NCBI RefSeq assembly: GCF_006345805.1
Contig: NC_043018.1
Coordinates: forward strand, 15,376,001-15,440,000
Source of the DNA: Octopus sinensis
Taxonomy: Eukaryota
Length of the DNA stretch: 64,000 nt
Direction: 5' to 3'
Positions 1-64,000 of this stretch are shown here, piece after piece. The notes below the pieces were generated by a model, which worked only from the letters and a program-made list of their open reading frames with translations, was not told the origin of the DNA and ran no database searches. Both the position numbers and the translations under genes were made by a program. Every line of letters begins with the position of its first letter. The stretch's first letter is position 1.

Positions 1-700
1 CCCCTGATCATTGATTTTGTGATGGCTGAAACAAAGGAACTGTGTGCTTCCATGAAATTCTGTTTTCTCCTGGGGAAAACAGCAGCCAAAAACAGTCGTC
101 ATGCTTCTAAGGATGCTTCCATGAACAAAACACAAGTTTATGAGTGGTTTCCATGCTTTAGGAATGGTTACTTGTTGCTTGAAAACCAACCTCATTCAAA
201 TTGACCATGGACCTCCTGAACGAATGAAAACATCATGAAAATTCATGAACTGCCCTTTGAGGACCATCACTAAACAATTGATGAATTTGTTGACATGACT
301 GATGTGTCCTGGAGCTCCTGCCAACAAATTTTGAGTGGGGAATTCTAAACGAAAATGTTGCAGCAAAATTTGTGCCTCACTTGCTCACAGATCAAAAGCA
401 GTCATGGCTGAATGCATGTCATGAACTGAAAGAATAGTTAAAAGTTGACCCACACCTTTTTTTGAAGGTCATCACTGGTGACAAAAGCAGGTGTAATGGA
501 ATTCCCAGATGTAGAAGAGGTGAAGAAAGAAATTATGGAAGCATTATAAGGCATCATTTTGCAAGAGTTCCAGCACTGCTTCAAACTGTGCACACCTGGA
601 ACAATGCATTGCTTCAAATGGAGAATACTTTGAAGGCAATGGAAAACTATGTGAATAAAAAATATTGCAAAATTCTGCTTTCTTTTGAATACCCCTTGTA
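1..700 (+). mobile_element. Tc1/mariner transposon remnant, internally deleted and frameshifted
   Basis: Fragments read TQVYEWF, KFVPHLLT, KVITGD and a C-terminal NGEYFEG; the central catalytic region appears missing; ends ttttgaataccccttgTA. Confidence 0.75.
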
Positions 701-2134
701 GTCCATATTTCAGCGATTTTGTGGTCAATTGGCAGAAGCGTTAGAACTGTGGACAAAATACTTTTCAAGAGTTTTGTAGTTCTTTATATTCTGAGCTCAA
801 ATCCTTCAGCAGTTAGTTTTACTTTCATTCTTATGGGTTCAATAAAATATAGCACCAGTCACATGCATATTGTCATAATTGTAGATACCAATATAACTAG
901 AAAGTTTTGTGGTAATTCTATTCATTGTTTACTGTTTTAGTAGCCAGGCAGATTTTGTGGTGGAATAATTGCCCGTCCCTAGTTCACATGATGGTATCTT
1001 GAAATAAGACTATTGGAAGGCAACAAGAAACTCTTTGGCTTATTCTTTTACTCTTTTATTTGTTTCAGTCAGCTGACTGCAGCCATGTTGGAGTACTGCC
1101 TTCAATGGTCTTTTAGTCAAAGGAATTGACCAGGACTTATTCTTTGTAAGCCTAGTACAAATCCTGTCATGTCCTTCTTTAGTGATAGACTTAACCTGGT
1201 ACCATGAGTACCTTTAGAAGAGCCAACTTTGTTGCTAGCCCCCAACCAAGTTTTTAGTTTGAGGCTACCTCTCCAAAGGTTCTTATTTCAAATCAAGAGA
1301 TCGCAAATTATTAAGAACAGTCACATGGTTTGCATAATTTGTTGATTGCTACTTATATAAGACTAGCTTAAAAGTTACACTCTGTGCAAACTTTTAAGCT
1401 AGCTCCTGTGATGGGCTAATTGGGCCTACAGCCATAAACTAAAGGAAGCAATAATAAAGCATTTATTGGTACCCAATCAATATGATATTACTTTAAATTT
1501 AGTTCAAATGAAAAACTTGTAAGTTCACAAATTTTGGGGGCTTTTTTTTTAAATTCGAATTTTCAAGTGTTAGCATGTAACAAATCCCCATCCAGACTTG
1601 TTCCCAATGCTTGATGTTCAAGAACCAAATGAAGGGCAGATTTTCGATCCCGGGACCATCCTGATTCCAAAAAGATATAATATGTCTATTTAGAACAAAT
1701 GAACAGACAGAATTTCACATTTATTATTATAGATAAAGTTTGGATTTTGAAATCTTACTTAAGGAGAAGGAAGATATTCCTAATATCGTCTGAGACTGGT
1801 AAGAAATAAACAGTAGAGTTCTGACTGGAATGCTTGCAACAAAGTGAACTTCATTAAAAGCAGCTACAGATGGAGCTGTGGTGTTAAACCATGCAATTAG
1901 GTCTATCTTCCAACAACAATATGTCCAACTGACAAGATTCTGCACAGTTTTCTCTGAAATTTCACCTGCAATGAGAGAAAGAAGCCAAAGCTAAAGTATT
2001 AGGTACCTGTTAGATAAACCCCTAAATGGAGTCTCCAACCTTAGTCACTTGGCTTGCAATAAACAGCTGCCTAATCCCTCTCAAATCACATATTACCACC
2101 TTAGAAAAAACAATACCTTGGATAATATGATTTT

Positions 2135-2527
2135 GATCAGAATCGAAATCGATCAATGGAAATTGCAGATGTGTTACCAGTGCCGGTAGCATGTAAGAGA
2201 ACTTTCCGTTTCGCGACCGTTGCCAGCACCGCCCCGTTTCGTGTCCGTTGCCAGCCTCGCCTGGCCCTCGTGCCGGTGGCACATAAAAAGCACCATCCGT
2301 TCGTGGCCGTTTGCCAGCTCTGTCTGGCACCAGTGCGGGTGGCACGTAAAAAGCACCCACTACACTCACAGAGTGGTTGGCGTTAGGAAGGGCATCCAGC
2401 CGTAGAAACACTGCCAGATTTGACTGGGCCTGATGAAGCCTTCTGGCTTCACAGACCCCAGTAGAACCGTCCAACCCATGCTAGCATGGAAAACGGACGC
2501 TAAACGATGATGATGATGATGATGATG
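2135..2527 (+). mobile_element. Repeat family B (RTE-tail non-autonomous element), long form with internal subrepeats
   Basis: Starts gatcagaatcgaaatcgatc; subrepeats of ccggtggcac(a/g)taaaaagcacc; ends ...aaaacggacgctaaac(gat)n. Confidence 0.8.
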
Positions 2528-2719
2528 TGGCACTTGTCTAGAAACAGACAACTGGTTATAATTGGAATGCTTTCCACTGTAGGTATGATTGTTTAAAGCA
2601 GACTCAGGGCTAAACAACAACAATTCTTATAACAGATACAGAAAATGCAATCTTTAGCACTTAATACTGTGGATCAGTATAGTTATAGCTTCAGTTTTTT
2701 TCTTATTTTATTTTTACAG

Positions 2720-2894
2720 ATGACTGATGATACAAGGTGGGAACATATTGTAAGTGAAAGCATTAAGGAACAATGTGAACTAGTCGTTCAGAGCAATATA
2801 AGTTTGTGGACTAAAGATGGTCAACTCCCATTAGATGTTACACAACATTTTTGTCCTACTGTCCGATGTCAAAGCCATGGTACCTGCGTAAATG
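2720..2894 (+). CDS. Exon 1 in window: MTDDTRW...[15 protein letters not shown] (post-VWD helical region and start of EGF)
   Basis: ttttacag|ATG ... AATG|gtaagc; 175 nt; phase 0-1. Confidence 0.9.
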
Positions 2895-3523
2895 GTAAGC
2901 TCTTGTACAATTAATCCTTGCCAAATAAATAAATAAATAAATAAATAACCTTAACAAGTGACAGTGAAGTGGGGTGGGAGCCCAACAAGCAGCAAATGTA
3001 TGTATGACTAGCTGTTTGGTTGAGGGGTTTACTTCACAAGCATGTGATTTTGGGGGTTCAATTAAAGGGACTCTTAAGGCAAAAGTTCCTATTATTGCCT
3101 CACATTGAAAAATATGTAAGTCGAAATTATTGTGTTAAGCCTATATTTGTCATTTAAGGTCTGTTTTCCATACTGGAATGAGTCGTATGATTTGACAGGA
3201 TCCGACAAGCTACCGTACAGTATCAGGCCCCAGGTATATCTGTGTGTGTATGTCTATTTGCCTTTATTTCTGTGTATATCCTGAAGCAATTTATAAGGAT
3301 GTAAGAAAACCAAAGAAATATTATGGTCTATGGACAAGAACCTTTGTTTAGATGTTAGAAGCTTTTTTGTCACTGTTGCTTACAGAAATGCTATGAAGCA
3401 GAGACTGGTCAGTGAGCTATTGATCACAAATTGAGATATAAAATAAATAAATAATTGTTGTCAGATTTCAAACCCCATATCCATATCAAAGGCCAGCTGT
3501 TATTGCTGTTGTTGTTGTTGTTG

Positions 3524-3575
<52 letters not shown>

Positions 3576-6500
3576 CATTATTATTATTATTACAGGAACC
3601 TGTATATGTAGTGAAGGGTATGCTGGAGTTGACTGTTCAGAAAATATAAAAAAACCTCCAGAGTTGATGTTAATAGAATCTGATGGATTCTGTGATGAAC
3701 AATTAATGGCATGTGATTCTCTCATTGTGTATGGAAAAAATGTCCCCAGCAACCAAAATTTAACATGTGTTTTCAAAATTCATAAAGTAAGTTTTTAATA
3801 TTGCTTTTTAGTTTGCTAATTAAGGGATCATATATATATTATGAATTTGTATCTTCATACAAAAGTTGCTCATTATACAAGAGGCAGCACAGAAGTCAAC
3901 AACACTCTTTATCCTGATGATGATGATGATGATGATGATGTTAAGAAATGTCCATATAAAATGAATTTAGGAAAATTATTGTTTCAAACAAACTGCAAGG
4001 GGCTGATATGAAAATATGAAAACCCATAAAAGAAAAGATTAAATTGGAATACAGTCATATTTGCAGTAATGCATATCTAAAAGAAAAGCTATTCCCCATC
4101 TCTAAATATATCATTGTCATCATCATTTAACGTTCCTTTTTCTGTGCTGGCATGGGTTGGATGATTTGACATGGAAAGACAAGCCAGAAAGCTGCACTGA
4201 GTTCCAATGTCTACTTTGGCATGGCTTCTACAGTTACATACCCTTCCTAATGCCAACTACTTCACAAATTGTACAGGGCACTTTTTGTGATGTGTATATA
4301 CAAGAGTGCAAGCCCAAAGGTTAAGGTGTTGCACACATGATCCCAAGATCATGGTTTCAGTTCCTGGTCTGAGCATCATGCTGTGTTCTTGAGCAAAACC
4401 TTCATCTCACATTGCTCTGTGTTCATTTCAACATTTGGACGTTTCGTACTTCATACATCTGAACAGGCAATGTTAATTTTATAGAGGGACTGAGCAAATG
4501 TACCACACAGACATCATCATCATCATTGTTCGACCATGGTTGAGACAATGGAATTTACCATGCTACGCCAGACTTCACGGTCCATCATGGCATTACGGAG
4601 GTCCTGTTGCTGGATGCCTGTATCCCTGGAGACTACATCAGGGTAGGAGAGTGTGCGCCCTCTGGTATTGCGAGTAGATGGCTTCCAGAGGAGAAGAGTA
4701 GAAATTACTTCTTTTTCAGCTCTACAACAATGTCCAGCAAACTGGACTCTCCTACCTTTCACAAGAGATGACATAGGTGGTAGTTTCCCATATATTTGCA
4801 TTTTAGTTGGATGGCACTTCCACGAGAGATTTTGAGCTCTCATAAGGAGGCGAGTGTAGGTTCCATCCAACTGCCTCTCAAGCTTCTTTGATAACGTCCA
4901 GGTTTCTGAGCCATATAGTAGAATTGGTTCGACTGTGGCTTTGAATATTTCAAGTTTGAAGTCTCTACTTAGATTTGATGACCAGATCTTATGCATGTCA
5001 TTACAGGCTGACCAGGCCATACCCTTTCTATAAACAAATCATCTGTGCAAGTTGTTCTCCATGGAATTTCAGAACCCTCTTCTAATTGATTTTACCACAT
5101 AATATAAGTCTTGAGAAGATACAATATTTGCCTGGAAATTTTCTTTATGTCTCTCTTCACTGGTTGTGAAACCTATGTGAAACCCCAAGGCTGAGGTTGT
5201 AACATAATACAAACCAAGTTAGTTATTGTGTTGTCTGAGCATTTTAACTTTTTCTTTGTTTTTCTTTTAGCAACTTAGTGACAAGGTAAGATTTTTTATG
5301 CAGATGTAGGCATATTTCTAACGAGTAGTTGCATATTGTAGTAGTGCATTGTAATATATAATAATAATAATCAAAACTACTATTTAATGACCTTCTTTCT
5401 TACCAAGGCTGGGAGATCAAGAGAGGAGCAAGGAAATCAGGGTGTTCATGCCTTTACCAAAGGCCTTAACAACCTAATATGCAGTGGAGAAGTGAAACTG
5501 ATATCTCCAACATGAAATCAAATCTGAGACTAAGCCTTAGTTGGTTGAAAACTTACTGCCTTTCTCTTTAATTTCACAGATAAAAGAAATAAAACTAATA
5601 ACAACAACAATAATAATAATAATTAAAAAATGATGATAATGCCTAATTGGATCCATGGACATTTCTTAGAAAATATAACACTGTGTAACGTGACTTTTGT
5701 CATTGTGTAACAACTGTTATTCCCTATTTGCTGACCCCTAGAAAGTATGAAAAATGGCTAATATTTCCTTTGAACTTTGTTTTTGTTACATTTATTCAAA
5801 CCCCAAAGAATTCCTCTCAACACATGGCTCTGGAGCTCCCCAACTACTTGTGCTCTTGATCAGAGATGCACTAAGGGACATGCTCAAGTGGTCATGGTCA
5901 GGTAAATGACAAATCTGAGAATATTTGCTATATTCGCTATAGCAACCTTTCTGCTTCAGTAACTCTGCACTGAATCTGTCTGAAATGTAATGGAAAATAG
6001 CTCAGATTCAAAACATTGATGTCCACGTCTCAAAAGCAAAGTTTGAAGGAAATAATTGTCATTTCTTTGATTTCTAGAGTGAATCAAATAGGAAATAACA
6101 CTCACTGACCAAAAACAAAAGTGAAAAATACAAATATTGTTGCACAGTGTAATTTACTCATCTCTATCCTAAAACCACTCTAAAGAGAATGAATATTAAC
6201 AGTCACCCAGAATGGACAATAAAATGTTGCCTCTTTTATGATGACATCTCGCAATGTCATCACAATCAACATTTACCATTCTCTTCAACAAAGTCATTGC
6301 TGCCTGGGCTACAACCAGTGACAAATATCAACACCACCACTGCCACTACCACCACCACTACTACTACCACCACCACCACCACCACCACCACCACCACCAA
6401 GACCACCACTACTACCACTGCCACCAGCACTACAACCACCACCACCACCACCACTGCTACCACCACCACCACCACCACCACCACCACCACCACTGCTACT

Positions 6501-9500
6501 ACCACCACCACTGCCACTACCACCACTACTTCCATCACCTCTGCAACCATCACTACTACCATCACCAACTCTACTGCCACCATAACCACCACCACCTTCT
6601 CTACCAATACCATCACTACAACCACCACCACAACCACTACCACCACTACAACCACCTCTACAGCCACCACTATTACCACAACCACAACCACTACCACCAC
6701 TACAACCGCCTCTACAGCCACCACTATTACCACCACCACAACCACTACCACCACTACAACCACCTCTACAGCCACCACTATTACCACCACCACAACCACT
6801 ACCACCACTACAACCGCCTCTACAGCCACCACTATTACCACCACCACCACCACCACCACCACCACCACCACCACCACCACTGCTACTACCACCACCACTG
6901 CCACTACCACCACTACTTCCATCACCTCTGCAACCATCACTACTACCATCACCAACTCTACTGCCACCATAACCACCACCACCTTCTCTACCAATACCAT
7001 CACTACAACCACCACCACAACCACTACCACCACTACAACCACCTCTACAGCCACCACTATTACCACACCACAACCACTACCACCACTACAACCGCCTCTA
7101 CAGCCACCACTATTACCACCACCACCACTGCTACTACCACCACCACCACCACAACCACTACCACCACTACAACCACCTCTACAGCCACCACTATTACCAC
7201 AACCACTACCACCACTACAACCACCTCTACAGCCACCACTATTACCACAACCACTACCACCACTACAACCGCCTCTACAGCTACCACTATTACCACAACC
7301 ACTACCACCACTACAACCGCCTCTACAGCTACCACTATTACCACAACCACAACCACTACCACAACCATCATTTCTATGGCCATCAACATTGCCAGATACA
7401 TTTGTTGTTTTCTCTTTTGGGTGATTTTTAACTGTCCATTCTCTTTATTTCTCTCTCTTGCTTTCATTTTCTCTTCTATATTTCACACTCTTTCTCTTTC
7501 TTTTCTTCTCTCTCTTTCTAATGATATCGATATCTCCTTAATGTAATCATTCCTTTCATATTTTCTTCTCTCTTTCTTTCTCTTTCGGTCTTTCTCTCAC
7601 TCTTTCAATCTACATATCTTTGTGCAGTAATCCCCCACCATATTGCAGTTCACCTATCACAGTTCAACTATCATTGTTTATTATTTAAGCTTATGTTGAT
7701 TCTTCTGTGGTGTTCTTTTACATTTATAATAAAATAAGTCTATACAAATTATAAAAATAATAAAAAAGAATATACAGTACAGCGCTATGTCTACTTCACC
7801 CGCATTGAGACCCCCTTCGGTCATGAACGACCATGGGATTGCACCTAGAAAGTTACCCTCCCAGGCACAAGTCTGAGCAAGGTTGTTTATGGAAGACCAG
7901 CAGTCACTCCGCACACCGGCCTCCCCTTTCCACATCACCGATGTTATCCAAGAGAAAGGCAAAGGGGCCGATACAGCTTGGCACCTGTGACGTCGCAACT
8001 CATTTCTACAGCTGAGTGAACTGGAGCAACGTGAAATAAAGTGCCTTACTAAAGAACACAACACACAGCCCGGTCCGTGAGTCGAACTCACAGCCTCACA
8101 ATCGTAAGCTCGACACTCTAACCACTGAGCCATGCACCCACAATAGTCAAGGGATTACTGTATTTCTATTTTTCTCTCTCTTTCTCTCTATATATCTATT
8201 TATTTATCTTTATAGTTCTCTCTCTTGCTACTAGCACCACCACCACTAAATCTCTCCTTTGACTTACTTTCTGTTAGCATGCCTTTACACAAGTGACTAG
8301 TCGATAGTTACATAGTCACAGACAACAGTATTAATAAGAAAAACGAAATACCCAGTAACTCATTTTATAGGATAACAGTGACATTTTTGATAAAAATGCA
8401 AAGATAAAGAAATAATTCCAAATAACTCAAGCAGTGCTATAACCATTTAATGTAAAACCATAAAGCATTTTTGGGAGAAATCCTGAGTGATCTTAGCTTG
8501 TAGGGTAGTCCCTAGAGAATCCATGGGGTTGCCAAGACTTTCTTCAGGATTAACCTGGTAAACTTGGAGTCAATGCCAGGCTTTATTACCCAACAACAGA
8601 AGTGCAAGTTGAAGTACCAGTTACTCTCCAATAAATTTCTTTTTGAATCTACGAAGGTTTGCCCAGTGTCCTGCATTATCTCCCTTCTTACTTTGATCAG
8701 GATAGAGATTACTATCTGCAAGTATGAGCCCTGCAAGGTCAAATGGTTTTTTTTTATTTAGTCCATCTCCCTCACCATTCTCCAGAGTAATATAATTGCT
8801 GGTTTGTCTGCTCAGACTATGAAATGTTTGCATGATTTGCTGTCAAGTATATTTCACAATAAATAAAGCATTTAGATTATATAATAAAGTTATTTTATAC
8901 AATAAATATGCAGGTTAAAACATTAGAGGACCCTTAAGCCTTTGGCAGTGAAATTTTCAAAATTAACGAAGTAAAACAGTCAGAGAAAGATGGGTGGTGC
9001 AGTGAAAGTTGCGTGGGGCAATGTTATTGTTTTCTTATACTAAATTAAATGTAAATTGTTAGAATCTGTGGATTATTGAACAAAAACCCTGATTTACTTT
9101 TCATTCTTCTGATCTTGATAAAATATGAACTGGGCTAGTTTGTTAGAGCTGGTCAAGTAAACTTCACTTTTGAAAAAGGCAATTTATCAAAGCAATTATA
9201 GTAGAAGAATAATCAGAAATTGAGTTGCAGGACCCATGATATTTTTAGGTTCTTCAATAGTAGTTGGATCATTGTAAAGAATACCAGCAATACATATCCA
9301 TATAAACATAGACAGAGGAGCTGCATGTGTCCCAAGGGCTTAAAGCACTGAAGAGTCTTGCAGTGATGTAAACTGGGTTACTAATCACCAGCTAAAGGCA
9401 TAAACAATCCTCCAATGGGCTTCACACAGTTTCTGTTTATCACATTTCACAAACAAGGCCTTGGATAACACAAAGTTACAAATGCCTAAGGTGATGTACG

Positions 9501-10463
9501 ATGGGTCAACCCTCAATCACATGAAATATCAAGTTTTTTTCTTTGTTATTTCAAAATACTAACTAAAGGATATGGCTCAGTGGTTATTAAAATGTTTGCC
9601 TCATGATCACAAAATCTTTGGTTCAATCCTGCAGTGTGACATCTTGGTCAAGGGTCCTTTATTTAGCTTTATGTTGTGAATGAAAGTGGGTCAAGGGAAA
9701 TTGTATGAAAGCCAATGAAAGGGATTGTATTTGTATTTTAAAGGTCGAGCCTTGATAGCTCAAGTCAAGATAATTCTACCTTAGAACTATGTTAAGGTTA
9801 CAGATGTCTAAGGAATACTCAGCTAGTTTCATGCTATTTCAGTGGGCAGAAAGTGAGCAAACAACTATATAACAATCATCAAAATCATCTGTAATTTATT
9901 TATTTATTTATTGTCTGTATTAACAAACCTACATCTGTGGGGTCATTGGCATGTTGGATAGAATGCCACATGGTATCTGCTCCATATCTCTCTACTCTTT
10001 CACTGTCGGATTTGAACTCAAAACATGGAAATCTATTTGCAAATATGACAGATCAGTTAGTCTAATGTTCTAATGATTCTGACAGTAGTAATAGTATTAA
10101 CAGTAGTAGTAGTATCAGTAGTAGTAGTAGTAGTAGAAGTAATGATAATAACAATAATGATTTCTTTCAGTTGCAGGTCAAAAGCTGATGTTGGAAAACT
10201 GATTTTAATATAATGTTTAATTCATGATGTTATTTAGTCTTTTTTTTTGTTTTTTTGCTTTATTTTTAAAACACATTTATTTATTTTCACGAAGAGGATT
10301 CTTAAAAGCCTAAGTTAAAAATGAAGCACATGTTTGAAGATCTGTATTCTTTTATGTTTTTTTCTAATCATAAAACTTGATTTTTTAATATGTAACATAA
10401 CTTTATTACACACAACACATGCAACATGTATTGCCACAAAACATATACATATATATCATAAAA

Positions 10464-10534
<71 letters not shown>

Positions 10535-11396
10535 ATGTATGTATATATATGTGTGTGTATGTATGTATATATATATGTATGTATGTATGTATGTATATAT
10601 ATATATATATATATACAGGTGCAGGCATGGCTGTGTGGTAAAAAGGTTGCTTCCCAACCACATGCTTCCAGATTCAGTCCCACTGTACAGTATTACTTTA
10701 CTACAGGTAAATTGGGTTCTTATCCTACATTGATCATAAATCAAGTGACCCCTAAAAATTTTATCATATCCCAAGCAGTTTGCTAATTGTGATATTCCAG
10801 ATTCAGTCCCACTGTACAGTATTACTTTACTACAGGTAAATTGGGTTCTTATCCTACATTGATCATAAATCAAGTGACCCCTAAAAATGTTATCATATCC
10901 CAAGCAGTTTGCTAATTGTGATATTGATTTCTTTTGGTTTGGAAACTATACAAAATTTGCTTCTTTCAGTTTTCTTTTAACTTTACACTGGGTTAAAATG
11001 AATATGAGCAATGACCACAGAGTGATATAAAATATGATTGCAATGTCCTTCTTTACTTTTATTTTTTCTTTTGTTTTTATCAAAATCAGCAGTTTTCTGA
11101 ATTTCTACACTGCTTGAAACAAAAAGATGTACCATTTCTACTCTTGGTTTTCTATGATTTAACACAAAAGCACCCTAACAAATGGGCTTCCTTTACTTTA
11201 GGATTCAAAACAGAAATTTCAGAAAAACCAAACCAAAACTAACCAATGCAAACAAATGCAAATTGCAAAGCTCAGGTCAACAAAGAATCAGTTAAATTAG
11301 TAATGTTAGATCAGAGGTCCAAATTTGAATAAGCATACATATACCTTATTTGGAATATAGTCTGTGAAAGTTGGGGCTGCATTTTTGTATTTTATG

Positions 11397-11439
<43 letters not shown>

Positions 11440-11500
11440 ATCTATACTGAGTCCTTTATTCAGTGCATTTACTTGAAAGCATAAACTTTAAACAAATGAT

Positions 11501-11542
<42 letters not shown>

Positions 11543-13333
11543 CACAATTCTATGACATAAGCTTATATATTTTGTATATTTTATATATTTTGTATATTAT
11601 ATTAATTATTTTTTATTTTTATGTTTTGGTTTATGTTTTTCACTGCTTGATTTGCCTAATAGTGGGTTTTATCTCTAATTTTTCCCTGTAAGTTTGGATT
11701 TACTCCCTAATATTTTATCTCTAATTAAATTGATAAATTACGTTTATTGAGTGAAAAATTTCTCAATTTCGTATTTATGGAATTTACAGGTAAGATAGAA
11801 CTACTATTTTGGCATTCATCTTTGAAGAATATTCCAATACCCTCTAGAAAAGAATATATTTTGAAACTTATTAATAATATTAAGGATTTTTTTCCTAGAA
11901 TTAAGTGGAAAATATGAATTGATAATTTTAATTTTAAATTTAAATAATTTAAATTTTTTAATTTTATATTTTATATATTTTGTATATTATATTATATTAT
12001 TTTTTATTTTTATGTTTTGGTTTATGTTTTTCACTGTTTGATTTGCCTATTGTGGGTTTTATCTCTAATTTAATTTATATTTATACTGTGAAATTAGATT
12101 TAATCCTAAATCTAATTTTTCCCTGTAAGTTTGGATTTACTCCCTAATATTATTATTATAATTAATATATTGATAAATTACGTTTATTGAGTGTAATATC
12201 TCAATTTCGTAAGTTATGGAATTTACAGGTAAGATAGAACCGCTATTTTGGAATTCATCTTTGAAAGATATTCCAATACCCTCTAGAAAAGAATATATTT
12301 TGAAACTTAATAATATTAAGGATTTTGTTTCTAGAATTAAATGGAAAATATAAATTAATAATTTTAATTTTAAATTTAAATAATTTAAATTTTTAAATTT
12401 TATATTTTATATATTTTGTATATTATATTATATTATTTTTTATTTTTATGTTTTGTTTATGTTTTTCACTGCTTGATTTGCCTAATAGTGGGTTTTATCT
12501 CTAATTTTTCCCCGTAAGTTTGGATTTACTCCCTAATATTTTATCTCTAATTAAATTGATAAATTACGTTTATTGAGTGAAAAATTTCTCAATTTCGTAT
12601 TTATGGAATTTACAGGTAAGATAGAACTACTATTTTGGCATTCATCTTTGAAGAATATTCCAATACCCTCTAGAAAAGAATATATTTTGAAACTTATTAA
12701 TAATATTAAGGATTTTTTTCCTAGAATTAAGTGGAAAATATGAATTGATAATTTTAATTTTAAATTTAAATAATTTAAATTTTTTAATTTTATATTTTAT
12801 ATATTTTGTATATTATATTAATTATTTTTTATTTTCATGTTTTGGTTTATGTTTTTCACTGTTTGATTTGCCTATTGTGGGTTTTATCTCTAATTTAATT
12901 TATATTTATACTGTGAAATTAGATTTAATCCTAAATCTAATTTTTCCCTGTAAGTTTGGATTTACTCCCTAATATTATTATTATAATTAATATATTGATA
13001 AATTACGTTTATTGAGTGTAATATCTCAATTTCGTAAGTTATGGAGTTTACAGGTAAGATAGAACCGCTATTTTGGAATTCATCTTTGAAAGATATTCCA
13101 ATACCCTCTAGAAAAGAATATATTTTGAAACTTAATAATATTAAGGATTTTGTTTCTAGAATTAAATGGAAAATATAAATTAATAATTTTAATTTTAAAT
13201 TTAAATAATTTAAATTTTCAAATTTTATATTTTATATATTTTGTATATTATATTAATTATTTTTTATTTTCATGTTTTGGTTTATGTTTTTCACTGTTTG
13301 ATTTGCCTAATTGTAGTTTATACCTCTAATTTA

Positions 13334-13395
<62 letters not shown>

Positions 13396-14383
13396 CACAT
13401 ACATACATATGTAAAGATATACATCTAGATCTTTTTATTGTTGTAGAAATTTGAACAAACTGAAAGAATAGTAACAGTACCTGCTCAGGAAATCACATAT
13501 AACATCATTGACTGTCCAACGGATAAAATATCCAGTGCCGAATTCTCAGTCTCTCTACATTCAAATTTGCAACTGAGCAGCAATAAACTAGATGGCACTA
13601 TAGTCCATACAGGATGTTTTGAATGTGATGAAAATTATCGTAATTGTGTTTACAAGGTAAGTTCTCATTTCAAAGATTCAATCCAAATTCTACTTGTAAG
13701 ATTTATTGTAATTTTATTTAAATGTTGGTGCTCCAGCATAGTTATGAAATAAACTAAATATGAAGGGCCTTTGAGAGAAATTTTCCCATGTGGAACAAAT
13801 GTGGTTTATGGCCCAAATGTGGTGTTGAGCTCCTCTTGAAATTCAAAGGGCTTCTGAAGTCTTTTTTATTGAAGGATGGCACTATCAGATATTCTTTGGT
13901 TCTCTAGACCCAAGACCATTGTACCAGTTGAAGACCCCGTCCCCACTTTTAAAGTATGACTCACCCTTATTCTTCATCTTTCTTTTACCAACTGTCAAAT
14001 AGATAAAGCTATTAGGATTATCTGCTTTGGTTAGATGTTGCTAGCCAAATGCAAAAGTGAATTTTATCTTTTATTTTATCCTTCATCAAAAAGGAAGAAA
14101 ATGGAACAATTCGTGCTCTTGAGTCCGTTAGTTATTAGGGGATTCATTCATATTGTTGCTGGGGCCAACCGTCATATGATGGGGTCAACTATCATATGTT
14201 GGGTTCAACATCACATGCTGGAGTCGGCTGTCATTCATTGAGGTCAACAAGCCACATGTGAGATAAACTGATTTATACTTACCATTGCTTAATAGGGACA
14301 TACATATATGGATACATATACATGTGTGTATGTAAGTGTTTATATATATATATATATATATGATTATATATGTGTGTATGTGC

Positions 14384-14415
<32 letters not shown>

Positions 14416-17400
14416 ATGTGTTTGTGCATGACTATGCCACCATTAGTGAGAGTTTCAAGTACTATCAATACATTGCCACAAATAATTGTCAAAATGTTTG
14501 GTGAGTAATTAAACATATTCACCATGTATTTCTACACTTTTACATTTGCATGCCCACCACCACCGAAATATACACACCACACCCTCACACACACACATAC
14601 CCCCTTGTGTGGGTGTGTGTGTGTGTGTGCGTGCATGTTCTTGTGTTATTGTATGTCTTTTTATTTTCTGTTTCAGGGAAACTCAACAAGAAACAATGGA
14701 ACTCGGGTAAATTTATCTCCCTTTATTTATATAAATCTTTTCATTTCTTTATATTCGTTATATTATGTTATGTTATTTATTTATTTATAGTGTTTATTTA
14801 TTAATTTATGTTATTTATATCCTTTATTTACGTAGCTTTATTTATATATACTTTGTTTATAACTCTAAAACCAGTCAAGATATGTTATATTCAAATAAAA
14901 TTTGTCTACAAACAAAACAACCTCAATGAACACCATTATCATTAATTAATACATTAATTAATTAATTGGTCATCTCTTGCATGTCTAAACAGAAGTAGAG
15001 TAACATAAGAATTAGATGACTTCCCAGATATTAACCATTACTCTCACAAGCCATCTGCTCTTTCCTTTCTCCCTTTATTTCTATTTCATAACCATATTTG
15101 AACTCTTGCACAATTTATTCTAATGTTATCTTTTCGTTAATGCTGTTATTGTGGCCAACAGTGTGTAAGTGATTTGAGAGAGAAACTGGGTACACATAGC
15201 ATCAGATGTAGCGTGCAAGAGAAAAAACTGCACTGGTATGGCTGTGTAATGCATATGAATGAAGACTATTGGATCAAGAAATGCCAGTCTCTAATTGTAG
15301 AGGGAACATGTGCAAGGAGTAGACCCGAGAAGACACGGGATGGAGTGGTGAAAAAGGATCTACAGACATTGGGACTCACAGAGAAGATGACAAGGGGTCA
15401 AGACTCTTGATGGTCTGCTGTGCTCCAAAAGACACATCAAGCCTAGTAAAAGTACAGTTGCCCTTGCATACAAACTCATCCCCTGCAAACCTTCTCCAGC
15501 TGAGCATCCCTAAGATTGCGGGCTTGTAAGTGCTGGTGCCATGTAAAAAGCACCGGTGCTGCGTAAAAGCACCCAACACACTCTGTAAAGTGGTTGGCAC
15601 CAGAAAGGGCATTCAGCCGTAGAAACCATGCCTAAATAGACAGAAAGCCTGAACAGCCCTTCAGCTGGTCAGCTTCTGTCAAACCATCTAACCCATGCTA
15701 GCATGGAAAACAGATGTTAAATGATGATGATGATGATGATGATAATGGGGGGAATAAAATCAGAAACCCTCCCCTCCACCCACCAAAACAAAAAAATTGT
15801 TATCTGCATATTTACCAAACTTTGTGACTAAACATCTGCACTGGTTCTGCACACATTGCAGTACATTCCATGCTATTTACTAGTGAGAGCAATATAATGG
15901 CATTTCTGGGATCATTCAGTATTTTCAAAGACACCTAAATGGCATGAGGTTGCATGGCTGTGTACATGTGTGCGAGTGTGTGTATATGTGTCTGTGTATG
16001 TATGTATGTATGTATGTAGGGACACACACACACACACACACGCATATATGTATGCATACACACACACATATACATACACACAAACATGTATGTATATATA
16101 TACACACATACCCATCATCATCATCATCATCATCGTTTAACGTCCATTCTCCATGCTAGCATGGGTTGGACGGTTCGACCGGGGATCTGGGAAGCCAGAA
16201 GGCTGCACCAGGCTCCAGTCTTATCTGGCAATGTTTCTACAGCTGGATGCCCTTCCTAACGCCAACCACTCCGTGAGTGTAGTGGGTGCTTTTTACATGC
16301 CACCTGCACAGGTGCCAGGCTAGGCTGGCAACGGGCACGGTCGGATTGGTGTATTTTATGTGCCACCGGCACGAGGGCCAGGTGAGGCTGGCAATGGACA
16401 CGAACAGATGGTGCTTTTTACGTGCCACCGGCACAAGGCCAGTCGGGGCGGCGCTGGCAACGGTCGCGAAACGGAAACGGAAAGGTTCTCTTACATGCCA
16501 CCGGCACTGGTAACACATCTGCAATTTCCATTGATCGATTTCGATTCTGATCCTATATATATATAATGCTTTTTATCTTCTGGCAGGAAACCCATTGCTA
16601 TATTGACTATACTTGTTACGAGAAAGGAGAATTCAACCATAAAGAGAGTCGACTGTATTGTGATCCTGAAATTGATGCAAGAGTCTGGCAAACTTCCAAA
16701 GGTTGGTTGCAAGATAAAAAAAAAAAAAACTCTCACCTGCTCACTAAGTTTTGTTATCTATCTACATTACAGCCTACTAACTATTCTACTTTACCTGTGT
16801 AAACTGTGGGTAAGGGGATATGATATCTGCTATGTGTATTTCCTATTTAGTATTGGTCGGCCCGAGGCTATAGTAGAAGACACTTGCCCAAGGTGCCACA
16901 CAGTTGGACTGAACCCAGAACCATGTGGTTCGTAAGCAAGCTACTTACCACACAGCCACTCCTACGCCTAAATGCATGTGCATTTTTCTCACACATGCAT
17001 AGTATCAATCGCAACAGCTGATGTACTTGCGCATGCAAATGCACGTTCCCACGGCTTTATGGATCGCATTCTCACCTGGAATTGATTTCTGTAATTTTTT
17101 CAGGACTTATACATGCCCTGATACCATCGGTATCTACATATCAAATCTGAGCGCAATCGGATGGAGGATGGAATGCCCAAGATCCTCGAAGACACACAGA
17201 ACGGATTTTATATAATAGATATATATATATATGCATATATGTGTCCTCTGTGTATATATGTATATATATATATATATATATATTGATATATTTCGGAATG
17301 GTCATATTGCCAGTTTAGCCAATATTTAAACATATATATATATATATGCATATATGTATGTCATCTGTATATATATATATGTGTGTGTATGTAGATATAT

Positions 17401-17704
17401 ATGGTTTAAATGTACAGAAAACAAAAGACAAAGATAGGTGAGAGAACAACAAGCAGGTGTATTAGTTTGGTGCTCAGGAAAAATGGGAAAGTCTTTGACA
17501 TTTCATGGCTGTGCTCTTAGAAAGGGGTGAGAGGAAAAAATAGTGACAAAGAAAAAGAAAAAAAAGATGCAGAGGTTAATGATTTAACATCAGTATAAAC
17601 GTATATATATATGTGTGTATATACATATATATACGTATGTGTGTGTATATACACATATGTATGTATGAGTGTGTGTATATATATATATATAATTATAGAT
17701 ATAC

Positions 17705-17736
<32 letters not shown>

Positions 17737-17761
17737 ATATGTATGTATATATATGTGTATG

Positions 17762-17795
<34 letters not shown>

Positions 17796-17851
17796 TGTAT
17801 ATATATGTATATATATGTGTATATATATATGTATATATATGTATATATATG

Positions 17852-17882
<31 letters not shown>

Positions 17883-17893
17883 GTATATATATG

Positions 17894-17924
<31 letters not shown>

Positions 17925-20900
17925 TTTTATGTATTTATGTTTGTACATTCATGCTCACATATTGTTCAAAAAGAAATATAGTTATTTTCATGTAATATCT
18001 TCTAATTTTTTTTTTTGTGTGTGTTTTTGTTTCAAACCAGATTTATGCCAGGGTTTGGAATTGATGTGGAGGAGACAGAAAGGTGCTTTCCTGAATGTGA
18101 ATCCGAAAGAAATGTTGAAATCTGTGCCAGATGTCAATGCTTGCAAAAATGCTTGCATGTCAAAACAGGATTACACTTGCAAGTCAATCAACTACATTGA
18201 AAACCTTAAGGAATGTTATCTGAATGCTGAAGATTTTGTAGACTTTCCAAACAAGCTTGATACATCTGTTAAAGATTCTGAATATCATGAATGGAAATGC
18301 AAAAATGGTAAGTTCTTGTCCATGATAGATATTTAAATGACTCTTATAATAAGATGGTCTTCAAAGATTGTTTCAGTATTATTGGAACAAAGACATGAAA
18401 ATACAGTTCAATCCTTTCGTTACCAACCCGTCTGAAACCAGCTCTGGCTCTTTAGTATAAATGTTTTGTTTCCATAAGTTTTGAATTCAAATCTTCCACC
18501 AAACCTGAGTGACAATTTATGTTCCTAACACTAGCTCAATGATAATGAAGTTATTTTACTAAATTCTTTATTATATTCAAAATAATTGGAAGAAACACAG
18601 AGCATCTCAAAATAAATACAATAATGAAAGGGTTAACATTTAATTCCATGGATTATATTTTTGATTCAAATGAAAGGAACATGGTTTACATTCCGGTTAT
18701 TTGGAGCACTTGGTACCTTGCTTTTACAATATGTTCTTTCTATTGTTACTAAATAGATTTAATCTTACAATACCAAATTTCTGTTAATGGATGGCCTGGC
18801 TGGAATTAATTGATTCCTTCACTTTCATCTGTCTCTCTTTTACCATGGCCTGTCTCTTTTACAATCCATCACATTATGTGTTGAACAGTTTAATCTCTGA
18901 GTGTCATCAGGCACTTTAATGCCAGATATGTACGTAGTGCTAGATTGGATTTGAACTTGTAATATTTATGCCTAAAGTAAAGAGAGTAACATTCTTATCC
19001 GCTATGCCGTTGATGCATATTTCATCTCTTATGATAAAATTAGTTGTGAAAAATAATATGAGTATATTATCAGAATATGCTTAAATATCTCAAAAATTAA
19101 ATGTTGAATGTAAATTCTAGATTATCTGGAATATAAATTCATCATATAAAATATAAATTTATCATATTTCAAAAGCTTGGAACTTCACAATTACTCCTGC
19201 CCACAAGAAACTTGTTCCTGCCCCTTCTTTGTACTTTAACCTCTCAACACCTAGAAGGAAAACCACCTCCCTTATCACCATGGTTCCACACAGATGAGGT
19301 GGATCTTAGTCTTGTGGGGTACATAGTGACCTCACTAGTGCTGGTACTACTAATAAAGCATCCAGTACACTCTGCAAAGTGGTTGACATTAGGAAGGGCA
19401 TTCAGCCATAGAAACCATGGTTAAGTAGAGCATGCCATAGTCCTCCAACTTATGAAATCCTGTCAAATCATTCAACCTCTGTCAGCATGGAAGACAGATG
19501 TTAAAGAAGGATTATGAAGATGCCAATATATCTAATATATTGCATCATAATTTAATTTGTATATCATACACATATATAAAACAACAGCAACAAGTGTTTC
19601 AAAGCCCTTTTCTTCTGCTAAACCAGGGATTAACTTTATCAGTCTCCTGTCAGGCCCCATTTTGCACTCTTCTCTACTTTCTTCTTCACCCACAAACCTT
19701 TCATACCCAACTCCATCATCTTTAGCTTTGTCTTTTTCCATTCTCTTCTTGTTCCTGTGATATTCATATGGTGCTTATATTAAATGATATATTGATATAA
19801 TACTTAATAAAATATTTTTAAAATGTAAGTAAATTTGTGCATATAGTGTTTATAGATTAAAATAATTCCAAGAAGAGTTTATTGAACTTTACATAAGAAA
19901 ATTCTAATCTCCCTGAAATTATATATCTTGTTGGTTTTCATCTCATTTCAGATCCTTGCGGAAAAAGAGGCTGGATGGTGGAGCGAAAAATTGGTTATTC
20001 CATCGCTGGCTATACCAATAAGGTTATTTCTAATATTTCATCCTATTCTGAATGTCTGAGATTATGTTTACAAGAAACAAGCTTCTTGTGTCGATCTGTT
20101 GATGCTAGCATTCTGTTCAAAATGTGCTATCTATCTTCTGCCAACCGAGCACAATATCCATCAATGTTCATTAAATGGCCCTACTATGGTTATCTGGAAT
20201 GGAATTGTAATGGAGGTAAGTATTAATTTAGTTTCTAGTTCTTGCTTCCACCCATTGTTTGAAGACAGGTTCTGTTAGCAGTTAAATTTTAGATTTAAGC
20301 ATGTTACCAATAGTGTACTGACTTCATGGCTACACCACTGTATGGTTCCTGGTACCAGGCATTGCTTCAGAAGCTTGTGATATCGGGTTTGATCACTGTG
20401 CATGTCACCTTTAACAAGGGGTTTCTACTATAATGTCAAACTGCTCAATATCTTGTCAGTGGAAGTCAGTCAACTACAACTGGCATATATGTGTGTGTAT
20501 GTATGTGTATATATATATGTATATATATATGCATGCATGTATGTATGTCATCATATAACGTCCATGTTCCATGCTGGTAAGGGTTGACTGGTTTGACAAG
20601 ATCCAGTGAGTCCAAGAACTGTCTTATGTTCCAACATCTGCTTTGAGATGGTTTCTATGGCTGGATTTGTCCCTAATGCTAACCACTTTTCTGTGTGCCA
20701 TCGGTGCTTTTTCTGTTTGTGCCACATGCACTACTGAGGTCACCATGCAGCTCTCAAGAGTGCAAACCTCAAAGCAAAGTGGAGTCAACTTCATGCTGGG
20801 GATTGATGAGGTACAACATGAAGGAGGAGTGCAGAAAAGGTTCTTGTAGAAGAGCTGCTTGGCTGTTCACATTTAGTAGAGGAAGAAGAGAATAATCAGT

Positions 20901-21584
20901 CGGAGAGGTAAAGAGATAGACAGGAGGTATGGTATCCAGGCACAAGATAAGTAGAACTGAGTAGATGGAGCTGTCGCATGACTGTATGGGAAACAGAAGA
21001 TGAGGGGACAAGGTGGGAGCCTGCTGCTGTAAAAGAAGTTGGATAGAGTTGAAGGGTGATGATTGATGAATTGGGGAAGGTGGAGATGCAGAAGGAAGTA
21101 GGTGGAGAGGAGAATGGCAAGATAGTAATGATACAGTAGACAGAGAAAGGAGGACAAGAGAAAGATATGACAAGATGGAATTAAGCTATGGGAGCAGGGA
21201 GGAGTGGTAGGCATAATAATGTGTGATAAAATGTAGTTTGGTTCATTTGAAGGAGGTGAGAGAGAATCAGTTTAACATATGAGTGGAGAACACACAATGT
21301 ACAAAACTTCAAGGATTTGTTCTCTGTAGAGATCTTTCATTCATTCACTATTTAACACCCAATTCTAATCTTGGCAAACGTTCTTTCATTATATCATTTG
21401 TATTATAAAACCATTCAAATGATGCGCAGGAGTGGCTGTGTGGTAAGTAGCTTGCTAACCAGCCACATGGTTCCGGGTTCAGTCCCACTGCGTGGCATCT
21501 TGGGCAAGTGTCTTCTGCTATGGCCCTGGGCCGACCAATGCCTTGTGAGTGGATTTGGTAGACGGAAACTGAAAGAAGCCCGTC

Positions 21585-21624
<40 letters not shown>

Positions 21625-23407
21625 TTGTGTGTCTGTGTTTGTCCCCCTAGCATTGCTTGACAACTGATGCTGGTGTGTTTACGTCCCCGTTACTTAGCGG
21701 TTCGGCAAAAGAGACCGATAGAATAAGTACTGGGCTTACAAAGAATAAGTCCCGGTGTCGATTTGCTCGACTAAAGGCGATGCTCCAGCATGGCCGCAGT
21801 CAAATGACTGAAACAAGTAAAAGAGTAAAAAGAGTAAAGAGTATGCAAAATACACAAGAAAATGCAATCACTAATATTGAAATAAATTATTCATAAGTAC
21901 TTTGTTTCATTGTGGTTATAACTAAGGTTTTTAGGGGAAAAATAATAGAAATTGAATACATAAATATGTGTATGTATATATAGATATAAACAGATATATG
22001 ATTAATGAAAAACAATTAAATTAACTTTGTTTTATTTTTGTTTCCTCTTTGTGTTTTTGTTGTTTCTCATGAAGATCCACCAAGTCTGATGTTTGCTTCA
22101 CCAACTGTGAATGTTTCGAGGAAAGACCACAAGATTCAATGCCAATTGCCAAATCTTTCAAAAAATGTAACCAATGCAACGTACTATGTTAGATGGATGC
22201 TAAATGAAGATATTGTTGACCAAACGACTTTGATTGCAAACGGAAGTCAGAAAGTCGTTACTCTTGATGATAAATTGACATCAAACATGTTATACGGAAC
22301 TCAGGTAAATTGACACATTAACCTGTATTATTGTTGTTGTTCTTATTGTTGATTAAGCAAAAGTCAAACTGGTTGGCTCCAAGGCATTCCACTCATGACA
22401 ATACATTTTCATATTTTTGTTTTTGCTATGCTTTCATCATCATCATCATCATCATCATTTAGCATCCGCTTTCCATGCTAGCATGGGTTGGACGGTTCAA
22501 CTGGGGTCTGTGAAGCTGGAAGGCTTCGTCAGGCCCAGTCAGAATCTGGCAGTGTTTCTACGGCTGGATGCCCTTCCTAACGCCAACCACTCCGTGAGTG
22601 TAGTGGGTGCTTTTTAAGTGCCACTGGCACAGGTGCCAGACAGAGCTGGCAAACGGCCACAAACGGATGGTGCTTTTATGTGTCACCGGCTTTATGAATG
22701 AAATTTCATGAGTGAAAACTACAGAATCCCAGTGTATGTGTGTGGGTGGTGGGGACTGAAGAATGAGTGAAATGAGTTGACAATAGTCTTCTTAGCTGCA
22801 TTTTCAGGGTTATGACTAACCATATTAAACTCTGATTCATCATCATCATCGTCATCATCATCATCATTTAATGTCCATCTTCCATGCTGGCATGGGTTGG
22901 ACGGTTTGACAGGCGCTTGCCAGAGAGAAGACTATCCCAGGCAACTGTGTCTGTTTTGGCTTGGTTTTTATGATTAGATGCCTTTCCTAACACCAATCAA
23001 CCCACTCATAAAGTGGACTGAGTACTTTTACGTGGCAACAGCGCAAGTGAGGTTAGTTTTGACATAACTTTTACAGCTGGATGCCCTTCCAAATGCCAAC
23101 CGCTTCACAATATGGACTGGATGCTTTTTATGTGGCACCAGCACTGGAATGGTCACCAAGTACCTTGCAAGACAAGAAATTTTGATAAGAGACGGGGCAT
23201 TGGAGGAGGTGATCTTGTGTCAGATGATGAAGGTTAGAGTGTAACAGAGAGACAGAGAAGCAGAAACAGATGTCTTGCTATAGAGGAGGTACATAATTAC
23301 CCAGCCAGTGAGAGGGAGAGTGGAGAAGAGGAAGAGATATTATTGTATATTTTTAGTAAGACATTGTTGGGTAGGTGTAAGAAGCTGAATCTTGACATAT
23401 ATATATG

Positions 23408-23442
<35 letters not shown>

Positions 23443-24538
23443 GTGTATGTGTGTGTGTGTTTGTGTGTCTGTGTTTGTCCCCACAACATTGCTTGACAAC
23501 CGATGCTGGTGTGTTTACGTTCCCGTAACTTAGCAGTTTGGCAAAAGAGACCGATAGAATAAGTACTAGGCTTATAAAGAACAAGTCCTGGGGTCGATTT
23601 GCTCGACTAAAGGTGGTGCTCCGGCATGGTCGCAGTCAAATGACTGAAACAAGTAAAAGAGTAAAGAGTAATCTATGCACTTTGCTAGTTCACCAGTCAG
23701 CTGCAATAGGATGTGATGGAGGTGACTCTCGTCATAGAGACAATTCATCCCTATTCCCATTCAGGAGCGATGGACATCAATGTTTCACCATTTTTGTGGC
23801 TTATCAAAATCACGAACTGAAGGTAAATTGAATAGCTTATCCATGACTATATATAGAATGGTGTAAGTACCATCCGCTGGTATGCCTGAACAATGCATAC
23901 ACAGGAATAAACTCAAATATGAATTTGAAGCAGCATTAGTGTTGGAAGCATTACCGAATACAATTACAAAATGCATGTGATTTGAGTACATGTGCATCAT
24001 TATCATCTTCATCATCATCACCATCTTTAACGTCCACCTTCCATGTTGTCATGTGTTGGACGGTTTGACAACTGGCCAGGTAGAAGACTACCCCCAGACG
24101 TCTGTGTCTATTTTGACACAGTTTTTGCAACTAGATGTCCTTCATAACACCAACCACCCAACAAATATATTTTCCTCTGCTCTATTTCATTTTGTCTATT
24201 TATCTCTTTTTATTTGGTGTTTTTATTTCAGGTTAGATGTAGTGTTTCCATCTGTGAGAAAAACGATTGCCTGAACAGCAGTGTTTCTGAAAAAATCAGT
24301 GAACCATTAACTCTGTCAATAGAGGTCAGTTTCTAAACATTAAAAAAATTCTCAGATTCCATGTTTCACTTCCAATAATAGCATTTTCTAGTTGTGTTTT
24401 TATTTTCATTTATTCATTCTGAATATATATTTGTTGCATATGTCAAACAAAACATCTGATAAGTAGTTTTGCCTTGAAACATTTTTAATTCTTGTTAATG
24501 AAGTTAATACAGCATCAAATATGCTTTACTGTATGTGC

Positions 24539-24580
<42 letters not shown>

Positions 24581-26818
24581 TTATGGTCTAGAGTCAAAAC
24601 TTCCAATGAATTTTGGATGACATATTCTGCTGTCCATCAGCTCTCCGTGACCAAGGCTAAATTGACCAAAGCTGAATGAAATTAAAGTAACAGCTTTCAA
24701 GGTAACTGACCATTCATTATCTGCTAGAATATACTGTCTTTGTTTCACTAAACTTGTGGAATAAAGAAGAATTTAGTAAAATAGTCCTGCCATTATGTTT
24801 GGAATATTAATAATTTGGAATTTTATTGGAAAGGTTTAATTTAATCCTTTAGTGTTCAGATTATTCTATCAAACATAATGCTTATTGATTCCCATTGATT
24901 TGAATTAATCATGCATTATCTCATATCTTCAAGATCTTGATGGTGTAATTACTTAATGTAGAATAACATTGTAGGGTAGGTGTGAGGGCCTGGATCTGGT
25001 CAGTTTGAGCATAAAACAGATTAAATATTTTGGCCGGATACTGCCGGTTTAAATACTAAAGGGTTAAATCCATCTAAGCCAGGAAGTTTGCATTGTAGAG
25101 CCAAGGTGGGTATCAAAAGGGTTTAAACCCTTGTAGGCGATTGATGAATATACTTTCAGCTGTTTTTCTTTCCTCAGATGTCTTGAATAGTATTGTTTTG
25201 CTGTACATCATGAAGGAGATATATTTGCAGTGTGTGTGTGTGTGTATGTGTGTGAGAGAGAGAGAGAGAGAGTTTAAATTGCTTTTCATCCTTTCAAGGT
25301 TTATAAAATAAGTACAAGTTGAGCAACAGGTGGATGTAATTGACATACCCCCATCCTGAAATTGCTGGCCTTGTGCCAAAATTTGAAACCATTATCAGTA
25401 TTATTATTAAGGTGGCAAAGTCACAGAATCATTCGCACTCCAGATGAAATGCTTAGCAACATTTTGTCCATGTTTATGTTCTGAGTTCAAATTCTGCTGA
25501 ATTCGACTTTGCCTTTCATTCTTTTGGGGTTGATAAAATAAGTACCAGTTGAACATTGGGATTGATGTAATTGAGTTACATCCACCCTCGAAAATGCTGG
25601 CCTTGTACCAAAATTATTATTATTATCATTATTATTATTATTATATTATTATTATTATTATTGCTATTATTATTGTTATTAAAATTTTTTTTCTCTAGGT
25701 AATTTCACCAAAGTATATTGAGTTGATGGAAGGCACTAATTCTACGGATATCTTACTTACAACATCAGTTCCAGCATCTTTGTACTGTGGGGAGTTTTGT
25801 AGCATTCGTGTATCAGTTGCTCTTGTGGAAACAGAAAATGGACATAGATGTGGGAAGAAAGTTGCTCAAGCTACAACTTTATTGAAAGGCATGAAATGCA
25901 TGTACGAGATACCCAAAGACAAATGGTGGTTACCCCTGGCAATACCATTCAAGGCCAAAAATGATATGATTTCAGACCCAGACCAAACTAGAGATCTCAA
26001 ACTGACTGTAAACGTCTATCAGAATAATTCATTAGTAAAAAACCTGAAACAGGAAACTTTAAAGGTAAATCCCATTGTAGTTGTTATTCGTTCGATTTAT
26101 TGTCGTTGACTGTGAATTGATGAAAAGGAAAGCAGTTCTGCGTGAGATTTTAACTCAGGATATCAAAAGCATTGATACCTTAGCTTCCTCCTTAATGTGT
26201 GCCAACACACATACATGCACACACACACACACACACACACACATGTGTATGCACACAGACAAACACACACACACTTACACACACACACATACATGCATAC
26301 ATACATAGCTGATTTGAAGACTAATGATCCAAGCCATCACTGGAACTTTAAAATTCTGTAAAACTTTCCAGAAGTTTATCATTTACGTATATATGAGCAT
26401 GTCTAGATATACAGCTTCCCAACCACATGATTCCGGGTTCATTCCCACTGCGTGGCACCTTGGGCAAGTGTCTTCTGCTATAGCCTCGGGCCGACCAAAG
26501 CCTTGTGAGTGGATTTGGTAGACAGAAACTGAAAGAAGCCTGTCGTATATATGTATATATATGTATGTATGTATGTATGTGTGTGTATATGTTTGTGTGT
26601 CTGTGTTTGTCCCCCCAACATCGCTTGACAATTGATGCTGGTGTGTTTACATCCCTGTAACTTAGTGGTTCGGCAAAAGAGACCAATAGAATAAGTACTA
26701 GGCTTACAAAAAATAAGTCCTGGGTCGATTTGCTCGACTAAAGGCGTTGCTCCAGCATGGCTGCAGTCAAATGACTGAAGCAAGTAAAAGAGTAAAGAGA
26801 GTAAGAGTATATAGCTAT

Positions 26819-26849
<31 letters not shown>

Positions 26850-29800
26850 CATCATCATTTTATGTCCATTTTTCTTTGCTGGCATGGATGGTTTGGCTAG
26901 AGCTAGCAAGCCAAAGAGCTGCACCAGGTTCCAGTTGTGTGTTTTAACAAGGTTTCTATGTCTGGATGCCCTTCCTAATACCAACCACTTTACAAAGTGT
27001 ACTAGGTGTGTTTTACGTGGTACTGGAACAAGTGCTTTTTATGTGGCACCAGCACTGACAGGGTCACTGAGTAATGTGCAAGACAAAAAAAATTCTCCTT
27101 CAGCTGGGAGGACTGTATGAACTAAGGTGGTTTAGTATATCAGCTCTGCTATGGTCTGTGTGTCTAAGCTGTTGGCATTTAGAGGAGCCTCTAGTCTTTG
27201 ACTGGGGACATTGGTACATAATGCAGTCCTCCATCTAATCAAACCTTGTCAAACCATTCACTCCATGGTTGATTGGAAGCCAGACTTTAAATGATGATAT
27301 ATTATCTTTGTTGCTCATGATGTGATACAGGGCGGTGGTTCTTTTAGAAAATCAAAATACAGCATGGGAGGAAAATAGTTGAGAAACCCTGAGTTGGATA
27401 CTCCTTTGTAGCTCACATCTTCAGAAATATAACAATCCAGTGATTAGTCCAGTGAAAATTAGAATCCAGTAAACACTACTGTTAACAAATTGCTATTTAG
27501 AAGAATTAAATAAGTTAAGCACTAAGTACATGACTTGAGTAACACTTGGTTCTGATATTAAATGTTATAAACACCAATTTGAGACTGGAAAGAACAGGTC
27601 CACTTGTATAGTTCAGAATTCATGCTTATTACATGTAAAATGATCACATTACCAACTATTTCACAACAGAATACACTGTTAATTTTCTTACATATTTGAA
27701 ATTTTCAGTTGAAGATTATCAACAGAGACAGACAAGCTGTTTGTATAGCTTTCTCACCAATTATAACAAACTTCAATTACAGGTACAGTACCTTACTTCA
27801 TTTTGCATATTTTTGTTTTTAAATCTTGGAAGCCCTGACACATATTTTGCCCTTTTTGGTGTGCAGAAAGGGAAGTAGTTTGTGAATGGAGAAATGAAAG
27901 AGAAGTGTGTAATGGTCAGATGGTGGTGACCCCCTTCGGTCAGACACTGACCATGGGTTTGCACCTAGAGAGTTACCATCTGAGGCACAAGTCTGGGCAA
28001 GGTTGTTTTATGGAAGACCAGCAGTCGCCCATGCATACCGGCCTCCCCCCTCCACGTCACCGATGTTGTCCAAGGGAAAGGCAAGGGCCGATACAGCTTG
28101 GCACCTGTGACGTCGCAACTCATTTCTACCGCTGAGTGAACTGGAGCAATGTGAAATAAAGTGTCTTGCTCAAGAACACAATACGCAGCCCGGTCCGGGA
28201 TTCGAGCTCACAACCTCACGATCGTAAGCTCGACGCTCTAACCACTGAGCCACGCGCCTTCACAATGGTCGTAATAGGAATGGATAAATGGTGGTATGAG
28301 CTTTAAGGTAGTAAAAGTGATGTGAATCAAAGTAGAAAGAAGAAAAGCATTGTATGGTGAAATACATGAAATTGTAGAAGAAAGAAAATCATTGTAAACG
28401 AAGGGTTGAAATACATGTCAATGGCTAAGGTAAGAAAGGAGTTGTACATGATGTGGCAGAAAAGGCTTGGAGTTGATGTCAGGGCGGCGAGCTGGCAGAG
28501 TCGTTAGCACGCCGGGCGAAATGCGTAGCCGTATTTCGTCTGCCGTTACGTTCTGAGTTCAAATTCCGCCGAGGTCGACTTTGCCTTTCATCCTTTGGGG
28601 GTCGATTAAATAAGTACCAGTTACGTACTGGGGTCGATATAATCGACTTAATCCGTTTGTCTGTCCTTGTTTGTCCTCTCTATGTTTAGCCCCTTGTGGG
28701 TAGTAAAGAAATAAAAATAAATATGCATCAGATGGAATAGTAGGTATTCAGGAGGTGATAAAAGAGATAGGGATTATGTATTTGCAGCTAGATTGATTTA
28801 GAACAAGTCTTATGGTCCTCTAACACTTTAAAATTTCAATAGAGAATCTATTTGCTTACAACAAATTTTCTCTCAAATTTTCATCATACAGTTGAAATTC
28901 CAATGTGATGAAACAGATGTCAGATACATTCAAATGATGATGTTTAGGATAAAAATGATAAACGTTGCCCTTTTTAAGCCAAGCCAGGCTCATGGACCCG
29001 GTTTCCTGGTTTCTGTGGCGTATGTGTTCCCCCCAGCTGGACGGGACACCAGTCCATTGCTGCGTTACTCAAGAAACAGGAAGAGAGAGTGAGAAAAAGT
29101 TGTGGCGAAAGAGTACAACAGAGGTCGTCACCACCCCCTGCCGGAGCCTCGTGGGGCTTTTAGGTGTTTTTGCCCAATAAACACACTCAACGCTTGGTCT
29201 GGGAATCAAAACTGCGATCCTCCGACCGCAAGTCCGCTGCCCTAACCAGTGGGCCATTGTGCCTCTACGATGTTTAGGATGCTATTGCAATATTCAAACT
29301 ATTAATATAGTTTAAGGCTTCAAACATGTGACTATATTTAAATAGATGTTTCAATTAACAAATCAATTTATGTTGTTAAAACACCCTTAATTTTTCAATT
29401 AAATACTTCATTTACTCGACATTTATACCTTATTTATTTTTATATATTTGAACAGCTTTTATGAATTTCCATATGCAGGAGAATTCCTACTCTACCATAA
29501 CAGACAGTTTCAACATAAGGTTTGTGTATTTTGGGTGTAAAAACTTTTATCTTCATTTTTTTTTTGTTCCACTTTGGTTATCGAAAAATACCTTAGGAAT
29601 GAGAACCCAGGTTCGAAATTTCCTCAAGACACCTGAAGAAGTCTGGAGGGTATATCAGCTGAAATGTTGTGTTAACAACAAATGAAGTGAGGACAAATAT
29701 CCATCGAATGTAAATAATGAAACAAATAAAAGAATATATATATCAATATATATATATGAGGCAAGTGAAAGCAAAATTGAAGTCGAAATCAAATGCAGTG

Positions 29801-30239
29801 ACTGGAATCCTGTGCTAGTGGAGCGCTAAGAGTACCATACGAGTGAGATCATTGCCAGAGCAACAAGCTGGCCTTTGTGCTGATGGCACATTAAACACAC
29901 CATTTGAGCGTGATTGTTACCACGTCGCCTTACTAGCACTTGTGCTGGTGGCACGTGAAACATTTGAACAAGGTCGTCACCAGTGCAACTGGACTGGCTC
30001 CTGTGCAGGTGGCACATAAAAAGCACCATTTGGGCATGGCCATTGCCAGTACCACCACACAGGCCCTTGTGCCGGTGGCACGTAAAAGCATGCACTACAT
30101 TCTTGGAGTGGTTGGCATTCAGCTGTAGAAACTCTGCCAGATCAGATTGGAGTCAGATTGGAGTCTGGTTCGCCAGACCTCAGTCAAATCGTCCAACCCA
30201 TGCTAGCATGGAAAGCAGACGTTAAATGATGATGATGAT

Positions 30240-30284
<45 letters not shown>

Positions 30285-31492
30285 AGTAATTGAATGAATT
30301 ATCTTATTAAGGATAATTCGAAAGATAACCGATACCTGGGTAGCAAATTCACATCAGAAAGAACACGGTTGAAGCTACGTCCCTAGGGCATAGACTACGT
30401 GTCTTCGTGCAGAAATTTGTATGTTTGTTTTAAAATTATAAGTATATGAAAGAATGGAGTTGAACGACTAGTTAACAAATATCCTTTATTCTCGACATAT
30501 GTTTCGAAGGCTGCATATTCCTAATTCCGAAGGAATAAGGAGTACATTATGCAGATTTCTCATCAGGAAAATCAAGGAAACTTATGTCGACATCAAAATG
30601 CACAAAATGCATAAAATCACTTTATCAATAAATAATCACTTTAAATACCTCATCACCACTTGATATATATATATCTATTTAAATATATGCTGCATTATGC
30701 TCCATATCTTTTCAGGTCCATATCTTTAACAGATATTGCAAGAACAAGGCTACTTGCACTTGTGCTATCGGTGTACAATCTGGTGTTGATGTTGTTGTCT
30801 TTAACCGATGTTCCCCAGATCTTGATTCCCAAACATGGACGCCATTCCAACTGAAGTCTTATTTAAAGAATGGAGCAAACTTCTCAGATGGAACAGAAAT
30901 AAGAAGAATCGCTGATGGCAAAATCTATAAGGTAATATAACTGATTTCTTTTAACTGTGTAGCATAACAAAATAATTTGTTAAAGAATGGAGTGGAGTGT
31001 AACCAGATAAAGTTCTCCCGGTATATTACTGGTATTCATCGTTAATCAGTCACTAGGTTGAAAGAGATTTACAACAATGGAGAGAAGGCAACTAAAAACA
31101 TGAAAACATTTTAGTTAAATGGTCCTGTAGTCTCCAAAGTATCTCACTGTCTTAATGAATTATAGAATTACAGATGCATAGTATTAATTGAAAACAATTA
31201 TTGATTAAAATTATTAGTTTATAATATTATTGACTGATGCAATCAGTTTACCATAGAACCAAGCCGAATCAGACTGGAACCTGGTGTTGCTCTTCTGCAT
31301 GCCAGCTCTGTTCAGACCATCCAACACATGTTACGTGGAAAGCAGACATTAAAGGAAAGATCCCCCTCCCCTCCTCTCCCCTCCTTTCCCCTCCCCACTG
31401 TTCCCAGGGCTCCGACAATTATTGGTACTACTGCTACTTTTTTCATTGACCACAACTGCTTAATTTCCCAAGCTAACAAGGTTAGCTTGGAA

Positions 31493-31526
<34 letters not shown>

Positions 31527-34500
31527 TATGTTTGACTTTTGCTTTATATTTGTACAAGTTGGCTCCAAGTCTCACCCAGAGACCTCAAGAGACAACAGGG
31601 TTGGAAGTTCATGTTGTTGTTATGCCTAGTGTGCCATATATTTGGGGGGTGGGGATGTTGTACTAATGAATGTCTAAAAAAAAAAAAAAGTTTTTTTTTT
31701 TTTTTTTTTTTAAAGCGAAAATTATGTTTGTTTTAAACCTTGAGATTACATAGAGAGTATTTTGCGTAGGATATGAGCAGTTCCCATGAGCACTATCTTT
31801 TGAACTTCTGCCATTTTTGGGTTTCCTGGTATCTGAGTTAGGTAGCTATCAGCCCCTTTTGCTATCATTCCCAGGGCACCTATGACAACAGGTATTGTTT
31901 TAGTCTTCAGCTTCCACATTTTGCTGATTTCTATTTCAAGATCTTTATATTGCTCAGTTTTTGGTAGGTCTTGACAGATACGTTATATCGATTGGGACAG
32001 TCATATCAATGAGGAGGCATGTTCTTTGTTTGAAGTTTTTCAATATGATGTCTGGCCTATTTGCATCTATCTTCCTGTCAGTTTGAATGGTGAAGTTCCA
32101 GAGGAGTGAGATGTGGTCATTTTCAAGCACTGGGGGTGGTTTGTGTTCCCACCAGTTTTTTTCATGGGGCAAATCCAGGTTTTTACAGATTACCAGTGAA
32201 TATATTGTGCAGCTCTATCGTGCCTGTTGAGATACTCTGTAGGCGCTAGAAGACTGCACTTGGAGACCACATGGTCAATGGTTTCATTTTGTTGCTTGCA
32301 TACACGACACGTTGGACTGCTTCTGATCTTTAATATGTTGGCCTGGTAGTTTCTTGTTGGTAGGCATTGATCTTGAGCTGCTATGATAAACCCCTCTGTT
32401 TCAGATTTTAAGCCAGAGGCCATTAGCCATTGATGGGTCAGGGCTTTGTCGATATCTGCACTATTCGCTCTCTTTGGGTATTTGCCATAGAGAGGTTTTT
32501 CTTGCCATTTATTATTCAGAATATCTAAGGCCGCAGTTTTGGCACGGGTTTTCATGCGCCTAGCTTTTTCTGTGCTTGTTTCTTGTATATCTATCTCTAA
32601 TTCCGAAATTGGTTGTATTCGGAATTCACTTAGATATTCCTTTGCCTGTTTTGTGACTGAGTATGATGCTTTCTTGTTTTCATGTTTTGAGACAAGTTTT
32701 AGCATCCAGTCCTCAGAGTTTTTCAGGTAGGTGTCTAGGCCAATTGTAGCAATCTTCATTGTTATTGCCAGTTGCAAAAGACCACGGCCTCCCTCTTTTC
32801 TTGGCAGATAGAGTCGTTCTGTATCTGCCTTAGGGTGGTGCATTCTATGCATTGTCAACAGTTTCCTTATTTTTCTGTCGAGCTGACATATTTCAGTAAT
32901 TGACCAGTTAACAATATTGAAACTGTAAGTCACGACTGGTATAGCTAATGCATTGATTGCTTCGATCCTGTTTCTTGCATTCAGCTCTGTCTTGAGTATT
33001 GCTCTCACTCTTCGATAGCATTCTCTCCTGATCCTTTCCTTCATCTCTGAATGCCTTATTCCGTTCCCTTCAATTATCCCTAGGTACTTGTAGCTCTCCG
33101 CTGGGTCTAGTTCTTTTATGACATTCTGTTGGTCAAGGTTAACGTTAGATGTTTCTGTCATTTTTCCTTTGATAAAGGTAGCCTTTGCACATTTATCGAG
33201 GCCGAATTGCATTCTGATGTCGTCACTGAATTGTTTGACTATCGCTAGTAAGCCCTTGAGTTGTTGATCATTTTTTGCAAAAAGCTTTAAATCATCCATG
33301 TAAACGAGATGATTTATATTTTTATCAAACATTTTATACCCGTACTGCGCATCATTGAGCAGCTTTGAGAGAGGTATTAAGGATAAACAAAAGAGGAGTG
33401 GTGACAGTGAGTCACCCTGGAAAATGCCACACGAAATTTTTACATCACCAGCATTTAGGGATTCACTGTCACTGTTCAGAGTTAGTGTGGTTCTCCATGA
33501 TCTCATACTTACAGTCAAGAAGTTTCGCAGAGTTGGTGCCATCTTATACATTTCAAGGCATTTCCTAGTCCAGCTATGTGGTAGGCTATCAAAAGCCTTT
33601 TTATAGTCTATCCAGGCTATTGATAAGTTTTTGTGTCGTTTGTGACAATCTTCTAAGATCATCTTATTGATGAGTAGTTGGTCTTTACAGCCGTAGGATC
33701 CACGTTTACATCCTTTCTGTTCATTAGGGAATATGCTGCTGTCTGTTAAAAAACTATAGGTATATTCCGTCAGGACAGATGTTAGTGTTTTGTACATAGT
33801 TGTTAAGCAGGTTATGGGTCTAGTTTTTTGGTTCATTTGTTTCTTCACTTTTTGGAAGCAGGAATGTTAACCCATTAACTAGCCAAGGAGGCATCCTACT
33901 AGGGTGTTGCAAAACATCATTGTACAGTTCTGTTAGCAGTTCATGGCTCTCTGGGAAGGCATTCAGCCAGAAGTTAGGAATTTTATCCTTTCCTGGAGAT
34001 TTCCATTTGCTTGACCTCCTGAGAGCAGATCTTATATCTTCTACCTTGACACCCTCCCACTTTTGCTCTTCTAAGGGGTCCAGTTCTGTAGATATTCTGT
34101 CAATCCAGGGGGCCTTTTCGTTGTGTGTTTTTTCTTCTGCCCAGATTTTATTCCAAAACCTCTGCACTTCTTCTTTTGATGGTACAGACCCTGCAGTAAA
34201 CGCTGTTTTTCCTATCTTCCTGTAAAAATTCTTGGTGTTATTTTTGAACATGTTGTTGTCCTTGAAAAATCTAACACGCTTTTCATACCTCGCTATGCGG
34301 GCAGCTTTGGCAGATACCTTTTGTTTGATGGTTTCTATGGTGGCATCAATATCAAGTATAGTTTTCATATTGTATTTTTTCAGTAATTTTGGGGTTTTTG
34401 TAGGTTTGGTAATCTTGTGAGCCTTAAGGTTTTTCAAATATTCAATGTCAGATCTAAATATTTTAATTTGTTGTTGCAGACGCTCTTGCCAAGAAGGCTT

Positions 34501-37500
34501 TTTGTGGGACTGTTGCTGTTTTCTAATCTTTACACCACATAGGATCGTTGAGATTTTCGCGGATGCATAGTATAGGTGGTTGAGGTTTGTGATATCAACA
34601 TCATTAACTGAAATTATATCCTTAAGTGCAAGCCGGATTTTACCAATTATTTTCATGTTTTGGTTAGAGTTGCGGATTTTAGGAAGTGTATCACGCTCAT
34701 CCATGCTGGTTTCTTTAATTTTCAGCCATTCAATCATGATTTGATTTTTTAGCTCATGTAGTTCTGTTGGGTCAATATTTGTGTGACTTTCTTTATCTAT
34801 TTGATGCTCATCTGTCTTAGTGTTTATGATTGGTTCAGGGCGTATTTCACTTTGCCTATCACTTATACTAACTCTTTCAATCCTCTCTACGTTTTTATCC
34901 GCCCTGGGCTGGTCTATAATCATTTCCTCTGTATTATCTTCTCTAGCTGCAGCTTCGTTCATTTTATCCGATATTGCTTGTCTAACCTGATCAATCTCTA
35001 CTTCAGTCAGTAATTTCTTTTTTATAATGTTTCTTCTAACATTGGCAAGCTTGTTACTGTCTATGTAGGGTCTTACTTCAGGGTGTTTCTGTCTCCAGTT
35101 TAAGTATGCTTGTACAGTGCTAGACTTATCTGTGGGGAAATATATGGCATGGTAGAAGGCCTCAAGAACTTCTTTATTATCTTCCCTAGACCATTTTTCC
35201 TTCTTTTTCTTTTGATTATTTGGTGATGAGCATGGATGGCCATCTGTTGGAATATTCCGGTTGTGGGGTTCGTCCAGCTCCTGTGTGTTGGGAAGATTTG
35301 ATCCAGTAACTGATTTTTCAATCAGGATTTGGTTCAATTTTCGGGTACGTGGTCTTTTGTAATCCGCGCAATGACCAATGCGGTTATTGTTTGATTTGTT
35401 GACCTTGAAGCATGACGAGCATCCATTCTTATATTAGGAGATGGATCTGTCAGTTTAGGGTTCACTACATGTAAGCATTGCTCATAGCGCCGCTTCTTAA
35501 GACTAGCAGATCTATATTCGTCTGTATTTTTTTTGTTGATAGTTTTATCTCCGGACATTTTTTTTTTTTTTTTTTTCCTCCTTTCCCCCTCTTCCTTTCT
35601 TCAAGGCTTACTGTGTCTGTATTAGTTCGAAATAATGAGAATAAAATACGGAGAAGGAAACGAAAAGAAAGGGAAAAAGACGGGATCTGTCAGTTATTAT
35701 TGTTATTACTATCATCTTCACCACCATCACCATCATCAGCAACATCACCATCACCATCATCATCTTCAATGACATTGTTTTATGTGTAGCCACAGCCACC
35801 ATCAACACTCCATTGTGTTGGAGAATGGGTGGTTAAAGAATTCATGTTCTTTGGGTCTATAAATAGCTACGGTAGATGGTGGAGACAAAGGACGTTAATG
35901 GTCAGTAAAAGGTCAAACCTGTTTACGTTTATTTATTTATTTATTTATTTTTTTCCTTTCTCTTTTCTTCTTCACCACATGCATATGTATATGTATATAT
36001 ATGTATATTCACTCACACATATTATCTGATGTTTTCGTCGAAGATTTTTTTTTTCTTTTTTTAAATAACTTTCTGAGTTCAATGTTATGTATATATTTTT
36101 AAATTTCTGAATTCAGTTGTATGTATATAGTAGTAGGTGCTTAATTCCATAACTTTTTATCGTGCATTTAATTGTGTTGTTACAATAAAAGGTAATTTAA
36201 AAGGCAATTTTACACATTCTTATAGTCATGAGAGACGACTAAATGTAAATGTTCACACAGAATTGGAGATATTTATGTTTCTAATTTTTCTTGTTAGGTG
36301 TACGTTTGTATGAGCTGTAGATATGTAAGTTTTTTTTTTACTTATTTTGAGGGTAATTCAAATTACTTACAGTAAACAGTAGATCTTCCAGTTTTCTACA
36401 GTTGACCTGCTGGGTTCGCTGTTGCCAGTTCAGAGCATCGTAAAAATACGTCCATCCTCTGTCACGTCCAGCCGCCTTCATTATCATTATTATTATTATA
36501 CTATGCATCTTTACCTGTAACTAAATCAGATATTTACAAACAATTTATTTGGCAGGTAATTTTCTCAACTGGAACTGTGGTAACTGTCAATGTCGGTACA
36601 ATACCTCAGTACATCAGTGCTAGAATTGAAGCCTCACCTAGTGATTTACAAAACACCGAAGGTAAGAAACTAAAAATTTAACTTTGTTTTGTAATTAAAA
36701 AAATTGAATTATAATTTAAGAGTATCTAGATTCAATCTACTACTACTACTACTACTACTACTACTAGATGTTTAGGTCTGTGTCAGCTCAGATTGAGATC
36801 TAGCCATGACTGTCCCTTCCTTTTTCTTTCTAATTTGAGGGATATTTGGATGCTATTTGTAGTAGATTGAATGGCTGAGTAGAGGCTACGTTGCTGACTC
36901 TTTAACCCTTTAGTGTTCTGATTATTCTACCAAACATAATGCTTATTGATTCACATTGATTTGAATTAATCATGCATTATCTCATATCTTCAAGAGCTTG
37001 GTGGTGTAATTGCTTAATGTAGAATAACATTGTAGGGTAGGTGTGAGAGCCTGGATCTGGTCAGTTTGAACATAAAACAGATTAAATATTTTGGCCGGAT
37101 ATGGCCAGTTTAAATACTAAAGGGTTAAAGCTATGAGAAGATTATCTCACTATGATGGAATTGTTGCTAATCATTAGTTGAACAGCTTGTCCTGTTGGTG
37201 CTAATGAACTGAAGAACTCTTCATTTCTGATCATTTAGCTTTTGAATGTAAAAACAGTGCAGTTTGAATGTTAGTTACAATCTGTTGAACACTTAAGGTG
37301 ATCTTTAGGAAGAATCAGTGTGATGCATAGTGTGACAAGGTGGACTTTGTCACACAGAAATATACCGTACCAGTTTCACTTACAATGCTTGGCTCAACCC
37401 AAGAATACGATGTCAGACATTCAATAAATAGTGATTGGGAAACTAACTACATAAAATCTATCTTGAACAGAATTTTCAAATGAGTAAAATTTGGAATCTA

Positions 37501-39803
37501 AAGAAATTGGTGAGAATGTGCATTGGCATCAATAAATCAGGAATGGAAGCTTGTGGAATGTTGAACAATAGCAGTTGGCTAGAAGAGCAGAAAGTTCAGC
37601 TTTTCAGACAGCAACTTTTCCCTTTTCCTACTTTGTCTTGGAGGTCAGGGCAATGCCAGTGATTCTTCTCTTAGTTGATCTTTGAGACTCATGGGATAAA
37701 GGGAGGAAGCTATTCTTCAATTGGAGATCTGGGTTATATACTTGCAACTGGGGTATTGTTTAACCAAGTGACCAATTAAGAGACAGAATAAATAAAACAA
37801 GTTACTTCTCTGATGTTTTAATGATTCTGCCAAGTCACTCATTTGGAATGGTCTTCTATTTTATTGACCCAGAAAGGACGAAAAAACAAAGTCCATCTCT
37901 GTGGAATTTGAACTCGGACCTCAGACTGCAAAATACTGATACTCTAATGCTTCTACCCATTCACCATCAGTAAATTATTTAATTACTATTCCGTAAACAA
38001 CCATGTCAGACCAAATTTTGCATTGCTGTCAGTTTCTACTGCATAATGTTGAATAGTTTGAGAACTGACTCTTCACCTGAGAAAAAAAAATATTCCAAGC
38101 TGAGAAATGTTATTCAATTCAGTTCCAAAATATGCCTTGTTTCTATTTGGGATAGGAACTTATCTCTTATTAATGAGTTTCAGCATATAAGTTTTTGCCA
38201 AAGTTTACCACCACCGCCGCCGCCACCACCAGTTTACCATGGCAATTTGAATGTTGTTTTCTTTTTACTTTGATTAGATATAATCCATCTTTATACAATA
38301 ACTAACAGAATGTTTTACTTGCAGGTTTATGTGGCATGTACGATGATAATGGCATGATTAGCCAAAGCTCTCCCTTGTCATATAGGTAACTGTCTTTCTT
38401 TCTTTTGGGTCAACAAAAAAGCTTATACATGGTTAAGTTATCTGTTAGAAATAGCAGTTAAATTTCCCTCAAAACATACCTTACTCTCTTAAAAAAGAGG
38501 AGACAAAGATAACGCCATATGATATTTATGTAGTGATGCTACTGTGTAAGGTTCAGCGCGCATGCGCAGAATGGGACTACTTCCGGGTGGCCACCGGAAG
38601 TCTTCCCCATGCGCATGTGCGGGAAACTGACCCCTAAGGCACAAATCACTCATTCATCCTCTCTGGCCATTTCAGCCCTCGGGAACAGACGTGCATTTGG
38701 TAGTCTCTGATAACTATACCGACTTAGCCGCGGACGACATCGAATCACTTCAACCAACCAACAAGAAGCTGTACAACAGATTCGGCTGTCGTTTTCCCTT
38801 CAGAAATTCGTACACCATCACGAATAATAAACAACATTTGCTGTTTTTCCCAGATAACCTGACTTCGTCTGTTATATCTAACTAAATTGTATGTGACGGG
38901 ATCGGATCGACACCCCTTCAGTGATACCAATTCCAGATCCTGTTACATTTACAAGGGTTGGAAAAAAGTATGATGCAGAAGAACTGGAACGTGTTTGATC
39001 ATAAGTGTGCTCTGTCACAAGGTCAGTTTGTCACTGACTAAACTGACAACTATACCAAGCCTTTTCAGTAAGGAAAGTGGGGTTTGTTGGACATTAAGAT
39101 GAATGAATAGCAAAACCTATCAAAAGATGGATGAACTCTGCTGTGTCAATGGCCATCTTACAGATAGGAATGAGAGACACCTCTAGTCTTTGTTATCTTA
39201 TAGTTTATTTAAATATTCTTTTATGGTAAAGCATTTTGCTACACTTTTTGTGTGGTCTCAGCTTAACTTTTATCAAACTGACCTATGATCAAAGACATTC
39301 TATCCATGACCATCCAGACTTAAACTCAAGCCAAGAGCATCCATTGTAACCAGGTTCACAGTGTATCCTCTTTCCTTAACATATTGAGTCCACTCTATGG
39401 AGTGGTTGGTGTTGAAAGGGCATCCAGCCATAAAAACCCTGGCCTGGGATAGTCCTCTACCTAGCCAGGTCCTGTTAACTATGCATGGAAGACAGACATT
39501 AAACGATGATGATAATGACGACAATGACGATGATGAGGAGGAGGAGGAGGATTAGAGAATGATCTTTCACTTTTTTTTTTCACCTTTTTACTTGTTTCAG
39601 TCATTTGACTGCGGCCATGCTGGAGTACCGCCTTTAATCGAGCAAATCGACCCCGGGACTTATTCTTTTGTAAGCCCAGTACTTATTCTATCGGTCTCTT
39701 TTGCCGAACCGCTAAGTAACGGGGACATAAACACACCAGCATCGGTTGTCAAGCAATGCCAGGGGAACAAACACAGACACACAAACACACATACATATAT
39801 ATA

Positions 39804-39844
<41 letters not shown>

Positions 39845-40285
39845 TACGACAGGCTTCTTTCAGTTTCCGTCTACCAAATCCACTCACAAGGCATTGGTCG
39901 GAATTTGTTACCATATCTTCCATTGAGGGGACTGTGCCTCTTCGGAGGTCATTTTGTATTTTTGTCTGAGACCTGTTATAGTTTTGTTACCATAAACTGA
40001 ACTTCTTATATTTGCAGAGTGAACTCAGCCAGTTCCATATACAGTGGTTACTGTGGCAATGCACGAAGCCTACCTGAAACTGAATACTGTGATTGCATCG
40101 ATGGAGAGACACCTATTTGCGGAAAACAGCAAGACAGAATATACTGTCCACAAGCCGACTCTAAAAGATCAAGATATGGTAAATTATCCTGATGCTTGAT
40201 CTGTCTATCTGTCTGTTTTTTCTCTCCCAGATTGATCTGTGAGCTAGATCATTAACAACCCTCAAGCAATCAACTGATTGGTGTA

Positions 40286-40367
<82 letters not shown>

Positions 40368-41763
40368 CAGCAATTTTTCGCTTCTGCCTCCTTTGTACAG
40401 CTGTCATTCCAGTAGAATTATCTCCCTTTGTATATCTATTTCTTTACTACCCACAAGGGGCTAAACACAGAGAGGACAAACAAGGACAGACAAACGGATT
40501 AAGTCGATTACATCGACCCCAGTGCGTAACTGGTGCTTATTTAATCGACCCCGAAAGGATGAAAGGAAAAGTCGACCTCTGCGGAATTTGAACTCAGAAC
40601 GTAGCGGCAGACGCAATACCTATTTCTTTACTACCCACCAAGAGGCTAAACACAGAGAGGACAAACAAGGACAGACAAACGGATTAAGTCGATTATATCG
40701 ACCCCAGTGCGTAACTGGTACTTATTTAATCGACCTCGAAAGGATGAAAGGCAAAGTCGACCTCTGCGGAATTTGAACTCAGAACGTAGCGGCAGACGCA
40801 ATACCTATTTCTTTACTACCCACCAAGAGGCTAAACACAGAGAGGACAAACAGGACAGACAAACGGATTAAGTCGATTACATCGACCCCAGTGCGTAACT
40901 GGTGCTTATTTAATCGACCCCGAAAGGATGAAAGGAAAAGTCGACCTCTGCGGAATTTGAACTCAGAACGTAGCGGCAGACGCAATACCTATTTCTTTAC
41001 TACCCACCAAGAGGCTAAACACAGAGAGGACAAACAAGGACAGACAAACGGATTAAGTCGATTATATCGACCCCAGTGCGTAACTGGTACTTATTTAATC
41101 GACCTCGAAAGGATGAAAGGCAAAGTCGACCTCTGCGGAATTTGAACTCAGAACGTAGCGGCAGACGCAATACCTATTTCTTTACTACCCACCAAGAGGC
41201 TAAACACAGAGAGGACAAACAAGGACAGACAAACGGATTAAGTCGATTATATCGACCCCAGTGCGTAACTGGTACTTATTTAATCGATCCCGAAAGGATG
41301 AAAGGCAAAGTCGACCTCTGCGGAATTTGAACTCAGAATGTAACAGCAGACGAAATACGTCTATGCATTTCACCCTGCGTGCTATATATCATCTGATGTT
41401 TAGTCACTGTTCCACCTTCACATCTCTTTGTATTCACAAATTTTATACGACTCAGCTTCATTAGTGTCTAATCTCCATCTTATCCCCATATATATAAAAT
41501 AATTCTATCTTTGTCACAGGCATTGTTGTGTGGTTAACTTGTTCACTTTCCAAACACATGGCTCACAATGGGACACCTAGGACAAGTGTCTTCATTCTAT
41601 CTTTGGGCTGACCAAAACTTAGTGAGTGTGTTTGGCCGACTGAAAGAGAAAGATGCTTGTCGTATATGCACGTGCGCGTGTGTGTGTGTGTATACATGTG
41701 CAAATTAGTGTTTGTGTATATGAACATGCATGTATGCATCTGTGTGTGTGAGTGTGTATGTGT

Positions 41764-41799
<36 letters not shown>

Positions 41800-43267
41800 A
41801 CTTCTTTGAAAATCAGAGTAGCAAATGGAGATGTTGTCATTTCTCTTGCCAACAAACAATCTGCTCACTTTGTATTTTTAACCCTCTAGCATTTAAACTT
41901 TAATTACCTGGCCCAAACATTCTGCCTATTTCATGTTCAAAGTGTCGTTAGATCTGGCCTCTCACACCTACCCTGCAAAGTCATTCTAAGACTAAACTGT
42001 CGCATCATCAAAATCTCAAAGCTACCAGGTAAATGCATGATTAATTCAAAACAATGTGAATAAATAAGCATGTGGCCGATGCCAGACCCCTCTGGCACCT
42101 GTGCAGGTGGCACGTAAAAAGCACCTACTACACTCGCGGAGTGGTTGGCGTTAGGAAGGGCATCCAGCTGTAGAAACACTGCCAGACCAGACTGGAGCCT
42201 GGGGCAGCCCCTGGCTCCCCAGACCCCGGTCGAACCGTCCAACCCGTGCTAGCGCGGAAAACGGACGTTAAACCATGATGATGATGATGATGATGATGAT
42301 TTGACAAAGTCAATCTGAATGCTTCATGGTCAAACATTTCAGAGAAGAGATTTTTTACTTGAAAAATTGGTGAGAGTTAGCAGCTGGGAGAGCACCCCAC
42401 TGTAAAAAAATGTCTTAATGATACAGTCATACAACCCATACTAGGATGGATGGAAAAAAACAGACCAAAAATCTAACTAATATATACAGGCGTGGTTGTG
42501 TGATAAGAAGCTTGCTTCCCGGCCACATGGTTCTGGGTTCAGTCCCATGGTATGGCATCCTGAGCATGTGTCTTCTACTATGGCCTAAAGAGTTAAAAGA
42601 TTTGTTGAAAAGGCACCAATTTGGAAAAATGTGCTCATTGGGGAGCAGTCACTCCACTTGTTCCCCTGTTATCAATGCCACTGATGTTGTGGAACAATTA
42701 TTGATTCTGAATGGCAGCCAGTAGTTAATTGTGTGTGTGTGTGTGTGAGTGGTTCATGGAGCAACATTAATGTTAGGAATGAAAATGTTTTGGTAGGGAC
42801 TCAATCACTTGACATGTTAATTGTTATTGACAATTTTAATCATGTAGAAATGGATGTTTGCTACTGCATCCTGTTTTTATGGGTTTTTTTTTGTATTGTG
42901 CTATTAATTATTTTCTTTTTTTTCTCTTTTTCTATTGGCTTGTTTCAGGTGTGCACCAAGTGTTGTTTGATGTTGGTCACCCAAAATGTAATTCAGAGCG
43001 AATTGAATTCAAATACGAAAATGAAGAGCCAAAGGTAGAAATGTATTCTTGACAAAAGACAAACACTATCATATTATTTTTAGTGGTTGTCATTGTTACT
43101 TCTAGTTTGTTGGTAACCCTACTTGAGCAGAAATACTGACCAGGCCAGATTTAAAAAAATGTTTATGTTATTCAAAAGAACTGGTGAAATTGATATTTCT
43201 GGTCTTAGAACTCTTCAGTTTTTTAGGAAAAAATGAATGGGGAAGGGTGAGAGAGAGAGAGAGAGAA

Positions 43268-43307
<40 letters not shown>

Positions 43308-45095
43308 CGAGAGAGAGATTACATCACTAAAGGAAATGGTTTGTATGGTTACAATGGATTGTAAAGAGATTGTGTTTTGGGCCCAAAGCCAGATTTTTTA
43401 AAGCTTCTTCTTCTTAATCCTTTTTGCCCCTTGTGGAGCAAAGGGCTGGTTTCCTGGTCTCCTTGGCGTAAAGGTTCCCCATCTGGACGGGACGCCGGTC
43501 CATCACAGGTGAGCTGCATGATGCAGGAGGAAAGAGTGAGAGAAAGTTGTGGCGAAAGACTTAGCAGAAGTTTGCCATTATCTTCTGCTGGAGCCACATG
43601 GTGCTTAGGTGTTTCGCTCATAAACACACACATCGCCCGGTCTGAGATTCGAACCCGTGATTCCTCGGCCGTGAATCTGCTGCTCTAACCACTAGGCCAT
43701 GTGCCTCCACTTTTTAAAGCTAGGGACATAAATTTATTTTATGAGTTAAATGAAAATAAAGTTAGTAGAAATAAGTCCCTTTTTTTAAAAACAAGTGGGT
43801 TTTATTTGATGAGGAAAATAATGTTCAATAAAACAAGCATAGAGCTTAATAAACAAATCTGGGGTAAAAGTTGGGTGACAAAAGATCAGGGGCCATTTTT
43901 AGATTTACCACACAGTGTTGTTGATGTTGTCATTTAACCCTATTCAACCCTGACTGAACAAACCTATGATTAAAGGCACTCATACCAGGACATTGAAGAT
44001 TATATTATTTAATATATCCTGCCTTTATATAAGATGGTGTGTGTGATTTGAGGAAAATTTAGCTCCAATTTCTCATAGACTGAGTGACCACATACAGTCT
44101 CACTTTGTCTGTCTGTCTTTCTCTCTCTCTCTCTTGCTTTCACTCTCTCTCTCTTTCTCTCTCTCTCTTGCTCTCACTCTCTCTTTCTTTCTTTCTCTCT
44201 CTCTCTTGCTCTCACTCTCTCTTTCTCTCTCTTTCTCTCTCTCTCTCTCTTGCTCTCACTCTCTCTTTCTCTCTCTTTCTCTCTCTCTCTTGCTCTCACT
44301 CTCTCTTTCTCTCTCTTTCTCTCTCTCTCTCTTGCCCTCACTCTCTCTTTCTCTCTCTTTCTCTCTCTTTCTCTCTCTCTCTCTCTGCTCTCACTCCTTT
44401 TCTTTTCTTTCTCTCTCTCTCTTGCTCTCACTTCTCTTTCTCTCTCTTTCTCTCTCTCTCTTGCTCTACTCTCTCTTCTCTCTATCTTTTCTCTCTCTCT
44501 CTCTCTTGCTCTCACTCTCTTTTCTCTCTCTTTTCTCTCTCTCTCTTCTCTTGCTCTACTCTACTCTTTCTTTTTCTTTCTTTCTCTCTCTCTCTCTTCT
44601 CGTTTTTTGCTCTTACTCTCTCTTTCTTCTTTCTTTCTCTCCTCTCTTTGCTCTCACTCTCTCTTTTCTCTCTCTTTCTCTCTCTCTCTCTCTGCTCTCA
44701 CTCTCTCTCTTCTTCCTCTCTCTCTCTCTTGCTCTCACTCTCTCTTTCTCTCTCTTTCTCTCTCTCTCTCTTGCTCTCACTCTCTCTTTCTCTCTCTTTC
44801 TCTCTCTCTTGCTCTCACTCTCTCTTTCTCTCTCTTTCTTTCTCTCTCTCTCTCTCTTGCTCTCACTCTCTCTTTCTCAATCGCTTGCATCACACAAAGT
44901 GGTTTACATATTATTGAGGCGAGACAGTTAAACTTCAGCTATTGTAGATGGAGGCATGGCTGTATGAGACGTTAGCTTCCTAACCTCACTGTCCAGAGTT
45001 CAGTCCCACTTTGTGACGCTTTGGGTGTGTTCTACCATAGCCCTAGCTGACCAAAGCCTTGTAAGTGTATTGGATGGAGACTAAAAGCAGAACAT

Positions 45096-45129
<34 letters not shown>

Positions 45130-48100
45130 CTATTACTGGCACTCTGTCTGTTACATGGCAAAGGGTTCAGGCTGCTCTTAATCTTTCACAGGATTATAGA
45201 TTTATTACTGGTCAGATTTTGTATCCAACCAATGACTCTTCTCAGAAACTGGGATACGTCCTGTTTCTTGTAAGATCCAAGAACACCAACCCAAACTGTT
45301 TGGCCCTGTTGCTCGACTATCCAAGCTAGACACTGCTTACTATGTTCTCTTCACTAAGGATCCACTCGGCTTCATGACTTCTGTTGCTTGCCTACACTCG
45401 CCTCCTTATGAGAGCTCAAAATCTCTCGTGGAAGCGCCATCCAACTAAAATGCAAATATATGGGAAACTACCACCTATGTCATCTCTTGTGAAAGGTAGG
45501 AGAGTCCAGTTTGCTGGACATTGTTGTAGAGCTGAAGAAGAAGTAATTTCTACTCTTCTCCTCTGGAAGCCATCTACTCGCAATACCAGAGGGCGCACAC
45601 TCTCCTACCCTGATGTAATCTCCAGGGATACAGGCATCCAGCAACAGGACCTCCGTAATGCTATGATGGACCGTGAAGTCTGGCGTAACATAGTAAGTTC
45701 CATTGTCTCAACCACGGTTGAACAATGATGAATGATGATGTTGCTCAACCACCCGCTGCACTGTCACAGCAGATGAGGAGATATCTGTGGGGACGGGGAC
45801 TGACTGAGACTAAGCTTGATGGGTTACTTGAGAGGACCCAGGAATATTCTGATAAATGGTGGTGCATGCCCCCACTCCCTCCCCCATCTAACTTGACCTG
45901 ACAATGACATAGTTGCTATGTACTTGTAAAGATTAAATATTATCCAACAACTCATGTTTAACTATGAAATGAAATGTCTAAAATGTAACAACCTTGTCTG
46001 AATATCTTATTGATCTATATTTTTTGCATGTACAATTTCCCTTTTTCTTCATCTTAATTACAGATATTTTCTTGGCCGACAGAATCTGGTATCAATGCAT
46101 CCTTTGCAATTTTATCATGTCAAGGAGTTATGTCTTCTTTGGCTTCAAAATGCCAAGCCCACCCTCATATAGGCAGTGCTTTTATTCAAGCCATCTTCAC
46201 ATGTGCGAAAAATATCCAGGTTTGTACATTTTTTTTTGCACACTGCTATACATGCGCATTGATGTTGTACATTTAGTGGAGCACACTACCTTCATTTCTC
46301 TCCAGTCTACACATGTCTTCTGCATTCAGAGCCCATGTCTTACTACCATGGAGTATAGCCATTCACATACAAGCGTCATATAGTCTACCTTTCACTCTGA
46401 GAGAGAGAGAGAGAGTTCTTTTGTTGTCAACAATGGTAATAGCTTTCTAAACTTTCTCCACCCAATTATTATTCTAGAAATGATACTTTCAGAACGTCCT
46501 CCACCATTGCTAAATTGGTTACCTAGGTAACAGAAACTATCTACAACCTCAAGAGAGCATCCTTGGTTTTGATTGGCTTGGAACCATTGTAGAAGACATT
46601 TGCCCAAGGTTCCACACAGTGGGACTGAACCTGAAACCATGTGATTGGGAAGTCACACCTGTATGGAATGTTTCCTACAATGGAGGGAGATATCTCAATA
46701 GAAAATACTATATCTGAGAGAAGAATCAAATAAAACCATTAAGTAATTTAAGACAGGACATGGGAAGCACTCCGTCGGTTACGACGATGAGGGTTCCGGT
46801 TGATCCGATCAACGGAACAGCCTGCTCGTGAAATTAACGTGTAAGTAGCTGAGCACTCCACAGACACGTGTACCCTTAACGTAGTTCTCGGGGATATTCA
46901 GCGTGATACAGAGAGTGACAAGGCCGGCCCTTTGAAATACAGGTACAACAGAAACAGGAAATAAGAGTGAGAGAAAGTTGTGGTGAAAGAGTACAGCAGG
47001 GATCACCACCATCCCCTGCCGGAGCCTCGTGGAGCTTTAGGTGTTTTCGCTCAAAAAACACTCACAACGCCTGGTCTGGGAATCGAAACCACGATCCTAC
47101 GACTGCGAGTCTGCTGCCCTAACCACTGGGCCATTGTGCCTCCTAAGACAGGACATAGTGTTTTGGTTAACGTTGTGATGTCCACCTTTTTGCACTGGAT
47201 TCTGTAACTGCTGTTTGGCCTCTATGGACAACTGACCATTCACAGAGGTGTATAACATGAAACAAAAAGTTTCGACCATTTTCCGGAGGAAAAATATGAT
47301 TAAAGACGAAAGCTTGAGGAACACAGTTGTTAATTGTTGGGACACTACATCCTTCAAAACTTCCATGCTTCCTGGAATTGTCCACTTGTACACCTGATGC
47401 AGCCCATCCCCCTTTTTCTTTCTTAAATGTCTCATTCACTGTTCATTTGCTGTGCATTATTCCACGTACTGTTCATGCATTTTTGGTTACTTTACATAAT
47501 GAGTTGTAGTGCACCTGAGCATTGTATACAATAACTTCATTATATCATTATACCATGCTACATGTTAATTGCCATTATACATCTTCATGTTAATTGCCAA
47601 TTGTCATCACAAGCTATTTATCAGATGTTGCTCTCTCCTCATTACAACAACTGTATGAGACTTTAGTAACATCCTTTAATCAACTGGCAAACATACATAT
47701 GAGCGGGTACCCAAAAGTAAACAGAATTTTGCAATATTATTTTATTCACTTAGTTTTTACATGTTTACACTTTTATCGCCTTCAAAGTATTCTCCATTTG
47801 AAGCAGTGCATCGGTCCAGGCATGTTTTGTACTATTCAAAGCAGTACTAGAACTCTTGTGAAGTGATGCCTTTTAACGCCTCTGTTCTTTTTTTCTTCAC
47901 GTCTTCCACATTTGCAAATTCCATAGCACCAGATTTTCTCACCAGTAATGACTTTCAAAAAAAGGTCTGGATCAACTTCCAGTTGTTCTTTTAGTTTACA
48001 TCACAAGACCTGTGATAGTGGAAGAGAGGAGAAGAAATGACTTTCTGTACAAAGACAGGGTCTGGAAGTTTACAACACGGTAGTGAAGGGTTAAGTTGAT

Positions 48101-51100
48101 GGTTTTAAACCAAGCAACAGATTAATCCTGTTGATTTTCCTTCTTCATCTGTCGTAAATTTGTTTCCTTTTTATTATATGCATGGAAAGATTACTTTTCT
48201 CAATGTATTTTCAACAATTTAAATCAAAAAAATCTATTTCATATTTCACAATCAATAGATGAGAGATGATGAACAATTGAAAACAGCAGTTGCAGACAAT
48301 CTAAGAGATCAGTGTCAAGTACACCTGTTAAAGAATACAAAGTTTTCTAATATAATAACCAGTGACTTTTTCTGCATAAATGACTGCACAAATAACACTT
48401 CATTGTGTAAAGGTATGAGACCATTTTTATTAATTTTGTTCTATTAATTGATGTATTCAGTCCTAAAGGAAGAAAAGGTGATCTTTTCATATTGATGAAA
48501 TTACATAGGCAAGCAGTTAGGGTGTTAGCTTTGCGATCATAAGATCAAGGATTTTGTGGCCTTAAACGAAACTCTTCATTTCTCATTGCTCCAGCTTAAT
48601 CAGGTGAAGTTCAATCTTGTGATAGTCTTGCATTCCATTTAAAACTAAATCTTGTATACTTAATTCTTTAGACATCTTGGAAACTGATCTAAGCTCCAGG
48701 CTAGTGAACCAATAGACTTGAGAATGACTTAGGCCCTTTGTAAAATTATTTCTGCTATAGACAACTCTGTACATGTCACCGGCATTTACATTTAAAAGGT
48801 TCTGTTAATCCAACAGCAGTTAATAGACAGCATGAATAGGTATGACTTTCAAAAGCTATTTCAACTCCTGCTGGTAACACAACAGCAGATTGTAATTAGT
48901 AACCAGAAACAGATATAATTAATTTCTTTAATGAACAATCTATGGTAACATTGCTGATGTTGTTGCTGTTCATTCATTATCCAACACACATAGAACCATG
49001 AACTCCCTACTGGGTAGCTCAATCCACTTGATATAATAGCCAAATTATCCTCAAATCACACTTCACCATATTAGAAAAATACACATTGGATTATATGATC
49101 GTTGATTCTCTTCAAAAAGTTACCAGTCAAGATGGTCATGACTGAAATATCTTTAATCATAAGTCAGCTTGATCAGTAATGATCTGGAAGGATAGATATG
49201 CAACAAAACCAATATACAAGGTGAAGGATGTAACTATGAATGTTTACTTATGTCCATCATAGTGCATACAGAGTCAACTGCTTGGCAATGTTGTTGATCC
49301 ATCAACGGATGATTAGAATTCATGATAAAGTAAACTTTATCTCAGTAAACTTTGAATTCAGAACATAAGTTGTAAGAGAGAGAAGCACTCCGTCGGTTAT
49401 GACGACGAGGGTTCCGGTTGATCCGAATCAACGGAACAGCTTGCTCGTGAAATTAACGTGTAAGTGGCTGAGCACTCCACAGACACGTGTACCCTTAACG
49501 TAGTTCTCGGAGATATTCAGCGTGACACAGAGAGTGACAAGGCTGGCCCTTTGAAATACAGGTACAACAGAAACAGGAAGAAAGAGTGAGAGAAAGTTGT
49601 GGTGAAAGAGTACAGCAGGGATCACCACCATCCCCTGCCGGAGCCTCGTGGAGCTTTAGGTGGTTTCGCTCAATAAACACTCACAATGCCCGGTCTGGGA
49701 ATCGAAACCGCGATCCTATGACCGCGAGTCCGCTGCCCTAACCACCGGGCCATTGCGCCTCCACACATAAGTTGTAACCAAGTGTTGCAAGGCATTTTGT
49801 CAAATGCTCAAGTGATTCTACCAATCTACTGTTCATCATTAATAGATAGAAACATTTGGACCAAGGGAACCTCTACATGGAGGTTCTTCAAGAAATAACA
49901 GTCAAAGATCCAACATGAAAAAGGATTCACATTGAATAATATAGTCTAGAAAAATCAACTGGATACTTGGTGATCCTGCCAGTACTGATGCCATGTAAAA
50001 AGCATCTTGTCCACACTGTAAAGGGGTTGGCATTTGGAAGGGTCTCCAGCCATAAAATTCATGTCAAAACTGACCTCGCCTGTGTTTGTGCCATGTAAAA
50101 AGCACTCAGTCCCTCTGCTGGATGGTTGGTGCTAGGAAGGGTATCCAGCTGTAAAAACCCTGCCAAAATAGACACAGAAGTCTGGTGTAGGCTCCTGCCT
50201 GGCCAGCTCCTGTCAAGCTGTCCGACCCATGCCAGCATGGAAGGAAGACATTAAACTATAATGATGATGATGATTGTCATGCTTGTAATGCTTCTGATCA
50301 TCGGATTCTTCTTTCAAAACTGACCTAACACTAAACAACAACAACAACAACAACAACAACAGCTATGTTATAGTTTATTAATACAGTTACATACCCTAAT
50401 GTAATTTGGGTACATACATAGGTGGATGGTTAAGCAGTTCACTTCACAACCATCCTGTATTGGATTCAGTCCCACTGCACGATGCCTGGGTAAGTGTCTT
50501 CTCCTCAAACCTTAGGTTGATGAATGCTTTGTAAGTTTTGCTTTGGTAGACAGAATCTGAGTGGAAGTCTATGGCATGCACACACACACACACACATGCA
50601 TGCATGCATGCACGCACACACATGCGTGTGCACACATACATACATGTACATACACATGTACACACACACATGCACGCACACATGTACATGCACACACACA
50701 CACACACATGTACACATACACACACATGCATGTGCACTGCATGGTTGTATGCGTGTATGTGTACCTTGACAACGGTATACATACCAGCATACAAGGCGGC
50801 AAGCTGGCAGAATCGTTAGCACGCCGGACGGAATGCTTAGTGGTATTTCGTCTGTCTTCACATTCTGAGTTCAAATTCCGCCGAGGTCGACTTTGCCTTT
50901 CATCCTTTCGGGGTCGATTAAATAAGTACCAGTTACGCACTGGGGTCAATATAATCGACTTAATCCGTTTGTCTGTCCTTGTTTGTCCTCTCTGCGTTTA
51001 GCCCCTTGTGGGTAGTACAGAAATAGGTATACATACCAGCAAGCAAACTACTGACAGCCAAATGAATTGAACACAAATTTCTTGGTTGTATTGATTTCAT

Positions 51101-54100
51101 CCAACTTTTGCAGATACTCCTTTGTTCCTCCATGTTATCAGAAACCTTATGAAGCAATTAATAATGAGTCTCAAAGCCAGAACCAATCCTGTTCTTGTGC
51201 ACAGGGTGTATGATGCATAAAAATAAATCCATGAATTTAGGGCCAGTTTAAAATTCAAAACAAAAAAAGACAACATTACTCTCTCATACAGGCTAAGAGT
51301 TTTTCACTGGATGCCTTTGTTTCTCTTTCTCATCAGATGGTGTTTGTAGTTGTAAACAATCATTTCAAGGAGCAGATTGCTTTATAGAATCTCCACAAGT
51401 TGATGTAAAAGAATATTCTGATGATGGTCTATGCAACACCCAGACTTCCAAGTGTGATAACATACATGTCTTTGGAGAATATTTCACTGATGTCTCTTCT
51501 TTCACCTGCAAATTAAAAGAAATTCAGGTATTGTCACAAATTTCAATTCTGTAAAAGACCAAACTTTTTTTTATAATTTTACTTGGAAGAAGAAATGTTT
51601 TTTTTAAATTTGAATAACTTTTTTGTTTTAGTGAAAATTAACATAACAGGAACGAAAAAGAATAATAACAGTTAAAGATTTAACTTTTAAAAAATTTCTT
51701 TCATCTTTTTGAAAAATGTCCACAATATGAAGAAATGTGAAGAAATGTTATGTTTACTAGTTTTCGGTGTTTACAGATGCTACCTCTTCCAACAGCATCT
51801 GTAGGTTGAGGTGGATTATTTTATGATGGACCCATCACTAAATAAGTTCTTTTCTATGAATTTGAACAAAAACTCTATGATATATTGGCTTTATCACAAT
51901 GCAAGGAACTAAAGCTAGACACACTTCTACGTATCTAAATTGTACTAAAGAATTGTCCAGTAATTCATTTTATTGACCTTGGATTGTTAATTGGATCAGT
52001 TGAACTTTGTGATATCAAAACTCTGGAGCTAAAGTCAAAGAGGAGAAGGTGTTTCGACTCCAGTATTTAAATGGTGTCTTTCAGGAAAACCTGCAGTGCT
52101 TTTATAGAATATTCAGTGAAAGAAAAAGTTCCCTAATGAGTATAGATAAGGTAAAGAAAATCTGTCTTGGAACTTAGAACATAAAGAACAAATAAAAGAA
52201 AATATTTTGTTCATCACTTCCACCAGTTCACACCTATTCTCAGGTATATTATATTATTGAGCTTGGGAACATCAAAGGCAAATTTGATGTTGGCTGGATT
52301 TGAAAACAACACAGACATCAAATACTGGAACAAATACTGCAAAGTATTTGTCATTTGTGTTCTATTGTTTCTGCCGGATGACTGCCATTGGATATCAATG
52401 AATACAAGGTGGTATCAAAAGGTTCTATGACTAGTTGTGTTTGATAACACAAAAAAAAACAAAACTTATTTACTTAGCAGTTTGGCAAAAGAGACCGATA
52501 GAATAAGTACTGGGCTTACAAAAGAATAAGTCCCAGGGTCGAGTTGCTCGATTAAAGGCGGTGCTCCAGCATGTCCGCAGTCAAATGACTGAAACAAGTA
52601 AAAGAGTAAAAGAGTACCTAAATGTTAACATCATCTCCTTCAAAACTGAAAACTGTCTCAGACCATAGTAACCTAGCCAACCTATTCCAGCTGTAAAATA
52701 AGGAGGATTCTGATGACTTTCAGTTTTTGCCTTTTGGTGGAATTTAGTTATGTCAATAATCCTCATCATAAATAGATATTTGAAATCATTTTTGCTATTT
52801 TATTATTATTTTGTTCATAGAAAATAGAATGCCTGAACATGACAGCTGCAAATTGCCGTGGTTGTCTAGGATTTAATGTTCAGTTTAAAAATTTATTTCT
52901 CATCATCATCATCATTTAACTTCTGCTTTCTACATTGGTATGGGTTGATATTTTGATGGGATGTACTGGTGAACTGTAGAGGTACAACAAACCTTTGTGT
53001 CAGCTTTAGATTGATTTCTACAGTGTGTATTGGATACATATTTTTGGATACTAGCACAAGTGAGGCCAGCAAGTACCTTGGAAGACAAAGAAAGGAAACA
53101 GAAAGAGCCACCCTCAATTGAGTGGGTATATATTTGAGAGAAAGGGAAGGAGGAGGCTTTATGCAAGGTGTTGAAGGTTAAATTATTAATAGGGAGAAAA
53201 GAATAGGTACCTTGCTATAGAAGAGATACATGGCTACTTTGTATTATATGAAGGTAAGTGAGAGTAGCTAGAAGGCAGATAAAGATGGTGTTGACAGGGT
53301 GCCAGAGTGTACTCTCAGGGTACAAGAAGGTAAATCTAAGAGACGATATGGGCAGTTGATCAGGGGAAAAGAAAGGGGGTGTAATTTCATAAAAGTGTAA
53401 GAGGAGAGTGCCAGATGGTTAGAGATGGGGCTAGAGGTGGATGTTGTGAGTGAGATAAACTTATATTTCAATCTGGTTTCCCTCTACAGATACTCAATCA
53501 GACTTATCAGCCATTATCTTCCCCGGAGACCACAGTCAAGGCCATCTTTCTTGACTTCAACCACATTCTGTGTCCCCTTCCAAAACCGGCACAGAGTTAC
53601 ACATTTTCTATTGGTGCTTCCAACCAGATATTTACTTCAAATTATGTTTTCCAAGCATATGATCCAAGATGTTTGACATGTACAGCTGCAGGAAACTGTT
53701 CTTTGCTTGTAAGTATTTAACCTTTTTTTTTTTGTTCTGATATCATCATCATCGTTTAATGTCCGTTTTCTGCGCTAGCATGGTTCGACCGGGGTCTGGG
53801 AAGCCAGGGGCTGCTCCAGGCTCCAGTCTGATCTGGCAGAGTTTCTACGGATGCCCTTCCTAACGCCAACCACTCCGCGAGTGTAATGGGTGCTTTTTAT
53901 GTGCCACCTGCACAGGTGCCAGGGGGGGGGACCGGCATTGGCCACGATCAGTTGGAGCTTTTAACATGCCAGCGGCACGGAAGCCAGCCAAGGCGGCGCT
54001 GGCAACGGCCACGTTCGGATGGTGCTTTTTATGTGCCACCAGCACAGAAGCCAAACGGATATTAGGCAAGGTGACAGTAATGTGTTTAATTTCTGATAGT

Positions 54101-54559
54101 CAATTGATTAAGAAACAGACAGATGTTTCTTGATTTGTAGAGTTTTTATTTCAATTAAAACATCCCATCCCAAATTTATCTTAGCAATGTAAGTTACATT
54201 CCAGACTTCACCTTAAAATGAAAACATATGGATTACTTTATTAATCTCTTCAAACTTCCTGGTTATTTAAAAAATTAAATGAAAGTAATTTAATTAGAAA
54301 TACAATCACCGAAAAAGATGTATCAGTTCTTTGTTATAAATTTTAATTGATCATTTTGACATTTATAAAACATTATTAAATTAAAGGCGCAGGAGTGGCT
54401 GTGTGGTAAGTAGCTTGCTAACCAACCACATGGTCCCGGGTTCAGCCCTCTGCGTGGCATCTTGGGCAAGTGTCTTCTGCTATAGCCCCGGGCCGACCAA
54501 AGCCTTGTGAGTGGATTTGGTAGACGGAAACTGAAAGAAGCCTGTCGTATATATGTATG

Positions 54560-54598
<39 letters not shown>

Positions 54599-55262
54599 TT
54601 GTGTTTGTTCCCCTAGCATTGCTTGACAACCGATGCTGGTGTGTTTACGTCCCCGTCACTTAGCGGTTCGGCAAAAAGAGACCGACAGAAAAAGTACTGG
54701 GCTAACAAAAAGAATAAGTCCCGGGGTCGAGTTGCTCGACTAAAGGCGGTGCTCCAGCATGGCCACAGTCAAATGACTGAAACAAGTAAAAGAAAAAAAA
54801 AAAATTAATAAAAGTTTTGATGGTGTTGAAGTATCATGTATGATAGGGTTGGGCCTTGTGAGTGAAACTTGATGAGGAGACATCTTTGAATTGCTTATTA
54901 CTAGTTTTATTTTTTACAGTACTCTTAATCCATATCACCCTATTTAACACCAGCTCTGGCCCCTGAGTGACTTTAGCTGGGTCCACTCTATTGCTGTATT
55001 TAGACATGGTCTCTGATCTAAGGATAAATTTCTTCCTTTCCTCTCATCAGTTTTGGGGTCCTCAGGAAAAAAGGGCCACAGATGCCACCTGCCTACCTTA
55101 AACTAAACCATTTAAAATGATTTGCTTTGTTTTGCAGAATGATCACTGTCTAATTGAAGACACATGTTACAATTTCACTGACAAGAATCCACAAAATGAC
55201 ACACTTGTCTGTGACCCATATGTCAATGAATATGAATGGTCTACATTCCAAGGTAAACACAG

Positions 55263-55294
<32 letters not shown>

Positions 55295-58200
55295 GCTGTT
55301 GTTGTTGTTGTTGTTGTTGTTGTTGTCGTCGTCGTCGTCGTCATCGTCGTCGTCGTCGTCGTTGTTGTTGTTTATTCATTGATTGTAATCGTATGATACC
55401 CATTCACTCCTACTGTATGACAACCTGGACAAATGTCTTATGTCATAATTTTAGATTTACTAAAATCTTTTGAATGGAATTAAATAAAAAGCAACCATTT
55501 TGGCAGAGGCCAGTTAGAAGGTTTGCTATTCCTGATCAAGCAGAGCTATGAACAAAGGGATTCCACCCATGACCATCCTGTTCTTTCTTTTTTTTTTTTC
55601 CATATTAAAAACTACGATGTCCATTGTGTCTTTCATTTTTATTGCAACTGTAATATGCAGTTACTATTTCTGGCATGTCAAGTTATGTAGTAAAGACTGA
55701 CTCATTGGTTTGTTGTTGAGCAAGAATAAGGATTAAAGATATTCCAGCCTTGACCATCTCATCTAAAATTTAGAAAAAATCCAGCATTATGTTATCCATG
55801 GGTTCCCATTCTTATTTTTAAGATGGTAGGATATAGCATGTGGGATGAAGGAAAATTTGGTTGCAAGCTGATCATGTGACCACACTGAAATCTTCTTTAG
55901 CTCTCTCATAAGCTACCCTGCAAAGTCTTAAAGTGGTTGATCTTATGAAGGGCATCGAACCATAAAAGAAACAAGCCCAAACTGGAGAGAGAGAGAGAGA
56001 GAGAGCTGGTCATTGGATCCATTGTGTTCAGTCAAAGTATTCAACCCATGCCAGCATGGAGAGCATATATAAAATCAAAACAGTAGTGAAGACAATTGTT
56101 CATGGCCTTTTCAAGAATATGAATGATGATTATAAGCAAACAGAAATGGTCCCAGTTATCCTTTGCTGACCAACCAAACAAGATTTGGTTTAATGGTCAC
56201 TTTGCTAAAATCTTGTAGATTTCATTAAAGTTGTTGGCTGAACAGAACTGAGATCTTAGAATTTCTAGTCATAACTAGCTTAGTTCTGAGTCAGACATAA
56301 TGTATCGAGGACTACATTGTCCAAAATGTTCTTCATTATGCAAGATGGTAAGGTTCAAGCAAACTTCTTAACTACAAAGTTATGACTACATCTATTTAAA
56401 AATTTTCTTATGTTGACCATGTAATTTCATTTAGCTCTCATTGTTTGTTTTTAAACCTATCAGTGTACCCTTACATCCGGGAACAGCCATCATTTAAGGT
56501 GGAAGTGAATGAAGAAGATAGTTTCAAGTTCGCCTGCTATTTTGTATACCCAAGGACTCCAGGCATACAAGTTTTTATCGAATGGTATATGGATTCATCT
56601 TTAATCAAAGTAGAACCCACCCAGCTTGGTCGATCAGTTTCTCTGCTATCAATTGAAAATATAAAAGGCATCAAATATGGTTCAAAGGTAATGTAAACAC
56701 ATCTGAAAGAATGAGTGTTGGTTAAAACTACCCAGGGTTTCCTGTTTTATGGCTGTTTTACCCCACTCATTCTTTTGTCATTCCACTCACTGATTATTTA
56801 CTAATATTCCATATATAGCTAAAATCAAGTTTTACACCTGTTAGACTATGCTTCTCTTAAGAGACTTTATAAAATTAAAATAAAATTAGAATCATCTCCA
56901 TACAACAGTCAAGATCAAGTTGTCTTGGTTTGTAGAATAGGTATACTGTATCCTTTTAACACTGTAAAAGCAGGAGTAAAGAGATGTGCAAAAGTCTGAG
57001 TATTACATAGAACGCATTTGGGTATTTTCCCAGCTCTGCATTCAAATTTTACCTTCGGAGTCATTGACTGAATGGTATCATGACTGGATGATGGACTGGT
57101 TGAATTGTTAGAACATTGGATAGGATGTCTTGCAGTGTGTGTTCTTATTCTTTATCTTTTCACAACAATACTTCTGATGACTTGGGTACAAAGCTATATC
57201 AGCATAGGACAGGGACCTTTCTTAAATAAACATTGTGTGAAGAGGGTAACAATCATACCAGTGTTGACCAAGCTTGAGCCTACACGTGTTGATACATGGA
57301 TAATTCTGACCCCTAAAACTGTATCAGTGGCCTACACAACTCTGCCTAGCCTTGCTGAATTAATTGCAAAACTATTCTATGGGGTATAATAAAAGGGTTC
57401 CAGTTCTGAGTTCAAGTAGGAAATGAAAAATCATTCCTGCTTGAAAAGCTAGAATCTTCACTGGTCAGCCAGTTGTTGTTTACCCCTAATCCAGTTCTTA
57501 CTGAGCAGACCTATGATCAAACGATTATTTTGACTCAATGTAACTATAACTGTATTTTACCATGTTATGCACTTCATCTTTTGAGACTTTAGGATGTGAC
57601 TTAAAGAGAAGTGGCAGCCATTTCTAGCAATATAATTAACATATGTTCATTGATGTGAAGCTATGGGAAACTTCAACAACATGCATCGCTGCCACTTTAT
57701 TTAATACTAATAACTCGTAAGATATTGATAACTTATTTCAAAGAGAAGACAAAAGTCTCATTCAACCTGCCAGAAACAGCAACTACATATCCTTCGAATC
57801 ACACCATAGCAGTCTAAATAAAATCATAAACATATTGGATAATATAATCAATGTATCTAAAAAAAAAAAAAGATAATGATCCTGACTGGAATATTTCTGT
57901 TTGTAAATCTGCTCAGTGAGAGCCAACTTGGGGTTAAACAACAAAAACATTCAGTCATTCATTTCTGTTGCAATATTGATTTCAAATTTTGGTACAAGGC
58001 CAGCAATTTTGGGGGAGAGAGAGAGAGCAGTCAGTGCTCAACTGATACTTATTTTTATCAGCCCCCAAAAGGATGAAAGGAAAAGTCAACCTTGACAGAA
58101 TTTGAACTCAGAACATAAAGACAGACAAAATGCTGCCAAGTATTTTTCCCAGCATGCTGATTCTGCCAGTTTATTGTCCTAATCATCATCATCATCATCA

Positions 58201-59986
58201 TCATCGTTTAACGTCTGTTTTCCGCGCTGGCACGGTTTGGACGGTTCGACCGGGGTCTTGGGAGCCAGGGGCTGCCCCAGGCTCCAGTCTGATCTGGCAG
58301 TGTTTCTACAGCTGGATGCCCTTCCTAATGCCAACCACTCCGCGAGTGTAGTGGGTGCTTTTTACGTGCCACCTGCACAGGTGCCAGAGGGGTCTGGCAT
58401 CGGCCACGATCGGTTGGTGCTTTTTTATGTGCCACCGGCACAGAAGCCATTCGAGGCAGGGTTGGCATCGGTCACGTTCGGATGGTGCTTTTTTGCAATA
58501 TTAAAAAAAGAATAAGGCAGCAAGCTGGCAGAATCCTTAGCAGACGGGGCAAAATGCTTAGTGGCCATTCGTCTGTCTTTATGTTCAGAGTTCAAATTCT
58601 GCTGAGTTTGATTTTGCCTTTTATCCTTTCCGGGTTGATAAAAATAAGTATCATCTGAGCAGTAAAATCAATTTTTTTGATCTGGCCCCTTCCCCCCAAA
58701 CCTGCTGCCCTTGTGCCAAAATTTGAAGCCAATAATAAAAGCAAATATTTCTTATAAATGCCCAAAACAATTCCAATGATGTGTTTCTTTAATTTCAGTT
58801 TTCTTGTGCTATGACTGCATGTTTCAACAGCAACTGTTCCTTCACCCGAAGTCCTCCAAGACGAAGTAATGTTATTTCTGCTGAACTTGAGGTAACTTAA
58901 GCATAATTTCAATAATCATTTTATGAGAATGTAACCTGCTGCCATCTAAATTAAGATTACTTTATTTATCAATAAATAATTGCTTCTCTTGTACATTGAT
59001 AATATAGCCAGGACCCCATCTCAAAGTCAAGCTATTTAAGGCCAGAAAATACGTCAACCTTCATCAGTTATTGATCTTCAAAGTTCTGATGAGATCCATA
59101 ATGGAGCATTGCTCCCCCTGTCAGGAAGGTCCTACTGTTGCCCACTAGACGTCCTATATCACATCTAGAAAAGATCACTTGGCTGATTAGCATAAAGTTA
59201 CTTCTAAACATACTTCAGCTACTTGCCCACAGATGTGCTGTATCCTGTTTCCCCCTTTTCTACCATTCCCCTATTGGCCCCTTGCACGATAAGCAGTCAT
59301 GTAATCACTGCTTCAACAAGACACTTGCATCTTTCCCTCTATCTTACTTACATATCCCTTGACACTATGCCTCCTCTCAGTCAAGTGATTTTGTCTTGCA
59401 GATACATGGTCACCTCATCAGTGTTGGTGCCATGCAAAAAAGCACCCAGTACACTCTGTGATGCGATTGGCATTAAGAAGAGTATCCAGCTGGAGAAACC
59501 CTGTCAAAGCAGACAGTGGGGCTCAGCCTAGTCTCTCTGGTCCATTAGTTTATGTTAAACCATTCAACCCATGCCAGCACGAGAGAAGAATCTTAAAGGA
59601 TATTCATGATGTGTGTGTATGTGTGCATATGCATGTATATATGTATTATATATGTATATATATCATCATTATCATCATCATCATCATTTAGCGTCCGCTT
59701 TCCATGCTAGCATGGGTTGGACGGGTCAACTGGGGTCTGTGAAGCTGGAAGGCTTCGTCAAGCCCAGTCAGATCTGGCAGTGTTTCTACGGCTGGATGCC
59801 CTTCCTAACGCCAACCACTCCGCGAGTGTAGTGGGTGTTTTTTACGTGCCACCTGCACCATATATATATATTAATTATATTTTTTAGTAATTTTGTTACA
59901 TATTTAAATAATATAAATTAATCATATGTATTGGCTTAAGTCTTTCATTGTTTGATTTGCCTAATAGTGGTTTTGTCTCTAATTTA

Positions 59987-60022
<36 letters not shown>

Positions 60023-62865
60023 TGAGAAAATCTTGAATTATATTGAAATGTTTTCTATTGGCTGGACCTGGAGTTCATTGAGTTTGTTGTCCTGTTTATA
60101 CTGATACAATTGCAGTTGATGTTCTTGTTGATGCTGCAGGAAAAATACAAGCAGACAGGGATCTAGTGGGATGGCATTTGGGGAGAAAGGATTGAGTCTA
60201 ACATTCTATCTTCCATTAATTTTTCCAAATTGACTTACTAGGGTAGCTTGGGAGAAATTTAGATATTTTCATACTGTTAGAGCAATTGCTTTAACAGCTG
60301 ACATATGTTTATGATCCACTCAACCATGAGGTCATGGTAGGATTGTGTGCTAGAACTCATATCAAGCAGCTGTTATTAAATTCTTGTGAAATTTGATGAA
60401 ATTTTTAATTGAGTTTATATTTGTTTTCTTAATTCTAGATAAAGGAAAAGGAAATGGTGATAGAAGAAAGCACCACAAATAACTACATTCACGTCAAAAG
60501 TGTTATTCCACCAAAATATTTTTGCCCATCTTATACCAACACTTCATGTGCATTAACTGCTACAGTTTCATTCAAGAGTATGAAGAAATTAACATGTTCA
60601 GATAAAAGCAGTATCTACCAAATGGTTGCTGAACCACAAAAGAAGTCGACAAAAGGATGTGGTTTTGAGATTAATTTTAAATGGACAGCAATTGCTGTGA
60701 GAGGCACAGCAGATGGTTTATATGATGGAAACCAATCCGTTATTATAAACCTTTTACCAGGAATTATGACAAGCACGGCAGAGATCACATTTGATAACCA
60801 ATACCAGATTAAGGTAAGCTTTGTTCATCTAATGGACATAATATACAACAAGGAAATGAGATTATGAAGGACTATTTATGTTGTGTTTCAAGTTGCACAA
60901 AATAGATAGCTGCCAAACCACCCTCACATCTGTGGTCTACTATCTCAAAAGAAAAGAATGGGAAGTTTAGTTGCAATAGTAAAAAGCACAAGAAAGTTTG
61001 TTGGTACCAATAGGAGCTAGATGCACAATGGAACACTCCAAAAATGCAAGATACACTATGGCATCAAATAGTATAAGATACATGATGCTTGTACTAAATA
61101 CTACATACATACATTTTTGTAGGTATCAGTGGCAGAGAAGCTGTGTAGTTATAGGTGTCTGATACTTATAGTAGCGTTAAAGAGCAGATGTTATAATATA
61201 CTCTTTTACTCGTTTCAGTCATTTGACTGCGGCCATGCTGGAGCACTGCCTTTAGTCGAGCAAATCGTCCCCAGGACTTATTCTTTGTAAGCCTAGTACT
61301 TATTCTATCGGTCTCTTTTGCCGAACCGCTAAGTTATGGGGACGTAAACACACCAGCATCGGTTGTCAAGCGATGTTGGGGAGACAAACACATACATACA
61401 CATAGAAATATATACATATATACAACGGGCTTCTTTCAGTTTCCGTCTACCAGATCCACTCACAAGGCTTTGGTTGGCCCGAGACTACAGTAGAAGACAC
61501 TTGCCCAAGGTGCCACATAGTGGGACTGAACCTAGAACCATGGGGTTGGTAAGCAAGCTACTTACCACACAACCGTGAAAATAAAAGGCTGGATTGTCAT
61601 GGTTAGAATGCTTTGATCACATGTCTGCTGAAATTGAGGTGACTTAGGGCTAGAAAGCAAGACTTTTCAGCAGTAAATACTTATATCAATGAAGAAGATA
61701 GGAATGATATTTTACTTTTCTTCCACATTGAATGAAATCATATGGGAACTTTTATATCTCCTTACTTATCATACTGGAATAATCAAATTTGTTTTAATAA
61801 TTAAAAAATGAAAGAATGTTTGGAAACTTGTGGGAATTTTCATCTGCAAAAAATGATAATCTGAAGTTGCTGTGTTTGGATGAATTGTATGAGATGGAGA
61901 GAGAAGAGGAAACTGAGATTATGTAATTAGCCATTCATTAAGGTTTATTTTAATGATTGTAATTTATTCAGAATTGTTAAAATGTTGACTGAAATAGTTT
62001 TGGGGTGGTCTATTCTATACAAATGCTGAAAAATACTATTTAGTGCCTACTAGTAATAAATATACTATGATGTCGAAAGTATTGTAGCAACAACATTGTC
62101 CTCATTCAAGGGGACTTAATGTTTTCACATCTGATTCATCATGATTGTGATTGGAGGTTATCAATGACACCCATAGCTGTTGCCAATAAGGGGCCCCTAG
62201 CTATTTTTATTTGTTCTCTTGATCCATCCACATCTAAGAAAGCCTTAGTAATCAAACCAACATGGTTGCCTCTTTGCAGCCATTCAACCTGCTGGAAAGA
62301 ACAGTTCACTCTGCCTCAGATTACACCAGCTCACATACTTTGAAAAGGAAATTAAGTAACGTTGTCCCAGATTCTCTGTTCGTAAGAGAAAAGATAGGAT
62401 AATGATGGTTGGCATACTTTTGAAGATAAGTCTGCTGGATTAAGACCGGCCTTGGTTAAAAAAGGGAATGGTTGGAATGTCTTTGACTGTAGATTTGCTT
62501 TATCAAAGCTGATTTGGATTTAAACAGCTTCAACAACAACCCTTCAGAAACAAAAGAATGAGTGAACATCTTTGCAGTTGTTCAGCTGAATAGAAATAGC
62601 AGTCAAATCATCCTCAAATCAAACCCAACCATATTAAAAGGTAGTAGATAATACGGTCTTAAACACACTATCTCTAAGAACAAATGACCATAGCTTGGGT
62701 ATACTATGGATTATAGATTCACTCAATCAGGTATGATCATGGGGCCAAACAACAACAGTATTTACATTAGTTTTCTTTCCCTTTTCAGACAACAGTCGTT
62801 GACAGAGATAGAACAGCTTTGTGTAATTCTCTTAATGATCCACACATGACCACATTTGATGGACG
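2720..62865 (+). CDS. Partial multi-exon gene (27 exons in window) encoding a large multi-module VWDE-like protein (Ig-like/VWD/Cys-rich/EGF repeats plus two PAN/apple domains); both ends lie outside the window
   Basis: Manual exon chaining: all introns GT-AG, phases compatible throughout, 4328 nt without an in-frame stop. Motifs include TDD..W, C..C..HG.C.NG.C.C..GY.G.DC (EGF), GEF.LY, C.C, GLCG, WPT.SG and [10 protein letters not shown], typical of VWDE-family proteins. Confidence 0.9.
3498..3592. repeat. (GTT)n(ATT)n microsatellite abutting the exon 2 acceptor
   Basis: Direct inspection. Confidence 0.9.
3596..3786 (+). CDS. Exon 2: [14 protein letters not shown]...GFCD...LTCVFKIHK (end of EGF and following domain)
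   Basis: ttattacag|GA ... CATAAA|gtaagt; 191 nt; phase 1-0. Confidence 0.9.
4513..5032 (-). mobile_element. 5'-truncated RTE-clade LINE (RT C-terminal region) with (TGA)n tail
   Basis: ORF 4523..5020 with [19 protein letters not shown] and DREVWR motifs, followed by tgatgatgatg. Confidence 0.85.
5271..5285 (+). CDS. Exon 3: 15-nt microexon QLSDK
   Basis: Long pyrimidine tract ttttctttgtttttcttttag| and AAG|gtaaga donor; phase 0-0; restores exact length parity with the paralogous exon at 53490. Confidence 0.75.
6330..7372. repeat. (ACC/ACT/ACA)n compound repeat with nested 33-39 nt and ~387 nt duplications; Thr-rich in one frame
   Basis: tccatcacctctgcaacc at 6531 and 6918; recurring accactacaaccgcctctacagccaccactattacc units. 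Confidence 0.9.
7809..8141 (-). mobile_element. tRNA-derived SINE family D
   Basis: Minus-strand head gcatggctcagtggttagagtgtcgagcttacgattgtgagg.tgtgagttcgact; near-identical to 27928..28263. Confidence 0.82.
10463..10615. repeat. (TG)n/(TA)n/(TATG)n microsatellite
   Basis: Direct inspection. Confidence 0.9.
10666..10925. repeat. 129-bp direct tandem duplication beginning inside a family A SINE head
   Basis: cactgtacagtattac at 10681 and 10810. Confidence 0.9.
11560..13335 (+). repeat. AT-rich tandem array, about 4.3 units alternating ~387 and ~439 bp (826-bp dimer), each with a mini-ORF like a Penelope-like element N-terminus
   Basis: Anchor gtaagatagaac at 11790, 12229, 12616 and ~13054; ORFs 11777..11917 and 12216..12353 read ...SLK(N/D)[23 protein letters not shown]. 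Confidence 0.85.
13447..13656 (+). CDS. Exon 4: KFEQTER...IDCP...[15 protein letters not shown]
   Basis: ttgttgtag|AAA ... TACAAG|gtaagt; 210 nt; phase 0-0. Confidence 0.9.
14677..14706 (+). CDS. Exon 5 (candidate, possibly alternative): 30-nt microexon [10 protein letters not shown]
   Basis: ttttattttctgtttcag| and CGG|gtaaat; phase 0-0; no counterpart in the next module. Confidence 0.55.
15160..15745 (+). mobile_element. 3' end of a second RTE family: RT C-terminus plus a 3' UTR matching repeat family B
   Basis: LREKLG...LHWYG.VM.M...G...R.RP.KT...V.KDL..LGL, then the family-B tail ending gttaaatgatgatgatg. Confidence 0.75.
16113..16552 (-). mobile_element. Repeat family B, long form with the same 5' end as 2135..2527
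   Basis: Reverse complement begins gatcagaatcgaaatcgatcaatggaaattgcag. Confidence 0.8.
16587..16701 (+). CDS. Exon 6: [15 protein letters not shown]...[14 protein letters not shown] (Cys-rich module end)
   Basis: tcttctggcag|GAA ... AAAG|gttggt; 115 nt; phase 0-1. Confidence 0.9.
16852..16968 (-). mobile_element. SINE family A, 5' part
   Basis: ttggtcggcccgaggc...cacagccactcctacgcc. Confidence 0.75.
16990..17220 (-). mobile_element. Possible non-autonomous Helitron/Helentron-like 5' fragment
   Basis: Minus strand starts a|tctattatataaaatccgttctgtgtgtc...catccgattgcgctcagatttgatatg next to (TA)n; pattern recall only. Confidence 0.4.
17595..17930. repeat. (TA)n/(TATG)n compound microsatellite
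   Basis: Direct inspection. Confidence 0.9.
18041..18307 (+). CDS. Exon 7: PAN/apple domain 1
   Basis: ttcaaaccag|AT ... AATG|gtaagt; 267 nt; phase 1-1; C..W....G ... CKNAC ... CKSINY ... ECYL ... YHEWKC pattern. Confidence 0.92.
18407..18633. mobile_element. Second degenerate TTAA-type MITE
   Basis: ttcaatcctttcgttac ... aatgaaagggttaa imperfect termini. Confidence 0.45.
19952..20215 (+). CDS. Exon 8: PAN/apple domain 2
   Basis: ctcatttcag|AT ... GGAG|gtaagt; 264 nt; phase 1-1; ECLRLC ... FLCRSVD ... CYLS ... YLEWNC pattern. Confidence 0.92.
21424..21842 (+). mobile_element. tRNA-related SINE family A, full length, with internal (TA)n(TG)n
   Basis: gcgcaggagtggctgtgtggtaag...ggttcagtccc head; tail aaatgactgaaacaagtaaaagagtaaaagag. 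Confidence 0.85.
22075..22304 (+). CDS. Exon 9: Ig-like beta domain opening the second module (IQCQL...YYVRW...LYGTQ)
   Basis: ctcatgaag|AT ... ACTCAG|gtaaat; 230 nt; phase 1-0. Confidence 0.88.
22434..23180 (-). mobile_element. Two family B copies (~22434-22692 and ~22846-23180)
   Basis: (cat)n-ttta(g/a)..tcc..t.ccatgct.gcatgggttggacgg start; ggatgcc.ttcctaac.ccaa core. Confidence 0.7.
23440..23670 (+). mobile_element. SINE family A, 3' half
   Basis: gtgtttgtcccc...ttgcttgacaaccgatgctgg...gaaacaagtaaaagag. Confidence 0.75.
24232..24324 (+). CDS. Exon 10: [13 protein letters not shown]...LSIE
   Basis: ttttatttcag|GTT ... ATAGAG|gtcagt; 93 nt; phase 0-0. Confidence 0.88.
24841..25067. mobile_element. 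227-bp piggyBac-like MITE (TTAA-flanked)
   Basis: ttaa(t)cctttagt ... actaaagggttaa; near-identical copy at 36902..37128. Confidence 0.75.
25270..25615. mobile_element. Two degenerate family C copies in opposite orientations
   Basis: tttcatccttt...ataaaataagtac on the minus strand and ttctgagttcaaattctgctgaattcgactttgcctttcatt on the plus strand. Confidence 0.55.
25699..26064 (+). CDS. Exon 11: [12 protein letters not shown]...VPASLYC...KNDMISD...ETLK (pre-VWD beta domain)
   Basis: ttttctctag|GTA ... TTAAAG|gtaaat; 366 nt; phase 0-0. Confidence 0.9.
26414..26808 (+). mobile_element. SINE family A, slightly 5'-truncated
   Basis: Same body and tail as 21424..21842. Confidence 0.8.
27709..27782 (+). 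CDS. Exon 12: start of VWD domain, [24 protein letters not shown]
   Basis: aaattttcag|TTG ... TACAG|gtacag; 74 nt; phase 0-2; aligns with exon 27. Confidence 0.85.
27928..28263 (-). mobile_element. tRNA-derived SINE family D
   Basis: Head gtgaaggcgcgtggctcagtggttagagcg...gagctcgaatccc; tail ending ccgaagggggtc. Confidence 0.82.
28483..28713 (+). mobile_element. tRNA-related SINE, family C
   Basis: ggcggcgagctggcagagtcgttagc...gagttcaaattcc (A/B-box-like); central gcctttcatcctt..gggtcgattaaataagtaccag segment that I recall as Meta/MESC-domain-like (unverified). Confidence 0.8.
28958..29268 (-). mobile_element. SINE with family E head and an alternative 3' region (tail type 2)
   Basis: Same head and ctaaagccccacgaggctccggcagggg body, then a different 3' region containing atggactggtgtcccgtccagc. 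Confidence 0.78.
29456..29519 (+). CDS. Exon 13: [24 protein letters not shown]
   Basis: atttgaacag|C ... CATAAG|gtttgt; 64 nt; phase 2-0; GEF.LY motif. Confidence 0.88.
29628..29673 (+). ncRNA. Degenerate minimal type I hammerhead-like motif
   Basis: gacac CTGAAGA agtctggagggtatatcagct GAAA tgtt gtgtt; stem I gacac/gtgtt; stem III pair lost (tgtt instead of cgtt). Confidence 0.5.
29755..30238 (+). mobile_element. Family B variant, long form
   Basis: Subrepeats gtggcac(g/a)t(g/a)aaa; tail ccaacccatgctagcatggaaagcagacgttaaat(gat)n. Confidence 0.7.
30483..30577 (-). ncRNA. Type I hammerhead ribozyme motif with minimal palindromic stem III, inside a ~380-bp repeat flanked by (TA)n
   Basis: Minus strand: ccttgattttc CTGATGA g[extended stem II]c GAAA CATAT GTC gagaataaagg; stem I pairs at 10 of 11 positions. 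Confidence 0.75.
30716..30931 (+). CDS. Exon 14: [26 protein letters not shown]...DGKIYK
   Basis: atcttttcag|GTC ... TATAAG|gtaata; 216 nt; phase 0-0. Confidence 0.9.
31392..31490 (-). mobile_element. Older, diverged R4/Dong-type RLE C-terminal fragment
   Basis: Translates [27 protein letters not shown]; compare [26 protein letters not shown] in the adjacent element. Confidence 0.6.
31493..35693 (-). mobile_element. Near-full-length non-LTR retrotransposon of the R4/Dong (RLE endonuclease) clade, single ORF broken by 5 short indels
   Basis: RT motifs [26 protein letters not shown] and YMDD; CCHC knuckle [18 protein letters not shown]; RLE motif RPDII...IDMTVP...KYKDLE; (TAA)n 3' tail at 31493-31525; 5' boundary approximate. 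Confidence 0.9.
36556..36661 (+). CDS. Exon 15: [14 protein letters not shown]...[10 protein letters not shown]
   Basis: ttatttggcag|GTA ... GAAG|gtaaga; 106 nt; phase 0-1. Confidence 0.9.
36902..37128. mobile_element. 227-bp piggyBac-like MITE
   Basis: TTAAccctttagt ... actaaagggTTAA terminal inverted repeats. Confidence 0.8.
38325..38385 (+). CDS. Exon 16: VWD end, GLCGMYDDN...PLSY
   Basis: ttttacttgcag|GT ... TATAG|gtaact; 61 nt; phase 1-2; GLCG motif. Confidence 0.88.
38545..38947 (+). mobile_element. Probable solo LTR (~400 bp, CpG-rich)
   Basis: TGTAA...TTACA termini, internal AATAAA, composition unlike the flanks; no clean TSD found. Confidence 0.45.
39583..39901 (-). mobile_element. 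SINE family A, 3' two-thirds
   Basis: cttgtttcagtcatttgactgcggccatgctggag...gcattggtcgg. Confidence 0.8.
40018..40178 (+). CDS. Exon 17: RVNSASSIY...YCDCIDG...IYCPQ
   Basis: tatatttgcag|A ... ATATG|gtaaat; 161 nt; phase 2-1. Confidence 0.88.
40437..41359 (-). repeat. Tandem array of five 184-185 bp units derived from SINE family C (5' head missing)
   Basis: Unit starts at 40437, 40621, 40806, 40990 and 41175; reverse complement matches the SINEs at 28483 and 50790. Confidence 0.92.
41877..42071. mobile_element. Diverged inverted copy of the same MITE, interrupted by family B
   Basis: ttaaccctctagcatttaaac...ctcacacctaccctgcaa..aatgcatgattaattcaaa. Confidence 0.6.
42075..42300 (+). mobile_element. 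Family B copy
   Basis: ggagtggttggcgttaggaagggcatccagc...aaaacggacgttaaacc(atg)n. Confidence 0.78.
42949..43034 (+). CDS. Exon 18: [13 protein letters not shown]...EEPK
   Basis: ttgtttcag|GT ... CCAAAG|gtagaa; 86 nt; phase 1-0. Confidence 0.82.
43405..43710 (-). mobile_element. SINE related to family E with a tail type 2-like 3' region
   Basis: Head ggaggcacatggcctagtggttagagcagc...ggttcgaatctcagaccgggcg; atggaccggcgtcccgtccag segment. Confidence 0.7.
44105..44878. repeat. (CT)-rich compound microsatellite with a ~30-bp higher-order unit (ctctctcttgctctcactctctcttt)
   Basis: Direct inspection. Confidence 0.9.
45387..45742 (+). mobile_element. 5'-truncated copy of the same RTE family as 4513..5032
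   Basis: Near-identical peptide [14 protein letters not shown]...TTVEQ* followed by tgatgaatgatgatg. Confidence 0.85.
46064..46219 (+). CDS. Exon 19: [19 protein letters not shown]...[10 protein letters not shown]
   Basis: cttaattacag|ATA ... ATCCAG|gtttgt; 156 nt; phase 0-0; WPT.SG motif. Confidence 0.88.
46405..46575 (-). mobile_element. RTE RT fragment
   Basis: [11 protein letters not shown]...GGG.SESI..RI..GW.KFR.LLPLL in ORF 46392..46640. Confidence 0.7.
46762..47143 (-). mobile_element. tRNA-derived SINE family E (tail type 1) with 13-bp TSD
   Basis: TSD taagacaggacat at 46749-46761 and 47144-47156; head tggcccagtggttagggcagc...ggtttcgattccc. Confidence 0.88.
47698..47920 (-). mobile_element. 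3' end of the same mariner family
   Basis: Reverse complement contains tgcttcaaatggagaatactttgaaggc...aatattgcaaaattctg, matching 609-680, and ends at a TA. Confidence 0.7.
48259..48412 (+). CDS. Exon 20: MRDDEQL...DQC...[14 protein letters not shown] (paralogue of exon 1)
   Basis: caatcaatag|ATG ... AAAG|gtatga; 154 nt; phase 0-1. Confidence 0.88.
49376..49764 (-). mobile_element. SINE family E (tail type 1) with 13-bp TSD
   Basis: TSD acataagttgtaa at 49363-49375 and 49765-49777. Confidence 0.88.
49965..50275 (+). mobile_element. Family B variant
   Basis: gccatgtaaaaagca subrepeats; ccgacccatgccagcatgg...tgatgatgatg tail. Confidence 0.65.
50575..50760. repeat. (CA)n/(CATG)n compound microsatellite
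   Basis: Direct inspection. Confidence 0.85.
50790..51025 (+). mobile_element. SINE family C with 16-bp target-site duplication
   Basis: TSD ggtatacataccagca at 50774-50789 and 51026-51041. Confidence 0.88.
51337..51527 (+). CDS. Exon 21: [14 protein letters not shown]...GLCN...FTCKLKEIQ (paralogue of exon 2)
   Basis: tttctcatcag|AT ... ATTCAG|gtattg; 191 nt, same length as exon 2; phase 1-0. Confidence 0.9.
52470..52617 (+). mobile_element. SINE family A, 3' fragment
   Basis: cttagcagtttggcaaaagagaccgatag...gtaaaagagtaaaagag. Confidence 0.7.
53490..53708 (+). CDS. Exon 22: ILNQTY...ILCPLP...[17 protein letters not shown] (paralogue of exons 3+4)
   Basis: ccctctacag|ATA ... TTGCTT|gtaagt; 219 nt; phase 0-0. 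Confidence 0.9.
53742..54060 (-). mobile_element. Family B copy
   Basis: (cat)n cgtttaatgtccgttttc...ggatgcccttcctaacgccaacc. Confidence 0.75.
54386..54793 (+). mobile_element. SINE family A, full length
   Basis: ggcgcaggagtggctgtgtgg ... gaaacaagtaaaaga. Confidence 0.85.
55138..55252 (+). CDS. Exon 23: [11 protein letters not shown]...[14 protein letters not shown] (paralogue of exon 6)
   Basis: ttgttttgcag|AAT ... CAAG|gtaaac; 115 nt, same length as exon 6; phase 0-1. Confidence 0.9.
55262..55372. repeat. (GTT)n(GTC)n microsatellite
   Basis: Direct inspection. Confidence 0.9.
56464..56687 (+). CDS. Exon 24: Ig-like domain opening the third module (FACYF...IEWY...KYGSK; paralogue of exon 9)
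   Basis: aaacctatcag|TG ... TCAAAG|gtaatg; 224 nt; phase 1-0. Confidence 0.85.
57960..58740. mobile_element. Degenerate family C copies (minus at ~57960-58170, plus at ~58515-58740) flanking a family B copy
   Basis: aaaggatgaaaggaaaagtcaac...gaatttgaactcagaac and ggcagcaagctggcagaatcc...gagttcaaattctgc. Confidence 0.55.
58182..58497 (-). mobile_element. Family B copy
   Basis: (cat)n cgtttaacgtctgttttcc...gctggatgcccttcctaatgccaacc. Confidence 0.78.
58799..58891 (+). CDS. Exon 25: [13 protein letters not shown]...AELE (paralogue of exon 10)
   Basis: ctttaatttcag|TTT ... CTTGAG|gtaact; 93 nt, same length as exon 10; phase 0-0. Confidence 0.88.
59410..59858. mobile_element. Two convergent family B copies (plus at ~59410-59610, minus at ~59665-59858)
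   Basis: Both carry the aacccatgc.agca/tgctagcatgggttg tail motif. Confidence 0.65.
59860..60000 (+). repeat. Short diverged fragment of the repeat forming the 11.5-13.3 kb array, between (TA)n tracts
   Basis: gtttgatttgcctaatagtgg..tctctaatttaa followed by (TA)n, matching the array end near 13295-13345. Confidence 0.55.
60439..60813 (+). CDS. Exon 26: [10 protein letters not shown]...IPPKYFC...DGLYDG...YQIK (paralogue of exon 11)
   Basis: cttaattctag|ATA ... ATTAAG|gtaagc; 375 nt; phase 0-0. Confidence 0.9.
61201..61574 (-). mobile_element. SINE family A
   Basis: Reverse complement matches the family A body and tail. Confidence 0.82.
62789..62865 (+). CDS. Exon 27: start of [28 protein letters not shown]
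   Basis: cccttttcag|ACA ... GGACG|gtaaga; 77 nt; phase 0-2; DPH..TFDG motif. Confidence 0.92.
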
Positions 62866-63004
62866 GTAAGAGTTTAATCTTTACTCAGAATAAATAAATT
62901 TCAATGTTATGAGAACAAATCAATATGAAATCAATAAGCTGGGCTTCACACATGCAATGACTAATGATTGAGGCTTTTGGCAATATGCTGCACTTGAGAT
63001 GATG

Positions 63005-63373
63005 AGAGTATCATGTAATTAGCCCCTGTGCTAGTGGTACAGAAAAAGCACCTCTTGGGCATTGGGCCTCATAGAGGCAATGACATGTGACCAAGACCTT
63101 TGGCAGTATTCTGTGCTTGAACAGAAAACCCATCAAGCAAAGTGAAATCTTAATTGTGGCAGATACCAGTGTCATGCAACTAGCACTCATGCCAGTGGAA
63201 CATAAAAGCTCCCATTGCACTCTCAGAAGGGTTAGCATTAGGAGGGCATCCAGCCATAGGAACCATGCCAAATCAGACTGGAATCTGGTGCAGCCCCTCA
63301 GCTTACCAGCCCTGGTCAAACCTTCCCACCCATGTCAGCATGGACAACAGATGTTAAACGATGCTGATGATGA
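63005..63373 (+). mobile_element. Family B variant
   Basis: ggttagcattaggagggcatccagcc...cccatgtcagcatgga..gatgttaaacgatgctgatgatg. Confidence 0.65.
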
Positions 63374-63466
63374 TACAATATGTGCAGTTATTCCTTGCAT
63401 CTTTATAAGCTGCTCAAGTTTGAGTCACAGAGTTTGTCATCAAGTACTTAGTGTTTATGCCAAAAT

Positions 63467-63687
63467 ACTCTTTTACTCTTTTACATGTTTCAGTCATTTG
63501 ACTGCAGCCATGCTGGAGCTCTGCCTTTAGTCGAGCAAATCAACCCCGGGACTTATTCTTTGTAAGCCTAGTACTTATTCTATCGGTCTCTTTTGCCAAA
63601 CTGCTAAGTTACGGGGACGTAAACATACCAGCATCGGTTGTCAAGCGATCTTATGGGGACAAACACAGACACATAAACACACATGTG

Positions 63688-63723
<36 letters not shown>

Positions 63724-63897
63724 ATATATATATACGAGGGGCTTCTTTCAGTTTCCGTTTACCAAATCCACTCACAAGGCTTTGGTCGGCCCGAGGTTAT
63801 AGTAGAAGATACTTGCCCAAGGTGCCACGCAGTGGGACTGAACCCGGAACCATGTGGTTCATAAGCAAGCTACTTACCACACAGCCACTCCTGTGTC
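63467..63897 (-). mobile_element. SINE family A, full length
   Basis: Reverse complement matches family A from head to tail. Confidence 0.85.
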
Positions 63898-64000
63898 TAT
63901 GTTCTATTATTTCTCAAATCAGTTAAACAATTTTAGGATTCTTGAACCATAATTTGTGTGGGTAGAAAAAATTGCTGGAAAATCAAAAATAATCTTAGCA

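Follow-up and report, generated by a model that had tools for sequence, protein, structure and literature searches.

An internal segment of a probable giant VWDE-related gene in Octopus sinensis, with unnamed relatives across Lophotrochozoa

VWDE, in published accounts, consists of a VWD domain with EGF repeats in variable number behind it (PMC7390686, PMC9117669). It is conserved in deuterostomes, and limb regeneration in the axolotl depends on it; it counts among the few genes for which a requirement in the regeneration of vertebrate appendages has been demonstrated, the study tying it to appendage regeneration deliberately excluded protostomes (PMC7390686), and a planarian study set VWDE apart from Equinox on domain grounds (PMC9117669). 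Repeated VWD domains within large, Cys-rich extracellular proteins are also found in the D assemblies (VWD-C8-TIL-E) of VWF and gel-forming mucins and in zonadhesin and alpha-tectorin. The RGM family, MUC4, and SUSD2 are membrane-anchored VWD proteins with a GDPH self-cleavage site.

We analyzed a 64,000-nucleotide window of the Octopus sinensis genome (assembly GCF_006345805.1; contig NC_043018.1, positions 15,376,001 to 15,440,000 of the forward strand; all positions below are those of this window). Positions 2720 to 62865 are likely to be an internal part of one very large gene for a giant, Cys-rich, VWDE-related, and probably membrane-anchored lophotrochozoan protein. Compared with vertebrate VWDE by published domain descriptions, the predicted product has in common the VWD domain and EGF domains of the teneurin/tenascin type, and its homologues carry an Ig domain of the Ig_VWDE type upstream of the VWD. 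It differs in having one EGF per module, several VWDs, and PAN insertions, and its relatives have a transmembrane anchor. A single VWD with a C-terminal EGF array, as in the definition of VWDE, does not describe the window, in which one EGF precedes the first VWD and exactly one lies between the two VWDs. The octopus protein is best classed as a VWDE variant that has reiterated modules, PAN domains, and probably a membrane anchor.

The exons were identified by a chain search that applied a generic splice-site PWM to every AG/GT and combined it with codon bias in a frame-consistent dynamic programme; the codon table was trained on about a dozen obvious exons. For refinement, we used an HMM built from the VWD-to-next-EGF stretches of nine relatives (the homologue HMM), which matches the window exons in order and recovered two exons that were absent from the first pass (29456 to 29519 and 46064 to 46219). 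A 219-nt exon and a 74-nt exon entered the model via paralogy and phase. Once exon 29456 to 29519 was included, the acceptor at 30733 was dropped for 30716 and that at 36472 for 36556, the latter also being favored by the homologue HMM. The resulting model consists of 26 exons on the + strand (4298 nt; 1432 codons; no stops), all with canonical AG...GT flanks in a splice-context check. A preliminary description of this DNA had reported 27 exons chaining in frame and a product of ~1442 amino acids. The in-frame chain was reproduced, but the count was not: a 30-nt candidate exon at 14677 to 14706, which our own first-pass search had also chosen, is low-complexity sequence for which the scallop alignment has no gap, and its rejection accounts for the entire difference of 10 codons. 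In a tblastn search of the window with the closest comparator, the 2584-aa protein of the scallop Pecten maximus (LOC117339037; XP_033756293.1), all 20 HSPs were on the + strand (none on the - strand) and all fell at model exons. The predicted exon model rests on sequence signals and homology. Its spliced product contains 78 Cys residues and 24 N-x-S/T sequons in 1432 residues.

The window is AT-rich (GC, about 0.37) and contains microsatellites, SINE-like repeats, and LINE fragments. Of its bases, 35% repeat within the window, and the majority of its long ORFs derive from repeats. A poly-Thr ORF at 6189 to 7424 was considered as a mucin segment and rejected: it stems from a (CACCAC)n microsatellite in an intron, over which the scallop alignment runs on unbroken.

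The model opens with an internal exon that has a strong acceptor (exon 1; 2720 to 2894; 175 nt, phase 0 to 1). Its predicted product comprises an 'M-DD...QC' segment that is conserved, along with the first half of a teneurin/tenascin-type EGF (homologue HMM, 38 bits; Pfam EGF_Teneurin, 28.1 bits; EGF_2, 23.2 bits). The homologue HMM (47.9 bits) and scallop tblastn assign to exon 2 (3596 to 3786; 191 nt, phase 1 to 0) the rest of this EGF and the beginning of a beta-rich segment that contains Cys and matches nothing in Pfam. A 15-nt micro-exon follows (exon 3; 5271 to 5285; QLSDK; phase 0 to 0); its splice sites are strong (6.8 and 6.5 bits), and its 5 residues fill the scallop alignment, in which the adjoining gap is of 1 residue, in the scallop row. 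The beta-rich segment is continued in exon 4 (13447 to 13656; 210 nt, phase 0 to 0), which ends with a C..C.....C pattern and is placed by paralogue and scallop alignments. Exon 5 (16587 to 16701; 115 nt, phase 0 to 1; scallop tblastn) encodes a small Cys-rich segment, HC...TCY...CDP...W, directly after which single-module relatives have a transmembrane helix.

Two PAN/apple domains come next, each in one phase 1-1 exon. The first (exon 6; 18041 to 18307; 267 nt; Pfam PAN_1, 39.3 bits, E = 5.7e-10) aligns with a scallop PAN, and the second (exon 7; 19952 to 20215; 264 nt; PAN_1, 32.2 bits, E = 9.6e-08) matches the scallop protein in tblastn (E = 9e-16). The interleaved PAN domains reported earlier were therefore found again, as two domains that both lie in one module, here called module A.

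The Ig domain of module A is divided between exon 8 (22075 to 22304; 230 nt, phase 1 to 0), which encodes its main part (Cys...Trp), and exon 9 (24232 to 24324; 93 nt, phase 0 to 0), which encodes the last Ig strand with the second Cys and an additional C....C pair. Exon 10 (25699 to 26064; 366 nt, phase 0 to 0) encodes a whole beta-sandwich domain, which has no Pfam family and lies ahead of the VWD. The VWD itself is spread over five exons. It starts in exon 11 (27709 to 27782; 74 nt, phase 0 to 2) and is continued in exon 12 (29456 to 29519; 64 nt, phase 2 to 0), which matches positions 36 to 61 of the homologue HMM and fits both neighbors in phase. The central part is in exon 13 (30716 to 30931; 216 nt, phase 0 to 0; homologue HMM, 57.5 bits; Argonauta and scallop tblastn), and the C-terminal strands are in exon 14 (36556 to 36661; 106 nt, phase 0 to 1; homologue HMM and scallop alignment). 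The VWD ends in exon 15 (38325 to 38385; 61 nt, phase 1 to 2), the weakest exon of the model, where the product is ~16 residues shorter than the scallop protein. Three exons then lead to the next module: exon 16 (40018 to 40178; 161 nt, phase 2 to 1; homologue HMM, 33.7 bits; GTAAAT donor), encoding a Cys-rich post-VWD segment with CDC; exon 17 (42949 to 43034; 86 nt, phase 1 to 0), encoding an inter-module linker with 'RIEFKYENE' against 'RFEFDDD' in the scallop; and exon 18 (46064 to 46219; 156 nt, phase 0 to 0), encoding a Cys-rich linker, 'SWPTESG...C...C...C', placed by homologue HMM positions 287 to 339, splice sites, and scallop alignment.

Module B repeats this order. Exon 19 (48259 to 48412; 154 nt, phase 0 to 1) is a paralogue of exon 1 and encodes the first half of the second EGF; exon 20 (51337 to 51527; 191 nt, phase 1 to 0; homologue HMM and scallop tblastn) is a paralogue of exon 2; exon 21 (53490 to 53708; 219 nt, phase 0 to 0; scallop tblastn) corresponds to the 15-nt and 210-nt exons together; and exon 22 (55138 to 55252; 115 nt, phase 0 to 1) is a paralogue of exon 5 with no PAN exons after it. 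The Ig domain (exon 23; 56464 to 56687; 224 nt, phase 1 to 0), the Ig end with the C....C pair (exon 24; 58799 to 58891; 93 nt, phase 0 to 0), and the beta-sandwich (exon 25; 60439 to 60813; 375 nt, phase 0 to 0) follow. The last exon (exon 26; 62789 to 62865; 77 nt, phase 0 to 2; homologue HMM, 40.3 bits) encodes the start of the second VWD, of which it is the sole exon in the window, and is 57 to 71% identical to Argonauta and scallop proteins in tblastn.

All eight pairs of paralogous exon lengths listed in the preliminary description (175/154, 191/191, 15+210/219, 115/115, 230/224, 93/93, 366/375, and 74/77) were recovered with identical phases by our separate chain search and its refinements, the first pass of which ran blind to the coordinates behind that description. 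Its count of at least three consecutive modules was too high: each exon type, and each of the EGF, Ig, and VWD domains, is present in two copies in the window, and three units are touched only if the module is phased as Ig, VWD, and then EGF, as in single-module relatives. The two modules are about 23% identical, with every Cys kept in the alignment. This low identity indicates that the two copies arose by an ancient duplication and speaks against a recent whole-module tandem duplication. Module A is 26 to 34% identical to its scallop counterpart, with which it has in common the PAN pair and the lost Asp of DPH, and scores higher against it than against module B, and the duplication therefore predates the split from bivalves. 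For module B and the third scallop module, which are not reciprocal-best matches, the reciprocal test is ambiguous.

Each module opens, according to Pfam, with an EGF of the teneurin/tenascin type. A Pfam VWD match to the joined exons 11 to 15 (27709 to 38385; 26.5 bits against a cut-off of 22.9; E = 9.4e-06; profile positions 8 to 145 of 156) appeared only after the missed exons were added. The Ig segments (230- plus 93-nt and 224- plus 93-nt exons) show the canonical Cys-Trp-Cys pattern, and in an alignment of 20 sequences, both Cys residues were invariant and the Trp was nearly so. Among the homologous Ig segments of relatives, 5 of 20 matched Ig_VWDE (PF25776), their top family (best E = 6e-05), and the part of the scallop protein that aligns with exons 56464 to 58891 scored 33.4 bits against a cut-off of 28.1. 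The window's own two Ig segments gave no direct Ig_VWDE match in the Pfam scan. Relatedness to VWDE, as first proposed, is thus upheld by a VWD above the Pfam cut-off, by the teneurin-type EGFs, and by the Ig_VWDE matches of homologous Ig segments in relatives; a Pfam check of the spliced peptide recovered the EGF, both PANs, and the VWD, but not Ig_VWDE directly.

The beta-sandwich domain ahead of the VWD (~120 residues) matched none of the Pfam-A families scanned. An AF2 model of the 375-nt exon was all-beta with a pLDDT of 84 when based on an alignment of 61 sequences, a result that depends on alignment depth (pLDDT of 37 with 3 sequences). A Foldseek comparison of this model with the PDB returned nothing significant (best E = 0.05; TM of at most 0.57). 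Beyond a generic Ig-like beta-sandwich, the predicted structure of the domain allows no finer class. Many matches of a 30- to 40-residue beta-sandwich motif to bacterial 'beta strand repeat' proteins were judged unrelated. In a PDB sequence search, the single match was at the level of the EGF, to reelin, and no Pfam family was matched by the Cys-rich segments after the EGF and after the VWD.

Two VWDs within one stretch could belong to one gene or to neighbors. A phmmer search aligned residues 2 to 1432 of the model with residues 1080 to 2556 of the Pecten protein in a single collinear alignment (648 bits; E = 3.7e-197; 29.7% identity). This alignment crosses the module junction, arguing for one transcript over tandem genes, and the linker exons (40018 to 40178, 42949 to 43034, and 46064 to 46219) find their places within both the scallop protein and the homologue HMM, with order and phase kept. 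The alternative is at least two tandem paralogous genes, the first ending near 40190 at an in-frame stop and the second starting at Met 42879 with a signal peptide (MGFFLYC...LVSG). Reading past the donor at 40178 does reach a stop after five codons, and a short way upstream of 42949 there is an in-frame ATG with 22 hydrophobic residues, in phase with that exon. However, the donor is G/GTAAAT, with no AATAAA in the 1.9 kb that follow (40178 to 42059), and the apparent signal peptide is poly-Phe from a T-rich tract ending in TTTCAG/G, a textbook acceptor. We accordingly rejected Met 42879 as a start codon and read the stretch after it as the polypyrimidine tract of an intron, not as a signal peptide. 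No credible signal-peptide exon was found between the modules; the sequence from 42949 onward and exon 46064 to 46219 align within the scallop protein and the VWD-to-next-EGF HMM; and the exons at 2720 and 48259 have acceptor sites and no signal peptide. Tandem genes are very improbable on this evidence. Positions 2720 to 62865 almost certainly form one transcription unit, judging from the alignments and splice signals, so the suggestion of reiterated modules within a single large, multi-exon gene is sustained by the exon chain and the scallop collinearity. With a strong acceptor and no signal peptide at exon 1 and with exon 26 ending inside a VWD, the gene extends past both ends of the window.

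The starts of the two VWDs differ. Module B has NDPH, which is the family consensus, and module A has SPI in place of DPH (SPH in the scallop), so that the Asp of the motif is missing from the VWD of the PAN-bearing module in both the octopus window and the scallop. The missing motif could be taken as a mark of a decaying, nonexpressed pseudogene copy, as could the several domains that score under Pfam thresholds. For the 375-nt exon 25, the sole exon with a counterpart available from a related species, alignment with a 1.4-kb genomic contig from sequencing run SRR11869391 gave a protein identity of 82%, a fairly fast rate (dN/dS, 0.48), and a nucleotide identity about equal to that of its introns. 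Against decay, this exon shows no indels and conserved splice sites, whereas its flanking introns contain gap columns: 9 upstream, next to 98 aligned positions, and 30 downstream, next to 269. Along with the dN/dS value, these features also count in favor of a genuine coding exon. All Cys residues are kept between the modules, the 1432 codons in 26 exons are free of stops and frameshifts, and every splice site is canonical. Because the scallop VWD at the same place also lacks that Asp, its loss is more plausibly ancestral than a product of decay. We consider a pseudogene scarcely credible.

An exhaustive profile search with the pair of beta-sandwich exons retrieved 88 proteins. Long relatives were present in Argonauta hians (GAB1607640/41), Bulinus truncatus (KAH9523928), Pecten maximus, Bradybaena similaris, Haliotis, Aplysia, Candidula, and Saccostrea and, outside the molluscs, in the nemertean Tubulanus polymorphus (XP_074642559) and the annelid Owenia fusiformis. 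Database entries for all of them read 'hypothetical' or 'uncharacterized'. The models contain 1 to 4 VWD modules with a period of ~1000 residues (2 to 4 in Argonauta, Bulinus, Pecten, Tubulanus, and Bradybaena), and their further domains include teneurin-type EGF, PAN (Pecten), Laminin_G_3, and F5/8 type C. Word-indexed protein searches were less productive: a 435-aa Ig-to-VWD query gave no matches, the 375-nt exon found one genomic ORF of a related species only, and the scallop protein at a strict E of ≤1e-20 found only itself.

Over its 1432 residues, the octopus product agrees with the Pecten protein in segment order, in where the PAN pair lies, in lacking the Asp of DPH from the corresponding VWD, and in having reiterated modules. 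The two are ~30% identical, and relatives differ further by inserted Laminin_G_3 or F5/8 type C domains and by other module numbers. The architecture had been taken for lineage-specific. Its collinearity with the scallop protein, PAN pair included, and the relatives in gastropods, a nemertean, and an annelid speak against this view; the architecture proved widespread, as the preliminary description had allowed it might, but was not found to be already described, since literature on VWDE with octopus, scallop, or mollusc yielded no published description of the family. Judged by these matches, the octopus gene belongs to a conserved, unnamed, and unstudied lophotrochozoan family related to VWDE. 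The suspicion that annotation may split such genes was justified in the relatives, whose gene models are plainly broken up: those of Argonauta and Bulinus include neighboring or incomplete models with a start or an end inside a VWD. Argonauta model P0006 begins within a VWD, the first residue of P0090 is the Met of a segment of the exon-1 type, and the multi-module models of Pecten, Argonauta, and Bulinus (P0003) all stop inside a VWD and have no C-terminus.

Seven relative models reach the C-terminus (Tubulanus, Bradybaena, Bulinus P0042, two Haliotis, Owenia, and Aplysia), and all seven have a transmembrane segment. It is single, comprises 24 to 34 hydrophobic residues, and directly follows the block homologous to exons 1 to 5; the tail after it is 51 to 83 residues long, with NPAY or YNPx motifs in several cases. 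At least five of the seven also begin with a signal-peptide-like N-terminus. These seven relatives are thus predicted to be type I membrane proteins, the anchor being observed in relatives with one or two modules only.

This bears on the role first proposed for the octopus protein, that of a lineage-specific secreted polymer, matrix, or mucus protein. Spelled out, such a protein would have formed by recent whole-module tandem duplication and would multimerize via its VWDs, as VWF and gel-forming mucins do. VWD domains are present, the product has many Cys residues and glycosylation sites, the portion in the window is compatible with secretion or shedding, and the models of multi-module relatives show no C-terminus. 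However, the family is widespread in Lophotrochozoa, and the 23% identity between modules implies an ancient duplication. Pfam scans of the product (E up to 1-10) found no C8, TIL, TILa, or mucin-type domains, and the spliced product has no Pro/Thr/Ser-rich (PTS) mucin segment. The likeness to the D assemblies of VWF and mucins therefore ends at the repeated VWD and the large Cys-rich extracellular protein: no C8, TIL, E, PTS, or CTCK was detected in the octopus product, and an Ig domain and a beta-sandwich precede each VWD. Together with the transmembrane segment and short tail of the seven C-terminally complete relatives, these differences make a secreted polymer unlikely, and the proposed role is probably wrong. 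A membrane-anchored protein is the likelier reading because all C-terminally complete relatives have a transmembrane segment and a short tail. By analogy with them, there is about an even chance that the octopus protein is membrane anchored and of very large size, serving in adhesion or ligand binding.

The predicted coding chain consists of reiterated super-modules of teneurin-type EGF, Cys-containing beta-rich segment, small Cys-rich knot, VWDE-type Ig, novel beta-sandwich, VWD, and Cys-rich linker. The portion in the window is predicted to encode part of the extracellular region of a giant, Cys-rich, N-glycosylated protein. The sequence comparisons show the exon structure, the domain content, one collinear coding unit, and membership in the family, and it is by inference that the full protein would end, as its relatives do, with one transmembrane helix followed by a short tail in the cytoplasm. 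A stalk of EGF and Cys-rich segments would then present the PAN, Ig, and VWD modules, and the protein would act at the membrane in adhesion, in ligand binding, or as a receptor and not as a secreted gel-forming polymer.

With the GDPH proteins (RGM, MUC4, and SUSD2), the octopus gene shares a DPH at the start of the module-B VWD and, if anchored, a VWD-type domain in a membrane-tethered protein; a weak RGM_C match (E = 4.4e-4) was obtained for an Argonauta relative. It differs in that module B has NDPH, not GDPH, module A lacks the motif, and the remaining architecture is unrelated. A more speculative proposal, which we regard as improbable, is that the protostome counterparts of VWDE are giant type I membrane proteins whose ectodomain cuts itself at the Asp-Pro of N-D-P-H in most, though not all, VWD modules, the fragments staying linked noncovalently or by disulfides; the weak RGM_C match is the one pointer toward such self-cleavage. 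If this were true, the chain of cleaved fragments could be shed or remodeled, as might happen during regeneration or the response to wounding, the setting in which vertebrate VWDE acts.

Proteins of this family are already in public databases, unnamed and unstudied, and the locus is not a surprising discovery. The octopus locus and its relatives would define a conserved lophotrochozoan family with a reiterated VWDE-type core (Ig, beta-sandwich, VWD, and EGF) that is decorated with PAN, LamG, or discoidin domains and is predicted to be membrane anchored in the complete relatives. The exon and phase map may serve as a template for joining fragmented mollusc gene models, and the locus offers a starting point for asking what VWDE-type modules bind.

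The conspicuous repeat ORFs of the window are the product of long microsatellite arrays. These arrays, at positions 6332 to 7367, 44108 to 44878, and 17602 to 17924, were of the (CACCAC)n, (TC)n, and (TA)n types, and the (CACCAC)n array gave rise to poly-Thr, poly-His, and poly-Val ORFs of 250 to 430 aa. The arrays and their ORFs are intronic and lie outside the coding chain of the giant VWDE-like gene; ~120 bp separate the end of the (TA)n array from the start of the first PAN exon (18041 to 18307), which lies downstream. An in-frame ATG followed by a hydrophobic poly-Phe stretch (42879 to 42948) lies directly upstream of the linker exon at 42949 to 43034. We rejected this stretch as a signal peptide and regard it as a mimic. 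The polypyrimidine tract preceding the acceptor occupies the same sequence, and the stretch could make gene predictors wrongly begin a new gene model there.

Retroelement sequences were also found in the introns. The 5.6-kb intron within the VWD of module A (the PAN-bearing module) contains a LINE-type retrotransposon on the minus strand (32190 to 35337). Its 552-aa ORF matched RVT_1 (E value, 1.3e-26) and zf-RVT in Pfam, and the 505-aa ORF preceding it had no Pfam match. Because both ORFs are open, this copy may be young. Two retroelement fragments, each carrying the C-terminal part of a reverse transcriptase ORF, were located in a module A intron (4523 to 5020; minus strand) and, 40 kb away and in the opposite orientation, in an intron of the linker region (45384 to 45728; plus strand). 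Their nearly identical peptides place them in one family. A short plus-strand ORF at 303 to 434, containing FVPHLLTDQKQSW, had no match in a Pfam scan; we take it to resemble a fragment of a mariner-type transposase.

Five head-to-tail copies of a 185-bp unit (40432 to 41358; 96% identity) lie in the intron that separates the linker exon from the final Cys-rich exon of module A (40018 to 40178). Single copies of this unit, some of them inverted, were also present at ~25410 to 25650, ~28480 to 28720, and ~50790 to 51030.

Within the coding chain, the 375-nt exon of module B (60439 to 60813) encodes a beta-sandwich domain, of which a short motif (residues 70 to 112) repeatedly matched bacterial "beta strand repeat-containing" proteins of very large size, including one of 7,219 aa with 53 matching stretches. 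We judged this likeness to be convergent or a low-information similarity. Among the membrane-anchored homologues of the gene product, P0011, P0042, P0051, and P0084 have short cytoplasmic tails with NPAY or YNPx-type motifs close to the C terminus. These motifs might serve as sorting or adaptor-binding signals.
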